NCBI GenBank assembly: GCA_964416505.1 | Contig: CAYQEJ010000001.1 | Span: 77,774 to 141,773, forward strand | Source of the DNA: an uncultured Gammaproteobacteria bacterium | Lineage (GTDB): Bacteria; Patescibacteriota; Microgenomatia; Levybacterales; UBA12049 | Direction of reading: 5' to 3' | Length of the DNA: 64,000 nt | Part shown: piece after piece, positions 1 through 64,000 of the stretch | How the letters are laid out: each line of letters starts with the position of its first letter | How positions within the stretch are numbered: position 1 is the first letter of the stretch | Notes under the pieces: generated by a model | Seen by the model: only the letters and a program-made list of their open reading frames with translations | Told to the model about the DNA's origin: nothing | The model's database searches: none | Made by a program: the position numbers and the translations under genes

Positions 1-20
1 CAGAAATAGAAGACCCATTA

Positions 21-710
21 GTGGCCGAGCAGCTTGCAAGTGACTTAGCGATAGTTGATCATATAATAGAATTAACTGAGTCCGTGAGATCAGATGCAAC
101 TGCAGTAAGAATATCAAATATAGCTATCCAAACTGCTCTTGATCGAGCAAATCTTTTCGAAGAAGTATCAGAAGAGCCAGAGCCAGAAGCAGAGCCTGAA
201 GCTCAAGCTGAAATAACGCCTCCACAGGCTATCACACCAGTTGAAGTTAAAAAAGAGCACAGAGAACCTGATAAAGAGCCTGTTCAACCTGAAAGTCGTG
301 TCGAATTTTACGTGGATGAAGAAGCAAATAATGCAAGAAGAACTGACACGGAAAAAGCAATAGAAGATGCATTTAAGGATAGCGCAGATCCCGAAACGGG
401 CGAAGTAGACGGATCAAAAGTAATTGCTAAACTTTCTCCTGAACCTCCAGATGAGGAGATTAGTGAATTAGTTTTATATACCGGAGGAAAAGTTGATGGA
501 TCCGAAACAGAAAGAAGAAAAGATTTAGCAAGCATGACTTTTGAATCTGAGGAAGCAGGTCGCGAAGCAAACGAAAGAGCAATTGCAAAAAATAATGCTG
601 TTACTTTCAAACAGGCTTCAAAAAGAGCCACTGACGCTGAAGTTGCGAAAGTTAAAAGTAAAACAGAGTTTAAAGTTTTAGAAACTCAAATATTTCCCCT
701 AGCAGCTTGA
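21..710 (+). CDS. Hypothetical acidic low-complexity protein (EPEPEAEPEA tract); reading frame stays open to window position 3, so possibly 5'-partial
   Basis: Continuous ORF with alternative GTG start at 21 and no upstream in-frame stop to the window edge. Very acidic, E/P/D-rich, no recognisable domain. Stop abuts the 3' end of the minus-strand tRNA-Gly. Confidence 0.4.
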   Translation: MAEQLASDLAIVDHIIELTESVRSDATAVRISNIAIQTALDRANLFEEVSEEPEPEAEPEAQAEITPPQAITPVEVKKEHREPDKEPVQPESRVEFYVDEEANNARRTDTEKAIEDAFKDSADPETGEVDGSKVIAKLSPEPPDEEISELVLYTGGKVDGSETERRKDLASMTFESEEAGREANERAIAKNNAVTFKQASKRATDAEVAKVKSKTEFKVLETQIFPLAA

Positions 711-780
711 GCGGGATACGAGAATCGAACTCGCGTCTCTTCCTTGGGAAGGAAATATTCTACCACTGAACCAATCCCGC
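710..780 (-). tRNA. tRNA-Gly (anticodon CCC)
   Basis: Reverse complement folds as a cloverleaf: acceptor GCGGGAT/ATCCCGC, D-stem GTTC/GAAT, anticodon stem TTTCC/GGAAG with loop TTCCCAA (anticodon CCC), T-arm GCGAG-TTCGATT-CTCGT. No CCA encoded. Confidence 0.8.
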
Positions 781-825
781 GAACTAAGTGAATTTTATCA
801 TAGTTATTGGTAAGATATTGCTAAG

Positions 826-1953
826 TTGAATAAGGTATTAAGATTTATTTCGTTGGCCTTTTTTATTTGCTCTTTTCTGGTAATGGCAAAAGTCATTCTT
901 AATCCCACATATCCAGATTTTACAAATTATTATTACGGTCCTAAATTAGCTTTTGAAGGAATTAGCCCATACTTACCAAACGAAAATCTTTTTACTCCCA
1001 CCACCTATCCTCCCACATTATTCCCAATTTTTAAATTTTTATCTTATTTAGATTTCATACTTGCAGGAAAGATTTGGACAATTGGATCTATATTTTCTCT
1101 TCTACTATCTTTAATTATTTTATTTAAAATTTATAAACAAAATCTTTTTTCAAATACAGTATTATTTATTTCGGGATTAACATTCCTTTCTTTTCCAATA
1201 AAGTTTAGCCTTGGAATGGGTCAAATAAATCTCTATATTCTTCTTTTAATAGTTTTATTCATTTATTTTCTAAATAAAGGTATGTCCAGAGCAGGAGCAT
1301 TTCTTTCTTTTGCCATAATCTTAAAGCTATTCCCTGTTTTTTTAATTCCCTATTTAGTTATTTTAAAAAAGTGGAAAATTTTACTGATAATCTTTTCTAT
1401 ATTTTTTACAATTTCAGTTATTACTTATTTGGTTTTGGGACGTGAAATTAATATTTATTATATTCAGAAAATAGCTCCAACTCTTATGGACTCCTGGAAG
1501 GGAAATTATTATAGTCAGTCATTATCAGGATTATTAACCCGCGAAATATCAGACCTGCGAGAAAGACAAATCCTAAAAAATATTATTTCCGCAGGAATGC
1601 TAGGGCTAACTTTTATTTTATTGGTTCTTAATAGGGACGTGAAGCGTGATGAGCTGATTTTAAAAATTTCTACTTTGATTAATTTAAATGTATTAATTAA
1701 TGGCTTTTCATGGCAACATCATTTTGTGTGGATGATTATTCCTTTAATTTCAACCTTCTTTTATATAAAAAATAAAAAACTTGGAATTTTTTACTTCGTT
1801 ATCCTTTTAGCATCATATATTTTAATTTCGTTTAACTTTAAAGATACAAATGGAATAAATTCTGTTTTACTCTCACATGTATTTTATGGAGGAGTAATTT
1901 TGTGGATTCTACAGTTACGCCTAATTTCGAAGGGGATTAAAAAAATTTTATAA
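826..1953 (+). CDS. Polytopic integral membrane protein, possibly GT-C/DUF2029-like glycosyltransferase
   Basis: 375-aa ORF with ~10 predicted hydrophobic helices, in the very F/I/L-rich composition typical of polyprenyl-phosphate-sugar-dependent GT-C enzymes. Start is TTG at 826; an ATG at 883 is an alternative. Confidence 0.45.
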   Translation: MNKVLRFISLAFFICSFLVMAKVILNPTYPDFTNYYYGPKLAFEGISPYLPNENLFTPTTYPPTLFPIFKFLSYLDFILAGKIWTIGSIFSLLLSLIILFKIYKQNLFSNTVLFISGLTFLSFPIKFSLGMGQINLYILLLIVLFIYFLNKGMSRAGAFLSFAIILKLFPVFLIPYLVILKKWKILLIIFSIFFTISVITYLVLGREINIYYIQKIAPTLMDSWKGNYYSQSLSGLLTREISDLRERQILKNIISAGMLGLTFILLVLNRDVKRDELILKISTLINLNVLINGFSWQHHFVWMIIPLISTFFYIKNKKLGIFYFVILLASYILISFNFKDTNGINSVLLSHVFYGGVILWILQLRLISKGIKKIL

Positions 1954-2394
1954 TTTTGGAATAATAACTTTTGTTCCTGGAGCTACATTATTTGCCTGTT
2001 CCTCAGTTAGGTTATTTGCTTTAGCTATATCTACCCATCTGTATCCGTCACCATAAAACTTAACTGCAACATCCCAAAGACCTTCACCTTCCCCAAGCGT
2101 ATATGTTTGGTTTGCTGGAGACACTATCTCTTCTGGAATACTCTTTTCATTAACTACCGGAGAATCGCTATCAATTGTTTGAACTCCTGATTCTTTAATA
2201 AATAGGAAAAATACCATGGAAATTCCTAGAACCACTACTGCACCGAGAACTAAAGAAATATATGATTCCCCTAGCTTTAGTTGTGAAGAAATATCATGAG
2301 CAAATTTGTTTGCACTGATTTTTAAATCATTTTTAGAAGCTACTGCTGCCTTTTTTGTAACTTTCTTAGTTGTCTTTTTTGTTTTCTTTGCCAT
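1948..2394 (-). CDS. LysM peptidoglycan-binding domain protein (K-rich N-terminus, single TM, C-terminal LysM)
   Basis: C-terminal segment YTLGEGEGLWDVAVKFYGDGYRWVDIAKANNL...VAPGTKVIIP matches the LysM consensus. The N-terminus is lysine-rich and followed by one hydrophobic helix. Confidence 0.7.
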   Translation of the reverse strand: MAKKTKKTTKKVTKKAAVASKNDLKISANKFAHDISSQLKLGESYISLVLGAVVVLGISMVFFLFIKESGVQTIDSDSPVVNEKSIPEEIVSPANQTYTLGEGEGLWDVAVKFYGDGYRWVDIAKANNLTEEQANNVAPGTKVIIPKL

Positions 2395-2438
2395 GTTTAG
2401 ATTAACAAACCAAGTATATCACATGAGTCAATACCCAT

Positions 2439-2467
2439 TTGCGCACATTTTCCTATTCTGGTAAAAT
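2439..2467 (+). promoter_or_regulatory. Sigma70-like promoter for tRNA-Asp: TTGCGC-N17-TAAAAT
   Basis: TTGCGC at 2439-2444, 17-nt spacer, TAAAAT at 2462-2467, 16 nt upstream of the mature tRNA 5' end. The same architecture occurs upstream of tRNA-Thr. Confidence 0.45.
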
Positions 2468-2483
2468 TACGTTCAGCTAGTCT

Positions 2484-2561
2484 GGGGTGGTAGCTCAGTT
2501 TGGTTAGAGCGCTTCCCTGTCACGGAAGAGGTCGCGGGTTCGAGTCCCGTCCACCCCGCCA
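2484..2561 (+). tRNA. tRNA-Asp (anticodon GTC), CCA encoded
   Basis: Acceptor GGGGTGG/CCACCCC, D-arm GCTC-AGTTTGGTTA-GAGC, anticodon stem CTTCC/GGAAG with loop CTGTCAC (GTC), T-arm GCGGG-TTCGAGT-CCCGT, discriminator G plus CCA. Confidence 0.9.
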
Positions 2562-2583
2562 GATTAGATTAATCTTCTTAAAC

Positions 2584-4344
2584 GTGACCAATAAAGAAAT
2601 TGCCGAACTTTTCAGAAATGTTGCCGCTTCTTATTCAATAAAGAATGATGCTAAATTTAGATTTCAACTCCTTGCATATCAAAACGCAGCTGATGCAATC
2701 GAAGGATTATCTACTCAAGTAAGTGATTTTTACAAAGAAGGAAAACTTGATCAAATTCCGGGAATTGGCACTACTCTAAAACAAAGACTCGAGGAACTTT
2801 TAAAAACTGGAAAAGTAGTGCATTTCGAAGAAGTGATGAAAGGAATTCCAGAACCAGTTTTCTTACTTATGAAAGTGCCATCAATTGGCCCTAAGAAAGC
2901 ATACAAGCTAGCGACGGAGTTCAAGCTTAACAAAAATGAAACTGCGATCGAGAGCTTAAAAAAAGTTGGGGAAAAAGGAGAAATCGCAAAACTTGAAGGA
3001 TTTGGAGAAAAATCGGAAAAGGATATTCTTAGAGCTCTTGAAGAATATAAAAAAGGTTATGGCAAAACCACAAAAATGCTTCTTCCTTATGCAGGAGAAA
3101 TTGCTGAAGACATGATCAATTATCTTTTTCAAGATAAAAATGTAAAAGAAGCAATGCCACTTGGATCTTTAAGAAGAAGAAAACCACTTGTAGGAGACAT
3201 AGATATCGCAGTTGTCTCTAAGGATCCCGCAAATACTATTGATCATTTCACCAAATATCCTCGGGCTGGAAGAATAATTGAGAAAGGACCAAGCGGATCC
3301 TCACTTCTAACATCTGGAGGAGCACAAATAGATCTTTTAGTACTTGAGCCAGATCAATGGGGCTCTTTACTTCAGCATTTCACCGGCAGCAAAGACCACA
3401 ATGTACACCTAAGAGAACTCGCTTTAAAAAAAGGGCTTTCTTTAAATGAAAAAGGAATTAAAAATGTAAAAACAGAAAAACTTGAGAAATTCTCAAATGA
3501 AGAAGATTTTTATAAAAAAATAGGCATGGACTGGATACCTCCGGAAATGAGAGAAGACTCTGGGGAAATAGAACTTGCGCTCCTGCATAAATTACCAAAA
3601 ATAATTGAAGTTAAAGATATAAAAGGAGATTTTCATCTTCACTCAAGCTTTCCCGTAGAACAATCGCATGACCAGGGCCAAAGTTCAATTGAAGAAATGG
3701 TTTTATTTGCCAAGAAAATAGGCTATGAATATCTGGGATTTTCAGAACACAATCCTAGTCAATCCAAACACACAAAATCTCAAATCGTAAGTTTAATAAA
3801 AAAAAGAAATGAAGAAATAGACAGAGTTTCTAAGAAAAATAATTTTCCAATTTTTAAACTTATGGAAACAGATATCCTTCCGGATGGATCCTTGGCTCTT
3901 CCAGATGAAGCGCTCGATCAGCTTGATGGATCAATCGTTTCAATCCATAGTGTATTTAAAATGGATAAGGATGAAATGACAAAAAGAGTCATTAAGGGTC
4001 TTTCGCATCCGAAAGCTAAAATTCTCGCTCATCCCACTGGAAGACTTCTTAACGAAAGGTCTGGATATGAACTTGATTTCGAAACACTTTTTAAATTTTG
4101 CAAAGAAAACAATAAAGCTCTTGAAATTAACGCATATCCAAACAGGCTTGATCTAGAGGGGCCACTTATTAAGATGGCAATCGAATTTGAAATAAAACTG
4201 ACAATTGATACCGACTCACATCAGGTATCACAAATGAGTCTTATGCCTTATGGAGTATCTCAAGCAAGAAGAGGATGGGCAACAAAAAAAGATATACTAA
4301 ATTGCGCAAATTATGAAGATGTTGTAGAATGGTTTAAGAGCTAA
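2584..4344 (+). CDS. polX: DNA polymerase X family protein with C-terminal PHP (polymerase/histidinol phosphatase) domain
   Basis: Helix-hairpin-helix GIG motifs (QIPGIGTTL, VPSIGPKKA), Pol-beta-like catalytic aspartates (LVGDIDIAV), C-terminal PHP signature DFHLHS...EHNPS. The ORF-track start (2500) lies inside tRNA-Asp, so the start was moved to the in-frame GTG at 2584. Confidence 0.8.
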   Translation: MTNKEIAELFRNVAASYSIKNDAKFRFQLLAYQNAADAIEGLSTQVSDFYKEGKLDQIPGIGTTLKQRLEELLKTGKVVHFEEVMKGIPEPVFLLMKVPSIGPKKAYKLATEFKLNKNETAIESLKKVGEKGEIAKLEGFGEKSEKDILRALEEYKKGYGKTTKMLLPYAGEIAEDMINYLFQDKNVKEAMPLGSLRRRKPLVGDIDIAVVSKDPANTIDHFTKYPRAGRIIEKGPSGSSLLTSGGAQIDLLVLEPDQWGSLLQHFTGSKDHNVHLRELALKKGLSLNEKGIKNVKTEKLEKFSNEEDFYKKIGMDWIPPEMREDSGEIELALLHKLPKIIEVKDIKGDFHLHSSFPVEQSHDQGQSSIEEMVLFAKKIGYEYLGFSEHNPSQSKHTKSQIVSLIKKRNEEIDRVSKKNNFPIFKLMETDILPDGSLALPDEALDQLDGSIVSIHSVFKMDKDEMTKRVIKGLSHPKAKILAHPTGRLLNERSGYELDFETLFKFCKENNKALEINAYPNRLDLEGPLIKMAIEFEIKLTIDTDSHQVSQMSLMPYGVSQARRGWATKKDILNCANYEDVVEWFKS

Positions 4345-4345
4345 A

Positions 4346-4897
4346 ATGAATATAACAATTATTATCGCAGTCGCAGTAGGAGCATTAATTTTATTTGGTC
4401 TCTACCTTTACAATTCACTTATTTCTGCAAAACTAAGAGTCGGAGAAGCTTTTTCTCAAATTGATGTTCAATTAAAAAGAAGAACTGATCTCATCCCAAA
4501 TTTAGTTGAAACAGTAAAAGGATATGCAAAACAGGAAAAAGAAGTATTCACAAAAGTAACGGAACTTAGATCAAGCCTAATGCAAGCTAAATCTCCAGAA
4601 AAGAAAGCTGAAGTAAATAATCAGTTAACAGATGCTTTAAAATCAATTTTTGCTGTAGCTGAAGCATATCCACAACTTAGATCAAGCGAAAATTTTAAGG
4701 CTCTTCAGGATGAGTTATCAGATACAGAAAATAAAATTGCTTACTCCAGACAGTTCTACAATTCAAACGTATTAGATTACAATACAAAGCTTCAGGTTTT
4801 CCCAAATGTTTTATTTGCAAGAATTCTGAATTTTAAACCAGCAGAATTCTTTGGTGCTACTGAAGAGGAAAGAAAGACAGTTAAAGTTAGCTTCTAA
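4346..4897 (+). CDS. lemA: LemA family membrane protein
   Basis: N-terminal TM followed by the conserved LemA region (RVGEAFSQIDVQLKRRTDLIPNLVETVKGYAKQEKEVF...AEAYPQLRS). Followed by htpX, a pairing conserved in many bacteria. Confidence 0.8.
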   Translation: MNITIIIAVAVGALILFGLYLYNSLISAKLRVGEAFSQIDVQLKRRTDLIPNLVETVKGYAKQEKEVFTKVTELRSSLMQAKSPEKKAEVNNQLTDALKSIFAVAEAYPQLRSSENFKALQDELSDTENKIAYSRQFYNSNVLDYNTKLQVFPNVLFARILNFKPAEFFGATEEERKTVKVSF

Positions 4898-4901
4898 TTC
4901 T

Positions 4902-5789
4902 ATGAACATCTACGGTGCAATTTCCCAGAACAAGTGGAAAACTTGGATAATAATGACTCTTTTCATAGTCTTCATATCCACGCTTGTTTACGTAATGAGT
5001 AAAGCCTTTGGACTAAGCGCTCTTTCTATGACTGGAGTTGCTCTAATTATCGCAGGAGTAATGAGCATAGGAAGTTTTTACTACTCAGACAAATTGGTAA
5101 TAACTACTTCGGGAGCAAGACAGATTAAAAAAGACGAATTTCCTGAATATTTTCGAACTGTAGAAAATCTTGCTATTGCTGCAGGACTTCCTACGCCTAA
5201 AATCTACATTATCGATGATGCTTCTCCGAATGCATTTGCAACTGGAAGAGATCCAAAACATGCTGTAGTAGCAGCAACCACAGGATTACTTAATATAATG
5301 AACAAGGCAGAATTAGAAGGAGTTATCGCGCATGAGTTATCACACGTAAAAAACTACGATATTAGATTGGCTGGAGTAGTTGCTGTACTTGTAGGTTTTG
5401 TAGCAATATTATCTGATTTATTCATTCGCGCAAGTTTTTTTAGAGATTCAGATGATAACAAAGGTAACGCTATATTTTTAATCGTAGCGCTTGTCTTAGC
5501 AATCCTCTCTCCTATCGCTGCATCACTAATCCAGCTTGCAGTAAGTAGAAAAAGAGAGTATTTAGCAGATGCATCTGGCGCGCTTTTAACCAGATATCCG
5601 GAAGGTCTTGCTTCTGCTTTAGAAAAGCTTAAGAATGACCACACTCCACCTAGATCTGCAAGCAATGCAACAGCACATTTATTTATCGAGAATCCTTTTG
5701 ACAATAAAAAGGTAAAGAATCTTTTTACAGGACTTTTCAATACTCATCCCCCACTTGACGAAAGAATTAAGATACTTCGCTCCATGTAG
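4902..5789 (+). CDS. htpX: Zinc metalloprotease HtpX (peptidase M48)
   Basis: HEXXH zinc-binding motif HELSHVKNYD, 4 TM helices, C-terminal ...HPPLDERI typical of HtpX. The ATG at 4902 was chosen over the ORF-track start, which overlaps lemA. Confidence 0.85.
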   Translation: MNIYGAISQNKWKTWIIMTLFIVFISTLVYVMSKAFGLSALSMTGVALIIAGVMSIGSFYYSDKLVITTSGARQIKKDEFPEYFRTVENLAIAAGLPTPKIYIIDDASPNAFATGRDPKHAVVAATTGLLNIMNKAELEGVIAHELSHVKNYDIRLAGVVAVLVGFVAILSDLFIRASFFRDSDDNKGNAIFLIVALVLAILSPIAASLIQLAVSRKREYLADASGALLTRYPEGLASALEKLKNDHTPPRSASNATAHLFIENPFDNKKVKNLFTGLFNTHPPLDERIKILRSM

Positions 5790-5809
5790 TTCATGATAAA
5801 ATTAAATCA

Positions 5810-7105
5810 GTGAATTTAATTCTTGTCATTTTAGGAAAACTTTTCATAACTACCTCACAAATTTTTAATCTTGGGAATGGCTCCACATGGCCGGGTCATA
5901 TAGCTTTAAGCACAAATCCAAAATTCATAAAAGAATCTTTAAAAAAAACAAAAACAAAAATTATTTTGGTCGCTGGTACTAATGGAAAAACCACTACAGG
6001 TGCTCTAATTTCACACATATTTCTTGGAAATAACAAATCAGTGATTCACAATTCCTCAGGAGCAAATCTTTTAAATGGATTAGCTTCAGCGATTATTTCA
6101 TCCTATAACATTAGCTTCGCAAGGCCAGGCCTTGCGAGGCTAGATGCAGATTATTTAGTATTTGAAGTTGATGAAAATGCACTTCCAAAAGTTTTAGAAA
6201 ATTTAACTCCAAATTACGTTATTTGCTTAAACCTTTTTAGAGACCAATTGGATAGATATGGAGAAATTGATTCGATATCAAGGAGATGGAAAGAAGCATT
6301 TAGAAAAATAGATGATAGGACAACGCTTATCTTAAACGCAGATGATCCACAAATCTCCTATCTTGGAAAAGATACAAATGCAAAAATAAAATATTTTGGA
6401 CTTGACGAAAAAGGAATTGATGTAACAAAACATGGTGCTGACTCTATTTACTGTCCCAAATGCTCTACCAAGTTAAACTACGAAAAAGTGTTTTATTCTC
6501 ACTTGGGAATTTGGAATTGTCCAAATTGCAAAATTAAAAGACCATCTCCTGAAAATATAGAAATTTCCTCAAATCCCCTTCCAGGAATTCATAACAAATA
6601 CAATCTTCAAGCGGCTATTACTGTCGCTCTTTCTGAAAACACAAGTCAAATCTTAATTAATGACGCATTAAATAAATTTACTCCAGCATTTGGAAGAGGC
6701 GAAAAGATTGTTTATAAAGGGAAAACGATTCAATTATTCTTATCAAAAAACCCAACAAGCTTTAATCAGAGTCTTGATACTATTAAGGATTTGGGTGGAA
6801 AAAACATTATGTTTATCTTAAACGACGCGATTCCCGATGGAAAAGATATAAGCTGGATTTGGGATATTAATCTGGAAGAAATCCTTACAAAGGACATGAA
6901 CATAGGTGTAACTGGTAACAGAATGCTGGATATGAGTCTAAGAATTAAATATAGTGAATTTTTTGCACATCATAATACGAATACACAAATCCTATTAGAC
7001 AATATGGTAAATTCTTTAGATTCAGACGAAACTCTTTATATTCTCCCAAACTACTCAGCAATGCTCGATATTAGAAAAATTCTAACAGGCAAAAAAATCT
7101 TATGA
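5810..7105 (+). CDS. murT: Lipid II isoglutaminyl synthase subunit MurT (Mur-ligase-like, with Cys4 zinc ribbon and DUF1727)
   Basis: Mur ligase P-loop VAGTNGKTTT. Cys4 ribbon CPKCSTKLNYEKVFYSHLGIWNCPNCKIKRP, equivalent to the S. aureus MurT ribbon. The stop overlaps the gatD start (ATGA). Contains an in-frame copy of the palindromic repeat at 6102-6143. Confidence 0.8.
   Translation: MNLILVILGKLFITTSQIFNLGNGSTWPGHIALSTNPKFIKESLKKTKTKIILVAGTNGKTTTGALISHIFLGNNKSVIHNSSGANLLNGLASAIISSYNISFARPGLARLDADYLVFEVDENALPKVLENLTPNYVICLNLFRDQLDRYGEIDSISRRWKEAFRKIDDRTTLILNADDPQISYLGKDTNAKIKYFGLDEKGIDVTKHGADSIYCPKCSTKLNYEKVFYSHLGIWNCPNCKIKRPSPENIEISSNPLPGIHNKYNLQAAITVALSENTSQILINDALNKFTPAFGRGEKIVYKGKTIQLFLSKNPTSFNQSLDTIKDLGGKNIMFILNDAIPDGKDISWIWDINLEEILTKDMNIGVTGNRMLDMSLRIKYSEFFAHHNTNTQILLDNMVNSLDSDETLYILPNYSAMLDIRKILTGKKIL
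6102..6143. repeat. Palindromic GC-rich repeat copy R1 (CCTATAACA-TTAGCTTCGCAAGGCCAGGCCTTGCGAGGCTAG), in-frame inside murT
   Basis: Near-perfect inverted repeat TAGCTTCGCAAGGCC-A-GGCCTTGCGAGGCTA read directly from the sequence. Encodes ...SYNISFARPGLARLDA..., about 10 aa more than staphylococcal MurT has in the equivalent loop. Confidence 0.8.
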
Positions 7106-7833
7106 AACAGAAATTGACAATTGGTTGGTTATATCCCGAGCTGATGAATATTTATGGTGACCGGGGAAATATCATAGCTTTAGTTAAACGCTCTACTTGG
7201 AGACAAATAAAAACTGAGGTAGAAAATTTAAATCCTGGTTTTTCAGATGATGCTTTAAGAAAATGCGACATTCTGATTATGGGAGGAGCTCAAGATAAGC
7301 AGCAGTCTATTGTTAACGAAGATCTTAAAAAGCATCATAAAACTCTCTCAGAAATGATAGATGAAGGAACTCCTGGACTTTTTGTATGCGGTGGATTCCA
7401 GTTTTTAGGAAACTATTATAAAGAAGCTGATGGTACGATTATCGATGGGCTTGGAATATTCGACCTTAACACCCAAAACCCTGGCCAAGAAAGCGGAAGA
7501 CTAATTGGAAATATAATAATTGAGCCTCTTGTTACTGGCCTTTCTAAACCTATTGTTGGGTTTGAAAATCATGGAGGAAGAACTGTACTTGGAGCAAACA
7601 TCAAACCATTTGGGAAAGTTTTAAAAGGTCATGGAAATAATGATGATGGTTTCGAAGGAGCTATTTATAAAAATAGCTTTGGAACATACATGCATGGTCC
7701 AATTTTACCAAAGAATCCTGAGCTTACTGATTTATTAATCAAACTTTCTCTTAAAGCAGAAGAGCTCCTACCACTTGATGATAAAATTGAGAATCAAGCA
7801 AATGAATTTATTCAAAAACTTTTGATTAAATAG
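7102..7833 (+). CDS. gatD: Lipid II isoglutaminyl synthase glutaminase subunit GatD (CobB/CobQ-type glutamine amidotransferase)
   Basis: N-terminus LTIGWLYPELMNIYGDRGN and catalytic Cys in VCGGFQFLG, plus MHGP near the C-terminus, are the GatD/CobQ-GATase signature. Translationally coupled to murT. Confidence 0.8.
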   Translation: MKQKLTIGWLYPELMNIYGDRGNIIALVKRSTWRQIKTEVENLNPGFSDDALRKCDILIMGGAQDKQQSIVNEDLKKHHKTLSEMIDEGTPGLFVCGGFQFLGNYYKEADGTIIDGLGIFDLNTQNPGQESGRLIGNIIIEPLVTGLSKPIVGFENHGGRTVLGANIKPFGKVLKGHGNNDDGFEGAIYKNSFGTYMHGPILPKNPELTDLLIKLSLKAEELLPLDDKIENQANEFIQKLLIK

Positions 7834-7871
7834 AGATTGAATAGCCTCGAGACATAGAATATAATTACCTC

Positions 7872-8156
7872 ATGAAGTTTGATATAAAACACGTAGCCAA
7901 ATTGGCAAATCTCTCTCTTTCAGACGAAGAAGAAAAAAAATTCTCCGCTCAACTTGAAGAAACAGTAAGCTACATTGAGGGATTGAATGAAGTAGATACA
8001 AATGGTGTCTCCCCTACATCACAGGTTACAGGACTTGAAAATATAACCCGTGAAGACGAAGTTACTCAATCACTTTCTCAAGAAGAAGCACTTTCAAATG
8101 CCAAGTCTACCCATAATGGGTTTTTCAGAGTTAAAGGAATATTAAATAATGAATAA
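7872..8156 (+). CDS. gatC: Asp/Glu-tRNA(Asn/Gln) amidotransferase subunit C
   Basis: 94-aa protein. MKFDIKHVAKLANLSLSDEEEKKFSAQLEETVSYIEGLNEVDTNGVSPTSQV matches the GatC family. Confidence 0.8.
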   Translation: MKFDIKHVAKLANLSLSDEEEKKFSAQLEETVSYIEGLNEVDTNGVSPTSQVTGLENITREDEVTQSLSQEEALSNAKSTHNGFFRVKGILNNE

Positions 8157-8766
8157 CCTTACCACATTTTACCTTGTAAGGCATGGTGAAACCGAAGACA
8201 ACGTTAATCACATAATTCAAGGTCAAACAGACTCCCCTCTTACGGAAAATGGGATTGAGGAAATAAAAAAAGTTGCGAAAAAACTTAAAGGAGTAAAATT
8301 TGATCTAGCTTTTTCTTCAGATCTTTTGAGAGCTAAAAGGACTGCAGAAATAATTGCTTTAGAGCACAAACTGGAAGTTACAACATCAGAAATAATAAGG
8401 GAAAGAAACTTTGGAGAGTTTGAAAAGAGACCCAATACTGAATATGCAGAAAAAGTAAATTCCTTACTAGATAAACTCTCAGATGAAGAGAGACGATCAT
8501 TTGATAAATTTGGCATGGAAAGCGAAAATAGTTTAGTAGAAAGATTAACTACTTTTATTAGAGAAGTTGCCGTCGCAAATCCTGGAAAAAAAGTATTAGT
8601 CGTAGCACACGGCGCCATAATAAGATATTTCTTAATCAGATTAGGAGTCGGCGATTATAAAACATTTAGAGGATCGAGCATCAAAAACGTGGGATTTGTA
8701 AAAATTGAATCTGACGGAACTGATTTTTTTGTAAAAGAATTAAGCGGAATACAATTCGTGAATTAA
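8149..8766 (+). CDS. Histidine phosphatase family protein (phosphoglycerate mutase-like)
   Basis: N-terminal catalytic RHG motif (YLVRHGETEDN) and AHGAIIRYF near the C-terminus. Overlaps the gatC stop by 8 nt and lies inside the gatC-A-B operon. Confidence 0.75.
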   Translation: MNNLTTFYLVRHGETEDNVNHIIQGQTDSPLTENGIEEIKKVAKKLKGVKFDLAFSSDLLRAKRTAEIIALEHKLEVTTSEIIRERNFGEFEKRPNTEYAEKVNSLLDKLSDEERRSFDKFGMESENSLVERLTTFIREVAVANPGKKVLVVAHGAIIRYFLIRLGVGDYKTFRGSSIKNVGFVKIESDGTDFFVKELSGIQFVN

Positions 8767-8767
8767 T

Positions 8768-10201
8768 ATGCTAAATAAACTTACCATAAAGAAAGCACAA
8801 GAAGGACTTAAAAATAAAGATTTTTCCTCAGTTGAGCTCGTAAAAGCTTGTTTCGATCAAATTAAAAAGACGAACAATAAATTAAATGTTTTTATTACTC
8901 TTACTGAAGAAGAAGCACTGAAATCTGCAAAAGAAGCCGATAGTGAGATAGCCTCGCAAGGCCAGGCCTTGGAGGCTAGGCCTTTATTGGGAATCCCTAT
9001 TGCGCTAAAAGATATGTTTAATGCAAAAGGAATAAAAACTACTGCCGGATCAAATGTTCTAAGTGATTATTTTTCCTCATATGATTCCACAGTAGTAAAA
9101 AAGCTGAAAGACGCAGGTGCTGTTATAATCGGAAAAACCAATCAGGATGCCTGGGCTCATGGATCAAGCGGAGAAAATTCAGACTTCAAACCTACTAAGA
9201 ATCCATGGAATTTAGACTATGTACCAGGTGGCTCAAGTAGCGGATCAGCTGCTGCTGTTGCATCAAATATGTCTCTCGCTTCTACTGGAACAGATACAGG
9301 AGGCTCAATTAGGCTCCCTGCAAGCTTTACAAATACCGTAGGTTTAAAACCGACGTATGGAAGAGTCTCTAGGTATGGAATAGTAGCAATGGCATCATCT
9401 CATGATTCAATTGGACATTTTACAAAAACTGTCGAAGACTCAGCGATATTTCTTGAAGCTACTGCTGGCCATGATCCACATGACGCCACAACTTCATCAA
9501 AACAAGTTCCGAATTACACAAAATCTTTAAGCAAGGAAGTTAAAGGAATGAAAATAGGATTTCATTCAGATTTTTTTGACAAAGATATAGACAAAGAGAT
9601 TGGCGAAAATTATAAGGAAACTGTGGAAAAACTTAAAGAATTAGGCGCTGAAATGGTGGATTTGCCTTCCATTTATTCAAATAATTTTGTATCAGCATAT
9701 TACATAATTCAACCTGCAGAAGTATCCTCAAACCTTGCAAGATATGACGGAATTAGGTTTGGATTATCTAGACAGAATTTTGGAGAAGAAGCAAAAAGAA
9801 GAATAATGCTTGGGACTTACGTTCTTTCATCAGGATATTATGATCAATATTATAATAAGGCTTCAAAAATCCGATCCAAACTTATAAACGATTTAGGTAA
9901 AGAATATTTTGAAAAGGTTTCAGCTGTTGTTGTCCCGACTTCTCCCACTCCTCCATGGAAGCTCGGAGAAAAAACAGATGATCCTTTAAAGATGTATCTT
10001 TCAGATGTTTTCACTGTCATAGCAAATCTGGCAGGAATTCCTGGCCTCTCAGTCCCGACTGGATTTATGAAAAATAACTTACCAATTGGCATGCAAATCC
10101 TTGGTCCACAGTTCTCTGAAGAAACACTTTTCCAAATTGGATACAACCTTGAACAGGCAACACAAAATGAAGAATGGAGAAAAAAGGAGCCAGAGCTATG
10201 A
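8768..10201 (+). CDS. gatA: Glu-tRNA(Gln)/Asp-tRNA(Asn) amidotransferase subunit A (amidase signature family)
   Basis: Amidase signature [13 protein letters not shown], Ser-cisSer-Lys catalytic context, full-length 477 aa. Contains an in-frame copy of the palindromic repeat at 8948-8982. Confidence 0.9.
8948..8982. repeat. Palindromic GC-rich repeat copy R2 (ATAGCCTCGCAAGGCCAGGCCTTGGAGGCTAGGCC), in-frame inside gatA
   Basis: Same core CGCAAGGCCAGGCCTTG with inverted arms AGCCTC/GAGGCT. Encodes [11 protein letters not shown] in a variable N-terminal segment of GatA. GC-rich island in AT-rich coding context. Confidence 0.75.
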
Positions 10202-11517
10202 AATATACACCAGTTATCGGGCTTGAAGTACATGTTGAACTAAAAACAAAATCCAAAATGTTTTGCGGTTGTTCCGCTGATTACTTTGGACAAAAACCAA
10301 ACACCCACACATGTCCTGTATGTCTTGGTCTTCCAGGTGCGCTTCCTGTACCAAATAAAAAAGCCATAGAATGGTGCATTATGATTGGACTTGCGTTAGG
10401 TTGCGAGATCAACAAATTTTCTAAATTCGACAGAAAAAATTATTTTTACCCAGACTTATCAAAAGGTTACCAAATTTCCCAATATGATCTGCCTTTTGCC
10501 ATTAACGGCGAAATGAAGCTATCCAGTGGAAAAATAGTAAAAATCAGACGTGTTCACATGGAAGAAGATACAGGAAAACTTTCGCACGAAACAATAGATG
10601 GCGAAAAAGTTTCCCTGATTGACTTTAACAGATCTGGAGTTCCTTTAGTTGAGATAGTTACTGAACCTGACTTCGATAATCCTGAAGACGTAAAAGAATA
10701 CCTTCAGCGTCTTCAGCAAATAGTTAGATATTTAGAAGTTTCAGATGCAGACATGGAAAAAGGAAATATGAGGCTCGAGCCAAATATTTCCCTAAGGAAA
10801 GATGGACAAACTGATTTACCACCATATAAAGTTGAGGTTAAAAATATTAATTCTTTCAATTTTGTAGTTAAAGCTATCGAATCGGAAGTCAAAAGACAAT
10901 CTGAAATTCTAGATAAAGGAGAAATACCAGCACAAGAAACCAGAGGATATGTTGAAGCAACTTCTTCTACAGTCTCACAAAGATCTAAAGAGGACGCACA
11001 GGATTATAGATATTTCCCTGATCCTGATATTCCTCCAATTAGACTTAGCGATGAAAACATTGAAACATTAAAATGCGAAATGCCTGAACTACCGGATGAA
11101 AAAATAAAAAGATTTATGGAAGTTTATGCATTAAGTGAATATGATGCTCAAATCTTAACCAAAGACAAACTAACAGCTGAATTCTTCGACAAATCAGCAA
11201 ATTTGGCACAAGAACAAAACATGAAGAGAAAAGAATTAGCAAATTATATTATTAATAAAAAGCCAGATTTAAATAAAATTTCACCCGAAGAGCTTCTAAA
11301 GATAGTTAGCGCAGCAAATAAGATTTCTGATATTGATGAAGATAAATTGAATGAAATAATTGATAAAGTTTTAGGTGAAAATGCTAAAGCTGTTGAGGAC
11401 TTCAAATCAGGAAAAGAAACAGTTATAATGTTTTTAGTAGGCGCTGTAATGCGTCAGTTCCCTGAAAAAATAGACGCAGGGAAAGTCAAGGCGAGTTTAC
11501 TCGCGAAATTAAAATAA
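10198..11517 (+). CDS. gatB: Glu-tRNA(Gln)/Asp-tRNA(Asn) amidotransferase subunit B
   Basis: [26 protein letters not shown]-terminus is diagnostic. ATG at 10198 is preceded by AAGGAG and overlaps the gatA stop (ATGA). Confidence 0.9.
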
Positions 11518-11518
11518 T

Positions 11519-12358
11519 ATGCCAGACGGATCACCTGCTCCAACAGAAACAAAACCACCACAGAGTGAAACACAACCTATAGATCCAGCCCCAAAAGCTG
11601 AAGTTCCCAGAGTTGTGACCCCATTGAGCCAGATGCCAGAAGGAACCACCATTCCAAAAAAAACAAAAGTTCAGAAAGCAAAGCTTCAAGAGTCAAGAGC
11701 AAAACTTGAGGAAGCACAAAGATTATCTATGTATGATCAAGTAACTGGTCTTCACAACAATCGTTGGTTTGAAGAAAGGGTAGGAAATGCTATAAAAGCC
11801 TCTGAGAGAAGCGGAAAAGGTTTTTATGTTATGTTTATGGATCTAGATAAATTTAAAGATTACAATTCAAGATATGCCCATGCTGGCGGAGACAAAATCT
11901 TAAGACTTTTAAGAAGCATAAGAACAAGACCAGGAGAAGATATCGCTAGATATGGAGGAGATGAATTCGCTCAGGTTTTAAACGACGATATTTCACTAGA
12001 AGAAGCTGTAAAGGTGTCGTTAAGAAATTCAAATACTGTGGAAAGTGAAAGTAGAAATGTTATCCCCCAGATGGCAATTGTAAACGCTGATACAGCCCCT
12101 ATAGATCACGTAACCATGTCTTTAGGATTATTGGAATGTAATAGTCAAATGACATATGAACAAATCAAAGAAAGAGCCAGCGCTACAATGCTTGCAGGAA
12201 AAAACAGTGGTAGAGATTTAATTACAGTTTCAACATTGGATGGGAAAACAAAGATGTTCACAAGGGATGGAAAGGAATATATTCCGCCTGAACAACGAGG
12301 AAAACTTTATAGATTAATCGCCCCAGTTCAAAGATTATTAGGAAGAAAGGCAGCATAA
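11519..12358 (+). CDS. GGDEF-domain protein (putative diguanylate cyclase) with Pro/Thr/Glu-rich N-terminal tail
   Basis: GGDEF active-site motif RYGGDEFAQV, upstream DQVTGLHNNRWF and FMDLDKFKDYN substrate/metal-binding elements. No TM segments. Confidence 0.7.
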   Translation: MPDGSPAPTETKPPQSETQPIDPAPKAEVPRVVTPLSQMPEGTTIPKKTKVQKAKLQESRAKLEEAQRLSMYDQVTGLHNNRWFEERVGNAIKASERSGKGFYVMFMDLDKFKDYNSRYAHAGGDKILRLLRSIRTRPGEDIARYGGDEFAQVLNDDISLEEAVKVSLRNSNTVESESRNVIPQMAIVNADTAPIDHVTMSLGLLECNSQMTYEQIKERASATMLAGKNSGRDLITVSTLDGKTKMFTRDGKEYIPPEQRGKLYRLIAPVQRLLGRKAA

Positions 12359-15300
12359 TGGCAGATTTCGTACACCTTCACAATCATTCTGAATATTCTC
12401 TTTTAGATGGCCTCTCAAAAAACGTAGAAATGGTAGCTCAAGCAAAGAGCTTAGGAATGAAAGCTCTAGCGATAACTGATCACGGGAATTTATATGGAGC
12501 TATAAAGTTTTATAAGGCATGCAAGGAAGCAGGAATAAAACCAATAATAGGCTGCGAAATATATATGGCCAAGCGCACAAGACACGACAAAGAAGCTGGT
12601 AAGGATTCTGATTCAAATCATTTAATTTTGCTTGCTAAAAATGACACTGGCTACAAGAATCTTATGAAAATCATATCAGTTGCTCATTTAGAAGGATATT
12701 ATTACAAACCTCGCGCAGATATTGATCTACTTAGAGAAAATAGCGAGGGTTTGATTTGTCTAAGCGCATGCGTAAATGGATATATTTCTGAGCCCCTACT
12801 CAACAATCAGAATGAAACAGCGGAAAAAAGAGCCATGGAGCTTTCAGAAATATTCGGAAAAGATGGCTTCTATCTTGAGATTCAGAAACATTTAAATGTA
12901 AAAGATCAAGACGAATTAAATCCAAAACTCATCGAACTTTCACAAAAATTAGGTATCCCCCTTGTTGCTACAAATGACAATCACTATGTAAAAAACGGCG
13001 ATGCAGAAGCTCAAGAAGTTTTACTATGTATACAAACACAATCTACTCTAACTACTCCAAATAGAAAACTTTCAATGATTGACTCTCCTGATTTTTACAT
13101 GAAGTCACCAGAAGAAATGACAGGTCTTTTTATACAAACTCCTGAAGCAGTGGAAAACAGTGTAAAAATTGCAGAAATGTGCGATTTAGAAATTCAGCTT
13201 GGAAAATGGATCATGCCTATTTTTGATGTGCCCGATAAATCCTCTTCTGGAGATTATCTTACAAAATTGGTTTATGAAGGTTTGGAAAGAAGATATGGAA
13301 AAATAACTGATGAAATCAAACAAAGAGCAGATTATGAACTTTCTATTATTCTAAAAAAGAAATATGAAACATACTTTCTCATCGTTGCCGATTTTGTAAA
13401 TTGGGCAAAATCTCATGGTATTAGCGTTGGTCCTGGAAGAGGGTCAGCTGCTGGCTCCGTGGTTTCATTTGCTCTAAGCATAACCGATATTGACCCTTTC
13501 TTCTTTAATCTTCCTTTCGAAAGATTTTTAAACCCTGATAGACCATCTGCTCCTGATATAGATCTTGATTTTGCAGATACTAGACGAGACGAAGTAATTG
13601 AATATGTGACTCAAAAATATGGAAAAGATAAAGTTGCACAAATCATCACTTTTGGAACAATGGAAGCAAGAGGTTCAGTTAGAGATACAGGAAGAGTTAT
13701 GGGTCTTCCATATTCCGCTCCTGATAGAATCTCAAAAATGATTCCACCTGGCTGGCAGGGACACGCTATGACCTTGGATAACGCACTTGAGCAAAGCCCT
13801 GAGCTAAAAATGGCATATACTACAGAAGCCGAGACCAAAAGACTCTTGGATTTAGCCAAAAGAGTTGAAGGCGTAGCCAGACATGCTTCAGTTCATGCTG
13901 CAGGAGTAGTTATAGCTGACAAACCGATCACGCAATATACTCCCCTTCAAAAAGAAAGTAATGGAGACAAAATTATTACTCAGTATGATATGTATACTGT
14001 TGGTGAAGACGGAGTTGGACTTTTAAAAATGGACTTCTTGGGTCTTAGAAATCTGACAATTATCGAAGAGACTCTAAATTTTATAAAAACCAATAGAAAT
14101 GTAGAGATAGATCTTTCAACTCTTCCAGTAGATGATAAAAAAACTTATGATCTTTTATCCGATGCAGAAACCACAGGAATATTTCAACTTGAATCCGCAG
14201 GCATGAGAAGGTATATAAAAGATCTAAAACCTACTTCAATTTTTGATCTTATGGCAATGGTTGCTTTATATCGACCAGGTCCAATGGCCAATATTCCCGA
14301 ATTCATTGAAAGGAAAAGAGACTCATCAAAAATCTCCCTTCCCGACCCAAGACTAAAAGATGCATTAGCACAATCCTATGGAATGCTTGTGTATCAAGAT
14401 GATGTTTTGCTCACAACAATTGCTATAGCTGGATATACCTGGCTAGATGCTGATAAATTCCGCAAGGCGATGGGTAAAAAAATTCCGGCAGAAATGAAAA
14501 AACAAAAAGAACAATTTATCAAAGGCTCGATCGCCAACGGCTTACCCAAGAAAAAAGCAGAAGATATTTATAATCTGATTGCTCCATTTGCAGGATATGG
14601 ATTTAATAAAGCTCATGCAGCGTGCTACGCGACAATTGCATATAGAACTGGGTATCTAAAGGCTAACTACCCAGTTGAGTTCATGACTGCTCTTCTAACA
14701 GCAGAGTCTCGCGGTACAACTGGCCCAGTTAAAAATGAGAAAATTGCACAAGCTATTGCAGAATGTAAAAGATTAAAACTTGTTGTTCTTCCACCAGACA
14801 TAAATAAATCTGGAAAAGATTTTACGATTGAGGAAGGAGAAAAAATCAGATTCGGTCTTTCAGCTATAAAAAATGTCGGTGAAGCAGCCATCAAGAATAT
14901 AATCGAAAACAGAAATAAAGGCGAATTCAAAAGCTTTGAAGATTTTTGCAGACGCGTAGATCTTTCAACTATAAATAAAAAAACTATCGAAAGTCTTATA
15001 AAGGCAGGAGGAATGGATATTTTTGGGAATAGAGCACATCTTCTTTCAATTTATGCAAACATAGTTGAAAATATTCATAAATCAAAAAAAAGCACACTTG
15101 AAGGACAAACAAGCTTATTTGGAGAAGCAGAACCCGAAAAAGAAATTCAAAAAATGACTTCTACTGTAGAAGATTTTTCTTCTCATGAAAAATTGGCGTT
15201 TGAAAAAGAATTTCTGGGCTTTTATTTAACATCTCATCCGCAAATGAACAATTTACTGGCACTCCGATCTATAGTTAGCCACGATATTGCAGTTCTAGAA

Positions 15301-15579
15301 GAAGAAAAAGAAGGTAAATTTGTAACTGTGGGAGGAATCATTGAAACTATGAGAAAAATATTCACTAAAAAAACCGGTGCTGAGATGGCTTTTATAACTA
15401 TAGCGGATGAAAAAGGTGTGACAATCGAAATTGTAGTCTTCCCAAAAATTTATGAACGCTCTAAATCACTTCTGGCAACAGACGGACTTGTTATAGTTGA
15501 GGGGAAAATTGATACCAAAAATGATCGCCCAGTAATCCTAGCTGAAAAAATCTCAACCCTAAAGTATTCACCATCTTGA
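12358..15579 (+). CDS. dnaE: DNA polymerase III alpha subunit
   Basis: N-terminal PHP domain FVHLHNHSEYSLLDG, polymerase core motifs (GPGRGSAAGS, NKAHAACYA) and C-terminal OB fold. 1073 aa. Confidence 0.95.
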   Translation: MADFVHLHNHSEYSLLDGLSKNVEMVAQAKSLGMKALAITDHGNLYGAIKFYKACKEAGIKPIIGCEIYMAKRTRHDKEAGKDSDSNHLILLAKNDTGYKNLMKIISVAHLEGYYYKPRADIDLLRENSEGLICLSACVNGYISEPLLNNQNETAEKRAMELSEIFGKDGFYLEIQKHLNVKDQDELNPKLIELSQKLGIPLVATNDNHYVKNGDAEAQEVLLCIQTQSTLTTPNRKLSMIDSPDFYMKSPEEMTGLFIQTPEAVENSVKIAEMCDLEIQLGKWIMPIFDVPDKSSSGDYLTKLVYEGLERRYGKITDEIKQRADYELSIILKKKYETYFLIVADFVNWAKSHGISVGPGRGSAAGSVVSFALSITDIDPFFFNLPFERFLNPDRPSAPDIDLDFADTRRDEVIEYVTQKYGKDKVAQIITFGTMEARGSVRDTGRVMGLPYSAPDRISKMIPPGWQGHAMTLDNALEQSPELKMAYTTEAETKRLLDLAKRVEGVARHASVHAAGVVIADKPITQYTPLQKESNGDKIITQYDMYTVGEDGVGLLKMDFLGLRNLTIIEETLNFIKTNRNVEIDLSTLPVDDKKTYDLLSDAETTGIFQLESAGMRRYIKDLKPTSIFDLMAMVALYRPGPMANIPEFIERKRDSSKISLPDPRLKDALAQSYGMLVYQDDVLLTTIAIAGYTWLDADKFRKAMGKKIPAEMKKQKEQFIKGSIANGLPKKKAEDIYNLIAPFAGYGFNKAHAACYATIAYRTGYLKANYPVEFMTALLTAESRGTTGPVKNEKIAQAIAECKRLKLVVLPPDINKSGKDFTIEEGEKIRFGLSAIKNVGEAAIKNIIENRNKGEFKSFEDFCRRVDLSTINKKTIESLIKAGGMDIFGNRAHLLSIYANIVENIHKSKKSTLEGQTSLFGEAEPEKEIQKMTSTVEDFSSHEKLAFEKEFLGFYLTSHPQMNNLLALRSIVSHDIAVLEEEKEGKFVTVGGIIETMRKIFTKKTGAEMAFITIADEKGVTIEIVVFPKIYERSKSLLATDGLVIVEGKIDTKNDRPVILAEKISTLKYSPS

Positions 15580-15618
15580 CGCGAGGCTAGGAAGCAATGT
15601 AAAATGTAAGAGATTTAA

Positions 15619-16670
<1,052 letters not shown>

Positions 16671-16682
16671 GTTTAAAGCATT

Positions 16683-17186
16683 ATGGAATTATTAAAAGAT
16701 TTTGGGTTTGATCCCATTCTTTTAACAGCGCAGATTATTAATTTTTTAATAGTCTTAGTTGTTCTAAAGAAATTCATGTATAAGCCAGTTCTTGATATGC
16801 TTAAAAAGCGCGAGAACGAAATCAAAAAGGGTTTAAAGGATTCAGAAGAATCTCAAAAACTTCTAGTTGATGCTGAGGAAAAAGAGAAGAAAATTCTTCA
16901 GAAGGCTAGAAATGAAGCTGATCAAATGATAGCAGCTGCGAAAAAAGAAGCTGATGACTTAAAAAATGACACTCTAGAAAAGACAAGATTAGAGGCAGAG
17001 AAAATTCTAGAACAAGCAAGATCTACTATTGCCCAGGAAACAAAAATAGCTGAAGATAATCTTACAAAGAAAATAGGTCAAATTGCTGTAGCTCTTCTTG
17101 AAAAATCATTAGTTGGGTTATTTGGGGAAAAAGAACAAAAAGAAATAATGAAAAAGGCAACAGCTCAAATTCAAAGAAAAAGCTAA
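16683..17186 (+). CDS. atpF: F0F1 ATP synthase subunit b
   Basis: Single N-terminal TM followed by a long charged coiled coil (E/K/A-rich). Position between atpE and atpH. Confidence 0.8.
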   Translation: MELLKDFGFDPILLTAQIINFLIVLVVLKKFMYKPVLDMLKKRENEIKKGLKDSEESQKLLVDAEEKEKKILQKARNEADQMIAAAKKEADDLKNDTLEKTRLEAEKILEQARSTIAQETKIAEDNLTKKIGQIAVALLEKSLVGLFGEKEQKEIMKKATAQIQRKS

Positions 17187-17187
17187 T

Positions 17188-17541
17188 ATGAAAAAAGTTT
17201 TAATTAAAAAATTAGCAGATGAAAGTTTTAATAAAAATAACTTGGATGAAAAAAAAGTAGCAAGAATAGCGAAGGCATTGAAAAGAGAGGACCTAAAAGT
17301 GTATATTAAAGACCTAAAAAACATAGAAGCGAAAAATACTGTAAAAGTAACTATTCCTGCATCACGCGGAATATCAGAAATGAAAGCTTACTTTTCAAAG
17401 ATTTATCCAAATAAAAAGATAGTTGTCCAGGTAGATGATTCGCTTTTGACAGGAATAAAGGTAGTGGACTATGACAATGTTTATGAATTATCATTAAAAG
17501 GACTTTTGGAAAGCGCAATAAAAGGATATACAAATGATTGA
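17188..17541 (+). CDS. atpH: F0F1 ATP synthase subunit delta (OSCP), unusually short
   Basis: Position between atpF and atpA, with a C-terminal ...VDDSLLTGIKVVDYDNVYELSLKGLL delta-like region. Only 117 aa versus ~180 typical. Confidence 0.6.
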   Translation: MKKVLIKKLADESFNKNNLDEKKVARIAKALKREDLKVYIKDLKNIEAKNTVKVTIPASRGISEMKAYFSKIYPNKKIVVQVDDSLLTGIKVVDYDNVYELSLKGLLESAIKGYTND

Positions 17542-19060
17542 CGAAAAAAATATTATTGATTCATTAGAAAAAAACTTAATGACTTGGGGAAAAGATCCCA
17601 AGACTCATAACGTAGGGATTGTAGAAAAAAATACTGATGGAGTTATTGTCGCATCTGGACTATCTCAAGCAACTATGGGAGAGATGGTTAAGTTTGAAAA
17701 CGGAGTCTCTGGAGTAGTTCTAAATCTGGATGAAGATTATGTCTCTATAATTCTCTTAGGAGATGGAAGCGAGATCAAAGAAGGAGACAGAGTCAGAAGA
17801 ACCGAAGAAATGCTTTCCATTAATGCATCTGAAGACTTACTAGGCCGCGTTATCAATCCAATAGGAGATCCACTCGATGGAAAGCCAGCCATCAAAAAAG
17901 GGAAACTTATGCCTCTAGAGCATATCGCTCCAGGAGTAGTTGAAAGAGAAAAAGTTAATACTCCACTCAAGACTGGAATTAAAGCAATTGATGCTATGTT
18001 CCCAATTGGAAGAGGACAACGTCAACTTATTATTGGAGACAGAGGTCTTGGAAAAACTGCAATTGCAATTGACACAATAATCAATCAAAAAGAATTTAGA
18101 AAAAAAGATTCAAAGCTTAAGCCAGTGATTTGTATTTACGTAGCAATAGGGCAAAAACGTTCAACAATTGCTCAAATCATAGGAAAACTTCAAGAAACTG
18201 AAGCAATTGAATATTCAATTGTGGTTGCTGCATCTTCATCTGATCCAGCAGCACAACAATATCTTGCTCCTTATGCAGGCGCTGCAATCTCAGAATATTT
18301 CTTAGAAAAAGGACAAGATGTTTTGATTGTTTATGATGATCTTACTAAGCATGCGTGGGCATATAGACAAATATCATTGGTTCTTAAGCGCCCAGCTGGT
18401 CGCGAAGCTTATCCAGGAGACGTTTTCTATCTTCACTCTCGCCTACTTGAAAGAGCAGTGAGACTAAACGCTGAAAATGGCGGAGGAAGCGTAACAGCTC
18501 TTCCAGTAATCGAAACACAAGCAAATGATATCTCAGCATATATTCCAACAAATGTTATCTCAATTACTGATGGACAAATATTTTTACAATCTGATTTATT
18601 CAATTCTGGATTCAGACCAGCTATTAATACAGGAACGTCAGTTTCCCGTGTGGGAGGAGATGCACAAACAGGAGCAATGAAATCAGTCGCAGGAAAAATG
18701 AAACTTGAGCTTGCACAATTCGCAGAACTCGCAGCATTCTCTCAATTCGGTTCTGAACTTGATGCTGCGACTGCTCAGGCTTTAGAAAGAGGTAAAAGAA
18801 CCCAGGAAATGCTTAAACAAGGACAATACCAACCATTGAATGAAACATTTGAAATTTTAAGCATATGGTCTGTTACAAATGGATATCTAGACAATGTTCC
18901 ATTAACAGATGTGGGTAGATTTGAAAGAGAACTTCATGCTTTTGTTAAAAGAAGCAATCCAAAACTTCTTACACTTCTAGCAAGTGGAGAAAAAGTAAAA
19001 GAAGAAGCAACAAAAGAACTCGAAAAAACATTAAAAGATTTCAAGAAAGTTTTCAAATAA
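17534..19060 (+). CDS. atpA: F0F1 ATP synthase subunit alpha
   Basis: Walker A GDRGLGKT; conserved alpha motifs (REAYPGDVFYLHSRLLERA). Confidence 0.95.
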   Translation: MIDEKNIIDSLEKNLMTWGKDPKTHNVGIVEKNTDGVIVASGLSQATMGEMVKFENGVSGVVLNLDEDYVSIILLGDGSEIKEGDRVRRTEEMLSINASEDLLGRVINPIGDPLDGKPAIKKGKLMPLEHIAPGVVEREKVNTPLKTGIKAIDAMFPIGRGQRQLIIGDRGLGKTAIAIDTIINQKEFRKKDSKLKPVICIYVAIGQKRSTIAQIIGKLQETEAIEYSIVVAASSSDPAAQQYLAPYAGAAISEYFLEKGQDVLIVYDDLTKHAWAYRQISLVLKRPAGREAYPGDVFYLHSRLLERAVRLNAENGGGSVTALPVIETQANDISAYIPTNVISITDGQIFLQSDLFNSGFRPAINTGTSVSRVGGDAQTGAMKSVAGKMKLELAQFAELAAFSQFGSELDAATAQALERGKRTQEMLKQGQYQPLNETFEILSIWSVTNGYLDNVPLTDVGRFERELHAFVKRSNPKLLTLLASGEKVKEEATKELEKTLKDFKKVFK

Positions 19061-21305
<2,245 letters not shown>

Positions 21306-21309
21306 ACTT

Positions 21310-21723
21310 ATGAAACTCACAGTTGATGTCCTTACTCCCCAAGCACAGATTTATACTGGCGAAGCAGATGAAATATTAGTTCCTACCGTAAATGGACAAT
21401 TAGGAATTCTCCCAAATCACGTTTCCCTTTTTACAAAAATCGAACCTGGGGAGCTTGAAATCAAAAACTCGGGAAAATCTCACTACGTTGCTATCATGGG
21501 AGGATATCTTGAAGTGAATAAAAATAAAGTAAATGTACTTGGAGACTATGCGGTTAGAGCTGAAGATATAGAAATTGCAAAGGTAGAACAAGCCAAAGCT
21601 AAAGCTGAAAAGATGAAACAGGAAAAAATATCTATTGAAGATCTTACCAGTATCGAAGCTGATCTTCGCAGATCAATTTTACAATTGAAAGTTGCTAATC
21701 GCCGCAGATCTTCCAGAAGTTAA
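21310..21723 (+). CDS. atpC: F0F1 ATP synthase subunit epsilon
   Basis: 137 aa with an N-terminal beta-sandwich and C-terminal helical hairpin. Last gene of the operon, followed by a repeat/terminator-like hairpin. Confidence 0.85.
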   Translation: MKLTVDVLTPQAQIYTGEADEILVPTVNGQLGILPNHVSLFTKIEPGELEIKNSGKSHYVAIMGGYLEVNKNKVNVLGDYAVRAEDIEIAKVEQAKAKAEKMKQEKISIEDLTSIEADLRRSILQLKVANRRRSSRS

Positions 21724-21724
21724 T

Positions 21725-21760
21725 CCTATAACTTTAGCCTCCCAAGGCCAGGCCTTTTCT
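21725..21760. repeat. Palindromic repeat copy R3 (CCTATAACTTTAGCCTCCCAAGGCCAGGCCTT followed by a T-run), intergenic 3' of atpC
   Basis: Shares CCTATAAC and TTAGCCTC.CAAGGCCAGGCCTT with the other copies. The right arm is replaced by TTTTCT, giving a hairpin plus U-tract. Confidence 0.75.
21725..21760 (+). terminator. Putative intrinsic terminator of the atp operon, formed by repeat R3
   Basis: Stem CCCAAGG/CCTT(GG) around loop CCAGG, immediately followed by TTTTCT, 2 nt after the atpC stop. Confidence 0.35.
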
Positions 21761-21775
21761 GACTCTTTCAATAAA

Positions 21776-23410
21776 TTAGTATTGAAGACCGCCAGCAGGA
21801 GTTGATTGTGGGTCTAAATTACTATTCCCTATCCCTCTAATTCTAATTATTCTTTTCATCATCTGATCTACTATCACACTGTCGCGAGTCCATGCTTGAA
21901 GAGTACTAGATATTCTTAATGCAAATAAATCTCTTACCAGTGGATTCTGAAAACTTGTTCCGTGTCTTTCTAAAACAAAATCCATAATAGATGTATCCAT
22001 AAAACCTGCGAGTGTTTTAACGGCTTTAAATCTCCCATCAGGAAGAGTAGTAGTGCATTCTTTTTCATAGCTAACTAACATACTATAAAAAAGACGATCG
22101 TATTCTATATTTATACCTGGAGCTGATTTATTAATAAGATTATCCATCCATTCTAAAATCGGCGCGTTGAAATATTCGTGATCAATTAACATTTTAAGCT
22201 CTCCAATAAGACCCGCTGAATGCTTCGGGTCTATCTTTTCAGGATCGATTCCTCCAAGATAATTTGTTATTAATGTATGTATATATTTTTGATTTAACAG
22301 ATCTGCCTGTACACGATCTATTCCTAATACTTCATAAAACCCTCTTAATTTCAAAACCGAAGAACCCTTAATTAACTGATCTATATCATGGTAATAATCC
22401 ATTGGAGCAACCTCATCCTCCATTCCTAAAGCTTCACCAGATACACTATCTAAATCATAGATGCTTCCTACCGTAGAAATGTTACCTTGATGCGGAAATC
22501 CATGAGTTATCCCATTCATATGCATCCTCGCAAAATATCTACCCACCTTAGTGGGTACATATGTTCCTAAAAAACGAAATATATCATCCATCTTTTCAAT
22601 ATCAAAATAATCGGCTTCATATTCCGGATTCTCTTCACTTTTTAGTCTTTCATAAAAGTTTGCGTAACCAAACGCCCTGCCAATTACTTGAAGAAGTGCC
22701 TCTCTTGTTGGCTGCTCTCCTAAATCCCACATTCTCTCAGGAACCTGCATAGCTCTAACACTAAACCTATACTCTGAAGCCTTTGCAAATCCCCTTATCC
22801 TCGCAAGCTCTTCCCTACCTGCTGAATCTAATAAAAAAGGCATGTATCTTGCTAGAAAAATTCTTTTTAAATCTTTTGCGTTCCGAGTCATTGTATACTT
22901 AACTACACTATCTTTAAAATTTGGGATACTTCTTAATTTTCCCAAGTGTGGAAGTTCTAGGGGTTCGATAATTCTAGTCGTTGCTTCAGCTTCAATTCCC
23001 AGCTCTCTGAGAACTTCAGAAGCTCTTACAGTTCTTTCAAGTAAGACTGCATCCTGAAGTCCATGAGTGTCAAAATTTAAAGGCATCGCACGATTCTCAT
23101 AAATATAAGGATCACCGAGAGTATTCCCTTTCACACTGAATGCTGTAAAAAGTGTGCCATATTGATCACCCCATGCTCCTATTTCCTCCATTCCTCTTAC
23201 AACTAACTCGTAGGACCTACCATGCCTATTAGAAAGCTTATAAAGCTCCACTGGGCTTTCTTCTTTGATACTCCCGGAAATTCCTACGACATGAAGCTGA
23301 TGATCATCAAAAACAAAATCAGGAACTTCTCCTGAAGCAATTGGCACATTGACGGTTTTTGCTTTTACCGCCAAAACACTCACTCTTTCACCGTATCTGG
23401 GTCTTTCCAT
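21776..23410 (-). CDS. Hypothetical protein (~544 aa) with a degenerate protein-kinase-like/APH-like catalytic-loop motif; compositionally atypical
   Basis: Long ORF antisense to the flanking plus-strand genes. Rich in R/G/A/E, unlike the K/I/N-rich proteome here. Motif HGFPHQGN...YDLDS resembles the APH/choline-kinase catalytic loop HGDxHxGN...DxE but lacks the Asp. Likely start is the ATG at 23410; the ORF track uses TTG at 23422. Confidence 0.5.
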   Translation of the reverse strand: MERPRYGERVSVLAVKAKTVNVPIASGEVPDFVFDDHQLHVVGISGSIKEESPVELYKLSNRHGRSYELVVRGMEEIGAWGDQYGTLFTAFSVKGNTLGDPYIYENRAMPLNFDTHGLQDAVLLERTVRASEVLRELGIEAEATTRIIEPLELPHLGKLRSIPNFKDSVVKYTMTRNAKDLKRIFLARYMPFLLDSAGREELARIRGFAKASEYRFSVRAMQVPERMWDLGEQPTREALLQVIGRAFGYANFYERLKSEENPEYEADYFDIEKMDDIFRFLGTYVPTKVGRYFARMHMNGITHGFPHQGNISTVGSIYDLDSVSGEALGMEDEVAPMDYYHDIDQLIKGSSVLKLRGFYEVLGIDRVQADLLNQKYIHTLITNYLGGIDPEKIDPKHSAGLIGELKMLIDHEYFNAPILEWMDNLINKSAPGINIEYDRLFYSMLVSYEKECTTTLPDGRFKAVKTLAGFMDTSIMDFVLERHGTSFQNPLVRDLFALRISSTLQAWTRDSVIVDQMMKRIIRIRGIGNSNLDPQSTPAGGLQY

Positions 23411-23425
23411 AAATATAATCAAAGA

Positions 23426-23454
23426 ATTATACTATAAGATATAATCTGAAGCAA
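23426..23454 (-). promoter_or_regulatory. Sigma70-like promoter TTGCTT-N17-TATAAT for the 548-aa ORF (minus strand)
   Basis: On the minus strand: TTGCTT (plus 23449-23454), 17-nt spacer, perfect TATAAT (plus 23426-23431), about 15 nt upstream of the ATG. Predicts a near-leaderless transcript. Confidence 0.45.
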
Positions 23455-23465
23455 TTATTTCTCAG

Positions 23466-23516
23466 CCTATAACATTAGCTTCGCAAGGCCTGGCCTTGCG
23501 AAGCTAGGACTATAAG
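23466..23516. repeat. Palindromic repeat copy R4 (CCTATAACATTAGCTTCGCAAGGCCTGGCCTTGCGAAGCTAGGACTATAAG), intergenic
   Basis: Longest copy. Inverted arms TAGCTTCGCAAGGCC / GGCCTTGCGAAGCTA extend to outer TATAAC/…TATAAG ends. Lies upstream of the 548-aa minus-strand ORF, so R3 and R4 bracket that gene. Confidence 0.8.
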
Positions 23517-23582
23517 ACAATTTATTTCTAAACAGAGATATATAAGAAATGTAAGAAAACGCAATTTATATGCTTGAATTGC

Positions 23583-23611
23583 TTGAAATGTAAAAATTAC
23601 GTAAGTATACT
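23583..23611 (+). promoter_or_regulatory. Sigma70-like promoter TTGAAA-N17-TATACT upstream of the GDE-like hydrolase gene
   Basis: TTGAAA 23583-23588, 17-nt spacer, TATACT 23606-23611, about 50 nt upstream of the ATG at 23661. Confidence 0.4.
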
Positions 23612-23660
23612 ATAGGAACTCCGTTAAATTCTCTACTACAAAGCGGATCAAGGATACAAG

Positions 23661-24971
23661 ATGACATTACCAGACTTAAGAGACATAGCCTACAAATCAC
23701 TTTTGGAACTTGCAACTGACGAAGGAATTTACGCTTCCTCCAAAGAAGGAGCATTTGGATGCATTTTTGGAAGAGATTCAGCTATAACTTGCCTTAAAAT
23801 TTTAAGAGTACTCGAAACGTATAAAGGAAAAGATCAGATTGATACTTTAAGATTAAAAGCAATTGTAAGAAACTCCTTAATAAAAATAACAGCACTTCAA
23901 GGAAAAGAAGAAAACAGGGAAAGCGGAGAACAACCTGGTAAATTCATACACGAATTTAGAAAAGATAAGTACGAAAGATTAGTAAACAGACCAAAACCTT
24001 GGTACGTATATCCAGATAAGATTCTTAGAAATTACGATTCAATTGATTCTACGCCTTTGGGATTAATCGCAATTTATAACTACTGGAAAATTACAGGTGA
24101 CAAAGAATTTCTTTTGACTACCCTTCCAGCAGTCGAAAAAGGTCTTATCTGGATAAAAAATTATGGAGACATGGATGGAGACCATCTTTTAGAATATGAA
24201 CTGTCTGAAAAAAGAATTCATGGAGGATTAAGAGTTCAATCCTGGACAGATTCAGCAGAATCCCTACTATCTCCCGAAGGAATGTTTCCCCTTTACCCCA
24301 TAGCACCTGTAGAAGTACAAGGATATGCCTGGCTTGCTCTAAAACTGTGGGGAGAATTCTTCACAGAAAATCCACTCGTAGGAGATCAAACCAAATTTGC
24401 CAAAGAACTCTTAGACTTTTCAAAAAAAATAAAAAAGGCTTTTAATGAAAAATTTATTTTTCATGATGGAAATGATTTTATACCTGCACAAGCATTGGAT
24501 GGGAATAAAAACCAAATAAAGACCTTAACCGGAAATCCCTTACTTCTACTTTGGGCTACATTTCAAAATAATGGCACCAAAGAAACAATTTTAAATGATA
24601 AGTTAATACCCTATCTTGTAAAAAGGTCTTTTGAAGACGATATGTTTGATTCTGAGGGAGGAATCAGAACTATGAGCACCAGATCCATTACTTTCAATCC
24701 AAAAGTTGATTCTTATCACAATGGCAGCTTCTGGCCCAAACTGAACGGAATGGCACATGAAGGACTAGAGAAATGGGGATTTATCAAGGAAGCAGATATG
24801 CTTAGAAATGCATCAATAAAACCCATTATTTATTTTGGGTCTCCAGTAGAACTCTATATTAAAGACCAAACAGGGAAATTTATACTTTATAAGAATGCTA
24901 GAGGTCAGGAAAGCTGTAGAGTTCAGGCATGGTCAGCAGCAGCGCTTCTAGACTTTTTAAAACACGAATAA
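23661..24971 (+). CDS. (alpha/alpha)6-barrel glycoside hydrolase, GDE_C / GH63-like (amylo-alpha-1,6-glucosidase or mannosyl/glucosyl-glycerate hydrolase-like)
   Basis: 436 aa with GAFGCIFGRDSA near the N-terminus and conserved W/D/E-rich segments (YNYWKITGD, SWTDSAES, HNGSFWP) typical of six-hairpin glycosidases related to glycogen-debranching enzyme C-domains. Confidence 0.55.
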   Translation: MTLPDLRDIAYKSLLELATDEGIYASSKEGAFGCIFGRDSAITCLKILRVLETYKGKDQIDTLRLKAIVRNSLIKITALQGKEENRESGEQPGKFIHEFRKDKYERLVNRPKPWYVYPDKILRNYDSIDSTPLGLIAIYNYWKITGDKEFLLTTLPAVEKGLIWIKNYGDMDGDHLLEYELSEKRIHGGLRVQSWTDSAESLLSPEGMFPLYPIAPVEVQGYAWLALKLWGEFFTENPLVGDQTKFAKELLDFSKKIKKAFNEKFIFHDGNDFIPAQALDGNKNQIKTLTGNPLLLLWATFQNNGTKETILNDKLIPYLVKRSFEDDMFDSEGGIRTMSTRSITFNPKVDSYHNGSFWPKLNGMAHEGLEKWGFIKEADMLRNASIKPIIYFGSPVELYIKDQTGKFILYKNARGQESCRVQAWSAAALLDFLKHE

Positions 24972-25043
24972 CCTCTTATTGTTTTCTTGCTTTTTTCTCA
25001 TTTTTTTATCATTTGCCAACCTTATATTTAATCGATAAGCAAT

Positions 25044-26213
25044 ATGAGAAAACTAAAAATAGCCCAAATAGCACCAATAATCGAAAGAGTGCCTCCTAAA
25101 AAATACGGCGGGACTGAAAGAGTGGTAAGTACCTTAACTGAAGAACTAGTTAAACGAGGACATGATGTTACTCTATTTGCTTCTGGAGACTCACTTACAA
25201 AAGCAAAACTCGAATCTGTTTTCCCCATTTCTATAAGAGAGGCAAATTTAAAACGTCAAGAAGCTCTTGAATGGAGCATGCTTCATATAGGAAGAGCTTA
25301 TGATATGCAGGACAAATTCGACATAATTCACGACCACAATAGCGCCCTGGGTATGCCACTTGCCAATATCTCCACTACCCCAACAGTAGTTACTCTTCAT
25401 GGAGCCGTCAGAGAATCAACGATTAGAATGTTAAAACAGTACAGAAATCCTAACTTTGTATCCATATCGAAGGACCAGGTAAAATTTGCTGATATAGCAA
25501 AGCATACAGTAATTCCAAACGGATTAGAATTAAATGACTACGAATATTCAGGAACTAATAAAGGCTATCTTCTCTATGTTGGAAGAATATCTGAAATAAA
25601 AGGCACACACATTGCAATAAATGTAGCCCAAAGATTAGATCTGCCTTTAATTATCGCTGCAAAACTTGATGAAGCAGATAAACCTTATTTTAATAAATAT
25701 ATTAAATCAAAATTAAATAACTCAAAAATAAAATGGATTGGAGAAGTCGATAATCTTACCCGTAACAAACTCATGAGTGAAGCGATTTGTTTAGTGAATC
25801 CCATCACATGGAGAGAACCTTTTGGGCTTACTATGATTGAAGCAATGGCTTGCGGCTGTCCTGTAGTAGCTTTTAACAAAGGAGCAGTTCCTGAAGTAAT
25901 GCTAGAGGGTAAAACAGGGTTTATAGTTGAAACTATTGAAGAAATGGTAGATGCGATAAAAAAAATTGAATCCATAAAAAGAATTGAGTGTAGAAATTTC
26001 GCTCTTAAAACATTTAACGAAAAGGTTATGGTAGATAGATACGAAGAATTATATAAAAATATTGCTACAGAAAATACATTTCAAGATTACAGCAGTCTAC
26101 TTGTTTCACCTTCATTCCAAGAAATATTTCGCCCCAGAATCTGGGAATTTCAAGATTTTGAATTTAATTTCGAAACAGAGTCAAACTTAATCGCCTCAAA
26201 AGAAAAAAATTAG
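25044..26213 (+). CDS. Glycosyltransferase family 4 (GT-B fold) protein
   Basis: N-terminal KIAQIAPIIERVPPKKYGGTERVV (GT4 N-domain) and C-terminal EPFGLTMIEAMACGCPVVAF (E-x7-E region). Stop codon supplied by repeat R5. Confidence 0.8.
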   Translation: MRKLKIAQIAPIIERVPPKKYGGTERVVSTLTEELVKRGHDVTLFASGDSLTKAKLESVFPISIREANLKRQEALEWSMLHIGRAYDMQDKFDIIHDHNSALGMPLANISTTPTVVTLHGAVRESTIRMLKQYRNPNFVSISKDQVKFADIAKHTVIPNGLELNDYEYSGTNKGYLLYVGRISEIKGTHIAINVAQRLDLPLIIAAKLDEADKPYFNKYIKSKLNNSKIKWIGEVDNLTRNKLMSEAICLVNPITWREPFGLTMIEAMACGCPVVAFNKGAVPEVMLEGKTGFIVETIEEMVDAIKKIESIKRIECRNFALKTFNEKVMVDRYEELYKNIATENTFQDYSSLLVSPSFQEIFRPRIWEFQDFEFNFETESNLIASKEKN

Positions 26214-26238
26214 CCTCGCAAGGCCAGGCCTTATGAGC
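26210..26238. repeat. Palindromic repeat copy R5 (TTAGCCTCGCAAGGCCAGGCCTTATGAGCG), overlapping the stop codon of the GT4 gene
   Basis: The TAG of the TTAGCCTC arm (26211-26213) is the stop codon of CDS 25044-26213. The right arm is degenerate. Confidence 0.7.
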
Positions 26239-26280
26239 GTAAATAACTATGAAGTCGGGTCTATTAAACTCTCCTCTAAT

Positions 26281-26309
26281 TTGCCTGCTTTCTTTCTATC
26301 TTGTAAAAT
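26281..26309 (+). promoter_or_regulatory. Sigma70-like promoter TTGCCT-N17-TAAAAT for tRNA-Thr
   Basis: TTGCCT 26281-26286, 17-nt spacer, TAAAAT 26304-26309, 15 nt upstream of the tRNA 5' end. Same architecture as the tRNA-Asp promoter. Confidence 0.4.
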
Positions 26310-26324
26310 ATATCCAATAAATTT

Positions 26325-26399
26325 GCCGAAGTAACTCAGGGGTAGAGTAGCTCTTTCGTAAAGAGCAAGTCGTGAGTCCGAATCTCACCTTCGGCTCCA
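26325..26399 (+). tRNA. tRNA-Thr (anticodon CGT), CCA encoded
   Basis: Acceptor GCCGAAG/CTTCGGC, D-arm CTCA-GGGGTAG-AGTAG, anticodon stem GCTCT/AGAGC with loop TTCGTAA (CGT), T-arm CGTGA-GTCCGAA-TCTCAC, discriminator T plus CCA. Confidence 0.9.
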
Positions 26400-26404
26400 A
26401 ACAT

Positions 26405-27217
26405 ATGAAATTGAAACACCAAAAAAATAAAAGTGATAATATAGAAAATACTAGCACTCCAGGGGTCACTAAAACGCCTCAGGAAGAAATAAATGTAACA
26501 GAAGCTATGCCAAGACGTTCCCGTTTATCAAAATCGAGTTTTCGCAAATCCAGGAACACTATGATTCTTAGCATATTGGGAATTATTGCAATTCTTTTCC
26601 TGTTGCTGCGATACGGTATTCCCTTAATAAGTGACGCCAGTTTTATAGTGGGACGAGTAACTAGCTCTCCTGACAAAAAAACTATTACAGAAAACGATAA
26701 GTTCCTAGCTAATCCCGACATAGACTTGCCAGAAAAAGCTACAAAAGAAGACCATATAACTATCTCTGGTACTTCTTTAGGAGGAGACAAAGTTAAAATT
26801 TATGTTAACGGAAGCTTTGACAGCGAGGCAGATATCAATGAAGACAGATCATTTGAAGTAAGAATCAAGTTATCCGAAGGTGAAAATATCATTAAAGCAA
26901 AAGCAATTAAAGATAACGGAGAAAGTGAATTTTCAGATTCAGTTATTGTGTCATATATAAAAAAAGGGCCTGAACTTTCCATAGATTCACCAACGGATGG
27001 ATCAGAAATCAAAAATACTAATCCTATTGAAATAAAAGGAAAATCTGATCCAGATACCACAATTACAGTAAATGATTTTCAAGCGGTATCGTCTAGCGAC
27101 GGAGCATACACTTATCTCTTAACACTAAGGGATGGAGGAAACGATATAAAAGTAATTGCTGTTGATTTAGCGGGAAATAAAACTGAGAAATCTATTCACG
27201 TGAACTATTCTCACTAA
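26405..27217 (+). CDS. Membrane-anchored protein with two bacterial Ig-like (Big) repeats
   Basis: Basic N-terminus, one TM (ILSILGIIAILFLLL), then two ~80-aa repeats (…ITISGTSLGGDKVKIYVNG… and …IEIKGKSDPDTTITVNDFQ…) with beta-sandwich-like periodicity. Start is uncertain: ATG 26405 (5 nt after the tRNA) or ATG 26507. Confidence 0.5.
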   Translation: MKLKHQKNKSDNIENTSTPGVTKTPQEEINVTEAMPRRSRLSKSSFRKSRNTMILSILGIIAILFLLLRYGIPLISDASFIVGRVTSSPDKKTITENDKFLANPDIDLPEKATKEDHITISGTSLGGDKVKIYVNGSFDSEADINEDRSFEVRIKLSEGENIIKAKAIKDNGESEFSDSVIVSYIKKGPELSIDSPTDGSEIKNTNPIEIKGKSDPDTTITVNDFQAVSSSDGAYTYLLTLRDGGNDIKVIAVDLAGNKTEKSIHVNYSH

Positions 27218-28376
27218 TTCCTACAAGAACCCATAACCAAATCATAATAAAGCTGTAAAAAAGACTATTCAACAGCAAGCTGTTAAACATAATCCCCCCC
27301 AGCGAAACAACAAGGATTAACGAATAATAATTTTTTTCAACTACTTTTAAATTCATCTTTATGATTCTGTAAAGTAAGAATAAATATACCATTAACCCAG
27401 GAATCCCTGTCGTTGCAAGAAGAAATGCATAGCTATTATCAGAACCTGCCCCAGCACGGTTTGGATAAGGAGCCCAATCTTTTTGTATATATTTTTCTCT
27501 TGCATAACGGTAATTATTAAATCCAACCCCGAGGATAGGATTTTTACTAAAAATTACTACCGCTTCTTTTGCGCTCAAAATTCTCTGCTCTAGAGAAGGT
27601 GTTCTTAGAAGATTCATATTTTCGATATAAAATCTCGGAGATAAAATTATAAAAACAAAGATTAATAGAAAAGATAAAATTAAGATAAGCTTATATTTTT
27701 TTTCTAATATTGCATATAAAACAGTTGCAGATCCTAACATTAAAAGCGCACTTCTAGAGAAAGTAAGAATGATACTTAAAAAGGTTAAGAAAATAATAGT
27801 GTTTAATAAATACTTAAATCTTTTAGAAAATTTATTTTTCTCTTTATATATAAAAACAAATATTAAAAAAGTAACTAAGAATGTTCCTGCGAAATTTGGA
27901 TCAAAAAAAGATGAGAAAAGTCTATACATATGCTCATCCCATCCTTGATAATATAAATTCTTAAGACTTGGATAAAAAATATACTGTAAATATCCGATGA
28001 CCAAAAATATTGTCCCAGTTAGTGTTAGGAGAATATTAATTTTATATTTTTTTAAATTAATATCTCTAAAAACAAAATAGAGCATTGCATACAAAATCCA
28101 CCTAACTAAATAAAGAGCTCCTATCAAAATATTAGAAGTGTTAAAGATTTTAATACTTAAAATTAACGAAACTATAGAAAGTATTAAAAAAATTACAATG
28201 GGCAATTTAAGTTTATATGAAGATTTTTTAACAAAAAGAAACCACGAAATAACAATTCCCAAAATTACTAAATCTACAAAGGCAACATTTATATGATTTG
28301 GTAAATCGAATTTAAGAAACTCTCCTAATGAAAGCGAAATAAAGAAAATCGGAATTAAAATTTTTAGTAATACCAT
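27192..28376 (-). CDS. O-antigen ligase/polymerase-like (Wzy_C) polytopic membrane protein
   Basis: About 10-12 TM helices with a large periplasmic loop near the C-terminal third (NYRYAREKYIQKDWAPYPNRAGAGSDNSY), the arrangement of Wzy/WaaL-family proteins. First gene of the glycan cluster. Confidence 0.45.
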   Translation of the reverse strand: MVLLKILIPIFFISLSLGEFLKFDLPNHINVAFVDLVILGIVISWFLFVKKSSYKLKLPIVIFLILSIVSLILSIKIFNTSNILIGALYLVRWILYAMLYFVFRDINLKKYKINILLTLTGTIFLVIGYLQYIFYPSLKNLYYQGWDEHMYRLFSSFFDPNFAGTFLVTFLIFVFIYKEKNKFSKRFKYLLNTIIFLTFLSIILTFSRSALLMLGSATVLYAILEKKYKLILILSFLLIFVFIILSPRFYIENMNLLRTPSLEQRILSAKEAVVIFSKNPILGVGFNNYRYAREKYIQKDWAPYPNRAGAGSDNSYAFLLATTGIPGLMVYLFLLYRIIKMNLKVVEKNYYSLILVVSLGGIMFNSLLLNSLFYSFIMIWLWVLVGISENSSRE

Positions 28377-29935
28377 ACTTGATCAAGAGTATAAACAGAA
28401 ACATTTGTTAACGTATTTTTGTAAATAAGTTTCCAATTTTTAAATCTTTCCGGCACTCCTCCACCCTGAACAGCTACAAAATTGAATTTATCACCTTTCT
28501 TAACATAACTATTATCTATAAACGGAAAGTTTACATAATATATATTATGAAATCCATATAAAAGAACCTTATCGTCTTCTTTTATATTTTCTTTAAACCA
28601 ATTATCTGTGTCATAGAAATCTCCAAAATTAAAGTTTAAATTTTTTGTCAAAAATTCATTCTTTGATTGTAGTCCTATAATTTTTGGTATATATCGAGCA
28701 TTCGCGGCTCCTCTATAAAATAATGTTATAAAAGCAATTAATAAAACAGTAGATATCAAAAAATTTTTAATTTTTTTTGGTTGATTAAAGATTAATATGG
28801 AAACAGCAACTGATAATACTGGTAAGTATGGCAAAATAAATCTCCCTCCCCCTGTTCTTGGAGTAAAATACCAAACCAATAGAGAAACAAAAACATAAAT
28901 TGGAATTAATTTCTTTTCTTTGTCAAATTTTTTCATATTTATTACCAGTAAAGGCAATACAATTATAAAAATTGGAGAAATTGGATCTGCAGAGAATAAA
29001 AATAAATTAATAAAATCAACGATAAATACTTTTAGGTTAAGTATTTGAATTGGGTTTCCTAAATCATATCCTCCAAAAACTGGATAGAAAGGATTTCCAG
29101 AATTTATATATGAAAAGAATAACCAGGGAAATACAGTTATAAGTGAAGAAGATAAAAAAATAAATGAACTTTTTATTTTTTCCTTTGATTTGTTTTCTAT
29201 AATTAAAAATAAAAATAAAAATATAGGTATTGATCCAAAGGCAATTAACTTCGTAGAAATTGCTAATCCAAGCAACACTCCTGATTCAACTATAAACTTT
29301 TTTTCTCTGTTTTTTAGATATTCTATAATTCCCCAGAATGCCATTACTTCATAAAATGTTCTAATTAAATCCACATATGCAACCGTTGATTCCCATGCAA
29401 CTACTAATGAACTATAAAAAATTATTGAAGCGATTATGGAACCTTTTTCATTTAAAAAATTTCTTGAAATTTTATAAACAGCCAAACTAGTCATTATTCC
29501 AAGGATAAGCTGGATAAGCTTAGGTATAATTTCACTTCCAAACATAAGACCAGGAATAAAAAGCATCTCCCCTAATTTTGGCATTAAGGAGTAATAAAAT
29601 AGTCCTCCTTGAATGTAGAAAATTTTTTGTTCCTGAATAAATATTTTTGGAATTGTTAGGTGATACCAAAGAGCATCAAAAGAAAGTTCAGGGCCTAATG
29701 CACCCACTAAATTAACTAAGGCCAGTGATAGAAAAAGCAACAAATACTTCTTTTCTTTAAATTTCTTAATATTAATTTTTGGAACATCATCTTTTTTATA
29801 CTGAAAATATGTAAAACCACCTATCAAAAAAAGGGTTGTCGAAATAAATACCCAATTCTTCTCTAAATTTCCAGATATCCCCAAAATAAAAATCAAATAG
29901 GAATAAATTCCTATCAAAAAAGCTAAAGCAAACAT
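28364..29935 (-). CDS. GT-C fold glycosyltransferase (GT39/GT83 ArnT/PMT-like) membrane protein
   Basis: 523-aa polytopic protein with an N-terminal ...ELSFDALWYH... DE/first-loop-like motif and many TM helices typical of polyprenyl-phosphate-sugar-dependent transferases. Confidence 0.5.
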   Translation of the reverse strand: MFALAFLIGIYSYLIFILGISGNLEKNWVFISTTLFLIGGFTYFQYKKDDVPKINIKKFKEKKYLLLFLSLALVNLVGALGPELSFDALWYHLTIPKIFIQEQKIFYIQGGLFYYSLMPKLGEMLFIPGLMFGSEIIPKLIQLILGIMTSLAVYKISRNFLNEKGSIIASIIFYSSLVVAWESTVAYVDLIRTFYEVMAFWGIIEYLKNREKKFIVESGVLLGLAISTKLIAFGSIPIFLFLFLIIENKSKEKIKSSFIFLSSSLITVFPWLFFSYINSGNPFYPVFGGYDLGNPIQILNLKVFIVDFINLFLFSADPISPIFIIVLPLLVINMKKFDKEKKLIPIYVFVSLLVWYFTPRTGGGRFILPYLPVLSVAVSILIFNQPKKIKNFLISTVLLIAFITLFYRGAANARYIPKIIGLQSKNEFLTKNLNFNFGDFYDTDNWFKENIKEDDKVLLYGFHNIYYVNFPFIDNSYVKKGDKFNFVAVQGGGVPERFKNWKLIYKNTLTNVSVYTLDQVWYY

Positions 29936-30023
29936 ATCCCCTTTCTACATAACAGATGACTTAGGTAAATAATAATCACAGATACACTCCAGAGCATGAA
30001 AATCCAGTAGGAAATATTCTTAT

Positions 30024-30734
30024 TCATTTTTTTGCGACAGCAATTAAAGAAATGCCAATTGGCATAGGAAATTTTTTTTCTATTTTTTTTACAACTGGAA
30101 CTACTAAATCAAAGGCTGCAACCTGCTTTTGAGTTAGCTGTATTTCTTGTCCTTTTAGATAATTCCTCACTACCCAAGTTACTAAGCCTAATGCATTAAA
30201 CAAAGAAATGTTTTCTAAGTGTAATCCTGTTTTTTCAATTTTTTTCGTAAGTTCTTCTTTTCCATATCTTCTAAAATGACCTAATTCTTTGTCCAAAGTA
30301 TTAAAAGCCCATTTGTTTGCCGGCACGAGAAGAACCAATTTCCCATCGTTCTTAAGAATTTTTTTTATGTTTCTTAAAGCTTTTTCATCTTCCTCAATAT
30401 GCTCTAATACATTTACACATATTACGCTATTAAATTTATTCAGTAATTTTTTTGGAGGATCTTTAGATATATCTAATCGATAAATTTGATTATCTTTAAA
30501 TTTTTTTTCCAAATGACTTACAAGTCCTTCATCTATATCAGTTAAAACTAGATTACCATCTTTTGCAAAATAAGATGAAATATTTCCTATCCCAGCCCCA
30601 ACCTCAATAGCGGGAAATTTTACATGCGGTTTTAAGTTCTCATATATCCATTCGTTATATCTATTTGCGCCTTTCAATACCTCCAAAGTTACAACACCTT
30701 TGTAATCTGAATTTATAACTATTTTTTTTGCCAT
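30024..30734 (-). CDS. Class I SAM-dependent methyltransferase
   Basis: Motif I AIEVGAGIGNISSYFA and motif post-I LVLTDIDEGL; about 236 aa. ATG at 30734 chosen (the ORF track uses an upstream TTG). Confidence 0.75.
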   Translation of the reverse strand: MAKKIVINSDYKGVVTLEVLKGANRYNEWIYENLKPHVKFPAIEVGAGIGNISSYFAKDGNLVLTDIDEGLVSHLEKKFKDNQIYRLDISKDPPKKLLNKFNSVICVNVLEHIEEDEKALRNIKKILKNDGKLVLLVPANKWAFNTLDKELGHFRRYGKEELTKKIEKTGLHLENISLFNALGLVTWVVRNYLKGQEIQLTQKQVAAFDLVVPVVKKIEKKFPMPIGISLIAVAKK

Positions 30735-31465
30735 AATAACCAAAGCTTTCCTCTCACCAGGAATGAGTGAAATGACATTAATATAGCGTGTACTAGACCA
30801 GCTATTCCATCAAGAAATCCAAGTTTTAAGAAAAAATTAACAAAGAACTTACCTTTAGGAAAGAAAATGATTGAAATCCAATTAACTCTCACTCTTTTTT
30901 CAAATAATTCCTCCGACCTCAAATCTGTATAAAAATTAATTTCTTTCAAAAATTCAGAGATCGATTGATGCGGATAATGCTTGATGGAATTAATAAGCTT
31001 ACCAACCTTCTTATCAGTTACCCATGTTTCATGAACTCTTCCTTTCAAACTACCTTTATTTTTATTAAATAGTCTTAAAAGCCTAATTCCTCCTGAATCA
31101 CCATGCAAAAGTGCCTTCCCCCACATAAAATCTATTCTTGGAATTAAAAATCCGGCATATTCATCCGATATAGATTCTTTTATTTCTGTAGCCAAGTCGC
31201 TATCGATCCTCTCATCTGCGTCAACAAATATCACCCATTCATTTGTGGTTTTTGAAACTCCGAAGTTTCTTTGTGCTGAAAAATCTTTATCCAAATCTCT
31301 TTTAAATACCTTAACTTTCTTAGAATCATATCTCTCAATTAAATCCAGAGTTCTATCCGAAGAATTATCATCAATTACTATTATCTCTTCACAAAATTTT
31401 AAATTCTCGATACAATCGATTATATTTTTCTCTTCATTCTTAGTTAAAACGACTGCAGAAATCAT
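30719..31465 (-). CDS. Glycosyltransferase family 2 (GT-A) protein
   Basis: ISAVVLTKNEEKNIIDCIENL... IIVIDDNSSDRT (GT2 DxD region), FVDADE; 248 aa. Confidence 0.8.
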   Translation of the reverse strand: MISAVVLTKNEEKNIIDCIENLKFCEEIIVIDDNSSDRTLDLIERYDSKKVKVFKRDLDKDFSAQRNFGVSKTTNEWVIFVDADERIDSDLATEIKESISDEYAGFLIPRIDFMWGKALLHGDSGGIRLLRLFNKNKGSLKGRVHETWVTDKKVGKLINSIKHYPHQSISEFLKEINFYTDLRSEELFEKRVRVNWISIIFFPKGKFFVNFFLKLGFLDGIAGLVHAILMSFHSFLVRGKLWLLWQKK

Positions 31466-33660
31466 TTATTATTCACCTCTTCAACTATTATATTACTATT
31501 TTCAACACTTACATAAAACTTCTTTTTTTCATTTTTATTCGAGGGGCCATTTCCCAACCACCATGTTAAATATTCGTAATTTTGAATAAAATTAGGAAAT
31601 CCACTTGCCTGATTTTTTTCAATAATATTAAAAGGTTCACCATTTGACTTTGAAACAATTTCTCTTGATGATTTAACCAACTCCGTAAAAGTTATTTTCT
31701 GATTCTTTCGGTCAGGAAACTGGTAAATATTTAAAAATGAAATAATACAAATCAATATAATCGGAAAAAATAATAATCTCTTTTTAAAACTACCCAAAAA
31801 ATAACCTAATCCAATTGCCGCTTGAGGAAAAAACATGGGCAAATATGAAGCTGAATTAGTTTTTGCAAAAATATAAAAAATTGCAGGAATAATTAAAAAA
31901 GCAAATAAAGTGTTTTCATTTGGATTTTTAAATCTACTTCTCATAACTGATATTAATAAAAAAATCATTGGTATAATAAAAATTAAAAGAGCCAAGTATT
32001 CATTTCTTACAAAATAGAATTTACCAATATAATCTGTGATAAACTTCAAGAAAGAACCCCAGCTCTCAGTTTGACTAGGATTAATAGGAGGATATCCAAA
32101 TAAAACCGCAATTCTATATACTCCCCACACAAAAAATTTGAGAGTTTGAGGAAAACCGTTTGAAAAATCGTAAATTATCATTGGAAGTAAAGTTAAAATC
32201 AAAAAAATAAATGAAAGAACTATTATTTTCAAGTCATTCTTAAAACTTAATTTCCATTTTTTATTTTTCAAATATCCGATCGCTAAAACTACGAGCACGG
32301 TAAAAGCTAAAGAAAACGTAGCTAATACAAAGTTATATAGTGCCCCAAGAATAAATATTATTAATGGAAATTTATTTCTATCTCCTTTTACCCATTTAAA
32401 AGTTAGAAAAAATAATGCTAACGTTAACAAAGGAACAAAACTCGTATGATATGGAAGTTGTGAAGAAAAAATTACAAATGGAGAAGTTGCATAAAATAGT
32501 GATGAAAAGAATGCAACTCTAGTATTGAACATAAATCTAGCTACATAATAAATAAGTATTACTACAATTGAATCCAATAAAATTGTAAAGTACGCAGGAG
32601 CAACTGGATTGAAGTCAAAAACCTTTAACAAGAATCCAAGTATATATGTCCAATATGCTCCTTGGTGTAGCCATGGATGACTTGATGCGATTCCTACAAG
32701 AGGTATACTGTGATCCAAAAGCATATCCTTAGCTGACAAATAGTACCAAGCAACATCCGGAATGAAGAATAGTAGTTCTGATATCTTATTAATCCTGAGT
32801 AGAAATGCGAGTAAAAAAATACACAACACTAGAAATGATTCCTTGTTAAATCTGAGAAATAATTCAACAACCATAGCCTTTAAACGTCCGTAGTTTTTTT
32901 TGAAGTAAAGATATCTGCTTTTCATAAATATTTTTTTTATTTCTGAATTTTGTGTTGAGCTTTTTCCTCCAAAATGCACTATCCTAACTGTTGGAGAAAT
33001 ATAATTTTTATATCCTAATTCTTTTATTCTTTTAAATAGGTCAAATTCTTCAAAATACATAAAAAAATTATCATCAAATCCATTTATCTTTTGAAATATT
33101 TTTTTCTTAATTAAAAATGCCGTTCCAGGAAGAACCTCTATAGATCTTTCTTTTCCACTTGAATTATCAAGGTAATAATATTTTTTTAAAAATTTATTTT
33201 TCCTTAAAAAGGAGCTGATAAAACTTAGTGAAAAAATAGCATAAAGTGGCGTAAGTATTCTTGTACCTTGTAATTTATAAATTTTTTTATTTTCTTTATA
33301 AAGAGTTGGTGAAACTGCAGCAACTTTTTTATATTTTTTAAAGATATTTAGAAGATTTTCAAGATTTCCTGACAGTATATATGTATCAGGGTTAAGTATG
33401 AAGACATATTCTCCATTTGCATTATCTACACCTAAATTATTTCCATTCCCATAACCTAAATTCCCTACGTTTTTTATGTATTTAATTTTAGAAAATTTCT
33501 TCTTAAGTTCTTTTGAAATATTATCCACTTCATCATTATCAACAACTATTATTTCAAAAATCTCATTATTCCATTTTTTATTTATTGAATTTATGCATTT
33601 ATATAAATTTTCCTTAGACTTATAATTTACGACTATTATCGATACTATTTTTTTCGCCAT
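31462..33660 (-). CDS. Bifunctional protein: N-terminal GT2 glycosyltransferase fused to a C-terminal polytopic (GT-C-like) membrane domain
   Basis: N-terminus IVSIIVVNYKSKENL...IIVVDNDEVDN...ILNPDT (GT2). Residues ~270-700 form about 12 hydrophobic helices. 732 aa. Confidence 0.65.
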   Translation of the reverse strand: MAKKIVSIIVVNYKSKENLYKCINSINKKWNNEIFEIIVVDNDEVDNISKELKKKFSKIKYIKNVGNLGYGNGNNLGVDNANGEYVFILNPDTYILSGNLENLLNIFKKYKKVAAVSPTLYKENKKIYKLQGTRILTPLYAIFSLSFISSFLRKNKFLKKYYYLDNSSGKERSIEVLPGTAFLIKKKIFQKINGFDDNFFMYFEEFDLFKRIKELGYKNYISPTVRIVHFGGKSSTQNSEIKKIFMKSRYLYFKKNYGRLKAMVVELFLRFNKESFLVLCIFLLAFLLRINKISELLFFIPDVAWYYLSAKDMLLDHSIPLVGIASSHPWLHQGAYWTYILGFLLKVFDFNPVAPAYFTILLDSIVVILIYYVARFMFNTRVAFFSSLFYATSPFVIFSSQLPYHTSFVPLLTLALFFLTFKWVKGDRNKFPLIIFILGALYNFVLATFSLAFTVLVVLAIGYLKNKKWKLSFKNDLKIIVLSFIFLILTLLPMIIYDFSNGFPQTLKFFVWGVYRIAVLFGYPPINPSQTESWGSFLKFITDYIGKFYFVRNEYLALLIFIIPMIFLLISVMRSRFKNPNENTLFAFLIIPAIFYIFAKTNSASYLPMFFPQAAIGLGYFLGSFKKRLLFFPIILICIISFLNIYQFPDRKNQKITFTELVKSSREIVSKSNGEPFNIIEKNQASGFPNFIQNYEYLTWWLGNGPSNKNEKKKFYVSVENSNIIVEEVNNK

Positions 33661-33661
33661 A

Positions 33662-34630
33662 TTAAAGTTTATAAATTTCCTTAATCGTTCTTTTTTTCTT
33701 AGAATTAATATCGTAAAGCTTAAGGTTTCTTATTAAATTTAATCTATCATGATGATCGTCTATAAGCGTTAGATTTCTATTCTTATCCATTGACTCTCTA
33801 TACCTGCTCTCAACGTACCCGTTCTCAACAGATATTTCATCATTATTTCTTTTCTTATCTTGTCTTATGAAAAATGCATTATTTCCAGCAGAATTACTTC
33901 CAACAAAAATGTAACCTTTGCTCTTTGCTAAATTAACAATTGCTTTAAGAGATGCACCAAAATATAAATTAGAGAAGTGTTCTTTTGTACGATCAAATTC
34001 TTTTTTATACGGCACCGTTACCTCAAATTTTTTACCAAAAGTACTATTGTATTCTACAATTAAAATTTTTGGTGAAACTGAGTCAATTTCTTTCAAAAAC
34101 CAATAATCAATTCCATCTACATCAATTGATAAAATACCTATTTCTCCTGAAAATCCTTCTTCTTTAAATGTTTTGTTTACATTTTCTAAAGTTAATTTTT
34201 TATTTATAATTTTTATTCTGTGTTTATACAAAATAATTTTTCCTATTTCTGAATTTAGAAATTCAATATGGGAATTATCATCATTAATAATCAATCCTTC
34301 CCAGTTATTATTTACAAGTAAAAATCTTGTGTTTGATTCGGAGTAATTACCCACTCCAAATTCAATAAATTTTTTATTTTCAACTTTATATTTTTTTATT
34401 AAAAATTGAATAATTCCATCTTCTCCAAATTGCGAATAAATTTTAAATTCTGCATCTTGTATGTTTTTTATCTTAGAAATATCCATGTCCATTGTGTTTT
34501 TATTTCCTATAATAATTTTTAAAGAGTCAATTTCTTTCAATATTTCTTGATGCTCATACATTAAATTCCCATAAATTAAATGTCTAAACAAATTTCTAAT
34601 TTTTTTTAGTATTTCTTTTAAAATTTTCAT
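33662..34630 (-). CDS. Hypothetical protein, possibly FkbM-like methyltransferase fold
   Basis: Soluble 322-aa protein. The weak EFGVGNYSESNTRF segment is reminiscent of the FkbM-family glycine-rich motif. No confident assignment. Confidence 0.35.
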   Translation of the reverse strand: MKILKEILKKIRNLFRHLIYGNLMYEHQEILKEIDSLKIIIGNKNTMDMDISKIKNIQDAEFKIYSQFGEDGIIQFLIKKYKVENKKFIEFGVGNYSESNTRFLLVNNNWEGLIINDDNSHIEFLNSEIGKIILYKHRIKIINKKLTLENVNKTFKEEGFSGEIGILSIDVDGIDYWFLKEIDSVSPKILIVEYNSTFGKKFEVTVPYKKEFDRTKEHFSNLYFGASLKAIVNLAKSKGYIFVGSNSAGNNAFFIRQDKKRNNDEISVENGYVESRYRESMDKNRNLTLIDDHHDRLNLIRNLKLYDINSKKKRTIKEIYKL

Positions 34631-35730
34631 GATAAATCAAGTTTTTTAATTATAAGATTAAGAAGCATATTACTACGTATTTCCCAAGTCCAATTACTTT
34701 TAATATTTTCAGAAGAATATTTTGATAAATTTTTATATTGCCTTTTATTTAAAATTTTTTTATTCAGCACTTGAGATATTTCCTCTAAATTATCTTTTAC
34801 AAAAAAACCGTTTTTACTTTCAATAATTGTTTCAATATAACCTCCCTCTCTTATGGCTACTGTTGGAACACCACATGCTTGTGCTTCAAGGGGAACTAAT
34901 CCAAAGGGCTCGTTATATGCTAAGCATATTAAAAACATTGATTGCGAATATATTTTTCTTAAAACAGAATCATCAGAAATCCATTCTTTCTCTCTTAATA
35001 TAAATCTCACTCTTGGTTTATTTTTCATGAGCTTAATTGCTTCTATCAGTTTTTCATAACCATCAATTGGATCTTTAGAACCTATAAAAAGCAGATCATA
35101 TATCTTCTTAACCTTCATTGGGTAAAAATTTTTAATATTTACTCCCATGTAGGAAATTTCACAATTTATTTTGTAAGCACTTTTTATATTTCTTTGAGTA
35201 TATTTTGAGTTTGCAATAATCAGATTTGCCTTTAATGCATTTGATCTATCTATCACTTTTCTATTTTTCCTGTTTAATTTCTCGTATAATTTCCTTTCCA
35301 TCCTTAAACCTTTAGGTATATCAAACAATTCTTCATAAGCTATTCTGAGTGGCTCCTGACAATAATATGCTGATTTTGTTTTGATGAATCTTAATAAAAA
35401 TGGGGCCTGTGTGTATTTTGATCCATGTACAAAAACGAAATCGTAACTAAGTGAATCTATTTCTTTTGCAATTTTTTTGTGAAGAATATATATCTTAATT
35501 AACTCAATCGTATCTTTATATAATTTTACTTTCCAGTTTCCCCCTGTCCATTTTCTTGGAGTAAATTTAAAAAAATATATTTTTGAAAAATTTCTATCAA
35601 TTTTTATTTCTTTTTTTTCATCTATATAATATAGATCTACAATATTTTCTTTTTTGAAATTATTGCTGAATTCCATAACAGCACGCCTTGCGCCACCATA
35701 AGGCAGTTCATGAAATACAGCAATTTTCAT
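34627..35730 (-). CDS. Glycosyltransferase family 4 (GT-B) protein
   Basis: C-terminal EPFGLVPLEAQACGVPTVAIREGGYIETI (E-x7-E motif) and N-terminal MKIAVFHELPYGGARR. Confidence 0.8.
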   Translation of the reverse strand: MKIAVFHELPYGGARRAVMEFSNNFKKENIVDLYYIDEKKEIKIDRNFSKIYFFKFTPRKWTGGNWKVKLYKDTIELIKIYILHKKIAKEIDSLSYDFVFVHGSKYTQAPFLLRFIKTKSAYYCQEPLRIAYEELFDIPKGLRMERKLYEKLNRKNRKVIDRSNALKANLIIANSKYTQRNIKSAYKINCEISYMGVNIKNFYPMKVKKIYDLLFIGSKDPIDGYEKLIEAIKLMKNKPRVRFILREKEWISDDSVLRKIYSQSMFLICLAYNEPFGLVPLEAQACGVPTVAIREGGYIETIIESKNGFFVKDNLEEISQVLNKKILNKRQYKNLSKYSSENIKSNWTWEIRSNMLLNLIIKKLDLS

Positions 35731-36554
35731 TTTTTAATTTTCTGGATGCAGATATAATCTGTTGCAAAAAATATTTTTAATATACTCATTTTAGATATTG
35801 GGTACAAATAAACAAAAACATTATACACATAATCTTTCCAACTTATGAATGGCTTATACGGAACTTTAGAAATAATATTTCCTGAAAAATAATTTTTTTT
35901 AAATAATGTTTTTAAATAAAAAATTGTTGGCTCATTTACATGCTGCTTTTTGTGAATATTATTTCGTGATTCTTTATTTACTCCCGGATAAATATTTCCG
36001 GTAAATAACTTGTTTAGCATTATAAATAATTTGTCCACGGGATAAACCCAGTATTTATGTGTGTAATCAAGATATATTTTATTTGGAGCAGTGTGCACAA
36101 TGAGTAATCCATCTGGCTTCATAACTCTTTTAATTTCTTCCATAGCTATTTCAAGTTCTTCTTTAAATAAATGCTCAAAAACATCAGAGGTAACAACTAT
36201 ATCAAAAAAATTATCTGCGAATTTTAATTTCTTAGCGTTCATCAACTTAAAATCAATTCTTTTTTTTACTTCCTCTTCCTGATACTTAATTGCATTTTTC
36301 GCTATTTTTATTCCTGCTTCCGAATAATCAATACCCATAACATTCGCTCCTAATCTAGCTAATTCAAAATCTAAGTCTCCTCTACCACATCCAATATCCA
36401 AAATTTTAGAATTTTTCTTTGGATTAATTAAATTTGCGAATTCTCTAATCGTATTATTTACAATTTTTCCTTTATGCTTATTAAATTCCTCGAAACCAAG
36501 ATTTTGTCCCAGGTAGTATTTTTTTGTATATATCTTTGAACTGACTGACTTCAT
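35727..36554 (-). CDS. Class I SAM-dependent methyltransferase
   Basis: Motif I ILDIGCGRGDLDFELA, motif II ANVMGIDYSE, DIVVTSDVFEHL. Confidence 0.8.
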   Translation of the reverse strand: MKSVSSKIYTKKYYLGQNLGFEEFNKHKGKIVNNTIREFANLINPKKNSKILDIGCGRGDLDFELARLGANVMGIDYSEAGIKIAKNAIKYQEEEVKKRIDFKLMNAKKLKFADNFFDIVVTSDVFEHLFKEELEIAMEEIKRVMKPDGLLIVHTAPNKIYLDYTHKYWVYPVDKLFIMLNKLFTGNIYPGVNKESRNNIHKKQHVNEPTIFYLKTLFKKNYFSGNIISKVPYKPFISWKDYVYNVFVYLYPISKMSILKIFFATDYICIQKIKK

Positions 36555-37774
36555 TGATTTTTGAAGATTTTGTAAGTTAGGAAGATTAATAAAGGAATCT
36601 CAAAGATCACAGAAATAATCATTGCGTAACCTGCGCCGATTATACCAAAACTTTGAATGAAAGGAATTATTGTAATTGATAAAACCAAAAGCCTTAAAGA
36701 TATTGAAATCGTTGAATAAAATTGTTTTTCTAAAGCAAAGAATAAAGAAAAGAAATTTCCAAACATTGTCCTTAAAATTCCATAAATCGAAAGAATTCTT
36801 ATTAAACCAACAATCTCAGTCCAATCTTTTCCCAATCCAACTTTAACAATTGGTTCTGCAAAAATAAATAATATTATTCCGGATGATATAGCAAAAAAGG
36901 ATGAAGTTAGAAAGACTTTAACAAATGCATTTGATAATCTTTTAAAATCCCCAGATAATTTCGAATAAACAGGAAAAGTAACTTTATTTACTACTTCAGC
37001 AATCTCACTAATAGTAAATGTGGAAACTTTATAGCCCATCTGATAGAAACCTAAAGATCCCGTACCTAAAATTTTTCCAACTAACATATTATCCAGATTT
37101 TCTGACAAATAAATAAATATTCCTGTTAGCGTTATCCATGATCCTCTCTTAAATATTTGTTTTATTTTTGTAAAATCAAAAATAAGAATTGGTACAGGTT
37201 TAAATAAAACAAATGAGAGGACAACTTCTAGGACTGCTGATGCTATTAGTCCATAAGCAAAACTAGAAGCATCTTTTGTATATATAGCTAAAATTATTAC
37301 AGATGCAGATTCTACTAAAAATAAAATCAGTCTTAAGTAAAATTCTTTTTTGAATTGGATTTCTTTTTGAATTTGAATTATAGATGGATTAATAAAACCT
37401 TTAATGAGCGGAACAATGGCTATCAAATAAATTAATTTTTGCGATTGTGATGAATTAAAAAAATCAGAAATAAAAGGTGCTAATATTATAAGTACAGTAA
37501 AAATAATAAAACCTCTTAAAATCGAGATTATCCATGCAGAATTAATATATTCTCTCCAATCATCTTTTTTTTGAACTAAAAAAACATTTATTCCCGTCTC
37601 TGTAATAATTTCCAGAAAAGATAAAACAAGAGTTGCTACACCAAAAGATCCAAACTGAGCAGGAGTCAAGATTCTAGCAAGTATTGCAAGCCTTACAAAT
37701 GTTATTCCACGAGTTGAACCTCTCAAAAGAGTCATCCAGGAAATTCCTCTTATCGCATGCAATTTATAACCCAT
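36551..37774 (-). CDS. Polysaccharide biosynthesis protein / oligosaccharide flippase (Wzx, MOP superfamily)
   Basis: 407 aa with 12 predicted TMs. N-terminal ISWMTLLRGSTRGITFVRLAILARILTP matches the Polysacc_synt family N-terminus. Confidence 0.65.
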   Translation of the reverse strand: MGYKLHAIRGISWMTLLRGSTRGITFVRLAILARILTPAQFGSFGVATLVLSFLEIITETGINVFLVQKKDDWREYINSAWIISILRGFIIFTVLIILAPFISDFFNSSQSQKLIYLIAIVPLIKGFINPSIIQIQKEIQFKKEFYLRLILFLVESASVIILAIYTKDASSFAYGLIASAVLEVVLSFVLFKPVPILIFDFTKIKQIFKRGSWITLTGIFIYLSENLDNMLVGKILGTGSLGFYQMGYKVSTFTISEIAEVVNKVTFPVYSKLSGDFKRLSNAFVKVFLTSSFFAISSGIILFIFAEPIVKVGLGKDWTEIVGLIRILSIYGILRTMFGNFFSLFFALEKQFYSTISISLRLLVLSITIIPFIQSFGIIGAGYAMIISVIFEIPLLIFLTYKIFKNQ

Positions 37775-37792
37775 ATAAAAATTATATCAAGT

Positions 37793-40330
37793 TTACTTCT
37801 TATAAACTGAAATATTGAATGGGACTGTAATAAGAGAAGCAAGATAGAAATCCTTATGATTCATTTTGTATGGTTTTTTAGAGTAAAAAACACCAATCCT
37901 TCTATATCCAAGTTCGTCTAGTTTATTCTTAATTTCTCTTTTTGGGGTTTTAAGATAAAAACTCGGAGCTATCTCATCATCTGTAATTACAACATATTCT
38001 GGGTATTTAGAAGATCTTTCATCAATTAGCTGATATTTATATTTGTAATTAAAATTTATATTTGATTCTCTAAAATAATATTCCTTCTGAATTAAATCAG
38101 GAATTCCTTGATAAATTGGAATATTTTCTAAGCCAATAACGGATCCTTCTGGTACATTCTCTTCTATCCACTTAGAAGAAACTGCCTGAGGGCTTATTGC
38201 TCTTTTCGCATTTATCCACAACAAAGATTCAAATATTTGAGAACTTAAAACAAAAAACACTACTATAAAAAATAAAAACTTTTTCTTTTTATATACTTCA
38301 TTTAAAAATGTTACAGAAATCAAAACTATAAACGGAGATAAGACTAATGCTCTATTTGTAGATGCAAATATTTGGAGAGGAATTAAACTTAGGGTAAAGA
38401 AAATAAAAATAATTAACATGAATAATTCAATTTTAATTTCACCAATTTTACCTTTAATTATCTTATTCGAATATATAAACGTTAAATATATTAATGAAAT
38501 TATTGTCAGGGGAATCATCAGATGGCCAAAAATAATTGGATAATGTTTTGTAAGCAAATAAGCATATGGATTAAGTTCAATGTTAAAATTTTGAGTTGTT
38601 GCGGGACTCTGAATGATATTTTCATAAAGAAAAAGGTTTATATTTCCATTTCCAAACAAAGTATCTGGAATTCCAAATAAAAAAATAGTTACTATTAGCA
38701 CTATTAATCCACCAAAAAAATATTTAATTTCTTTAATTTTGTTATTGGAAAATAAAAAATAGGATAGTCCATACAAAGGAATTAATGGAATCGCACTTAC
38801 CTTCACCGCAAAAGACAAGCCAACTGGAATTGCTAATAAAATAAATTTCTTTCCCGTTGGATTTTTTAAATAAATAAGCATCGACAGCAAAGATAAGCTA
38901 ATAAAAAATAAGAGGGCTATATCATATTTAAAATATCCACTTAACATTAAAAAAAGAGGACTGAAAACGAACAATGAAATTGTAATTTTTTTTGAAATTT
39001 TTAAAAAATCTGCAATTTTGTAAATTAATATTATCGATAAAAGTCCGTAAATTATTGACTGAATTCTTAAAATAATAAAAATGTTTTCTCTATTTATTAA
39101 ATTTTGAACTTGAACTGAAAACGGATCAATTATTTTCAAAAAAGCAAAAGGAGCAATATAGAATCCACTGATTATGAAATTAAGCATAGTCCCATTTGCA
39201 GAACCAAACATATTTGGAGTTCCGTGAATGAAAGTATCTGCTACAGCACTTAATTGATGCCATTCATCCATGTGATAAGGATATGGATGATTAATATTTG
39301 GTATCCCAAATTTTATTGTTGAAAAAACTAAAAAAACATAAATAAAACAAATAAATATGAGAAATCTATAATTTCTAATATCTTTTTTTATTTTTCTTTT
39401 TTTTAATCTATTGAAAATGCCAGATAGTGTTCCAGTTAATACCGCAAGATCAGCAGTAAATTGTAATAATGGTAAATAAAAAAATGCCTTGTAACTCTTT
39501 ATGTATTTATAGTTTTTTCGAATTGCCCAATATACATACATTAAAGACAAAATTAGAATAAATAATAAAAGAGATTTTGATTTTTCTATTATCGAAATGA
39601 AAAATAAATAAAATAAGAGGAAATACCTCAAATATAATAAAATTACATTCGTCCGAATATTCATAGCGCTCCCGTCTCCCTTTGCATAACCAAAGAATTG
39701 CTTAAATGCTTCAATTATATTTTTTCTCTGTGGCCAACTAACAATTGCATTTTTTACGAACTTAAATTTAAGTTTTTTTAGTTTTAACTTTTTTGCAAAA
39801 TGTAAATCTTCTCCCCTAGCCATCCACTCTGGATACATTCCAGCTTCTTTCCAAGCATTTTTTTTAAATGCAATCGAACGAGATGACGGCAAATAGTTTT
39901 CGGGGTCCAATTTATCAGGCATTATACTCGTATAAATCCCTAAACATTTTTCAAAAATGTTTTTACTAAGAGGCTTGTAATAACCTGCAACTACATCTAC
40001 ATTTTTATCATTAAAGGGTTCGGAGATTTTTTTAACCCAATTCTTATCAAGTATACAATCTGAATCTGTAACTAAAATTATATTATTTTTTGCAATTCTT
40101 ATTGCTTCGTTTCTTCCTTGAGAAATATTTCCAACTAAAACCTTTACTCTAATATTTATTTTTTTATTTACATTTTTAAATTCATTGATAATTTGAACAG
40201 TGTTGTCTTTAGAACCTCCGTCAATAATTATTACTTCATCTATTTTTACTGATTGGGCTTTCAAACTCTTTAAAAAATTCAAAATCGACCCTGATTCATT
40301 CAAAACCGTTGTTATAAGAGTAATTTTCAT
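37793..40330 (-). CDS. Bifunctional protein: N-terminal GT2 glycosyltransferase fused to a large polytopic membrane domain
   Basis: N-terminus KITLITTVLNESGSIL...VIIIDGGSKDNT...VTDSDC (GT2), followed by more than 15 hydrophobic helices over ~600 aa. 845 aa. Confidence 0.65.
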   Translation of the reverse strand: MKITLITTVLNESGSILNFLKSLKAQSVKIDEVIIIDGGSKDNTVQIINEFKNVNKKINIRVKVLVGNISQGRNEAIRIAKNNIILVTDSDCILDKNWVKKISEPFNDKNVDVVAGYYKPLSKNIFEKCLGIYTSIMPDKLDPENYLPSSRSIAFKKNAWKEAGMYPEWMARGEDLHFAKKLKLKKLKFKFVKNAIVSWPQRKNIIEAFKQFFGYAKGDGSAMNIRTNVILLYLRYFLLFYLFFISIIEKSKSLLLFILILSLMYVYWAIRKNYKYIKSYKAFFYLPLLQFTADLAVLTGTLSGIFNRLKKRKIKKDIRNYRFLIFICFIYVFLVFSTIKFGIPNINHPYPYHMDEWHQLSAVADTFIHGTPNMFGSANGTMLNFIISGFYIAPFAFLKIIDPFSVQVQNLINRENIFIILRIQSIIYGLLSIILIYKIADFLKISKKITISLFVFSPLFLMLSGYFKYDIALLFFISLSLLSMLIYLKNPTGKKFILLAIPVGLSFAVKVSAIPLIPLYGLSYFLFSNNKIKEIKYFFGGLIVLIVTIFLFGIPDTLFGNGNINLFLYENIIQSPATTQNFNIELNPYAYLLTKHYPIIFGHLMIPLTIISLIYLTFIYSNKIIKGKIGEIKIELFMLIIFIFFTLSLIPLQIFASTNRALVLSPFIVLISVTFLNEVYKKKKFLFFIVVFFVLSSQIFESLLWINAKRAISPQAVSSKWIEENVPEGSVIGLENIPIYQGIPDLIQKEYYFRESNINFNYKYKYQLIDERSSKYPEYVVITDDEIAPSFYLKTPKREIKNKLDELGYRRIGVFYSKKPYKMNHKDFYLASLITVPFNISVYKK

Positions 40331-40398
40331 ATTGGTGATTATAATACTTTTTTTTCTTCTTATGATAATTGAATTATCAAATTTCCTAAATTATAATT

Positions 40399-41115
40399 GT
40401 GGAAATGAAAAAACATAAAATTGACATTATTCTTCCGGCATATCACGAAGAAGGAAATATAGAAAAAGTTATAACAGATATTAAAAAATTTGTTAAAACT
40501 CCTTATTTAATAACGGTAGTAATTCAGGATAAAAACGATCCGACACTTACTGTTTTAAAAAAAATAAAAAAAGGATCTCCAGGTATAAATATAGAATTCA
40601 CTCGAGACGGGAAAGGAATACTTAAGGCCTTTAAGGAGGGCTTTAGATGCACTAAAGCACCGATAATCGTAACCATGATGTCTGATTTGTCGGACAATCC
40701 CCGAGATATAGACAAAATGATTAGAAAAATCGATGAAGGATATGATCTTGTATGCGCTAGTCGAAACAGTGGAAATGGAAAAAGAATTGGAGGACCTAAA
40801 TTTAAAGGGTTTCTCTCGTGGCTTGCGTGCATTAGTTTGAAATTTTTAACAGGAATCAATACAAGTGATTCCACCAACGCATTTAAAGTTTTCAGAAGAT
40901 CTCTCCTAGAAAAAATTGATATTAAAAGTGAACAGGGATTTGAGATGCCCCTAGAACTAACGGTAAAAGCCTATGAAAAAGGATTTAAAATCACTGATGT
41001 TCCCACTATATGGAGAGACAGAAAAAGCGGAGAATCTCAATTCAAACTTTGGAAAAATATTCCTTATTATCTTAAATGGTATATATATGGAATTAAGAAC
41101 AATTTCTTCAGATAA
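40399..41115 (+). CDS. GT2 polyprenyl-phosphate sugar synthase (DPM1/GtrB-like)
   Basis: IDIILPAYHEEGNIEKV, MMSDLSDNP (DxD-equivalent), small soluble GT-A of 238 aa typical of dolichyl/undecaprenyl-phosphate mannose/glucose synthases. Confidence 0.75.
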   Translation: MEMKKHKIDIILPAYHEEGNIEKVITDIKKFVKTPYLITVVIQDKNDPTLTVLKKIKKGSPGINIEFTRDGKGILKAFKEGFRCTKAPIIVTMMSDLSDNPRDIDKMIRKIDEGYDLVCASRNSGNGKRIGGPKFKGFLSWLACISLKFLTGINTSDSTNAFKVFRRSLLEKIDIKSEQGFEMPLELTVKAYEKGFKITDVPTIWRDRKSGESQFKLWKNIPYYLKWYIYGIKNNFFR

Positions 41116-42929
41116 TGATAAAAAGAATTTTTAAAAATTCCGATATCCATTTCCCTCTTTTTCTACTATTTTTTTTATTAATTGAAATAACTAATTTAAC
41201 AAAAAAGTTAGATTCAAAAATAAAAATAAACAATACTCTGGATTTCTCCTGGTCAATAGATATGATTCAAAGATTTTATTCAGGTTTTATAGCGGGTCGA
41301 GATTTCATATTTACTTATGGACCTTTATATCAATTTATAATTTCATTTCCGGGAAACTTATTAAATACACCTTCTTTTTCATCATTAATATTAAGTAGTC
41401 TAACTCTTAAACTAATTTTGCTAATTTTGATTTTCCTGTTTATAGAAAATTTATTTTCAGAAAAGAAATCAAAACTAATTTTTTTTATTTTTTTAAGCTC
41501 ACTGACTTTAATATATTCAGATTCCAATATGTCAATAAGGATTATATCTCCTTTTATTTTCTCTCTTTATTATCTTAAGTATGTTGTTCAAAAAAAGGGA
41601 AATAAAATTCAAATAGCGATAATCCATGCAGTACCCTCAATAATGGGGCTTTATATTTTTGAACTTTTTTTAACTTGTATAGTAATTATATTTTTATTTT
41701 ATTTATTTACTGCTTTAATTAATAAAAATAAATTTAAATTCAATATTCAAAAGATAATAAAAGGATTGGGAAGTTTATCGATAATATTAATTCTCGAAAT
41801 CATATTAAGCTCTATATTATCTGGGAACCTAGATTATTTTTATGATTCCATATTAACTGTCTCAGATTACAAATATATTATGAATATTCCCTTTTCCTTG
41901 AATCCTTATTTCCTATTGTTAATTTTTCCTTTTATTTTATTTTTAATTTTTATAGTTAAATTTAAAGAAAAAAAGTATAGCTTATTATCTATCATTTTAT
42001 TCATAACTGCGTTTGTTGAAATAAAATCTTCATTAATTAGAACTGATGAGGGACATATCTTACAGTCTGTTATTCCGAGCATAATAATCTTAATTTATAT
42101 AATTTATCAAAGATTTAAGTTTAATCGTTTATTTTTAGCAATCTCGATAGGCATAATCACACTTAATTTATTTTCAAACATCCAAACTCTTACTCCTAAT
42201 AATTTTTTGAAATTATATGATTTAACTCGCGAAAATACTAATTTCTTTGATTTATACAAAATTTATCCCCAATTTTATACAAAATCGAACCTAGATAAAA
42301 TAACTCTGACAATAAATAGTTCTAAATCAATCTTAATTTATCCTTATGATAATTTTCTTCTAAATATTAATAGAAAAACATTTAATACTTATTCTTTACA
42401 ATTTTATGATTGGTCCGGCTCTAAAGTTGAAGAAAAAACTGTAGAAAAAATTGCTCTAAATCCTCCAAATAAAATAATTTATATGATCGACAAAAAAGGT
42501 GTGATTCCGTTAGATAATATCCCAAATATTTCAAGAAATCCTTATATAAATAAATGGATAATAAATAATTATTCAGTAGAATCAAATAATAAAAGTTATC
42601 TTGTGCTTAAATTTGATAAAAAAGGGGCGAAATATATTAATTCTGATTGTAAATTATATGACTTAGAAATAAAAGATAATTTGTTACTATTTGAGAATTT
42701 AATCAAACCATCTAGTTACTACTTAGAAAATGATGAATACCTTAGACTACCTGTATCAACAAAACGAAATATTTTTGTATTTGAAAACTTTTCCAATGCA
42801 TCTGAAATGGAAAAATTAATAAATAGTAATATTTCAAAAGCGGAGGAAAAAGGAAAAGATAAAAAAATTATAAAGAAATTTTCAGTTTCAGTAAAAAAAG
42901 AGGTAGAAAATTCAGTTAATTGTTATTAA
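41115..42929 (+). CDS. Hypothetical polytopic membrane protein with C-terminal soluble domain
   Basis: About 12 N-terminal TM helices followed by a ~250-aa hydrophilic domain. No recognisable motifs. ATG overlaps the upstream stop (ATGA). Confidence 0.45.
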   Translation: MIKRIFKNSDIHFPLFLLFFLLIEITNLTKKLDSKIKINNTLDFSWSIDMIQRFYSGFIAGRDFIFTYGPLYQFIISFPGNLLNTPSFSSLILSSLTLKLILLILIFLFIENLFSEKKSKLIFFIFLSSLTLIYSDSNMSIRIISPFIFSLYYLKYVVQKKGNKIQIAIIHAVPSIMGLYIFELFLTCIVIIFLFYLFTALINKNKFKFNIQKIIKGLGSLSIILILEIILSSILSGNLDYFYDSILTVSDYKYIMNIPFSLNPYFLLLIFPFILFLIFIVKFKEKKYSLLSIILFITAFVEIKSSLIRTDEGHILQSVIPSIIILIYIIYQRFKFNRLFLAISIGIITLNLFSNIQTLTPNNFLKLYDLTRENTNFFDLYKIYPQFYTKSNLDKITLTINSSKSILIYPYDNFLLNINRKTFNTYSLQFYDWSGSKVEEKTVEKIALNPPNKIIYMIDKKGVIPLDNIPNISRNPYINKWIINNYSVESNNKSYLVLKFDKKGAKYINSDCKLYDLEIKDNLLLFENLIKPSSYYLENDEYLRLPVSTKRNIFVFENFSNASEMEKLINSNISKAEEKGKDKKIIKKFSVSVKKEVENSVNCY

Positions 42930-43986
42930 TATTCAAATATTGATCCCAGATTTGATCAATTCCTTTTGAAACGCTTACTTGCGGTTTCCATTTAAGTTTA
43001 TTTTTTACTTTAGAAGTATCGGTAATGTATATCTTTTGATCTGCAGGTCTCCATGGAAAATGCTTAAGCTTTAGCTTGTTTCCACCTTTTTTATTTAAGT
43101 GTTCTATAACCTCAATCAAACTTGCAGTATTCTCAACTCCTCCCCCTACATTGAAAACCTCACCTTTTACACTATCTATTTTTTCCAATTCTGATAGATA
43201 AACTTCAGCTACATCGGTTCCGAAAAGACAATCTCTCACCTGCTTACCGTCTCCATAAATATTTAGTGGAGAATCATTAATTTTTGCTCTCACAAACCAA
43301 TCTAGCCATCCTTGATCTTCTACGCCTTTTTGATAAAGACCATAAATACAACTCATTCTATTCACGACTGTAGGCAAATCATATATATGAAAATATTCCT
43401 GACAATATAAATCTGCAGAAGCCTTAGAAACACCATACGGACTGTGGGGAAAAACTCCTCCGCTATCCATTGGGAATTTCTCATTTACTCCATTTTTCGT
43501 TATTCCTTCAATGACTGCTTTCCTGACGTTTTTTGATTTTGACTTAAAATTCCATTCATACCTAGTTTTCTTTTCTTTAAGGGGTATCAAATTGATTTCT
43601 TCGGAGTATATTTTATTAGTAGAAGCGAATATGACGGGAATTAATCCATTTATTCTTGCATGCTCTAGAATATTTAAAGTCCCTTGGGCGTTTACTGAGA
43701 AATCATAAGAAGGCCATTTAATTGACCATGGAATTCCTGGATTTCCAGCTAAGTGGATAATTCCGGCCAATTTTTTTGGGAGTCTTTCAAAATCATGAAC
43801 ATTTCTTACATCTCCTCTTACTACTTCAATATTATTCTTTTTTAGAATTTGCGCATTTTCTTCTGTAAAAGGTCTAATGAGGGAATCAAATGCTATAACT
43901 GAATATCCTTTTTTCTTAGCTAATAATGAAATATTTGTTCCAATAAACCCACAACCACCTGTAATAACTATCTTTTTCATTACCAA
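42916..43986 (-). CDS. NAD-dependent sugar epimerase/dehydratase (SDR; CDP-paratose 2-epimerase/UDP-sugar epimerase-like)
   Basis: Rossmann motif ITGGCGFIGTN and catalytic YGVSK (YxxxK). 356 aa. Confidence 0.85.
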   Translation of the reverse strand: MVMKKIVITGGCGFIGTNISLLAKKKGYSVIAFDSLIRPFTEENAQILKKNNIEVVRGDVRNVHDFERLPKKLAGIIHLAGNPGIPWSIKWPSYDFSVNAQGTLNILEHARINGLIPVIFASTNKIYSEEINLIPLKEKKTRYEWNFKSKSKNVRKAVIEGITKNGVNEKFPMDSGGVFPHSPYGVSKASADLYCQEYFHIYDLPTVVNRMSCIYGLYQKGVEDQGWLDWFVRAKINDSPLNIYGDGKQVRDCLFGTDVAEVYLSELEKIDSVKGEVFNVGGGVENTASLIEVIEHLNKKGGNKLKLKHFPWRPADQKIYITDTSKVKNKLKWKPQVSVSKGIDQIWDQYLNINNN

Positions 43987-44037
43987 AAGATATTAGTTCA
44001 AAAACCTAAAAATGTAAATATGTATTAACACAGCAGC

Positions 44038-45336
44038 CTATCTGGCATTTATTGTTTTTCGAAAAACTAATGCAACAGAATATACACATAGGGGTGCAAC
44101 ATGTAAAGCAAGCCTCTGTAATGAGCTAGAAGGCTCATAAATACTAATAAATAGGTAAATCGCTATGTAAAAAAACAATTGAGAAAGAATAAGAAAATTA
44201 ATTACTAACATTTCGCTAGATTTTAGTGCTTTACCAAAGAATAAAGAGAAAAAGTAAATTGGCCAAAGAATATTCCAGGTTTTTAAATTCAAACTTTCTT
44301 TGATAAATTCAAGAAAAATATGAAAAGATTTAAAAAAATAAAAACTTACTCCTCTTCCATCAGGTAAGCTAGTAATCTGATTTGTCTTTTTAAAATATTC
44401 CCATAAAAATACTGGGGAGAATAAAATAATTAATAAAAATATATGCTTTAACTTTCTAAATTTAATTAGAGAAATACTAATAATAGCTAAGCAAACCAAA
44501 ACAAAAAGAATACCTTCTAATTTAATAAGCCATGTAAAAGCCAAAAATAAAGAAAGAAGTACAAGTGTTTTGTTTTTTTTATCTTTTATATACTCCAGAA
44601 GCAATAAACTGCTGGATAGAAAAAAGTAAGCGAGAGGAAGATCCGCTTGACCTACTTCAATTCTTCCCCCATGTCTGGTAAAGTTCTGTATTCCTACTAG
44701 AAATAGCGTAAAAAATAATGCATACCTTAGGCTTACCCTCTCTCTTAAAGCACTGTAAAAGAGAATAACCATAAAAAAATAAAATGCAAAAAATGAAATC
44801 AATACAGATACATCGTTTACTTTTCCTAAAATTAAATAATCAAATAACCCCAATAGACTAAGAATTAAAGGATATGAAGAATGAATGTACATTAAAGAAG
44901 CAGGGACTATTTTTCCATCAAGAAAGAAAAACTTCGATTTATTAAGCCAGATCGCCCATCCATCCCATGTTGAAAGAGGCCTTATTATAGATTCAATAAA
45001 TGTATAAATTGTCTGTGCAAAAATAAGTAACAGAATTGATAAATCAATTTTTTTTAGTTTTGTTTTTTTTAATTTGATTTTAAAAGTTTGCTTTTTTAAA
45101 AATAAAATTATCGAGATAATAATTATCCAGAATAAAATAATAAATTTTATATTCCATCCAAAATTTAAAATATTTAACAAAAATAATTGCTGCGATACTA
45201 TTCCAACTCCCATTCCATAAGATAAGCCAAAAATGTACATATTTTTTTTATTCGGCAATAAATCAAACCCTTTTATTAAAATAAAACCGATTAACGATAA
45301 AAATATTGTTACTAAAATAATTAGCAAGTTATTCAT
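44038..45336 (-). CDS. Hypothetical polytopic membrane protein (GT-C-like)
   Basis: 432 aa, at least 11 hydrophobic helices, very I/L/F-rich. Paralogous in style to the other large membrane proteins in the cluster. Confidence 0.45.
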   Translation of the reverse strand: MNNLLIILVTIFLSLIGFILIKGFDLLPNKKNMYIFGLSYGMGVGIVSQQLFLLNILNFGWNIKFIILFWIIIISIILFLKKQTFKIKLKKTKLKKIDLSILLLIFAQTIYTFIESIIRPLSTWDGWAIWLNKSKFFFLDGKIVPASLMYIHSSYPLILSLLGLFDYLILGKVNDVSVLISFFAFYFFMVILFYSALRERVSLRYALFFTLFLVGIQNFTRHGGRIEVGQADLPLAYFFLSSSLLLLEYIKDKKNKTLVLLSLFLAFTWLIKLEGILFVLVCLAIISISLIKFRKLKHIFLLIILFSPVFLWEYFKKTNQITSLPDGRGVSFYFFKSFHIFLEFIKESLNLKTWNILWPIYFFSLFFGKALKSSEMLVINFLILSQLFFYIAIYLFISIYEPSSSLQRLALHVAPLCVYSVALVFRKTINAR

Positions 45337-45757
45337 TTTTATAAATTGTCCAAAAGGAATTTCCTCTCTTAGATTTTTCTATTTTTTGTATTCTAAAACC
45401 CTTTATTTTTCTTTCTATATTAAATAGCGCAACGTATTTATAATTTTCAAAATGCATGAATTTGTCTATCTCTTTTTCTGAAATTACCTCTACTTTTTTT
45501 GGATACAAATAGTAAGCTCCTAAATAAAACGTTCTAACATCATTACTTACTATCAATATTTTCTCGTTATCCGTATTCTCATTAATAAAAATAAAGAAAT
45601 GATAAAGGTCCCCAAAAATTTTATATCTTTTTTCTTGATCAGAAATAAATACCCATTCTTTAACTTCCGATCTTAATTTAAAAGCATTTAAGAAAATGGC
45701 AGCAATTGAGGTTAGGGTCCAAAGGGCAATTAAAATAATGAAGATTTTCTTACCCAT
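45329..45757 (-). CDS. Hypothetical protein with N-terminal signal-anchor
   Basis: 142 aa, one N-terminal TM. No motifs. Confidence 0.4.
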   Translation of the reverse strand: MGKKIFIILIALWTLTSIAAIFLNAFKLRSEVKEWVFISDQEKRYKIFGDLYHFFIFINENTDNEKILIVSNDVRTFYLGAYYLYPKKVEVISEKEIDKFMHFENYKYVALFNIERKIKGFRIQKIEKSKRGNSFWTIYKNE

Positions 45758-45759
45758 TA

Positions 45760-47541
45760 ATGAGTATTGTGTGCAGAGAATTTAGATTATATTATAGCAT
45801 GGTGCAAGAACCAATAAGCATAGTTATCGTAAGCCTTTTTAGTCTTTCTGTTGTATTCTTGTTATTTTTTATTTTGAAATATATTTTCAAAAAACCTCTA
45901 AATGCTTTTTTTATCGTACTGCTTCTTTCTATCCCTCCCATCATAAGCGTTTTCAGAATAGGAGTTTACGAAAGCGGAGATTTTTCACTTCATATTTATA
46001 GAACTATCTCTTTTTTTGAGAACTTAAAAGCTATGAATTTTTCCCCTTCCTGGGGGTATATGTTGAATGGTGGATTTGGATATCCACTATTTCTCTTTAT
46101 TAATCCAATTCCATACTATTTAATTTCAATCTTTCATTTTCTAGGACTTTCATTTATATGGAGCATGAAATCTTATCTTATTTTTTCATATATTTTCTCA
46201 GGAATTTCAATGTATTTATTTACAAAAAAAACTTTTAAAAATGAACTTGCTGCGCTAACTTCTGCAATTTTTTATCTATACACTCCATATCATTTAATTG
46301 ACATGCATTTTAGAGTTGATATCGGTGAAATATTTGCATTCGCTCTTTTTCCAACTCTTTGCTTATTTTTAGTAAAAGCCATAGAAAATAAAAAAGGCAC
46401 AGATTACATTTTGCTAGGAATAGCATGGGGACTATTTATTCTCACACATCAAGCAATTGCAATTTTGTCATTACTTTTTTTTGGAATTTTTATCTTGTTT
46501 GGTTTTATAGGGTTTGGCCTGAAAACAATGAAAGAAAATTATAAAATAATATTCTCATTTTTAATCGGTCTAATAATTTCTTCCTACTCCTGGACGTCTT
46601 ACTTAACCTATTCCCAATACACAATGATTAAAAAAGTAGTATTTGACATAAATTTATTTAATATTTCAGATTTACTATTCACTAAGTGGAGACTTGGATT
46701 TTTGTTTCAAGGTCCACATGGAGAATTAGGTCATATCATTGGGTACACTCAGGTAATTATTTTCATATATTTCATATATTTAATACTTTTAAAAAAAATT
46801 AAAAGAAATAAAAAAACCGCTATATTTCTACTTTCATCTATTACACTCTTAACATTTATGATAACCCCAAGCTCTTACCTTATATGGCAAACAGTTCCTA
46901 TGATAAAAAACGTCCTACTTTCCTATAGACTTTTATTGTTCATAGGATTCTCTACCTCAGTCCTCGCAGGATTATTAACATTTGAAATAAAGAATAAAAA
47001 AATAGTTTATTTATTAATTTTTATAACTATCTCATACACTATTCTTAATTGGGGAAATAGAAGAGTAATTCCTCAAATTAATGATTCCTACCTAATCTCA
47101 AATTTGGGATCTAGCACATCAGCCGGAGAGGGATTAGGAGGTCTTGGAAATCCAATATGGACAGGAGACAAAATAGCATGGAAGAGTAAATATAATGAAA
47201 AAGTTGAAATTTTAAATGGTGACGGAAAAATTTCCCAAATTCTTGAGACTCCAACATCTAATTTATATCTGATTGATGCTAATACAAATCTTAAGATAAA
47301 TGAAAATACATGGTATTTTCCAGGTTGGCGTGCTTTTTTAAATAACAAAGAAATTCAGATTATCCCTGACAATAAAACCCATCCGGGAATCATAAATCTC
47401 TACATACCTCAAGGACTTTGGAAACTTGAGATTAAATATGAAGATTTAATATATCTAAAAATCTTAAAGATAATTAGTTTTAGTTCTTTAGGATTTTTTA
47501 TTTTGTTTTACCTTAAGAAGAGATATTTTAATTCTTCCTGA
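45760..47541 (+). CDS. Hypothetical polytopic membrane protein (GT-C-like) with C-terminal soluble beta-rich domain
   Basis: 593 aa, about 13 TMs then a ~170-aa hydrophilic C-terminus. The start is only 2 nt from the divergent gene start at 45757, so the true start may be the downstream ATG at 45799. Confidence 0.45.
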   Translation: MSIVCREFRLYYSMVQEPISIVIVSLFSLSVVFLLFFILKYIFKKPLNAFFIVLLLSIPPIISVFRIGVYESGDFSLHIYRTISFFENLKAMNFSPSWGYMLNGGFGYPLFLFINPIPYYLISIFHFLGLSFIWSMKSYLIFSYIFSGISMYLFTKKTFKNELAALTSAIFYLYTPYHLIDMHFRVDIGEIFAFALFPTLCLFLVKAIENKKGTDYILLGIAWGLFILTHQAIAILSLLFFGIFILFGFIGFGLKTMKENYKIIFSFLIGLIISSYSWTSYLTYSQYTMIKKVVFDINLFNISDLLFTKWRLGFLFQGPHGELGHIIGYTQVIIFIYFIYLILLKKIKRNKKTAIFLLSSITLLTFMITPSSYLIWQTVPMIKNVLLSYRLLLFIGFSTSVLAGLLTFEIKNKKIVYLLIFITISYTILNWGNRRVIPQINDSYLISNLGSSTSAGEGLGGLGNPIWTGDKIAWKSKYNEKVEILNGDGKISQILETPTSNLYLIDANTNLKINENTWYFPGWRAFLNNKEIQIIPDNKTHPGIINLYIPQGLWKLEIKYEDLIYLKILKIISFSSLGFFILFYLKKRYFNSS

Positions 47542-49147
47542 GCACATAATTTCCTAAAACTAGAATATCCATCCCAGTTCCACTAAAAACTGAGATTGCG
47601 TCTTTAGGAGAGCATGCGATAGGCATATTCATTATATTAAGACTCGTATTTAACACTACTCCCATCCCAGATTTTTCTTTCATTTTTTTTATTAAATCAT
47701 AATAAATTCTATTTTCTTTTCGAGTAACCGACTGAACCCTTGCTGTATTATCTACATGAGTTATAGCAGGTAGTTTTTTTGTTTTGACATCAAAAGTCAG
47801 AGTCATATATGGAGATTTATAAAAATCTTTAAAATAAATCTCAGCATCTTCTTCTAAAACGCTAGGAGCAAATGGCCTAAAAGTCTCGCGAAACTTTATA
47901 AGCCTATTTAATTTATCTTTCATTTCTAGATTTGCAGGATTCGCTAAAATCGATCTGTTACCTAATGCTCGTGATCCAAATTCAAGTCTTCCCTGAAACC
48001 ATCCAACAATTTCGTTATTTAAAATTCTTTCCACTACAAAATTTATCAAATCATTATCATTTAAATATTCATAATTAAGTTTTAAAGTATCTAGATCTTT
48101 TTTTATTTCTCTGTTTGTATAATTTGGTCCAAGATATGGAGATTGTAATTTTTCGAATTTGAACCCTAAGTTATTTGCAACATGAAGAGCTGCACCAAAC
48201 GCAGTTCCAGGATCATCTGCAACTGGGGGAATAAAAATATTTTCTATATATTCTGATTTCAATAAGGCAGAATTCATTATACAGTTTAGCGCTACACCAC
48301 CCGACAAACACAGATTTTTTGAATCCTCTTTATCGCTAAGATTTTTAAGAAGCTCCAAACAAGCCTCTTCAAGTTTTTTTTGAGCTGCATAAGCAATGTC
48401 TTTTTCGCGCTGCGTAACTGGGTCTGTACTTAATCTATTTTTTCCAAGAACTTCTTTAAGCTTTTTAGTGAATCTTGGTTGTTGTCTTGAAACCGAATTT
48501 TGAAATATCTTTTCATCCAACTTATATTCTCCGTTCTTTACAATAAGTATTTTGTCCATTTTTTCCTTCAAATCTTTTCTGTATTTACCATAGCTTGCTA
48601 ATCCCATCACTTTATACTCATCTCTATTCATGTCAAAACCTAAAAACTGAGTTATCAAAGAATAAAAAATACCCAAACTATTTGGTTTCTCAAATGTCTT
48701 CAAGCATTTGATTCTTCTTCCTTTTCCATATCCTAGCGTCGTTGAAATATTGTCACCGGAATAGTCTATTGTCATTATTTTTGCTTCTTTAAATCCAGAA
48801 ATCAGATATGCGCTTGCTCTATGCGCTGCATGATGATCAACTAGTTTAATCTTAGGACAGTAACCAAATTGAAATTCCATATACTCTTTAATATCGTTCG
48901 TAATGTTGGTATATGTGTTGACGTAAAAAGCTAAATAATCCACTTCTTTAATAGATATACCTGCTTTTTTTAAGCAAAACTGAATAGATTTTTTAGGAAA
49001 TTGCCCAGGTGCGTGCTTTACCCTAATCAACCTTTCCTCCTCAACAGCAGCAATTATTTTTGAATTTTTAATAAGTACCGCAGCGCCATCATGATTAACG
49101 GTAAAACTTCCACTCACTCCTAAAATATAAATATCCTTTTTTTTCAT
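47528..49147 (-). CDS. Carbamoyltransferase, NodU/CmcH family
   Basis: N-terminus ILGVSGSFTVNHDGAAVLIKNSKIIAAVEEERLIRVKHAPGQFP and the HHAAHRASAY motif are diagnostic of NodU/CmcH O-carbamoyltransferases. 539 aa. Confidence 0.85.
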   Translation of the reverse strand: MKKKDIYILGVSGSFTVNHDGAAVLIKNSKIIAAVEEERLIRVKHAPGQFPKKSIQFCLKKAGISIKEVDYLAFYVNTYTNITNDIKEYMEFQFGYCPKIKLVDHHAAHRASAYLISGFKEAKIMTIDYSGDNISTTLGYGKGRRIKCLKTFEKPNSLGIFYSLITQFLGFDMNRDEYKVMGLASYGKYRKDLKEKMDKILIVKNGEYKLDEKIFQNSVSRQQPRFTKKLKEVLGKNRLSTDPVTQREKDIAYAAQKKLEEACLELLKNLSDKEDSKNLCLSGGVALNCIMNSALLKSEYIENIFIPPVADDPGTAFGAALHVANNLGFKFEKLQSPYLGPNYTNREIKKDLDTLKLNYEYLNDNDLINFVVERILNNEIVGWFQGRLEFGSRALGNRSILANPANLEMKDKLNRLIKFRETFRPFAPSVLEEDAEIYFKDFYKSPYMTLTFDVKTKKLPAITHVDNTARVQSVTRKENRIYYDLIKKMKEKSGMGVVLNTSLNIMNMPIACSPKDAISVFSGTGMDILVLGNYVLRKN

Positions 49148-49214
49148 TAGTTCCTTAATTAAAATGTGAGTTGTATTATAATATAGCGATTATTTACTAA
49201 CAATTATCTAATTA

Positions 49215-49940
49215 ATGAAAAAGCTATTTCTATCTTTTTGTATTCCCGTCTATAACGAAGAAGATTTAATTCTAAAAAATCTTAAAAAGATTATAAAAAA
49301 CCTAGATGAATTAGTAGGGAAAAATAACTACGAAATCCTTTTTGCCGAAAATGGAAGTACCGATAAAACCAGAGATGTTTTAAAGCAAGTAAAAAATAAA
49401 AATGTAAAATATTTTACTATAGGGAAAAAAGGGCATGGTCTTGCAATGAAATCATTAGTAGAAAATGCCAAAGGAGAAAATATTTTATTATCAGCGATAG
49501 ATCTACCATTTGGATTTTCTGATTTAAAAAACATGCTTCCTCTTTCCAGTAAATTTAATGTTATTTTTGGTTCAAAAAAACATAAAGATTCAAAATTACA
49601 TTATCCTTTAAGAAGAAAAATTTCATCAAAAATTTATATGAGTCTTTTGAAATTTCTTTTTAGAGTAAACATTAGAGATACACAGGGTTCAATTTTTATC
49701 AATAAAGAAAGCGTAAGAAAATTCATAGATCTATGCGATTCAGATAATGCCTTCTTTTGTTCTCAGATCGCAATTTATTCTATAAAAAATAATCTCTCTG
49801 TATGTGAAGTTCCAATTGAAATGGACAAAAAATCTATAAGGAAATCCAAATATAAGATTGTTGGAGATGGTAGTAAAATGCTTAGATCAATGATTCGTGA
49901 ATATATTAGGAGTCAGTTTTTTTTCCAAAGATCTAAATAA
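49215..49940 (+). CDS. GT2 glycosyltransferase (polyprenyl-phosphate sugar synthase-like)
   Basis: LSFCIPVYNEEDLI...LFAENGSTDKT...SAIDLPF; 241 aa GT-A. Confidence 0.7.
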   Translation: MKKLFLSFCIPVYNEEDLILKNLKKIIKNLDELVGKNNYEILFAENGSTDKTRDVLKQVKNKNVKYFTIGKKGHGLAMKSLVENAKGENILLSAIDLPFGFSDLKNMLPLSSKFNVIFGSKKHKDSKLHYPLRRKISSKIYMSLLKFLFRVNIRDTQGSIFINKESVRKFIDLCDSDNAFFCSQIAIYSIKNNLSVCEVPIEMDKKSIRKSKYKIVGDGSKMLRSMIREYIRSQFFFQRSK

Positions 49941-50911
49941 ACCTCAGAGACATTTTCCCAGGTTTGCTTTTTAGCCCATAAATATCCTTTTTTTGTAAAT
50001 TTATCAATTTCTTTTGGATTATTTAAAAAATATTTTATTTTCCTTACAAGGTTTTCTGAACTATCTGCGCAAATAATAAATTTATGAAATGGAGACATTT
50101 TTAGATAATCTTCTTTTACTGGATTATCATACATTGCAAAAACAAGTCTTTTATTTATTAATGCCTCCAAAATAGATAAGTATCTACTTACAAAAGCAAA
50201 ATTATTTCTAATTAAATAATCTTCAACGTTCTCTTTAAAACCTGTAGGATTATATTCTTTAAGTTTTTCAAAAAAATTTCCATCTCCAACTATCTTAAAT
50301 CTAAATTTAGGATAATCTTTTTTAAGCAAATCAATAGCTTTAGCATAATCTAGTACATTTGTTTGCTCATCTAGCCTTCCAATGAAAACTGCCGATTGCC
50401 GGTTTGTAATTTTTTTTTGTTTTCCTGGCTTCACTCCCCCGTAAATTATATAATCAGCATTAGTGAAGTACCATTTTTTTATAAACTCCCCTACTACAAT
50501 ATTCCCATTTGCAATTATTTCAGATAACTTTCTGATTAATATTGCTTTTTTTGATATTGGATAATTTTCATACCCATGAAATGTTATAAAACTTTTTTTA
50601 CCCGGAAACAATAATCTAAGAGGTAAATATTGATAATAGACATCATGGGCGTGAACTATCTTTGCCTTGCTAAAAATATTTTTATTTTTTATAAACCAAT
50701 ACCAGATAAAAAATTTTCTCAACTTACCTACGCTACTTTGAGGGATTCTAATTATTTTAATTCCCTCTAATTCGTTATCTTCACCCTGAGATTCTGTAAT
50801 TACGGTTACTTTATGATTCTTTTTTATCAATATTTTAGAAATTTCATAGACATGTTTTTCCACTCCACCAATGTCCGGATAAAACCTTCTGGTTAAAAAA
50901 ATAATTCTCAT
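49913..50911 (-). CDS. Glycosyltransferase family 4 (GT-B) protein
   Basis: MRIIFLTRRFYPDIGGVEKHV is a GT4 N-terminal motif; 332 aa. Confidence 0.7.
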   Translation of the reverse strand: MRIIFLTRRFYPDIGGVEKHVYEISKILIKKNHKVTVITESQGEDNELEGIKIIRIPQSSVGKLRKFFIWYWFIKNKNIFSKAKIVHAHDVYYQYLPLRLLFPGKKSFITFHGYENYPISKKAILIRKLSEIIANGNIVVGEFIKKWYFTNADYIIYGGVKPGKQKKITNRQSAVFIGRLDEQTNVLDYAKAIDLLKKDYPKFRFKIVGDGNFFEKLKEYNPTGFKENVEDYLIRNNFAFVSRYLSILEALINKRLVFAMYDNPVKEDYLKMSPFHKFIICADSSENLVRKIKYFLNNPKEIDKFTKKGYLWAKKQTWENVSEVYLDLWKKN

Positions 50912-51675
50912 AATTTAATCGCTTTTATTACAATATTATTTGGATTTTTTCGTTTAATGATTTTTGATACAAATTTTTTGAATAGATAATTATCTGAAAA
51001 TGCAAAAAATGTTTTTGATGCTAGGACCCTGAACCCCGCAATCTCCAACTCTGCTTTTATTAAATTTTCGTCATATGTCCTAACATGTCCGCTTGGGTTA
51101 TTTTTCATTTTATTTAGTCCTTCATTCATTGGAACTGAAACAATCAATGTTCCTCCAATTTTCATCAATAAATTTACTTTGCTCAAAACAGAAAATGTTT
51201 TACTTGGAGGAATATGTTCTAGAACCTCTAAAATAAGAACTGCATCGAAAAAATTAGGTTTATAATTAAGAGTATAAATTGATTGCAGTGAAAATTCTCC
51301 TTTATACTTTTTTTTAAGAATTACCAGTGACCTTTTAGAAAAATCATTTGCATAAAGATTAATGTTTTTATCTCCACTTATCAGTTCTTCAATAAATCCC
51401 ATCCCTGCACCTATATCAAGAACTCGAATTTGTTTTCTTGGTAAAAATCTTACTGCTGTTTTTATTCTATCTTTAGTCATCCCATCTTGATCTGATAATT
51501 TAACATCTTTAGAATAGATATCGTCCCAAAGCTTTGGAGTATTTAAATCTTTAATCTCGGGATATTTTTTTATATAAGTTTCTGCTAACTCTTTATATTT
51601 TTTTGCTGAAGCCAAATTTTGACGTTTTCTTTCTATTTCAAATGGAGAATCTTTCATAAGAGAGAATTTTACCAT
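50908..51675 (-). CDS. Class I SAM-dependent methyltransferase
   Basis: Motif I VLDIGAGMGFIEELI, AVLILEVLEHI. Confidence 0.75.
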   Translation of the reverse strand: MVKFSLMKDSPFEIERKRQNLASAKKYKELAETYIKKYPEIKDLNTPKLWDDIYSKDVKLSDQDGMTKDRIKTAVRFLPRKQIRVLDIGAGMGFIEELISGDKNINLYANDFSKRSLVILKKKYKGEFSLQSIYTLNYKPNFFDAVLILEVLEHIPPSKTFSVLSKVNLLMKIGGTLIVSVPMNEGLNKMKNNPSGHVRTYDENLIKAELEIAGFRVLASKTFFAFSDNYLFKKFVSKIIKRKNPNNIVIKAIKL

Positions 51676-51681
51676 AAATTT

Positions 51682-53016
51682 TTAGGACAAATGCTTTATC
51701 AATAGAAATATTTTATTTAAAATCTCCATTTTTATTTTTCCTGAGTCTGATAATGCGCCATTTACATATGTAGCATCCTGCCAAAAAATTTTAAAGATGA
51801 AAATAGATAGAGCTTGGTGCAAGATAAAAGCAAATGTAACCAAAGATATAAATACTATAGAAAACTTTTTTCTTAAATATGTGATTATCTCTGCAATTCC
51901 AAATACTAAAATGGGAAGGATACTTATAAAATATCTTAACGAGTAACTTGCAGCATCCCAAGCATGGTAACTTAGAATAAGTAAAAAATCTAAAATTACC
52001 ACAAGACAAAATACTTTTCCTAAAAAGTTTTTTCTTTTATAGAATAGATATAAACCTAAAAATGAAAATAAAATTAACGGGGTATAAAATAACAATCCTA
52101 ATTTTTGACTGAAAATTATTTCTTTAAAATATGCAAAAAAAACAAATTCAGTCTCTGCTTTTAAAATATGTGGGATTAGAATAAATTTTCCTTGCCCAAA
52201 ACATAAAATTAATAGTTGAGGTAAATAACCCATACACCCTCCTAAAATTAACACAAAAACTTTTTTTACTAAATCTTTTTTAAAAGTTATAAAGAATGAA
52301 AATATTGGAAATACAATGAATAAACCATCTTGAAATCTATTAGATATCATTAACCCAACAACTAATGACTGTATGAACAAATTTATTACACTAGGTCTTT
52401 TTTTATACTCAATAAATAGATAAATGATTATAGAAGCAGCGAAAAAAGAAAAAGGATGTGAGTTGTTCACATCAAACCCAGAATAATAGAATAAATTAGT
52501 AGCAAATAAAATTAATATAATTGAAAGTGCTACTACTTCTTTTCTATATAGCTTCAAAAGACTCTTAGATAAAAAAATTAAACCTAAAACGGAAAATAAA
52601 ATATTCCCAATTCCTAATGTAATTTGATAAATATCACTGTAACCGTTTCTAACAAAATTCATACCAAATTTTTGTAGTATGAGAATTAAAATATCTCCCA
52701 CGAAGAAAAAAGGAAGCCAAACTACGGATACTCCAAGAGAGAAATTATAGGTTGTTTTTTTTATGATATCTGAGATTTTGGGATTGGAATCATTAGAAAC
52801 AGGAAGGTTGTTATTTACCTTATCCCACGGATGACTCATTTCATCAGTTATGTCGATATTTTTAGAAAAATAAATAGATCGCGTAAAAGCTAAATAATAT
52901 CTTCCATCCCCATAAACAGCTTGACCAACCAGTTTAAACTCTATTAGAAAAGTAACTACCAGAACGATAAATATAGATAAAAAATAATATTTCCAAAATT
53001 TATTTTTCTTTAGCAT
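51682..53016 (-). CDS. Hypothetical polytopic membrane protein (GT-C-like)
   Basis: About 12 TM helices. The ORF-track start (TTG 53058) reads through tRNA-Val, so the ATG at 53016 (MLKKNKFW) was chosen. Confidence 0.45.
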   Translation of the reverse strand: MLKKNKFWKYYFLSIFIVLVVTFLIEFKLVGQAVYGDGRYYLAFTRSIYFSKNIDITDEMSHPWDKVNNNLPVSNDSNPKISDIIKKTTYNFSLGVSVVWLPFFFVGDILILILQKFGMNFVRNGYSDIYQITLGIGNILFSVLGLIFLSKSLLKLYRKEVVALSIILILFATNLFYYSGFDVNNSHPFSFFAASIIIYLFIEYKKRPSVINLFIQSLVVGLMISNRFQDGLFIVFPIFSFFITFKKDLVKKVFVLILGGCMGYLPQLLILCFGQGKFILIPHILKAETEFVFFAYFKEIIFSQKLGLLFYTPLILFSFLGLYLFYKRKNFLGKVFCLVVILDFLLILSYHAWDAASYSLRYFISILPILVFGIAEIITYLRKKFSIVFISLVTFAFILHQALSIFIFKIFWQDATYVNGALSDSGKIKMEILNKIFLLIKHLS

Positions 53017-53022
53017 ATTAAG

Positions 53023-53096
53023 TGGACTTGAGAGGATTCGAACCTCTGACCTTTTCAATGTGAATGAAACGCTCTAACCAGCTGAGCTACAAATCC
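53023..53096 (-). tRNA. tRNA-Val (anticodon CAC)
   Basis: Reverse complement: acceptor GGATTTG/CAAGTCC, D-arm GCTC-AGCTGGTTA-GAGC, anticodon stem TTTCA/TGAAA with loop TTCACAT (CAC), T-arm AGAGG-TTCGAAT-CCTCT. No CCA encoded. Confidence 0.85.
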
Positions 53097-53154
53097 TTTC
53101 ATATGTTATTAAATTCTATTTGACAAAACAAGGCTAGAATGGGAGAATTATCTG

Positions 53155-53712
53155 ATGGAAGTTCTAAAAAAGATTTATTTCTTTCTCCTCGACATACTCC
53201 AGACTTTGATATTAGCAGCAGCGGCTTTTGTAATTGTTTATATGTTTCTTTTCCGCCCGTTTGAAGTCAAAGGAGATTCAATGTACCCTAATTTTCATAA
53301 TAATGAATACCTTATTACAAATATAATTAGTCTTAAATTTGGGAATCCTAAATTAGGAGATGTGATTGTTTTTAAAGCTCCAGAAAAACAAGAAGTAGAT
53401 TTCATAAAAAGAGTGATTGGAGTTAAAGGTGATAAAGTTTCCATAGAGGAAGGAAAAGTAATTCTTAACGGAAAAGTTCTGGATGAAAGTAAATATCTAA
53501 ATGAAAGCGTAAAAACATATGGAGGAAACTTCCTTAGAGAGGGCCAAACCGTAACTGTTCCGGACGGATACTTCTTTGTACTTGGCGATAATAGATCCTA
53601 TTCATCAGATTCAAGAGAGTGGGGATTTGTTCCAAAGAAAAATATAATTGGAATTTCGATCTTTGTTTATTGGCCAATAAAAAGCGCGGGAGTACTTAAA
53701 AATCCTTATTAA
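53155..53712 (+). CDS. lepB: Signal peptidase I (S26 family)
   Basis: Catalytic Ser box GDSMYPNF, Lys box KRVIGVKGD, C-terminal box VLGDNRSYSSDSREWGFVPKKNIIG. Confidence 0.85.
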   Translation: MEVLKKIYFFLLDILQTLILAAAAFVIVYMFLFRPFEVKGDSMYPNFHNNEYLITNIISLKFGNPKLGDVIVFKAPEKQEVDFIKRVIGVKGDKVSIEEGKVILNGKVLDESKYLNESVKTYGGNFLREGQTVTVPDGYFFVLGDNRSYSSDSREWGFVPKKNIIGISIFVYWPIKSAGVLKNPY

Positions 53713-54527
53713 TTTGTAAGAAGCGATACTAATTCTTGAACTTTAGGTCCAGTAACTTCCACATCTCCACTTACCTCAATAATAATTCTCGCCTTTGATC
53801 TTGATTGATAAATTGATACCTTATCAACTGATCTTTTGTCTTTAATATTCTTTGCCATTTCATCAAGCTCTGGCACCCATAGCTTATCAGTTTTCTTTGG
53901 CTCTCTTTGTTCGACTTCTCCTTTAACCTGTCTTGCTAATTCCTCAGTTTGACGAACAGTACTGTTTTCTTTAAGAATTTTCTTAAATAACTCGAGCATT
54001 AACTTACTATCCCCTAGTGAAATTAAAGGCCTAACGTGCCCCTCTGTAATGACTCCGGCTACCAAAGCGTCTTTAATCGCATCTGGAAGAGATAATAAAC
54101 GAATTGTATTAGAGACTGTAGGCGCACTTTTTCCCACCTTTCTTGCTACCTCATTTGTTCCAAGACCAAACTCATCGATCAACCTTTTATAAGCCTGGGC
54201 TCTCTCAATAGGATTAAGATCTTCTCTCTGAACATTTTCAACAATAGCCATTTCAAGCATTTGCTGAGGAGATGTTTGCTTAATAACAACTGGAACCGTT
54301 TTAAGCCCTAAAAGCTTTGCAGCCCTCCATCTTCTCTCACCAGCTATGATCTGATATCCTGCGGGCGTGCTAGCAACAACAATTGGCTCTAAAATTCCCT
54401 GTTCCCTTATAGAATCTGCGAGTTCAGTTAGCGAATCTGGTGAGATAATTCCTCGTGGCTGAAGAGGATTAGATTGAAGCATATTTACTTCAATTTCTGT
54501 AATGGTCTTTTCAGATGGAGTGTCCAT
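53709..54527 (-). CDS. parB: ParB/Spo0J-like partition/nucleoid protein
   Basis: ParB box GERRWRAAKLLG, HTH region, N-terminal LQPRGIISPDSLTELADSIREQGILEPIVV. Its start abuts the rpmA stop. No parA within the window. Confidence 0.8.
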   Translation of the reverse strand: MDTPSEKTITEIEVNMLQSNPLQPRGIISPDSLTELADSIREQGILEPIVVASTPAGYQIIAGERRWRAAKLLGLKTVPVVIKQTSPQQMLEMAIVENVQREDLNPIERAQAYKRLIDEFGLGTNEVARKVGKSAPTVSNTIRLLSLPDAIKDALVAGVITEGHVRPLISLGDSKLMLELFKKILKENSTVRQTEELARQVKGEVEQREPKKTDKLWVPELDEMAKNIKDKRSVDKVSIYQSRSKARIIIEVSGDVEVTGPKVQELVSLLTN

Positions 54528-54782
54528 TTACTTTTGAGATATAACCTGAACTAATTTCTTTCCTTTTCGTGTAATAAATTCTACAGTTCCATTTGCCACT
54601 GCAAAAAGCGTAAAATCTTTTCCCATTGATACACCATTTCCAGGATAGAACTTACTTCCACGCTGTCTAACGATAATATTTCCGGGAGTTGCTTTTTCAC
54701 CGGCATACAACTTAACGCCTAAGCGCTTCGCAAGCGAGTCTCTATTTCCTTTAACTGATCCTTGTGCTTTTGTATGTGCCAT
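54528..54782 (-). CDS. rpmA: 50S ribosomal protein L27
   Basis: [29 protein letters not shown] is a canonical L27 N-terminus; 84 aa. Confidence 0.95.
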
Positions 54783-54855
54783 ATATACTTGTGAAAACTT
54801 ATAAAATTTTATCTATATTTTTCACAAAGGTCAATAAGTCAAACTATGTCATTCC

Positions 54856-55233
54856 CTATTTTTTTGACTCAGTTGGGGCAGATTTGGTTGTTTTCTCAGC
54901 TTTTTCTTCTAATTTTGTACTTCCTGCTTCAATTTTATTTATTTTAATTACTGATAATTGTGATCTAAATCCAATAACTTTTCTATACCTTGATTTCGCC
55001 TTAAACTTAGCAACTCTAATTTTTTCCCCTTTAATATTCTCAACCAGAGTAGCGGTAACCTTGGCATCTTTAACGTTTGGTTTTCCAATGGAAACTTTAC
55101 CCTCATTTACAAAAAGAAGAACATCGTCGAATACTATTTCTTTCTTATCAGAAATAATTTTATCAACTTCCAGAGTATCTCCAACGTTAACTTTATATTG
55201 TTTTCCACCTGTTCTTATTACTGCGTACTGCAT
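54856..55233 (-). CDS. rplU: 50S ribosomal protein L21
   Basis: MQYAVIRTGGKQYKV N-terminus. 125 aa with a lysine-rich C-terminal extension. Confidence 0.9.
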   Translation of the reverse strand: MQYAVIRTGGKQYKVNVGDTLEVDKIISDKKEIVFDDVLLFVNEGKVSIGKPNVKDAKVTATLVENIKGEKIRVAKFKAKSRYRKVIGFRSQLSVIKINKIEAGSTKLEEKAEKTTKSAPTESKK

Positions 55234-55257
55234 ATAGCCATAAATTATACCAAAATA

Positions 55258-56334
55258 TTACCTTATTTCCAATACTTCTCGTCTTTTTCCTTTATTCAAA
55301 GCAAATAGAAGACCTAAAAGGATAAAATTAGACAAAAGCGAACTCCCTCCGTAGGATACAAATGGCAATGTCACTCCTACTATTGGAGCAATTCCTATGT
55401 TCATTCCTACGTTTACAATGAAGTGAATAAAAATTATAAAAAAAGCAGTAATAGCAAACATCTTAGAAAATCTGTCCTCAGAATTTTTAATAATTAAATA
55501 AATTCGGAAAAATATAAAAGCAAAAGTCAGAATTATAATAAATGAACCTAAAAATCCTAGCTCTTCGGAAATTGTGGCAAATATAAAATCCGTATGTCTC
55601 TCAGGAAGAAATCTGAGCCCCGCCTGAGTACCCTGCCCCAGACCTCTACCTATCAACATTCCCGAACCCACAGCTATCACAGCCTGAATCGCATTGTAGG
55701 ACGTACCAAGAGGGTCTCTGGTAGGGTTAATAAAAGTGAGTATTCTCTGCCTTTGATAGTCATGAAGAAAAACCCACAAAAAAGGCAAAGATGATAACCA
55801 GATTAAAAATCCAGCAAAAAACCATTTAAATGGATAGCCATAAATTAAAAGTAGGGCTATAGTTACAAAAACATAAATCAAAGCATTACCTAAATCCGGT
55901 TGAAAAAAAATCAAAAGAGCAATCGGAATAAGTAAAACCAGAGAAAGAATAAAAGATCTAAATGAATATGTTTTTAGTGAAGTTAAATAGGAAGCGATCG
56001 ATATTGCAAGGAAAGGCTTAAGAAGCTCTGAGAATTGTATCCCAACACCAAAAATCGTAAACCACCTAACACTTCCCCTACTCTCTACTCCCAAAAAAAG
56101 AACTGCGGTTAGAAGAATTAAGGAAGCTATATAAATTGGAATCGAATACGTACGTAAAACTGACGGGTTAAGTTGGGAAAAAACTAAAAAAATGATTACT
56201 GAAAGCACAGTAAAAATTAATTGACTCTTAAAAATTGCATTATCAATCGAAAAAAGCGTAACAAGACTAAATGTTACTAGAATTCCTACGGCTAACATCA
56301 AAAGCCAATCAATTGAGGAAAAAGAGAACTTCAT
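55258..56334 (-). CDS. SEDS family peptidoglycan glycosyltransferase (FtsW/RodA)
   Basis: 358 aa, 10 TMs, conserved SEDS motifs (…PERHTDFIFA…, GSSLLSNFILLGLL). Confidence 0.85.
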   Translation of the reverse strand: MKFSFSSIDWLLMLAVGILVTFSLVTLFSIDNAIFKSQLIFTVLSVIIFLVFSQLNPSVLRTYSIPIYIASLILLTAVLFLGVESRGSVRWFTIFGVGIQFSELLKPFLAISIASYLTSLKTYSFRSFILSLVLLIPIALLIFFQPDLGNALIYVFVTIALLLIYGYPFKWFFAGFLIWLSSLPFLWVFLHDYQRQRILTFINPTRDPLGTSYNAIQAVIAVGSGMLIGRGLGQGTQAGLRFLPERHTDFIFATISEELGFLGSFIIILTFAFIFFRIYLIIKNSEDRFSKMFAITAFFIIFIHFIVNVGMNIGIAPIVGVTLPFVSYGGSSLLSNFILLGLLFALNKGKRREVLEIR

Positions 56335-59243
56335 TAAACTTTTGTAACTTTAAATTCACCTTTTGTCAAATTATTTATTAATGCTTTTCTTTTTATTTCT
56401 TCTTCAAATTCCTCGGGCCATGATTCAAGTGAGACATTTACTTTTTCCGACAAACTTGTACCCATCATTTTTCTCTCCTCTTGGATTTTTCTTACTAAAT
56501 CTCTAGCATCTCCTTCTGCTTTTAATGCTGGTGTAATTTCAATATCTAAAAATAATCCAATCTTCTTTTTATAATCATCATTTTCAGTTGCATCAATTAT
56601 AAATTCTCCTTTTGGCATATCAGAATAATTCATAAAATCTATATTTTTTAAATTAAGTTCTGATTTTAAAATTTCTTCAAAAGGTTTTATTCTTTCTTTT
56701 TCTTCCAACGGTTCTCCGAAAAATCCAATTCTAGAAAGCGGCTGCCTTACCTTTATTCCTTTTTCTTTTCTTATAGAATGAATCCTGACAACAACACCTC
56801 TTATTCTTTCCATTGAAAAAATTAAATTTATGTCATAAGCCTTTGACTCCGGCCAATCTGTTAAGTGCACCGATTCCTCTTCAGTTAAATTTTTATACAT
56901 TTCCTCAACTGTAAATGGAGTTATTGGAGCAAGTATTTTACAAAGAGTAGTTAAAACTTCATAGGTTGTAGAATAAAAATCATTTTTGTCTTTCGTGTTT
57001 TGCATAGACGCACCAACCCTGTCTCTACTTCTTCTTATGTACCATGTTGAAAAATCATTTATAAATTTATTGATTTTTGAAATTGCTGAAACTGTATCAA
57101 AATTATCAAGGTCTTTTGTAACTTCAGAAGTTAGTTGATTCAAAAGAGCTATAACCCATTTGTCTAAGATGTTTTCTGAATCTTTAGTAATTTTTTCCTT
57201 GCTCCAATCATCGACATTGGCATAACTAATAAAGAAGTTATAGGTATTCCACAAAATCAAAAGCAATCCTTTAACTTGCTCTCTGTATTGCTCTTCGGAA
57301 ATAATTATATCCTCACCATTCATAATAGGAGAAGACATTAAGTAAAGCCTTAAAGCATCTCCACCATATTTTGCAAGAAGTTCTTTCGGATCCGGATAAT
57401 TTCCTAAATTCTTACTCATTTTCCTACCATCCGTTCCCAGAATAACTCCCTCAACTCCAACATTTTTAAATGCTTTTGATTTATAAAGTGCTCCTCCAAT
57501 TACATGAAGCACATAAAACCAGGCACGTATTTGACCTGTATATTCAGCGATAAAATCTGGAGGGAAAAATTCTTCAAGTTTTTGTTCACCTTCAAATGGA
57601 TAATGCCGCTCTGCAAAACTTGCACTTCCAGCTTCTATCCAGCTATCTAAAACTTCCGGAACTCTCTTAACTTTTTTGCCACATTTTCTACAGTCTATTT
57701 CTACTTCATCTATATCTGGTTTATGAAGATTTTTTATAGTTTTTCCAGAAGCCTCCTCAAGTTCTTTTATAGAACCAGGAACAAATCGTTCTCCACATTC
57801 GCATTCCCAAACCGGAACAGGGCTTCCCCAATACCTATTTCTCGAGATATTCCAGTCTGGAGCATTTTCAAGACTTTTTAAAAATCTGCCATGCTTAAAA
57901 TGCTTTGGAAACCAATTAACTTCTTCGTTTGTTTTGATTAATAAATCTTTAATATTTTGAATATTCACATACCATGCATCAATAGGCGCATAGTAAAGAC
58001 GCGTATGGCATCTCCAACAAAGAGGAACAGAGTGCAAAAGTTCCTCATCTTTATAAACTAACCCTCTTGAAGACAAGTCTTCATTAACTGCTTTATTTGC
58101 TTTTAGATAATACATTCCGCCAAAAATCGGAACATCGTCTTTAATCATTCCTTCTTCATCTACATGCATTTCTTTATGAATGTTATTTTCATTCATAGCC
58201 TTTAAATCCTCTTCTCCATAGGCGGCGATCGTTACCACTCCAGTTCCTTCTTCCGCGGTTACAAATTCTCCTCCTATTATTTCAAAGGCTCTCTCGTCTT
58301 CTTTAATTTTGTTTTTATAGTAATCGTAATGAGGAATATATTTTTTACCAATTAAACTTTTCCCATCAAACTCTTCTACAATTTCATAAGTTTTTACATC
58401 TCCCAAAGTCTTTATTGTAGTCTTCGCCAAAATATAATACTCGTCATTTTGTTTTACTTTTACGTAAATTAAATTAGGATTTACAGCAAGTGCAGGAGTA
58501 ACAATTTTATTCCAGGGAGTAGTTGACCATGCAAGAATAAATGTGTTTTTTTCACCCTCAAGTTCATATTTATAAGTTGTTGCAGAATCTGTTAAATCTT
58601 TATAGTTATCTGCATCCATCGCAACTTCAAAATTTGAAATTGGAGTTGAGCAGTGCGGACAAAAAAGTGTAACCTTAAGACCTTTATAGATATGCTTCCT
58701 GTCATACATTTGCTTAAATACCCACATAACTGATTCCATATAATTCATGTCCCAGGTCTTATAAGCATTTTTAAAATCTACCCATCTCCCAATATGATCG
58801 ACATACCATTCCCACTCTCCAGAAATTTGCTCAACATAGGCTTTGCATTCATCTATAAATTTTTTAACCCCTACAATTTCCTCTATGTCTTTTTTTCTTT
58901 TTATTTCAAGTTTATTTTCTACTTTATTCTCAACCGGAAGACCATGCCCATCCCATCCCCAGACGCGACGAACTCTGTAGCCTTTCATTGTGTAGAAACG
59001 CCCAAACACATCCTTGTGAATACTACCCAAAAGATGTCCATAATGAGGCATTCCTGTTACAAAAGGAGGGCCGTCAAGAAAAGTCCAATCTCCTTTTGGA
59101 GCATTTTTTTCCACAGATTTTTCAAATGTTTTATTTTTACGCCAAGTTGACAATATCTCCTCTTCAATTTGAGGAAAATTTGCTTTTGGATCTACTGATT
59201 TAAACATAAAGCTAATTGTACCTAAAACTAAGGCTATCTTCAA
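56334..59243 (-). CDS. ileS: Isoleucine--tRNA ligase, type 2 (HYGH variant of the HIGH motif)
   Basis: PPFVTGMPHYGH (HIGH-class motif as HYGH), WGWDGHGLPVE, KMSKN (KMSKS), a Zn-binding CxxC region and CP1 editing domain; 969 aa. The true start may be the internal ATG at 59207 (MFKSVDPKANFPQIEEEIL). Confidence 0.75.
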   Translation of the reverse strand: MKIALVLGTISFMFKSVDPKANFPQIEEEILSTWRKNKTFEKSVEKNAPKGDWTFLDGPPFVTGMPHYGHLLGSIHKDVFGRFYTMKGYRVRRVWGWDGHGLPVENKVENKLEIKRKKDIEEIVGVKKFIDECKAYVEQISGEWEWYVDHIGRWVDFKNAYKTWDMNYMESVMWVFKQMYDRKHIYKGLKVTLFCPHCSTPISNFEVAMDADNYKDLTDSATTYKYELEGEKNTFILAWSTTPWNKIVTPALAVNPNLIYVKVKQNDEYYILAKTTIKTLGDVKTYEIVEEFDGKSLIGKKYIPHYDYYKNKIKEDERAFEIIGGEFVTAEEGTGVVTIAAYGEEDLKAMNENNIHKEMHVDEEGMIKDDVPIFGGMYYLKANKAVNEDLSSRGLVYKDEELLHSVPLCWRCHTRLYYAPIDAWYVNIQNIKDLLIKTNEEVNWFPKHFKHGRFLKSLENAPDWNISRNRYWGSPVPVWECECGERFVPGSIKELEEASGKTIKNLHKPDIDEVEIDCRKCGKKVKRVPEVLDSWIEAGSASFAERHYPFEGEQKLEEFFPPDFIAEYTGQIRAWFYVLHVIGGALYKSKAFKNVGVEGVILGTDGRKMSKNLGNYPDPKELLAKYGGDALRLYLMSSPIMNGEDIIISEEQYREQVKGLLLILWNTYNFFISYANVDDWSKEKITKDSENILDKWVIALLNQLTSEVTKDLDNFDTVSAISKINKFINDFSTWYIRRSRDRVGASMQNTKDKNDFYSTTYEVLTTLCKILAPITPFTVEEMYKNLTEEESVHLTDWPESKAYDINLIFSMERIRGVVVRIHSIRKEKGIKVRQPLSRIGFFGEPLEEKERIKPFEEILKSELNLKNIDFMNYSDMPKGEFIIDATENDDYKKKIGLFLDIEITPALKAEGDARDLVRKIQEERKMMGTSLSEKVNVSLESWPEEFEEEIKRKALINNLTKGEFKVTKV

Positions 59244-59288
59244 CTAAAATTATTTACAAATTGACTACTCTATGAGATATTGGCTTAA

Positions 59289-60275
59289 ATGCAAACCAGA
59301 AGAGAAGTTTGGGCTGATATTGCAAGGATCACAGCAATATTTTTTATAATTTTGGCTCACACGATTTTACTTAAAGATCATCAACCAAAAAGTTTATTGG
59401 TCTCAAATTTTTACCATATTTTTGGAAATTCCGGTGCTCCGTTATTTTTTATACTGAGTGGATATTTTCTACTTTCAAAAAATGAATCTGCAAATTTTTT
59501 TTACAAAAAAAGATTAGCAAGAATTTTTTTTCCGTGGATTTTCTGGACACTGGCTATGACTCTTATTAATTTGTTTTACTATCAAACAAACTTGGGATTT
59601 TTTTCAGAATTTAAAAAAAGTTTTTTTGGTTTTTGGTTTTTACCAATAATTTTTATTTTTTATTTGCTTACTCCACTTTTCAAAAATTTACTGCATAATT
59701 CTTCTCCAAAACAAATCTTTTTTTTAATTTTTATTTGGTACTTATCTGTTTCTTTTTTTCCATATTTTTTAAATAATCAAGCATTTCCATATTTTGTCGA
59801 TAATAGCTTACTACGCCAATCGATTTACTTCGTAGGATATTTTATTTTTGGATATTTATTTTTTAAATTCAATAAGAGGAGCTTAAACTCTCTTTGGATT
59901 TTTTTGTCTTTAATAGTTTTAATTATTTTTACCTTAACACTAAGCATCCTTAATCCCGCAATGGATCCTACTAATTATTATTCACCCACAATGATTCCTA
60001 TTGTATTCCTTATAATAATTTTAATTTATAAATTTTTTGTAGAAATCAAAATAAACAAAAAGGGAGCTATTTTTCTATCAAAGATAAGTAGTCTAAGTCT
60101 TGGTATATATTTTTTCCACGATATATTTATTTTGAAATTCCTAAAACTAGGTTTATTTGTTGATAAATCAAACTATCTTTCCAGCTTTATTAATGGAACA
60201 GCTGTATTCACGATAAGTCTTCTAGCATTACTTCTTATTTCTAAGATCAAATTTTTGAAAAGATTTATTACCTAA
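59289..60275 (+). CDS. Acyltransferase family 3 (OatA/OafA-like) membrane protein
   Basis: N-terminus RREVWADIARITAIFFIILAHT carries the conserved Arg/His of acyltransferase_3. About 10 TMs. Confidence 0.7.
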   Translation: MQTRREVWADIARITAIFFIILAHTILLKDHQPKSLLVSNFYHIFGNSGAPLFFILSGYFLLSKNESANFFYKKRLARIFFPWIFWTLAMTLINLFYYQTNLGFFSEFKKSFFGFWFLPIIFIFYLLTPLFKNLLHNSSPKQIFFLIFIWYLSVSFFPYFLNNQAFPYFVDNSLLRQSIYFVGYFIFGYLFFKFNKRSLNSLWIFLSLIVLIIFTLTLSILNPAMDPTNYYSPTMIPIVFLIIILIYKFFVEIKINKKGAIFLSKISSLSLGIYFFHDIFILKFLKLGLFVDKSNYLSSFINGTAVFTISLLALLLISKIKFLKRFIT

Positions 60276-60888
60276 CTCCAAAAATAAAAACTGCGAAGTA
60301 TCCTGCAACTCCACCGCAACCATGATTCCAGGATGGGTTCTGAATTGCCTCCTTATGCCCTGTAAGCGACCTATCCCACCCATACTCTACTATATGAACA
60401 CCATACTGAGGTTGTACTCCACCAAACAGCACTTCTCCTACTCTATAAAAATCATTTTGACTCTGGGCATACTTTTCGAATCCTGCGTGACCATCTAGTC
60501 CTCCATTTGCTAATTGCTCGTCAGCACGTTTTTTTGCGATATCACAAAGAGTGTCATTTCGCGTAATAGTCTGCACATTATGTGCCCTCCTATAATTATT
60601 TATTGCATCAAACAATTCTTCGGGTGTGGACATTCTCGGGTCTGGAGGAAGATTAATCTTTGTCATATGCTCATCTACCTTTTCAACACTCCAATCAAAA
60701 GGCGGTTGGGTAGGAGCCATCTTAATTTGAGCTTTCAATTCTTCAGTCACTTTTTCAGGACTTTTTAAATATATCCTCCCTTTCACATTTGAATTATTTG
60801 CAAAAAAAGCAAAAATAAGAAAAACAAAAAAAAGAATAAAAAATTTTGAAAAATAAGGAGCCTTAGTTTTTTTATGATTTTTTTTCAT
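60268..60888 (-). CDS. Secreted CAP (SCP/PR-1-like) domain protein
   Basis: N-terminal TM/signal peptide. The C-terminal region with conserved His/Cys (…GHAGFE…NPSWNHGCGGVAGYF) is weakly CAP-like. Confidence 0.4.
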   Translation of the reverse strand: MKKNHKKTKAPYFSKFFILFFVFLIFAFFANNSNVKGRIYLKSPEKVTEELKAQIKMAPTQPPFDWSVEKVDEHMTKINLPPDPRMSTPEELFDAINNYRRAHNVQTITRNDTLCDIAKKRADEQLANGGLDGHAGFEKYAQSQNDFYRVGEVLFGGVQPQYGVHIVEYGWDRSLTGHKEAIQNPSWNHGCGGVAGYFAVFIFGVR

Positions 60889-61338
60889 TTAAAAAACCGC
60901 TACCCTTGTCCCTACAGGAGCGAAGTCGTAAAGCCATTTCGAAAAAGCAACCGGAGTATTTACGCATCCATGTGAATAACGTGTCCCAAAACTGTTATGC
61001 CAATACGCTCCGTGAATTGCATAAGCTTTATAAAAATACATTACATTCGGAACATCTTTTAAAAAATAAGGTTTATATGGAGGATAATTCCCGCTCATAT
61101 TTTGTAGATCAAATTTTTTATAAATTCTAAAGTTGTCTCCTTTTACTGTAGGCGTATAAATCATTCCTGTAGATACAGGGCTTTGATTAATTAGTCTTCC
61201 TCCATCCCAAGCATATAGCATTTGTTTTGTAGTATCTATTGTAATAAGTTTTTCGCTTGTTAAGATTTGAGCATTTGCTGTTTTCGGAAAAAGAAAAAAA
61301 AGGGAAAATATTAGAAGAAATACAGGCAGCAGCTTCAT
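60889..61338 (-). CDS. L,D-transpeptidase (YkuD domain)
   Basis: Signal peptide plus catalytic motif HGAYWHNSFGTRYSHGCVN (His…SHGC). Confidence 0.8.
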   Translation of the reverse strand: MKLLPVFLLIFSLFFLFPKTANAQILTSEKLITIDTTKQMLYAWDGGRLINQSPVSTGMIYTPTVKGDNFRIYKKFDLQNMSGNYPPYKPYFLKDVPNVMYFYKAYAIHGAYWHNSFGTRYSHGCVNTPVAFSKWLYDFAPVGTRVAVF

Positions 61339-61356
61339 AGTTTTATAGTAACAAAA

Positions 61357-61938
61357 CTATTTGATGCTTACTAGTTCTATTTCAAAAGCTAAAGGTGTGT
61401 TTGGAGGAATTGGTCCCGCTCCTGTTGGCCCATACGCTAAATCAGAAGGGATAAGAAGTTTTCTTTTTCCACCAACCTTCATTCCGATCAATCCTTGATC
61501 CCAACCTTGAATAACTTCTCCAGCTCCTACACTAAAACTAAATGTTTGATTTCTATCATAAGAGCTATCAAATTTTCTTCCATCTAGAAATGTACCTGAA
61601 TAATTAACTTCAGCAGTGTCCCCCGCTTTTACAGCGTTTCCATTTCCTACTTTTATATCTTCAATTTTTAATTCTGTTACATTTTCCATTGTTTGTGCTC
61701 CTTGAATCTTGTTTCCCGCTCCTACCATTGTCACAGGACTAGGTGTAGGAGAAGATACAATCGTTTTGACCGCTGTATCTTGATTTGCTTCAGTCGCTGT
61801 ATTTGGATTTCCAAAGTTTGTTAAGCTTTCACTCTGACTTTCCTTTGTGCCACTTACAGTATTATTCTTAGCATAAACTATTACTCCACCAACTGCTAGA
61901 AAACTGATTAGTATAAATACTATCAGACGACTGTTCAT
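61357..61938 (-). CDS. FKBP-type peptidyl-prolyl cis-trans isomerase (membrane-anchored/secreted)
   Basis: FKBP domain GDTAEVNYSGTFLDGRKFDSS...VIQGWDQGLIGMKVGGKRKLLIPSDLAYG...LAFEIELVSIK. Confidence 0.85.
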   Translation of the reverse strand: MNSRLIVFILISFLAVGGVIVYAKNNTVSGTKESQSESLTNFGNPNTATEANQDTAVKTIVSSPTPSPVTMVGAGNKIQGAQTMENVTELKIEDIKVGNGNAVKAGDTAEVNYSGTFLDGRKFDSSYDRNQTFSFSVGAGEVIQGWDQGLIGMKVGGKRKLLIPSDLAYGPTGAGPIPPNTPLAFEIELVSIK

Positions 61939-61997
61939 AAAAAAAGATTATATCAAAAAATTTAGATCTTTACTTGGTGTGTTATAATAACTTTCCT

Positions 61998-62417
61998 ATG
62001 AAAAAACTTGCTCTAATTGTCATAGCAATACTTCTTACCCCTTCACTAGTATATGCCGAGAGCTCAGCAACTGTAAAAATAAACAATAATGTTAACTCTT
62101 CAAGTAATTCAAATACATCGGTAACAAGTAAAACAAATATTACAGTGGAAACAGACGGAGAAGTTACATCTTATTCTTCTGATAAACCTGGAAATATAGA
62201 AGTAAAATCAGTAAATGGGAAAAGTGAAATCAAAGTAAACGGAGAGGTTGTTAAAGGAGAGTCTACGACCTCTGAGACTGATATTTCTAAAATTCCTACA
62301 GCTACATCTAGCGTATCCCCATCTCCAACAATGGATCAGGAGGAAAAGGAAAAGGAAATTAAAAATGTTCTAGAAAAAATTGAAGATTTAGTTAAGAAGC
62401 TTTTCTCTTTCTTTTAA
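61998..62417 (+). CDS. Hypothetical secreted Ser/Thr-rich protein
   Basis: Signal peptide MKKLALIVIAILLTPSLVYA, then a low-complexity S/T/N/E/K-rich sequence. TATAAT at 61983-61988 and TTAGAT at 61962-61967 lie upstream. Confidence 0.45.
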   Translation: MKKLALIVIAILLTPSLVYAESSATVKINNNVNSSSNSNTSVTSKTNITVETDGEVTSYSSDKPGNIEVKSVNGKSEIKVNGEVVKGESTTSETDISKIPTATSSVSPSPTMDQEEKEKEIKNVLEKIEDLVKKLFSFF

Positions 62418-64000
62418 ACTGTGATCTGAAAGTTAGATAATAAACTACCGGTATAAAGAAAAGCATTATAGTTCCAGAAAAAGTAAGACCTGCGATTATT
62501 GCTCCTCCAAGCCCTCTCCATAATGGATCAGATAACGTAATTGGCACGAGTCCTAAAATTGCAGTTAAGGACGTTAATGCTATTGGCTCAAGCCTACTTG
62601 CCGCCCCATCTGCGATACCTTCAATAAAGCTCATGCTTGTCTTCTCATTTGCCTGAATCTTATCAACTATAAGTATGGAGTTTTTTACAACAATTCCAAA
62701 AAGAGCTAATACTCCAATTAGCGCTGGAAATGAAAGATAAGTATTTGTAAGTGAAAATATTATAAATACTCCTGAAATAGATAAAGGAATTACTAGTAAA
62801 ACTATAAAAGCTTTTCTGAATGATGAGAACTGAAGCACCATAGTAACTAAGATTAATAGAAATGAAAGGATCATAGCAGTTAAAATAGAATTTACTGATT
62901 CTTGATTTTCTTCATTTACACCCCCTGTTTTCCATGAGTAACCATTTGGAAGATTTAAAGTTTTTGCATATTGTTCAAGATTTTTGTTCACGTCTTGAAT
63001 TGAGTAACTTCTTTTAACAGAAGCAGTAACTGAGATTGTCCTCTTACCTTCTTCGCGAGATACAAGAGTAGGGCTGGAAGATAATTCAAGCCTACCTAAC
63101 GAAGTTAAAGGAATTAACTGACCTGTATTTGGATTAACCAGCTGAATTTGATTTATGCTTTCAACAAATTCAACTGAATCTGAAAACCTTAAAGTAATAT
63201 CCTCTTCCTCATTTGAATCAGTTTCAAATTTCACTTTTGACAATTGAAAACCGCTTGCAAATGTTCTAAGAGAAAAACCTATTTGCTCTGAGCTAATGGA
63301 GTTTTCTGCTAATTTATTTTTGTCTGGAATAAATGTAATTTTACTCGTTCCGGGTTTTATAGATTTATCAACATTTGTAATTCCAGGTTGTGATTCTAAA
63401 TAACTTATTAAATCGTCAGCATATTTGTCTAAAGTCCCCAAATCAGGTCCTAATAGCTTTATTTGCACATCTGCTCCAGCTGGAGGACCACCACTTTCTT
63501 CATTTACAGATAATTTCCCTCGTGAATAATCTTTAAAATCATTTCTTATTTCTTCGGAAATTTCAAAAGAACTTTTCTTTTTATCTTCTTCAAAAACAAG
63601 TGTATATAAAAAGTTATTTGCCTCAGAACCTGCTGCGCTACCAAATTCATTTGTGGCCTGTCCCATATTTAACGATACGGTTTTAACCTCTTCAATTTTT
63701 TGTAACTTTGAAAAAATACTAAGCGCTTCTTTTCTTGATGTTTCCAAATTGGTTCCCGGTGGTAGCTCAACAGAAACGCTCAACTGATCAGCATCAGTTT
63801 TTGGAAAAAACTCATTCTTTACAAAACCAAGAGGAACTAATACATATGAAAAAATTGAAAATATTACTACCATTACTACAGTAAGCTTTAGACCTTTTTT
63901 TGAAGATAAAATTCCCTTAATTAAAGTCTGATATTTAAATGATAAATTTTCAAAACTTATTAATCCATGATCTAGTAAATCAGCATATCTTCTTGAAGGC
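62392..64000 (-). CDS. RND superfamily efflux transporter (AcrB-like), 5'-partial: C-terminal half only
   Basis: The frame stays open to the window end. The visible part matches the second RND repeat: TM7 plus periplasmic loop (…FPKTDADQLSVSVELPPGT…) through the C-terminal TM bundle (…GIVVKNSILIVD…LTSLTAILGLVPI…). Confidence 0.7.
   Translation of the reverse strand, partial: PSRRYADLLDHGLISFENLSFKYQTLIKGILSSKKGLKLTVVMVVIFSIFSYVLVPLGFVKNEFFPKTDADQLSVSVELPPGTNLETSRKEALSIFSKLQKIEEVKTVSLNMGQATNEFGSAAGSEANNFLYTLVFEEDKKKSSFEISEEIRNDFKDYSRGKLSVNEESGGPPAGADVQIKLLGPDLGTLDKYADDLISYLESQPGITNVDKSIKPGTSKITFIPDKNKLAENSISSEQIGFSLRTFASGFQLSKVKFETDSNEEEDITLRFSDSVEFVESINQIQLVNPNTGQLIPLTSLGRLELSSSPTLVSREEGKRTISVTASVKRSYSIQDVNKNLEQYAKTLNLPNGYSWKTGGVNEENQESVNSILTAMILSFLLILVTMVLQFSSFRKAFIVLLVIPLSISGVFIIFSLTNTYLSFPALIGVLALFGIVVKNSILIVDKIQANEKTSMSFIEGIADGAASRLEPIALTSLTAILGLVPITLSDPLWRGLGGAIIAGLTFSGTIMLFFIPVVYYLTFRSQFKRKRKAS

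Follow-up and report, generated by a model that had tools for sequence, protein, structure and literature searches.

The five GC-rich palindromes found in the window (the whole 64-kb stretch of DNA analyzed here) very probably, at about 0.85, belong to a REP-type family whose partner is a RAYT-like Y1 HUH transposase and which is found widely across the Microgenomates (Levy-, Gottesman-, and Daviesbacteria and relatives). As selfish DNA, REP/RAYT is of a type already known; what is unusual is that more than one-third of the copies lie in-frame in genes, essential ones included.

The repeat, TAGCYTCGCAAGGCCWGGCCTTGCGARGCTA, occurs five times in the window, twice in-frame in genes and three times between genes. 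Its core, CAAGGCCWGGCCTT, gave 10 strand matches in the 64 kb versus 0.28 expected (a number reached in 0 of 100 shuffles), and a profile made from 80 perfect palindrome copies and run across the 64 kb retrieved the same five copies and nothing further. Of four occurrences of the outer motif CCTATAAC in the window, three precede copies 1, 3, and 4 at a constant distance on the 5' side. All five palindromes reported in the preliminary description were present and correctly placed, but copy 3 is not complete, and copy 5 does not end at position 26238. Its assignment of two copies to the reading frames of murT and gatA was confirmed in the open reading frames (ORFs), as was that of the other three to intergenic DNA, one of them donating the TAG stop codon of a GT4 gene. 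The copies and their host or neighbor genes are as follows.

Positions 5810 to 7105, plus strand: murT, lipid II isoglutaminyl synthase subunit (Pfam Mur_ligase_M and MurT_C); hosts copy 1.
Positions 6102 to 6142: REP copy 1, CCTATAAC (6102 to 6109) plus the 31-nt palindrome TAGCTTCGCAAGGCCAGGCCTTGCGAGGCTA (6112 to 6142); in-frame in murT.
Positions 8768 to 10201, plus strand: gatA, amidotransferase subunit A (Pfam Amidase, 471 bits; PDB GatA 4WJ3, E = 1.7e-132); hosts copy 2.
Positions 8949 to 8978: REP copy 2, a 30-nt palindrome, TAGCCTCGCAAGGCCAGGCCTTG-GAGGCTA, with the right arm 1 nt short; in-frame in gatA.
Positions 21725 to 21756: REP copy 3, a half element with CCTATAAC, left arm, and core (TAGCCTCCCAAGGCCAGGCCTT) and without the right arm.
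Positions 23466 to 23516: REP copy 4, the complete long form, with outer arms CCTATAAC and CTATAAG and a perfect 31-nt palindrome at 23476 to 23506.
Positions 25044 to 26213, plus strand: GT4-family glycosyltransferase gene (Pfam Glycos_transf_1 and Glyco_transf_4); takes its stop codon from copy 5.
Positions 26211 to 26254 (end approximate): REP copy 5, an asymmetric subtype, TAGCCTCGCAAGGCCAGGCCTT plus ATGAGCGTA plus AATAACTATGAAG.

Copy 1 is translated in MurT as SYN-ISFARPGLARL. The right arm of copy 2 carries a 1-nt deletion (TTG-GAGGCTA), without which an in-frame TAG would come next in gatA; the gatA orthologue on locus L074 shares both this copy and its deletion. The gene atpC (stop at 21721 to 21723) and the minus-strand ORF 21776-23422 converge on copy 3, which occupies the gap between their ends, and copy 4 is intergenic, flanked by that ORF and the divergent plus-strand ORF 23661-24971. 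The TAG at 26211 to 26213, which is the GT4 stop codon, forms the first three bases of copy 5, whose subtype recurs in L029, in L101, and, on L048, as the palindrome that flanks the RAYT gene 3' (TAGCCTCGCAAGGCCAGGCCTTGCGTGCGTAAATAACTATGAG). Copies 2, 3, and 5 show signs of decay.

The full palindrome measures 31 nt with a stem of 14 to 15 bp, or up to about 55 nt including the outer arms, and its ends read (T/C)AGC and GCT(A/G). A GC-rich hairpin of about 13 bp had been predicted for every copy; this held for copies 1, 2, and 4, the only ones to form strong hairpins (-12 to -17 kcal/mol as DNA, z of -3.6 to -6.4), but not for copies 3 and 5, for which folding gave no significant hairpin (z of about -1.3). 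Copy 1 folded at -15.3 kcal/mol as DNA (z of -6.35); copy 2 folded with one bulge (-12.4 kcal/mol as DNA), and copy 4 formed a 15-bp stem (-17 kcal/mol as DNA and -26.8 kcal/mol as RNA). The arms occur in variants, or "dialects," in which both arms change together: in a set of 15 variants picked by hand, 10 of 14 stem pairs varied in both arms, and pairing was kept in 91% of cells, a value that 0 of 500 shuffles equaled. No Rfam family matched the palindrome, the sole match at an E value of ≤1 being that of copy 4 to RF02612 (19.6 versus a gathering score of 216 bits).

The preliminary description had called for a search for further copies. Beyond the window, a collection-wide search located the 31-nt palindrome in no fewer than 104 8-kb tiles, which came from at least 34 assemblies, nearly all of them Patescibacteria/Microgenomates; at least 15 separate 8-kb tiles came from one relative, CAZMGC. 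Reading of the palindrome-centered loci gave 187 core matches (with ≤2 mismatches and chance matches included), whereas loci fetched by gene rather than by motif held 0 to 2 copies per 21 kb. The palindrome was near-identical in sequence across genomes of 33% to 56% GC, and almost all copies were single palindromes, with few tandem or adjacent pairs (L004, L020, and L090). With ORFs of ≥90 amino acids, 63 of 149 copies by loose and 31 of 82 by strict definition were intragenic (38 to 42%), a share about 2-fold below that expected from a coding fraction of 72 to 89%; 28 strict copies lay in ORFs of ≥200 amino acids. The three reading frames of the intragenic copies were used 22, 8, and 1 times. 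The two favored ones avoid the terminal TAG of the element and encode (S)[F/L]ARPGLA[K/R](L) or (L)ASQG[Q/L]ALR[S/G], and copies in the third frame have ends changed from TAG to CAG. Among the copies outside genes, 54 of 91 lay ≤60 nt from a gene 3' end, and the palindrome donated the stop codon of a gene in 12 further cases besides GT4. No flanking direct repeat was seen when the listed copies were inspected by eye, and none was present at filled versus empty murT sites; a MITE, for which a target-site duplication was looked for in these two ways, was rejected.

The partner gene was found in relatives. When the palindrome-centered loci were searched by tblastn with a Y1_Tnp protein, 11 Y1_Tnp genes were identified, eight of which had the palindrome on both sides within about 10 to 75 nt (bracketed genes include those on L014, L027, L048, L063, L064, L080, and L104). 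The Y1_Tnp gene on L051 had one palindrome upstream and one internally, and those on L103, L104b, and L012 had variant palindromes of their own. Of two loci fetched by protein, L193, from the closest available relative (CAZMGC, with murT and gatA copies in common with the window), had a Y1 gene bracketed by the palindrome, and L194 had one bracketed by another variant. The bracketing palindromes were in each relative that genome's own variant, and L104 held two different RAYTs, each with its own. Pfam Y1_Tnp scored above threshold in all eight proteins tested (35 to 51 bits versus a cutoff of 23); the sole NCBIfam match at an E value of ≤0.001 was NF047646, REP-associated tyrosine transposase, at 31 to 63 bits and hence under the equivalog cutoff of 80. 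HUH (HFH) and RYIHxNP motifs were present in the transposases. Nearly all of the best 120 homologue clusters (90% protein identity) were confined to one or two contigs, which speaks against a multicopy insertion sequence. Because a Y1 HUH gene bracketed by the palindrome is the REP/RAYT ("REPtron") arrangement, these loci support the earlier proposal of a mobile, selfish, REP/RPE-like family that tolerates in-frame insertion. The same tblastn search found no RAYT gene within the 64-kb window, whose copies are either relics or the result of mobilization from another part of the genome.

Comparison of MurT and GatA with their orthologues, as had been proposed, showed that segment-bearing and segment-free forms both exist, with intact, decayed, and absent states of the element at one site in each protein. 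The MurT ORF (5810 to 7105), in which copy 1 encodes the segment SYNISFARPGLARLDA, is full length with its domains intact, and its orthologues were 53 to 71% identical to it; the GatA ORF is likewise full length with an intact domain. The MurT segment is 10 residues longer than the corresponding part of Staphylococcus aureus MurT, as the preliminary description had estimated, and 8 residues longer than that of Streptococcus pneumoniae MurT. In the MurT model it falls in a loop between a helix (88 to 98) and a strand (115 to 120), with a pLDDT of 59 for the block, whereas in GatA the segment spans the end of one helix plus a turn and a short helix; the expected placement in surface loops thus fits the low-confidence predicted loop of MurT but not GatA, where the site is not a simple loop. 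Clean indels of 30 to 45 nt had also been anticipated. The net length gains were 18 to 21 nt in murT and 9 to 12 nt in gatA and were thus smaller than the 31-nt element, so these are not clean indels. Many RAYT genes themselves contain an in-frame copy of their own palindrome, again at one site with intact, decayed, and absent states among orthologues and with a net gain of 24 nt. Gains of this size at the three sites are not predicted by simple cut-and-paste or peel-and-paste transposition.

If the family behaves like E. coli TnpA(REP) and IS200/IS605, the RAYT would bind and cut a hairpin that forms on single-stranded DNA, and it may spread the copies in trans, homogenize them, or both. Copies within genes would survive only where the loop tolerates 3 to 10 extra residues and the frame stays open, of which the 1-nt deletion of copy 2 in gatA and the TAG-to-CAG ends in the third frame may be examples, and copies just 3' of genes could take over the stop codon.

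The short gains also fit another reading, in which homology-guided copying (ectopic gene conversion or template switching) is the main means of spread, the RAYT is at most an initiating nickase, and native sites that mimic the element ends (TTAGC ... G.GA.G.TA) are converted into full palindromes. We consider this possible but rather doubtful. In murT, the ends of the element overlay native codons, as seen in the empty site of L191 (AAT CTT AGC|GGA AAG TTA) and the filled site of L049 (AAC CTT AGC|CTC GCA AGG CCT GGC CTT|GCG AGG CTA); likewise, the LASQGQAL encoded by the element stands at the position of LIKNGQDL in native GatA, and in the RAYT a native KQAL adjoins the inserted ASQGQAL. In murT, the element has been gained more than once at the same codon: the MurT protein P0019 has a perfect copy, and its eight nearest relatives (72 to 80% identity) are all empty. 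The murT and gatA copies match the variant of their own genome (C type in the window and in L074, whereas L189 has the TTCC/GGAA type at both sites), and in both the window and L074, the CCTATAAC preceding the murT copy replaces 9 nt with no change in length. However, the base for this reading is three genes, similarity between a short loop and the element ends can arise by chance or as an alignment effect, and insertion followed by deletion gives the same pattern, decay by internal deletion being seen in the MurT proteins P0004 to P0006; if the enzyme plays no part, its association with the palindrome is moreover left unexplained. We tentatively raise a combined form, which has perhaps a modest chance of being correct, in which the RAYT would trigger homology-guided writing into sites that resemble the element ends, coding sites included, and the same process would keep the copies of a genome in one variant. 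It would explain the repeated gain at one murT codon, the short net gains, the variant-matched orthologous copies, and the in-frame copy in the RAYT gene and, if true, would amount to a homing-like, concerted-evolution form of REP spread that affects essential proteins in a minimal genome.

A role of the hairpins as signals in RNA or DNA that serve the host and are under selection (3'-end stabilizers, terminators, or protein-binding sites), with the transposase link secondary, appears unlikely. The proximity of most nonintragenic copies to gene 3' ends and the near-identity of the sequence over a wide range of GC content are in its favor, and REPs of other bacteria lie mostly downstream of ORFs, with RNA-level roles suggested (Di Nocera et al. 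2013, PMC3733652). As intrinsic terminators, however, the hairpins were rejected: T-runs after the hairpin are rare (those of ≥4 a minority), terminator-like sites in the 21- to 27-kb region were at background (5 versus 3.8 ± 2.2), and the single match on a copy was on the wrong strand, on which no gene ends upstream. The 38 to 42% of copies within genes, where a terminator would be harmful, the free decay of copies in many lineages, and the lack of an Rfam match also weigh against a host signal. Still less credible, and in our view very improbable, is a DNA uptake-type signal kept by biased uptake and recombination, as for the Neisseria DUS and Haemophilus USS, even though it would account for the variants, for the positions conserved between orthologues, and for the bias in reading frame. 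Natural competence has been suggested for Patescibacteria, variants at orthologous sites are genome specific, and the gatA motif arrives with little change in length. Yet DUS and USS have an asymmetric core of 9 to 12 nt and occur about once per kb, whereas the motif here is a perfect 31-nt palindrome at a far lower density (5 copies in the 64 kb of the window and 0 to 2 per 21 kb in gene-anchored loci), and uptake leaves the bracketing of a transposase gene unexplained.

The REP-type family with a RAYT-like partner shares with IS200/IS605 the transposase superfamily (Pfam Y1_Tnp) and hairpins at both gene ends; it differs in that only the RAYT model of NCBIfam reached an E value of ≤0.001, in having the same palindrome on both flanks instead of distinct left and right ends, and, probably, from multicopy insertion sequences, in the confinement of nearly every protein cluster seen to one or two contigs. 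Like the Rickettsia palindromic elements (RPE-1 and relatives), these are selfish palindromes in-frame in essential genes of a reduced genome, Patescibacteria host genomes being believed to be about 1 Mb. RPE-1, however, is about 100 to 150 nt long, adds 30 to 50 residues, and has no known transposase, whereas the unit described here is 31 to 55 nt long, adds 3 to 10 residues, has a cognate RAYT-like gene, and resides in Patescibacteria.

The closest likeness is to the REP/RAYT systems of Escherichia, Pseudomonas, and Stenotrophomonas, with which the family shares short, GC-rich palindromes in multiple, apparently dispersed copies that often lie immediately downstream of genes, a gene for a Y1 HUH transposase with its cognate palindrome on both sides (here in relatives), and transposase paralogues each with a palindrome variant of its own (here on L104). 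Classical REPs are predominantly extragenic, in contrast to the intragenic share found here; they are also imperfect and arranged in REPIN doublets, whereas the copies here are mostly single, nearly perfect 31-nt palindromes, and they are species specific, whereas a near-identical sequence is here common to Levy-, Gottesman-, and Daviesbacteria. Further differences are the transposase score under the NCBIfam RAYT cutoff, the many transposase genes with an in-frame copy of their own palindrome, and the host phylum. Tags of the GTAG/CGTC type have been reported for E. coli REPs; none was present at the palindrome ends of the listed copies, in which a G before the TAG was rare. One end of a REP carries a conserved tetranucleotide, GTAG or CGTC (Di Nocera et al. 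2013, PMC3733652). In Opitutus terrae and Rickettsia conorii, REP units do lie in-frame in housekeeping genes, where they encode short peptide segments, some at ORF ends; intragenic units there are a minority, and many are in DNA replication or repair genes (Di Nocera et al. 2013, PMC3733652). The family described here differs from those in sequence family and tag, in its high intragenic fraction, and in its hosts, among them murT and gatA as well as the RAYT gene.

The five copies of a GC-rich palindrome reported in the preliminary description were found again at their positions in the window sequence, with small changes at their ends.
6102-6142, copy 1, within murT (5810-7105, forward strand)
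8949-8978, copy 2, within gatA (8768-10201, forward strand)
21725-21756, copy 3, starting directly after the atpC stop codon
23466-23516, copy 4, between divergent ORFs
26211-~26254, copy 5, at the end of the GT4 glycosyltransferase gene (25044-26213, forward strand)
The 14-nt core CAAGGCCWGGCCTT had 10 strand matches in the window versus 0.28 expected (0 of 100 shuffles reached 10), and a profile derived from 80 perfect copies in other genomes picked out these five and no others in the 64 kb, all between 6.1 and 26.3 kb. The consensus is a perfect 31-nt palindrome, TAGCYTCGCAAGGCCWGGCCTTGCGARGCTA. Of the four occurrences of the outer motif CCTATAAC in the window, three stand at a constant distance 5' of copies 1, 3, and 4. 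ORF and domain calls confirmed that copies 1 and 2 lie in-frame within their genes and that copy 5 donates the TAG stop codon of the GT4 gene. Other details required amendment. Copy 2 is in-frame in gatA but has lost 1 nt from its right arm, a previously unmentioned deletion that keeps the frame from entering the element's own TAG; copy 3 is present but has no right arm, and copy 5 is of an asymmetric subtype (GCGTGCGTA) that reaches ~26254, beyond the end first assigned to it. A hairpin had been proposed for every copy, but significant folding was obtained for copies 1, 2, and 4 and not for copies 3 and 5.

Several features of the window surround these copies. The reverse-strand ORF at 21776-23422 encodes 548 residues without a Pfam match and is bounded by copy 3 on its 3' side and by copy 4 ahead of its start. 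Between gatC and gatA lies a His_Phos_1 (phosphoglycerate mutase-like) gene (8149-8766), an order that is also kept in loci L186 to L190 from other genomes. At ~22000-27000, GC skew turns from positive to negative and gene orientation from forward to reverse, with genes converging, as is typical of a replication terminus; the five palindromes are all located on this switch or a little to its left. Positions 28000-54000 form a low-GC block (25 to 30%, versus 33 to 39% in the first 28 kb) that is rich in glycosyltransferase, PMT_2, flippase, and carbamoyltransferase genes and contains zero palindrome copies.

The MurT segment is 10 residues longer than in Staphylococcus aureus MurT, in agreement with the earlier estimate, and 8 residues longer than in Streptococcus pneumoniae MurT, but only 6 to 7 residues longer than in the nearest orthologues without the element. 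The anticipated clean indel of 30 to 45 nt was not found: comparison of an empty site (locus L191, AAT CTT AGC / GGA AAG TTA) with a filled one (locus L049, AAC CTT AGC / CTC GCA AGG CCT GGC CTT / GCG AGG CTA) gave a net addition of only 18 nt, native codons being overlaid by the element ends. In the window and in L074, 9 nt upstream of the murT copy have been exchanged for CCTATAAC at unchanged length. An AlphaFold model (mean pLDDT, 86.7; 59 for the 10-residue block) placed the segment in a loop between helix 88-98 and strand 115-120, as had been suggested, and from this model we infer that it is surface exposed. Among 120 MurT orthologues, the empty 21-residue state occurs throughout the tree and the 27- to 28-residue REP state, whether intact or decayed, at six or more points in it. 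The MurT protein P0019 carries a perfect palindrome, whereas its eight nearest relatives (72 to 80% identity) are all empty, and P0019 is only ~60% identical to MurT of the window. Hence, the same codon position has been entered more than once.

At the gatA site, too, the expectation of a clean 30- to 45-nt indel failed, the net gain across 118 orthologues being just 3 to 4 residues (4 residues relative to Pseudomonas aeruginosa GatA). A 34-residue baseline (ADELIKNGQDLPLLGIP) was present in 30 of the 118 orthologues and a REP-type segment of 37 to 38 residues, mostly decayed, in 55. Another 16 have, at the same position, a 39-residue segment unrelated to the palindrome (..LNNGTIEQxNNYP..; L187 4972-5580, P0144, P0162, P0164, P0165, P0167, and others), which may be another inserted sequence. 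In a few orthologues (P0228, P0174, P0192, P0218, and P0171) the segment spans 46 to 48 residues with duplicated or interrupted REP-derived peptides, e.g., LASQGLASQGDALQGDAL, which suggests slippage or secondary insertion within a copy. According to the GatA model (mean pLDDT, 73.9), helix 47-63 ends within the segment, which also takes in a turn and a short helix at 67-70. The murT and gatA copies are of their own genome's variant, C-type at both sites in the window and L074 and TTCC/GGAA at both in L189, where the gatA copy also has a 1-nt deletion, at a position different from that in the window.

Under crude ORF calls, copies inside ORFs numbered 63 of 149 in the loose set and 31 of 82 in the strict set; against a coding fraction of 72 to 89% under the same calls, this amounts to a ~2-fold depletion from genes, yet it is far from an extragenic distribution. 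The 31 strict intragenic copies read (S)[F/L]ARPGLA[K/R](L) in 22 cases and (L)ASQG[Q/L]ALR[S/G] in 8; the third frame was used once, with the terminal TAG changed to CAG. Of the 91 nongenic copies, 54 lie within 60 nt of a gene 3' end, and in 12 of these the TAG of the element is the stop codon.

A scan of species-representative genomes with AGCYTCSCAAGGCCWGGCCTT matched at least 104 8-kb tiles in at least 34 assemblies. Among the matches listed, nearly all hosts were Patescibacteria (Levy-, Gottesman-, and Daviesbacteria and "Patescibacteria group"), and G+C contents of palindrome-bearing genomes ranged from 33% to 56%; low-GC genomes have a longer element, extended by outer arms CCTATAR...YTATAGG. 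In the 187 core matches read in fetched loci, two main variants, AGCTTCGC..GCGAAGCT and AGCCTCGC..GCGAGGCT, differ in both arms in step, as do the rarer variants TTCC..GGAA (L189), TTCAC..GTGAA and TTCAAAAGGAAsTTCC (L104), and TTTGCA..TGCAAA (L194). Changes on both sides were found at 10 of 14 stem pairs across 15 variants, a hand-picked set that biases this count towards pairing. A metagenome scan with the MurT alignment yielded three moderately close loci (L106 to L108), none with the palindrome; the peptide patterns lacked specificity. Levybacteria-like murT/gatD/gatCAB synteny and the Patescibacteria repeat occur together in many "binchicken" MAGs titled "uncultured Gammaproteobacteria" (e.g., L074, CAZMGC010000024.1), and these titles are probably wrong.

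A gene with a Pfam Y1_Tnp domain was encountered by chance in L189, a gene-anchored locus. When its protein was compared with all fetched loci by tblastn, 11 more Y1_Tnp genes were obtained, all in loci fetched solely for their palindrome content; the same search found no such gene in the 64 kb of the window. Beyond the window, look-ups for more of its genome gave a single 2.1-kb Logan contig with MurT and no contig with GatA or with P0243. The encoded proteins contain HUH (HFH) and RYIHxNP motifs, score above the Pfam Y1_Tnp threshold, and have as their sole NCBIfam match the REP-associated tyrosine transposase (RAYT), under the equivalog cutoff. Palindromes lie on both sides of the gene, within ~10 to 75 nt, in eight cases (L014, L027, L048, L063, L064, L080, L104a, and L193), and in L103, L104b, L012, and L189 the gene has a distinct palindrome of its own on either side. 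The arrangement was confirmed in both loci fetched by protein and not by repeat, L193 and L194. L193 belongs to CAZMGC, the closest available relative (MurT 71% identical), which has the same murT and gatA copies as the window. The L193 gene has a perfect C-type palindrome on each side, ~50 nt ahead of the likely MPAK start and 4 nt past the stop; the L194 gene is bracketed by another compensated variant. A palindrome-bracketed Y1 gene in relatives is the REP/RAYT ("REPtron") arrangement.

The gene in L189 (20083-20727) is inserted between dnaE and atpB and flanked by a different hairpin, TTGACACCCTTGGGGTGGA; murT and gatA of this genome nevertheless carry the TTCC/GGAA variant of the main palindrome. 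L104 has two different RAYT genes within 8 kb (1274-1993, reverse strand, and 5899-6612, forward strand), each bracketed by its own variant, TAGCTTCACAAGGCCTGTCCTTGTGAAGCTA and AGCTTCAAAAGGAAsTTCCTTTTGAAGCT. The family is large (7,155 of 7,267 candidates at E ≤ 1e-10), and some members are named "transposase [Candidatus Levybacteria]" in source records. Nearly every 90% cluster is found on one or two contigs, and many homologues (P0244 to P0353) stand alone on contigs of 0.8 to 2 kb, which suggests that metagenome assemblies are routinely interrupted here by the flanking repeats.

Several RAYT genes contain a palindrome of their own variant, in-frame, directly after the catalytic RYIHxNP/KQAL motif.
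L051 6546-7304, internal copy of the main type, with a further palindrome upstream of the gene
L063 300-1007, internal copy of the main type
L014 4093-4812, internal copy of the main type
L103 805-1419, reverse strand, internal copy GCTCAAGGGCGGGCCTTGAGC
L012 5272-5970, reverse strand, internal copy CAAAAGGTTAAACCTTTT
A decayed copy of the main type is present in the L064 gene. The internal copies match the variant of the flanking palindromes, and 28 of the best 120 homologues have an ASQGQAL-type peptide at this site. We know of no report of RAYT genes carrying their own palindrome in-frame.

The palindromes constitute a hairpin-forming repeat family that is associated with a variant-matched RAYT-like gene and whose survival in genes is filtered by frame. 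On the model of E. coli TnpA(REP) and IS200/IS605, the RAYT would recognize the hairpin on single-stranded DNA and then move or copy the palindrome. Four findings are not predicted by simple transposition: net gains fall short of the element length, one site was filled repeatedly, orthologous copies match the variant of their genome, and the exchange upstream of murT is length-neutral. They allow for a homology-guided, conversion-like process, which we consider possible but rather unlikely.

Other explanations fit less well than a RAYT-linked repeat. T-run counts and a terminator scan led us to reject an intrinsic terminator, and copy density, symmetry, and transposase association a DNA uptake signal. 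Against a MITE with TA duplication, the terminal TA is part of the palindrome, and filled and empty sites showed no duplication. CRISPR, parS/dif-like, and restriction-site readings, considered on sequence alone (GGCC, CCWGG, and AGGCCT are present), were dropped since copies are dispersed and RAYT linked. Rfam gave no family at gathering level in the whole window and, at E ≤ 1 around copy 4, only one meaningless 19.6-bit match.

REP/RAYT systems have long been studied, and to our knowledge REP movement has never been demonstrated directly. The palindrome family offers natural before/after pairs at single-codon resolution in well-conserved murT, gatA, and RAYT genes, a site that was filled repeatedly, and arm variants specific to each genome, so that an insertion or conversion mechanism can be tested by comparative and population genomics and by simple oligonucleotide biochemistry. 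In ultrasmall Patescibacteria, which are usually described as poor in mobile DNA, there is a selfish repeat system that looks active, altering loops of essential enzymes and taking the place of stop codons. A probable practical effect is the breaking of assemblies, with many RAYT homologues left alone on ~1-kb contigs.

Di Nocera et al. 2013 (PMC3733652) described intragenic REPs and REPtrons outside this phylum; CPR groups go unmentioned in a survey of Y1 HUH proteins (PMC6006769). Full-text literature searches returned no prior description of the motif, of palindromic repeats in Microgenomates or Patescibacteria, or of RAYTs in CPR. We therefore regard the family as a REP/RAYT system of Patescibacteria that differs from the classical one in four respects: the palindrome is unusually conserved and nearly perfect, the GTAG or CGTC tag is absent, the intragenic fraction is high, and the element has inserted into the RAYT gene itself.

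Follow-up and report, generated by a model that had tools for sequence, protein, structure and literature searches.

Organisation of the locus

The window, that is, the whole 64-kb stretch of DNA analysed here, contains six consecutive genes encoding MurT, GatD, GatC, a histidine phosphatase, GatA and GatB, all of them found where the first-pass annotation had placed them (Table 1). From lemA, upstream of this group, through dnaE, downstream of it, all genes are transcribed in one direction and are separated by gaps of at most 38 nt or overlap. A promoter/terminator scan found no terminator-like sites on the + strand between positions 5810 and 15688. The same scan returned 42 promoter-like sites against the 43.6 expected from shuffled sequence, which is not above chance; one of these sites (7837–7865) falls in the gap between gatD and gatC. 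The ATG of gatD (7102–7104) overlaps the TGA of murT (7103–7105), and through the resulting ATGA the two genes are translationally coupled, as had been proposed. Each of GatC, GatA and GatB exceeds the cut-off of its NCBIfam equivalog, and the two glutamine-dependent amidation systems are indeed neighbours. A 100% identical protein is present on a 243-kb NCBI contig, and the named close homologues all belong to Candidatus Levybacteria or to Patescibacteria. Judged from these homologues, the host genome is that of a Levybacteria-like member of the CPR (Microgenomates), in agreement with the CPR-like placement suggested at the outset.

Table 1. Position of the genes and palindromic repeats discussed in the text
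Feature	Coordinates	Strand	Evidence or remark
lemA and htpX (M48 peptidase), upstream part of the conserved syntenic block	4346–5789	+	Profile matches, synteny
murT	5810–7105	+	ORF list; GTG start, 431 aa
31-nt perfect-stem palindrome TAGCTTCGCAAGGCCAGGCCTTGCGAGGCTA, REP-like, in murT	6112–6142		In-frame, encodes SFARPGLARL
gatD, CobB/CobQ-type glutaminase subunit	7102–7833	+	243 aa
gatC, Asp/Glu-tRNA amidotransferase subunit C	7872–8156	+	TIGR00135 87 bits (cut-off 47), Pfam GatC
Histidine phosphatase (branch 1) between gatC and gatA	8149–8766	+	His_Phos_1 163 bits
gatA, amidase subunit	8768–10201	+	TIGR00132 539 bits (cut-off 481)
Second palindrome copy, near-identical, in gatA	8949–8979		In-frame, other reading frame, 10 residues
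gatB	10174–11517	+	NF004012 542 bits (cut-off 338)
GGDEF-domain gene and dnaE, downstream part of the conserved syntenic block	11519–15579	+	Profile matches, synteny
Palindrome copy, degenerate	about 21735–21765		Core-sequence search
Palindrome copy, perfect, intergenic	23476–23506		Core-sequence search
Palindrome copy	26211–26241		GT4 gene 25044–26213 ends on its TAG stop codon
RodA-like SEDS peptidoglycan polymerase	55258–56334	-	FTSW_RODA_SPOVE 291 bits
YkuD-family L,D-transpeptidase	60889–61338	-	PF03734 77 bits

Assignment of MurT and GatD

The murT product matches MurT_C (DUF1727/PF08353) at 92.3 bits against a cut-off of 25, with profile positions 1–110 of 110 covered, and Mur_ligase_M at 70.9 bits. 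Its layout comprises a P-loop (G56–T61), the Cys4 ribbon claimed earlier (C215/C218/C237/C240) and the MurT_C domain (311–418). Although the NCBIfam MurT equivalogs NF045635 and NF052464 (215 and 210 bits) did not reach their cut-off of 800, they were still the top matches, about 130 bits above any other family (pMurC 87, MurE 63, CphA 43); both models are narrow. In a sequence search of the PDB, MurT scored 186 bits against 36 for the cyanophycin synthetase/MurE side, and full-length matches among solved structures included 6fqb (E 1e-53) and 6gs2/7q8e (about 2e-51). Foldseek analysis of the AF2 model (mean pLDDT 88.9) gave MurT chains as the best 13 PDB matches (E 1e-32 to 1e-24), followed by pMurC (6vr7, 6e-21) and MurF/CphA (about 1e-17). 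On these NCBIfam, PDB and Foldseek scores we rejected a cyanophycin synthetase/MurE-like identity, which the first-pass annotation had raised as the competing assignment. Archaeal MurT/GatD and pMurC of pseudomurein methanogens belong to the same Mur-domain family, but pMurC, next best in both profile and fold comparisons, lies much below bacterial MurT and, unlike it, has a full N-terminal domain and no role as a partner of GatD.

The residues compared were those mutated or highlighted in previous structural work (Morlot 2018; Noeldeke 2018). The S. pneumoniae (Spn) reference residues to which mutagenesis or inference has assigned a part in ATP, Mg and acceptor binding (K59, T60, N85, E110, D112/E113, loop 135–143, N270/N273, G303-R304 and K321-N322-P323) all have their counterparts in the Levybacteria-like protein (K60, T61, N86, E119, D121/E122, R144–E152, N262/N265, G295-R296 and K313-N314-P315), N86 corresponding to the N85 that binds the acceptor carboxylate. 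Apart from N262 and N265, whose conservation is 90% or more, the checked residues are invariant in alignments of 14 and of 57 sequences, as are the entire P-loop G56-T57-N58-G59-K60-T61 and G84-A85-N86. Measured from the N-terminus, which is short and devoid of the Mur N-domain, the P-loop is placed as in S. aureus (K59). The Cys tetrad is likewise invariant in the alignments and aligns with the Spn and S. aureus tetrads; a Cys4 zinc ribbon is present in most, not all, MurT proteins. D346 aligns to S. aureus D349 (Spn D355), the residue of the MurT C-domain that completes the GatD catalytic triad (Noeldeke 2018); across 57 sequences, N338, D339, P342, D343, G344 and D346 do not vary. The counterpart of the S. 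aureus DNAAD motif, for which a contact to the stem-peptide lysine has been proposed, reads N-D-A-I-P-D (N-D-A-I-P-D-G-K-D as against L-N-D-N-A-A-D-G-R-D in S. aureus). This segment may bear on the substrate detail of MurT, for instance Lys- or DAP-type lipid II.

For GatD, the proposal of a CobQ-type glutaminase was borne out by a GATase_3 match of 123 bits and by full-length matches to the solved structures 5n9m/6gs2 (E 5e-51). The NCBIfam models NF052463 and NF045636 gave 206 and 181 bits, short of their cut-offs of 450 and 400, and the next family was CobQ with only 44 bits. The catalytic Cys and His are in place: C96 and H198-G199-P200 correspond to S. aureus C94 and H189-G190-P191, and C96 occurs in 69/69 and H198 in 68/69 GatDs. 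Y18, D20, G61-G62, C96, Q100 and R133 are invariant across these 69 proteins from six phyla. The adjacency of murT and gatD is kept in the large majority of 83 related loci.

The pair thus resembles the characterised MurT/GatD of S. aureus, S. pneumoniae/pyogenes and M. tuberculosis (6gs2, 6h5e, 7q8e, 6fqb, 9sq9) in being a translationally coupled two-gene pair, in the truncated N-terminus of MurT, its central Mur-ligase domain with GTNGKT, its Cys4 zinc ribbon and its MurT_C domain, in a Cys-His GatD with HGP in place of HPE whose triad is completed by a MurT Asp, and in alignments over the full length (E 1e-51 to 1e-54). It differs from them in the low identity (28–30%), in scores far under the equivalog cut-offs, in a repeat-derived loop of 6–7 residues after helix 88–98 of MurT, in the CPR host and in the presence of gatCAB downstream. 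The closest relatives outside the CPR are uncharacterised proteins of Cyanobacteria (Nostoc, Microcystis, Synechocystis and others) and Chloroflexota/Actinomycetota (38–43% MurT identity), which group with the Microgenomates sequences in a neighbour-joining (NJ) tree and whose Cys tetrad was already noted by Morlot 2018. Unlike the Levybacteria-like pair, they show no linkage to gatCAB, and their murT and gatD often lie 0.1–2 kb apart, or the locus yielded no gatD.

Conservation of the neighbourhood with gatCAB

Of 23 informative Microgenomates loci, 22 have the block PolX-LemA-HtpX-MurT-GatD-GatC-GatA-GatB-DnaE, even where MurT identity falls to 39%, whereas about 57 non-CPR loci (Cyanobacteria, Chloroflexota, Actinomycetota, Dormibacterota and Bacillota) yielded not one case of linkage to gatCAB. 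Because of this distribution, the adjacency is, on sequence comparison, a lineage-specific synteny inherited across Microgenomates, with no evidence of functional coupling. The histidine phosphatase gene between gatC and gatA is a variable passenger found only in some relatives (L008, L011 and L082–L084) and missing from most other syntenic loci.

Persistence of the adjacency over such divergence, together with the common direction of the murT-gatD-gatCAB genes, their tiny gaps and the lack of a terminator-like site between them, might also be read as the signature of one functional operon, regulated jointly by the supply of glutamine or nitrogen, and not of neighbourhood by descent. The whole PolX-to-DnaE stretch, however, is conserved just as well, and the adjacency is therefore not specific to MurT/GatD and GatCAB. 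Moreover, unrelated genes have repeatedly entered the gatD-gatC and murT-gatD intervals, with gaps of up to 2.5 kb; one locus (L083) carries inserted APH, NUDIX and DUF5680 genes, and another (L017) reads murT-gatD-dnaE, with gatCAB absent from the locus. The absence of the linkage outside the CPR points the same way. The promoter-like site in the gatD-gatC gap would do so too, but it comes from a scan not above chance and we place no reliance on it. A functional operon appears improbable.

Palindromes within murT and gatA

Both murT and gatA carry in-frame copies of a palindrome, as had been claimed, and the sites are shared by relatives. Searching the window for the 17-nt core of the palindrome gave nine strand-matches, distributed over five sites, where chance predicts 0.04, and the RNA of the murT copy folds at -25.6 kcal/mol (z -6.1). 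In MurT the palindrome is a loop insertion between helix 88–98 and strand 115–120, where residues 101–110 have a pLDDT of about 62, the rest of the model being confident; in GatA it amounts to a net gain of four residues relative to homologues. The murT site is also occupied in L082, L083 and L084 (60–71% MurT identity) and the gatA site in L082 and L084. At the protein level, the MurT insertion occurs in 22 of 120 homologues, and on an unsupported NJ tree of these 120 it requires 12 parsimony changes, which fits either repeated insertion or repeated loss. The core had no true copies in 80 GTDB-representative loci (MurT identity of at most 59%); copies appeared only in closer relatives and in metagenomes.

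A 31-nt repeat within each coding sequence could suggest that murT, gatA or both are relics inactivated by a mobile palindrome. Against this, both frames are open and full length, the catalytic residues are intact, the insert occupies the same site in the relatives just named, it forms a low-confidence loop between secondary-structure elements of an otherwise confident model, and the same palindrome is found in PheT, ValS, TsaD and other essential genes elsewhere. Inactivation is accordingly extremely unlikely; pseudogenisation was rejected on the open frames, the 22 homologues with the insert and its loop position. In our reading, both genes tolerate their palindromes as loop insertions.

A repeat family flanking RAYT-like (Y1) transposase genes

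An exact 23-mer of the palindrome occurs on more than 120 metagenome contigs. Using a query gene assigned by Pfam, a Y1_Tnp homologue (PF01797) was detected in 21 of 120 loci bearing the 23-mer, and in at least 10 of these 21 the Y1_Tnp gene is flanked on both sides by palindromes within about 15–80 nt; in the 64-kb window itself no Y1_Tnp gene was found. When copies inside ORFs of at least 120 aa were counted as intragenic, 59 of 143 sampled copies (41%) lay within ORFs, distributed over 32 host protein clusters. Five hosts were checked by Pfam (PheT, ValS, a GTPase, a P-type ATPase and TsaD), and essential genes among the hosts include murT, gatA, pheT, valS, tsaD and a lepA-like GTPase. The copies in coding sequence use the only two frames that are free of stops, giving x-F-A-R-P-G-L-A-K/R-L or L-A-S-Q-G-Q/L-A-L-R/Q-x. 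In L084 the murT and gatA copies share paired changes, C7-G25 to T-A and G8-C24 to C-G.

This palindrome resembles REP/RAYT systems in being a short GC-rich hairpin, present in many copies and on both flanks of a single Y1_Tnp gene, but classical REPs are extragenic. It also recalls the Rickettsia palindromic elements (RPEs), which have in-frame copies in housekeeping genes that add a short peptide. RPEs, however, are about 100–150 bp long and occur in Rickettsia, in contrast to a 31-nt palindrome in the CPR, and they are not known to have a transposase partner. We slightly favour the view that a RAYT-associated REP family extends across Levybacteria, lies routinely in coding sequences, including those of essential genes, and retains its hairpin, with paired changes, at orthologous positions in different species. 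If true, it would be a CPR counterpart of RPEs with an identifiable transposase partner, and would imply that the RAYT keeps homogenising or re-inserting the copies, or that selection acts on an intragenic DNA or RNA hairpin. In the searchable literature we found no description of palindromic elements or RAYTs in Patescibacteria, this repeat family included.

Proposed role in peptidoglycan amidation

The window encodes a RodA-like polymerase and an L,D-transpeptidase, so peptidoglycan synthesis genes, whose absence had been named as an argument against the proposed function, are present. The RodA-like protein scores 330 bits with TIGR02210 (rodA), slightly below the cut-off of 336.7; on the gene content of the 64 kb covered, its gene indicates that this genome makes peptidoglycan from lipid II. 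According to published work, the peptidoglycan pathways of Microgenomates are essentially complete (PMC7143001).

If the mechanism follows that of the homologous S. aureus and S. pneumoniae enzymes, Cys96 and His198 of GatD would hydrolyse glutamine, and Asp346 of MurT would complete the triad across the subunit interface. MurT would bind ATP through K60/T61 of the P-loop, with E119, D121 and E122 as Mg ligands, and would activate the alpha-carboxyl of D-iso-Glu, the second residue of the lipid II stem peptide; ammonia derived from GatD would convert this residue into D-iso-Gln. The amidated precursor would then proceed to polymerisation and cross-linking, for which the two enzymes encoded in the window are candidates. 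The adjacency to gatCAB would reflect the inherited Microgenomates order and gives no indication of a mechanistic link between the two glutamine-dependent systems.

Amidation of lipid II D-iso-Glu would not follow if this MurT/GatD-like amidotransferase acted on another acceptor, such as soluble UDP-MurNAc-peptide, another stem-peptide carboxylate or a non-peptidoglycan envelope polymer produced by this genome's many glycosyltransferases. Such an enzyme would be compatible with an identity of just 28–30% to characterised enzymes, with scores under the equivalog cut-offs (MurT 215/800, GatD 206/450), with N-D-A-I-P-D in place of the proposed lysine-contacting DNAAD segment, with a simple NJ tree in which CPR and cyanobacterial sequences form one clade, separate from the characterised Bacillota enzymes, and with a large glycosylation island in the same window. 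Yet the residues for ATP, Mg, the acceptor carboxylate (including N86) and the inter-subunit triad are all conserved, no MurT/GatD homologue with a different substrate is known, and the enzymes of the distant taxa Staphylococcus, Streptococcus and Mycobacterium all amidate D-iso-Glu. We thus regard a different acceptor as distinctly unlikely. The reading we prefer, with a probability of roughly 0.82, is that murT and gatD encode a lipid II isoglutaminyl synthase, that their adjacency to gatCAB is an inherited gene order and that the palindromes are tolerated, RAYT-associated REP-like loop insertions. From homology, we infer that a Levybacteria-like lineage may have amidated peptidoglycan.

Concluding remarks

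The MurT/GatD finding remains at the level of annotation: in JGI the proteins already carry the label lipid II isoglutaminyl synthase, and NCBI names the MurT homologues 'MurT ligase domain-containing' or 'Mur ligase family protein'. A literature search on MurT/GatD or peptidoglycan amidation in CPR returned nothing relevant. A 2025 survey of the range of MurT/GatD lists only Bacillota, Actinomycetota, Caldisericum, Thermobaculum and some methanogens, to which Morlot 2018 adds Cyanobacteria and Chloroflexi; the Levybacteria-like pair widens this reported range. Staphylococcus, Streptococcus and Mycobacterium depend on D-iso-Gln for efficient cross-linking. If the enzyme works as in Gram-positives, Levybacteria and other Microgenomates would build a peptidoglycan with D-iso-glutamine, a testable detail for the Gram-positive-like envelope inferred for CPR bacteria. 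The repeat family, in turn, could open the question of how REP/RAYT systems colonise essential coding sequences in ultra-small genomes.

Identity and predicted function of the MurT/GatD pair

The two open reading frames named MurT and GatD in the first-pass annotation contain the expected Pfam domains, the first Mur_ligase_M together with the whole MurT_C (DUF1727) profile (92 bits, cut-off 25) and the second GATase_3 (123 bits). The best NCBIfam models were the MurT and GatD equivalogs (215 and 206 bits), followed by pMurC (87), MurC (66), MurE (63) and cyanophycin synthetase (43) for MurT and by CobQ (44) for GatD. Both scores lie well below the cut-offs of these equivalog models, 800 and 450, which fits the cautious names of MurT homologues at NCBI ('MurT ligase domain-containing', 'DUF1727 domain-containing'); GatC, GatA and GatB each score above theirs. 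MurT matched over its full length the solved structures from S. pneumoniae (6fqb, 1e-53), S. aureus (6gs2/7q8e, ~2e-51) and S. pyogenes (9sq9, 1e-46), compared with 1e-8 or worse for cyanophycin synthase and MurC structures; GatD in turn matched its S. aureus counterpart at 5e-51. An AlphaFold2 model of MurT, computed from a 57-sequence alignment (mean pLDDT 88.9, pTM 0.89), was searched against the PDB with Foldseek. The best 13 matches were MurT chains of MurT/GatD complexes (E 1e-32 to 1e-24), and the next were the pseudomurein ligase pMurC (6e-21) and then MurF and cyanophycin synthetase (~1e-17). The alternative that this ORF groups with cyanophycin synthetase (CphA) or MurE-like ligases is thus rejected, since MurT is ahead in the profiles, in the sequence matches to PDB structures and in Foldseek.

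Published residue lists (Morlot et al., 2018; Noeldeke et al., 2018) were mapped by alignment to solved MurT and GatD. MurT has the P-loop (K60/T61), the acceptor-carboxylate loop (G84-A85-N86; S. pneumoniae N85), the Mg ligands (E119, D121, E122), the conserved loop R144-E152, the Cys4 zinc ribbon (C215/C218/C237/C240), the adenine contacts (N262/N265), the hinge (G295-R296), the C-domain loop (K313-N314-P315) and D346, which corresponds to the residue that completes the inter-subunit triad (S. aureus D349, S. pneumoniae D355). Across alignments of 14 and of 57 Microgenomates sequences none of these residues varies, except N262 and N265, each at least 90% conserved. The catalytic Cys and His of GatD are both there: C96 aligns with S. 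aureus C94, and H198-G199-P200 with the HGP motif H189-G190-P191. Of 69 GatDs drawn from CPR, Cyanobacteria, Chloroflexota, Actinomycetota, Dormibacterota and Bacillota, all have Y18, D20, G61-G62, Q100 and R133, and 68 have H198. We infer from the conserved residues and structures that the MurT/GatD complex probably amidates the D-iso-Glu of lipid II (probability about 0.8). Acceptor details may differ from the S. aureus enzyme, because the position of its DNAAD motif, the proposed contact to the stem-peptide lysine (Noeldeke et al., 2018), reads N-D-A-I-P-D-G-K-D in this MurT.

Gene order in the window and in related genomes

The order murT-gatD-gatC-[histidine phosphatase]-gatA-gatB of the first-pass annotation was recovered at identical coordinates in the ORF table. 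With the gatD ATG at 7102-7104 and the murT TGA at 7103-7105 (...CTT ATG A...), the two genes overlap by 4 nt, as is typical for translational coupling and consistent with the coupling proposed for them. From lemA (4346) to dnaE (end 15579), every gene lies on the + strand with gaps of at most 38 nt or small overlaps, and the scan found no terminator-like site on this strand between 5810 and 15688. The 38-nt gap between gatD and gatC contains a promoter-like TTGAAT-17-TATAAT whose −10 hexamer stops 6 nt short of the gatC ATG. This site could give a leaderless gatC transcript, although the promoter scan overall was not above chance. Between gatB and dnaE lies the gene for a GGDEF-domain protein, its GGDEF motif intact, and several relatives have it at the same position. 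Upstream, the mechanical ORF of the PolX-like gene begins within tRNA-Asp; since the products in relatives have 586 aa, the true start is probably ~28 codons downstream.

Coordinates of the features discussed (window positions)
Feature	Position	Strand	Remarks
LysM protein	1948-2394	-	weak match
tRNA-Asp	2484-2561		
PolX-like mechanical ORF	2500-4344		
murT	5810-7105	+	GTG start, 431 aa; ORF table
Palindrome in murT	6112-6142		TAGCTTCGCAAGGCCAGGCCTTGCGAGGCTA
gatD	7102-7833	+	243 aa; ORF table
Promoter-like site	7837-7865		
gatC	7872-8156	+	ORF table; Pfam GatC
Histidine phosphatase	8149-8766	+	205-aa ORF; Pfam His_Phos_1
gatA	8768-10201	+	ORF table; Pfam Amidase
Palindrome in gatA	8949-8979		near-identical to murT copy
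gatB	10174-11517	+	ORF table; Pfam GatB_N/GatB_Yqey
GGDEF-domain protein	11519-12358	+	
Further palindromes	~21735-21765, 23476-23506, 26211-26241		
GT4 glycosyltransferase gene	25044-26213		stop codon TAG 26211-26213
tRNA-Thr	26325-26399		
Low-GC stretch	~28000-53000		25-30% GC vs ~35% elsewhere
tRNA-Val	53022-53096		
RodA-like SEDS polymerase	55258-56334	-	Pfam 291 bits; TIGR02210 330 bits, just under cut-off 336.7
YkuD L,D-transpeptidase	60889-61338	-	Pfam YkuD

The distribution was studied in 80 loci from species-representative genomes and three closer relatives (L082-L084), with synteny read by tblastn with the window proteins and from precomputed Pfam tables. Of the 23 Microgenomates-type loci that extend far enough downstream, 22 show the order PolX-LemA-HtpX-MurT-GatD-GatC-(HisPhos)-GatA-GatB-(GGDEF)-DnaE (block-bearing loci L002-L015, L025, L044, L052, L054, L066 and L082-L084), with MurT identity down to 39%. 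In a Candidatus Microgenomates locus (L017, 10001-15263), DnaE comes directly after LemA-HtpX-MurT-GatD, and the 21-kb locus lacks gatCAB. None of ~57 loci of Cyanobacteria, Chloroflexota, Actinomycetota, Dormibacterota and Bacillota has gatCAB near murT-gatD. The gatD-gatC gap can be as short as 24 nt or as long as 2.5 kb; in L083 (11293-18293), murT and gatD are separated by a 248-aa unannotated ORF and an APH kinase gene, and the gat cluster holds NUDIX, two His_Phos and DUF5680 genes. The histidine phosphatase of the window was found only in L008, L011 and L082-L084 among the compared loci. The order of the murT...gatB block survives such small passengers repeatedly (histidine phosphatase in one or two copies, NUDIX, APH kinase, DUF5680). 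The arrangement highlighted in the first pass therefore recurs across Microgenomates, where the adjacency of murT-gatD and gatCAB is an inherited gene order; the compared loci gave no evidence that the two 'Gat' systems are functionally linked.

An identical (100%) protein is encoded on a 243-kb NCBI contig, and the named close MurT homologues (53-62% identity) belong to Candidatus Levybacteria or the Patescibacteria group (Patescibacteria group > Microgenomates group > Candidatus Levyibacteriota), in agreement with the CPR placement suggested earlier. Several MAGs titled 'uncultured Gammaproteobacteria bacterium' (L002-L005, L013, L015, L025, L052, L054, L066) have Levybacteria-type synteny and a MurT 39-59% identical, and their titles look like placeholder or wrong taxonomy. 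A plain neighbour-joining (NJ) tree, which carries no support values, unites the MurT sequences of Microgenomates and Cyanobacteria in one clade, apart from those of Chloroflexota, Actinomycetota and Dormibacterota and from S. aureus and S. pneumoniae. Cyanobacterial MurT (L016-L050, L064, L075; 38-43% identity) stands in this tree beside Gottesmanbacteria-like loci (L014, L027, L066), a clustering that could reflect old transfer or shared ancestry.

Palindromes within open reading frames

Both in-frame palindromes reported in murT and gatA were confirmed as insertions in open frames. The 17-nt core of the 31-nt element has 9 strand-matches in the window, compared with 0.04 expected by chance, and perfect copies fold at ~-25 kcal/mol (z ~-6). 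Translation runs through the element in one frame in murT (S-F-A-R-P-G-L-A-R-L) and in another in gatA; the third frame holds TAG, which at the 5′ end of the 26211 copy is the stop codon of a GT4 glycosyltransferase gene. In MurT, the inserted segment makes the protein 4-10 residues longer than the common form; 22 of 120 homologues have it, and AlphaFold2 models it as a lower-confidence loop (block 101-110, pLDDT 62) between helix 88-98 and strand 115-120. Its presence takes 12 parsimony steps on an unsupported NJ tree of the 120 homologues, compatible with repeated insertion or repeated loss. The GatA insertion, a net gain of 4 residues a little ahead of the GIPIALKD motif, occurs, among the aligned loci, only in the window, L082 and L084.

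In the closer relatives the same murT site holds the DNA palindrome in all three and the same gatA site in two (murT/gatA: L082 4342/7179; L083 10313, murT; L084 10319/13225). The two L084 copies share a variant stem, CCTTCCAAGGCCTGGCCTTGGAAGG, that differs from the window copies by two base pairs, each changed on both sides (compensatory). This likeness and the double-sided changes suggest homogenisation by concerted evolution or selection on the hairpin.

A metagenome scan with a 23-mer retrieved at least 120 contigs (L085-L204), among those listed largely from groundwater and sediment. Within the contigs listed, 59 of 143 copies (41%) lie in ORFs of at least 120 aa, which form 32 host clusters, and intragenic copies use only the same two reading frames. 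Pfam verified the identity of five hosts: PheT, ValS, a LepA-like GTPase, a P-type ATPase and TsaD.

A Y1_Tnp (PF01797; RAYT-like) gene lies beside dnaE in L084 (20083-20727), and homologues occur in 21 of the 120 palindrome contigs listed, at least 10 of which have palindromes on both flanks of the gene, within ~15-80 nt (flanked loci: L084, L098, L117, L125, L132, L134, L141, L156, L161, L197, L204). Several of these genes themselves carry an in-frame palindrome. With palindromes on both sides of Y1_Tnp, this is a REP/RAYT arrangement in CPR. No Y1_Tnp gene was found in the 64-kb window, and the literature search returned no description of a CPR palindrome/RAYT family.

Envelope context and significance

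The alternative that the lineage lacks peptidoglycan genes is contradicted by the peptidoglycan-related genes of the window (RodA-like SEDS polymerase, YkuD L,D-transpeptidase and the weak LysM protein), together with a report on a complete Microgenomates genome, which describes peptidoglycan biosynthesis as essentially complete, 'like other CPR organisms' (PMC7143001). The low-GC stretch between tRNA-Thr and tRNA-Val, probably an island for a glycan or an envelope polysaccharide, is dense in GT2/GT4 glycosyltransferases and also encodes PMT_2-type membrane transferases, a Wzy_C ligase, a flippase, a carbamoyltransferase, methyltransferases and an epimerase.

A 2025 pangenomic study places MurT only in Bacillota, Actinomycetota, Caldisericum, Thermobaculum and pseudomurein archaea. 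The literature search found no paper on CPR with MurT/GatD or peptidoglycan amidation, and several homologues are already labelled 'lipid II isoglutaminyl synthase (glutamine-hydrolysing)' at JGI. Levybacteria MurT/GatD thus widens the taxonomic range of a known enzyme and is already caught by automated annotation, and the in-frame RAYT-associated palindromes are a more unusual feature than the pair itself.

Follow-up and report, generated by a model that had tools for sequence, protein, structure and literature searches.

A gene beside atpC in an uncultured bacterium encodes a predicted SelO-like protein of a large, divergent family

The closest described systems are those of SelO/YdiU, a protein adenylyltransferase-uridylyltransferase (references used here: Pfam PF02696; PDB 6EAC, 6III, 6K20, and 6LNA). 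SelO was once classed as inactive for lack of the HRD Asp (PMC3281104, PMC8097203), its loop motif being HGV (PMC3281104). In the described enzyme, R176 and R183 (R170 and R177 in E. coli) hold the γ-phosphate of a flipped ATP (PMC8097203). A further case is the NiRAN domain of nidovirus nsp12, a SelO-like NMPylase/RNAylase that transfers NMP or RNA via α-phosphate chemistry (PMC8863163).

The gene analyzed here lies in a stretch of 64,000 nucleotides from an uncultured bacterium, hereafter the window. A first-pass annotation, made from the sequence, had described a long minus-strand ORF with the atp operon on one side (plus strand, atpC ending at 21723) and the GDE_C-like and GT4 genes, also on the plus strand, on the other, and this arrangement is confirmed. 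The mechanical ORF covers 21776–23422 on the minus strand and has 548 aa counted from a TTG at 23422. The start is instead the ATG at 23410, as homologues begin at MERP, and the coding sequence (21776–23410, minus strand, stop codon included) gives 544 aa, the product recorded at NCBI. The TTG start is not conserved, being out of frame in the relative with 92% identity (contig L020). Residue numbers follow the 548-aa (TTG) numbering throughout. The comparison with the 92% homologue gives dN/dS = 0.149, and the ORF is a real gene under purifying selection.

The product is best explained as an enzyme of the cytoplasm whose protein-kinase-like fold is of the SelO type. The segment conserved family-wide is a predicted SelO-like core at about aa 45–340 (22403–23290, minus strand). 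It is followed at about aa 341–534 (21821–22402, minus strand) by a domain that is all-helical in the secondary structure of the model, and whose length and sequence vary among family members. The model is template-free (pLDDT 91.4, pTM 0.89), and two independent structure comparisons of this high-confidence model place SelO/YdiU first by a wide margin. All nine Foldseek hits at E ≤ 1e-3 are SelO/YdiU chains (6e-7 to 2e-5); GSK3 follows at 1.8e-3. In the second comparison the SelO alignment spans 278 residues of the model, and SelO already gave the longest alignment (258 residues) with an earlier, weaker model. The model matches a SelO-type kinase-like fold, family-specific insertions included. 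The protein-kinase-like fold proposed in the first-pass annotation is thus borne out by the predicted structure and the Foldseek check, and in the model the nearest structural neighbor is SelO/YdiU.

Bud32 and RIO, two minimal kinases, retain the catalytic Asp. This residue is missing here, and a minimal protein kinase or ATPase of the Bud32/RIO kind is a highly improbable identity for the product: such proteins align over 160–195 residues, against 278 for SelO, and the faint matches that speak for them, both on the catalytic loop (NCBIfam Bud32, E = 0.08; PDB TP53RK, E = 0.5), reach no threshold and extend over about 30 residues.

The residues of the putative active site are strongly conserved. 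Lys98, the proposed β3 Lys, lies in the motif VKGN (23129–23131, minus strand), is shared by all 137 sequences, and would be equivalent to SelO K113 in P. syringae and K107 in E. coli. RAMQVPER (22733–22756, minus strand) contains two invariant Arg, Arg223 and Arg230, with a spacing of 7 residues. The motif singled out in the first-pass annotation, HGFPHQGNISTVGSIYDLDS, is indeed encoded at 22445–22504 (minus strand); it comprises the proposed catalytic loop and DFG-equivalent (H307, F309, G313, N314, D323, and D325), and Phe stands in place of the catalytic HRD Asp, as had been noted. Among 154 family sequences, the HRD-Asp position (F309) holds Phe in 91, Tyr in 48, His in 5, other residues in the remainder, and Asp in none. 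G313 stands where SelO has Asp (the E. coli residue before the metal Asn, D246, is among those mutated in a YdiU study), and in the same 154 sequences this position is Gly in 107 (about 70%), His in 14, Ser in 9, Gln in 7, and Ala in 5. In the set of 137 sequences, K98, R223, R230, and N314 are 100% invariant and D323 is found in 136; D323, D325, H307, R130, S135, R139, E146, and D233 all reach at least 93% conservation, most of them at least 95%. The predicted α-C helix (aa 125–140) contains no Glu conserved at 80% or more that could correspond to SelO E136, the partner of the Lys there; R130, S135, and R139 are conserved within it, and an invariant Glu, E146, lies after the helix. The protein has no C-terminal Cys/Sec redox motif. 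Read along the family, the active site is H-x-[F/Y]-P-H-x-G-N ... D-L-D-S, with neither the kinase Asp nor the SelO Asp.

How far these residues correspond to those of SelO was assessed with hhalign, using as targets E. coli SelO alone and 119 enterobacterial SelO sequences of low diversity. The search for SelO homologues gave only sequences with at least 79% identity, and therefore no diverse SelO profile. The catalytic loop is the only local match (E = 0.004–0.007, probability 6–9%). A low-confidence greedy alignment pairs K98, R223, R230, N314, and D323 with K107, R170, R177, N247, and D256 of E. coli SelO, but because of the 6–9% probability and the low-diversity SelO alignment, the equivalences beyond the catalytic loop are not statistically established. 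The R-x6-R and N-x8-D spacings are the same as in SelO (N314 and D323 are nine residues apart in the family, as are the metal-binding Asn, N253, and the DFG Asp, D262, in SelO). At the level of sequence and with low confidence, the family may keep counterparts of five of the six SelO residues to which a review ascribes the binding of flipped ATP and of the metal (PMC8097203).

With slightly better than even confidence, resting on the model and on analogy, we regard the protein as a SelO-like family member that is probably a protein nucleotidyl transferase. By analogy with SelO, a nucleoside triphosphate would bind in the flipped orientation, a basic pocket of Lys98, Arg223, and Arg230 would bury the γ-phosphate, and Asn314 and Asp323 would hold Mg2+ or Mn2+ at the α/β phosphates. 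A substrate hydroxyl or other nucleophile would then attack the α-phosphate, yielding an NMP-modified (AMPylated or UMPylated) protein and pyrophosphate. The HRD Asp, which γ-phosphate transfer requires, is missing from all family members examined, and Gly replaces the SelO Asp; the acceptor would need the help of another residue, possibly His311 or the nearly invariant Asp325 of the DLD motif. The residue equivalences, the flipped nucleotide binding, the NMP transfer, and the protein substrate are points that we infer from the analogy.

The absence of the HRD Asp throughout the family, the Gly in place of the Asp of the SelO DN pair, and the failure to find a conserved α-C Glu would also fit a non-catalytic pseudokinase, serving as a nucleotide-binding scaffold or regulator. 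We hold this to be unlikely, since the Lys, both Arg, the metal Asn, and the DFG Asp are invariant or nearly so despite a mean column identity of about 14% across the family, which is the pattern expected for catalysis. Moreover, SelO itself was called inactive for the same reason (PMC3281104, PMC8097203).

The family is large. An exhaustive profile search gave at least 506 representative clusters (at 50% identity). Family members range from 158 to 1247 aa, the conserved part ending near aa 350. Other searches returned less. With the 137-sequence alignment as query, a word-indexed search for homologues recovered 6 proteins only, probably because it was swamped by helical tails, and a pattern scan of GTDB species genomes together with a viral-contig scan recovered no relative, with patterns that are narrow and do not prove absence. 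Searches of Pfam, NCBIfam, PADLOC, and PHROGs with the protein, 9 long members, 84 members, and the family consensus gave nothing usable. PDB sequences, searched with the protein and also with a 137-sequence profile, returned nothing beyond low-complexity helical noise and the faint TP53RK/Bud32 loop match. Pfam PF02696 has no match to the window protein (E ≤ 1) or to the family consensus (E ≤ 10); in the 84-member scan SelO is joint top among recurrent Pfam families, through weak matches in 2 members (best E = 0.048) and none in the other 82. These results are best explained by a large SelO-like family, the nearest to SelO/YdiU now known, that was previously unlisted in curated databases and is outside the Pfam SelO model. 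A toxin–antitoxin or defense module was considered and rejected, as PADLOC has no matches and the HTH-containing partners are confined to a distant subgroup.

Many family members are encoded with a dedicated small upstream partner ORF, or as tandem paralogues. At nine family loci other than this one, the small ORF lies 10–20 bp upstream and has a conserved tail, PTxTxxLPPMTxxKG, and stand-alone forms of the partner end exactly at this tail. Such an organization might suggest a carboxylate-adenylating ligase with a kinase fold, resembling the SidJ glutamylase or an NIS synthetase, that would activate the partner at its C-terminus or at a side chain; SidJ offers a precedent, as its kinase fold is reported to carry out acyl-adenylation (PMC6858067). 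Such a ligase is nonetheless quite unlikely here. SelO ranks far above the NIS synthetases in structure score, no member matches Pfam IucA/IucC, neither the window nor its three closest relatives contain the partner ORF, and 4 of the 9 partner assignments are weak (25–30 bits). A broader version of the idea, which is rather unlikely in our estimation, is that the family forms a new catalytic class of kinase-fold enzyme acting on the tail of the small upstream protein with which it would be paired in most lineages, with the window gene as a partner-less offshoot. The enzyme might then nucleotidylate the tail or adenylate-activate it, and, if true, ultrasmall, uncultured bacteria would have here a system that tags proteins or modifies peptides.

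The window gene has no conserved functional neighbor. The catalytic loop of APH/choline-kinase/maltokinase-type kinases is HGDxHxGN, and the resemblance of the H-G-x-x-H-x-G-N loop to it is what favors a small-molecule kinase of this type, acting with the GDE_C-like hydrolase and the GT4 in α-glucan or compatible-solute metabolism. The reading is very improbable. SelO scores twice as high in the structure comparison, no family member has the catalytic Asp, and the window protein has neither a match to APH, Choline_kinase, and related Pfam models nor an HGD-type Asp. The GDE_C-like and GT4 genes are on the strand opposite to the SelO-like gene, divergent from it, and they are not beside its homologues in contigs L001 and L002; contig L020 stops 79 bp upstream of its homologue and was left out of this neighbor scoring. 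Conversely, relatives that have the GDE–GT4 pair (75–77% identity) contain neither a SelO-like homologue nor atpC in the DNA fetched around the pair. The link to α-glucan or compatible-solute metabolism suggested in the first-pass annotation is thus not supported, as the linkage is not conserved. As for its proposal of a pseudokinase or an atypical small-molecule kinase, the first term is apt in the sequence sense, and the second is very improbable for a protein with a predicted SelO-like fold.

The same annotation had suggested that the gene could be a horizontally acquired cassette of atypical, apparently GC-richer DNA, delimited by two repeat copies. The composition of the gene is ordinary: GC is 0.373 and GC3 0.260, within the range of its neighbors (0.32–0.40 and 0.20–0.29), and its Karlin codon-bias distance of 0.230 ranks 18th among 50 genes (mean 0.265, SD 0.064). 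The protein is indeed somewhat Arg-rich and Lys-poor (6.9% and 4.6%, against typical values of about 4% and 9%), but its R+G+A+E fraction of 28% is the same as in the ATP synthase subunits, so that the amino-acid make-up is unusual only in part. Homologues adjoin atpC in three further contigs, sharing 92%, 52%, and 41% identity with the window protein. Typical GC3 and codon usage, together with these atpC-adjacent homologues, indicate that the gene is not a recently acquired cassette. Neither an integrase or transposase among the neighbors nor a target-site duplication was found.

The repeats tell a similar story. An intact palindromic GC-rich copy with a 15-bp stem (23462–23507) lies in the divergent intergenic region, just upstream of a candidate −35 box, and folds with a ΔG of −26.8 to −28.8 kcal/mol (z about −5). 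A degenerate copy (21721–21766, 76% identity) lies where atpC and the SelO-like gene converge, in the spacer between their stop codons, and forms no significant hairpin (z = −0.65). The ORF is therefore bracketed by repeats as claimed, with the reservation that the 3′ copy is degenerate and that the family of five copies is not specific to the ORF: AAGGCCNGGCCTT, the core of the repeat, is found at 5 places in the window, where 0 are expected, and two of the three further sites are in housekeeping genes, in frame within gatA and murT. Both flanking repeats are kept in place in the 92% relative (L020), the core being present in its atpC-side spacer. The flanking repeats do not mark a mobile unit. 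A role of the hairpins as terminators of the gene was also rejected, as the promoter lies downstream of the intact copy, and no significant fold is seen in the 3′ copy. Acquisition as a cassette, for which the repeats at both ends, the strand opposite to that of the neighbors, and the Arg-rich, Lys-poor protein might be invoked, is largely refuted by native codon usage and GC3, by the conserved atpC synteny, and by the repeats in L020 and at the three other sites, and we give it a minimal probability. The gene is best read as a vertically inherited resident of this low-GC lineage, its position beside the atp operon being kept by synteny and not by function.

The sequence proposed as a near-consensus promoter of the gene is present. 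A candidate TTGCTT (23454–23449), a 17-nt spacer, and TATAAT (23431–23426) are found on the minus strand (23426–23454) and are identical in L020, but the −35 hexamer agrees with TTGACA at only 3 of 6 positions, and the site is not listed, being below threshold, in a consensus promoter scan that itself found 7 promoter-like sites against 7.2 expected from shuffled sequence. From the −10 box to the ATG the distance is 15 nt; the leader would be very short, and no obvious Shine-Dalgarno sequence is seen in it.

SelO-type pseudokinases have reshaped the view of the kinase fold, with AMPylation, UMPylation, and, in NiRAN, RNA capping, and the present family would be a second, sizeable SelO-like one, with an altered catalytic loop. 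It offers a target for research on pseudokinases and AMPylation and, by model and analogy, a probable activity for an orphan gene of low-GC uncultured bacteria. The analysis also removes a false lead, as there is no foreign sugar-kinase cassette at the locus.

Compared with known systems, the small-molecule kinases (APH, choline kinase, MTR kinase, maltokinase, and glucosamine kinase) are remote: they need the catalytic Asp missing here, and align over only 165–205 residues, and the linkage to sugar-metabolism genes is not conserved. The NIS siderophore synthetases (IucA/IucC, SbnC, AcsD, and AsbB) score far below SelO, and the family has neither an IucA_IucC match nor a siderophore gene context. 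NiRAN retains the D-N pair, is a domain of a viral polyprotein, and is not among the top structural hits. It is nevertheless another SelO-like kinase-fold domain, and such folds support varied nucleotidyl-transfer reactions (PMC8863163). From SelO/YdiU the family differs by the lack of a significant PF02696 match (10–13% identity), by xGN (Gly, His, or Ser before the Asn) in place of TDN, by a DFG equivalent D-L-D-S with a nearly invariant second Asp, by the absence of an identifiable α-C Glu and of a C-terminal Cys/Sec, by highly variable C-terminal extensions, and by the upstream partner ORF or tandem paralogues of many members. In common with SelO/YdiU, it has a predicted kinase-like fold without the HRD Asp (H-G-[F/Y] as against H-G-V in SelO), a KG-x-G/N motif whose Lys is invariant, the pair of invariant Arg at a distance of 7 residues, an invariant Asn followed 9 residues on by a DFG-type Asp, and a helical C-terminal region.

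The minus-strand ORF reported between two plus-strand operons, here called the SelO-like gene after the nearest relative of its product, is present at 21776-23422 (548 aa with a TTG start, a numbering kept for residues below). It lies between the F-type ATP synthase operon, whose last gene atpC ends at 21723, and a GDE_C-like hydrolase and GT4 glycosyltransferase pair. Translation almost certainly starts at the ATG at 23410 (544 aa), because the equivalent MERP/MExP are the first residues in all homologues, the upstream TTG/GTG are out of frame in a 92%-identical relative (contig L020), and NCBI records a 544-aa product with exactly the sequence of the window protein on a contig of 243 kb. Purifying selection acts on the gene (dN/dS = 0.149 and dS 0.26 over 542 codons, against L020). 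The kinase-like motif of the first-pass annotation is indeed encoded, as HGFPHQGNISTVGSIYDLDS, at 22445-22504 (minus strand).

A search of Pfam assigns the window protein to no family, and there is no match among PDB sequences or in PADLOC and PHROGs; the sole NCBIfam match is to Bud32 (12.5 bits), on the loop. A word-indexed search gave six homologues, and an exhaustive HMMER profile search of 1.84 billion representatives gave 506 proteins at E <= 1e-3, 271 of them at E <= 1e-30. Members range from 158 to 1247 aa, with the conserved part corresponding to query residues 1-350, and none of nine long members has a Pfam domain. No published description of the family was found within the limits of full-text searches. 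A kinase-like fold was already apparent in a first AlphaFold model (7 sequences, pLDDT 68) and is borne out by a second (137 sequences, pLDDT 91.4, pTM 0.89). With Foldseek, the nine matches at E <= 1e-3 are all SelO/YdiU chains, followed by GSK3 (1.8e-3); the values listed for other structural relatives of the second model are 14.1 for SbnC, 13.8 for Bud32, 11.5 for MTR kinase, about 10 for APHs, and 9.2 for maltokinase. Hence the kinase-like fold was rightly proposed, but its specific relative is SelO rather than the APH/choline-kinase/maltokinase group, and the idea of a sugar kinase is not supported.

An origin of the gene as a horizontally acquired cassette had been suggested by its composition and its flanking repeats. 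Its DNA, thought atypical and GC-richer, has GC (0.373) and GC3 (0.260) within the ranges of the genes of the window's first 27 kb (0.32-0.40 and 0.20-0.29). Its Karlin codon-bias distance from the other genes pooled is 0.230, more typical than the mean (0.265, sd 0.064; rank 18/50), and from the first-27-kb genes alone 0.296 (mean 0.270, sd 0.060); codon usage does not set the ORF apart. In the product Arg (6.9%) does outnumber Lys (4.6%), an unusual balance for this window, but Arg, Gly, Ala, and Glu together make 28%, the same as in the alpha and beta subunits of ATP synthase. The part of the window that stands out in composition is not this ORF but the block at about 27200-53000, where GC falls steeply (about 0.35-0.40 before it, about 0.22-0.30 within) and minus-strand membrane and glycosyltransferase-like genes are found (Wzy_C, PMT_2, and others). 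Genome GC is low (32%), and it is 33-36% in the three MAGs with the closest GDE-GT4 pair (L005, L006, and L007).

The repeats belong to a palindromic GC-rich family with core AAGGCCNGGCCTT (five exact cores in the window, none in 100 shuffles, no match in Rfam), with copies at 6098-6143, 8950-8982, 21721-21766, 23462-23507, and 26197-26242. Intact copies fold as 15-bp hairpins, as does the one upstream of the SelO-like gene (23462-23507, z about -5). Two copies lie in frame within coding sequences, those of a MurT-like ligase (encoding NISFARPGLARLD) and of gatA, and the fifth follows the GT4 gene. The ORF is thus flanked by two repeats, as had been noted, but the 3′ one (21721-21766) is degenerate and without significant fold. 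Because copies occur elsewhere, including inside genes, and both flanking copies keep their position in the 92% relative, the repeats do not delimit a mobile cassette. They are reminiscent of Rickettsia palindromic elements, which insert into ORFs. The TTGCTT-N17-TATAAT sequence at 23454-23426 (minus strand) is a plausible promoter of the gene, which would then have a very short leader. Its 29 nt are identical in L020, the 15 nt from there to the ATG carrying several changes, but "near-consensus" overstates it, as the -35 hexamer matches at three of six positions and a consensus scan, which yields equally many promoter-like sites in shuffled sequence, did not list it.

SelO-like homologues are convergent beside atpC in three further contigs: L020 (92% identity, 75-bp spacer), L002 (52%, separated from atpC by two small genes), and L001 (41%, separated by a CNNM/CBS gene). 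The opposite flank is not constant: neither L001 nor L002 has the GDE_C-like and GT4 genes adjacent to the homologue, and in L020, which ends 79 bp upstream of the homologue, this flank is unscorable. The MAGs with the GDE-GT4 pair (75-77% identity) have neither a SelO-like homologue nor atpC in the fetched flanking DNA (in L006 10 kb on either side, in L005 and L007 only 0-2.6 kb of upstream DNA). The SelO-like gene is therefore an old resident of the atpC-side position, and gene order lends no support to the link to alpha-glucan metabolism proposed from its neighbors. Typical codon usage, atpC synteny in three relatives, and repeats conserved in L020 likewise speak against horizontal acquisition. 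Glucodextran_B, Wzy_C, and PMT_2 genes are close by in L001, as in the window, where a tRNA-Thr(CGT) at 26325-26399 overlaps the 5′ end of the listed Glucodextran_B ORF (26372-27217), which must therefore start further downstream.

Other loci of the family, outside the window, provide leads. At nine of them the SelO-like gene is preceded, at a distance of 10-20 bp, by a small ORF (L003:791-1480, L004:90-830, L018:1092-1892, L019:254-1036, L021:94-462, L022:5544-5987, L012:738-1124, L016:148-606, and L015:9155-9514); this small ORF is absent from the window, L001, L002, and L020. Its product has about 120-150 aa, or 230-266 aa with an added C-terminal Xre-type HTH (four of nine). It is helical in its N-terminal part and has a conserved tail motif, PTxTxxLPPMTxxKG, at which the stand-alone forms terminate. 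Five are clearly homologous and four weakly so, sharing position and tail motif. This protein could be a substrate or partner. A 258-aa ORF directly upstream of the 41% homologue (L001:8325-9101) matches nothing in Pfam and is not related to these. Twice, the HTH-partner gene precedes tandem SelO-like paralogues (L004:852-4918, 630 and 734 aa; L018:1907-8395, 1247 and 913 aa), a recurring three-gene cassette. The SelO-like gene also directly follows, on the same strand, a ClpB/ClpC-type double-AAA+ chaperone gene in L013/L014 (L013:7133-11428, 10-bp gap; L014:67-2691) and L015 (5998-13049). UMPylation of ClpB and other chaperones by YdiU has been reported (bioRxiv 10.1101/692707), which makes this adjacency an interesting parallel, although it is found in two lineages only.

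In the 137-sequence family alignment, R69, K98, G121, R223, R230, and N314 are invariant; H67, D86, R130, S135, R139, E146, P154, D233, N255, H301, H307, G319, D323, L324, D325, and G329 are conserved in at least 93%, most in at least 95%, and K170 and S326 in 92%. Phe or Tyr, never Asp, occupies the HRD-Asp position, which upholds the earlier call of a pseudokinase with Phe for the catalytic Asp; SelO also lacks this Asp, having HGV (PMC3281104). In SelO, Lys113, Arg176, and Arg183 touch the gamma-phosphate of the flipped ATP, Glu136 stabilizes the Lys113 contact, and Asn253 and Asp262 are metal ligands (PMC8097203). In a comparison with E. coli SelO by hhalign, the catalytic loops align locally (E 0.004-0.007), and the greedy mode pairs K98/K107, R223/R170, R230/R177, N314/N247, and D323/D256, with the same Arg-x6-Arg and Asn-x8-Asp spacings. 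The fold and this conservation suggest, with moderate confidence, NMP transfer, in which a flipped NTP would be attacked at its alpha-phosphate. Unlike SelO, the family has no evident conserved alpha-C Glu, no C-terminal Cys/Sec, and D-L-D-S as the DFG equivalent (second Asp nearly invariant), and the Asp before the metal Asn (E. coli D246, mutated in the YdiU study) is Gly313 in the window protein. Pfam SelO does not match the family consensus and matches only two of 84 members, weakly. The family is therefore best filed as SelO-like, outside Pfam SelO: kinase-fold enzymes with an altered catalytic loop.
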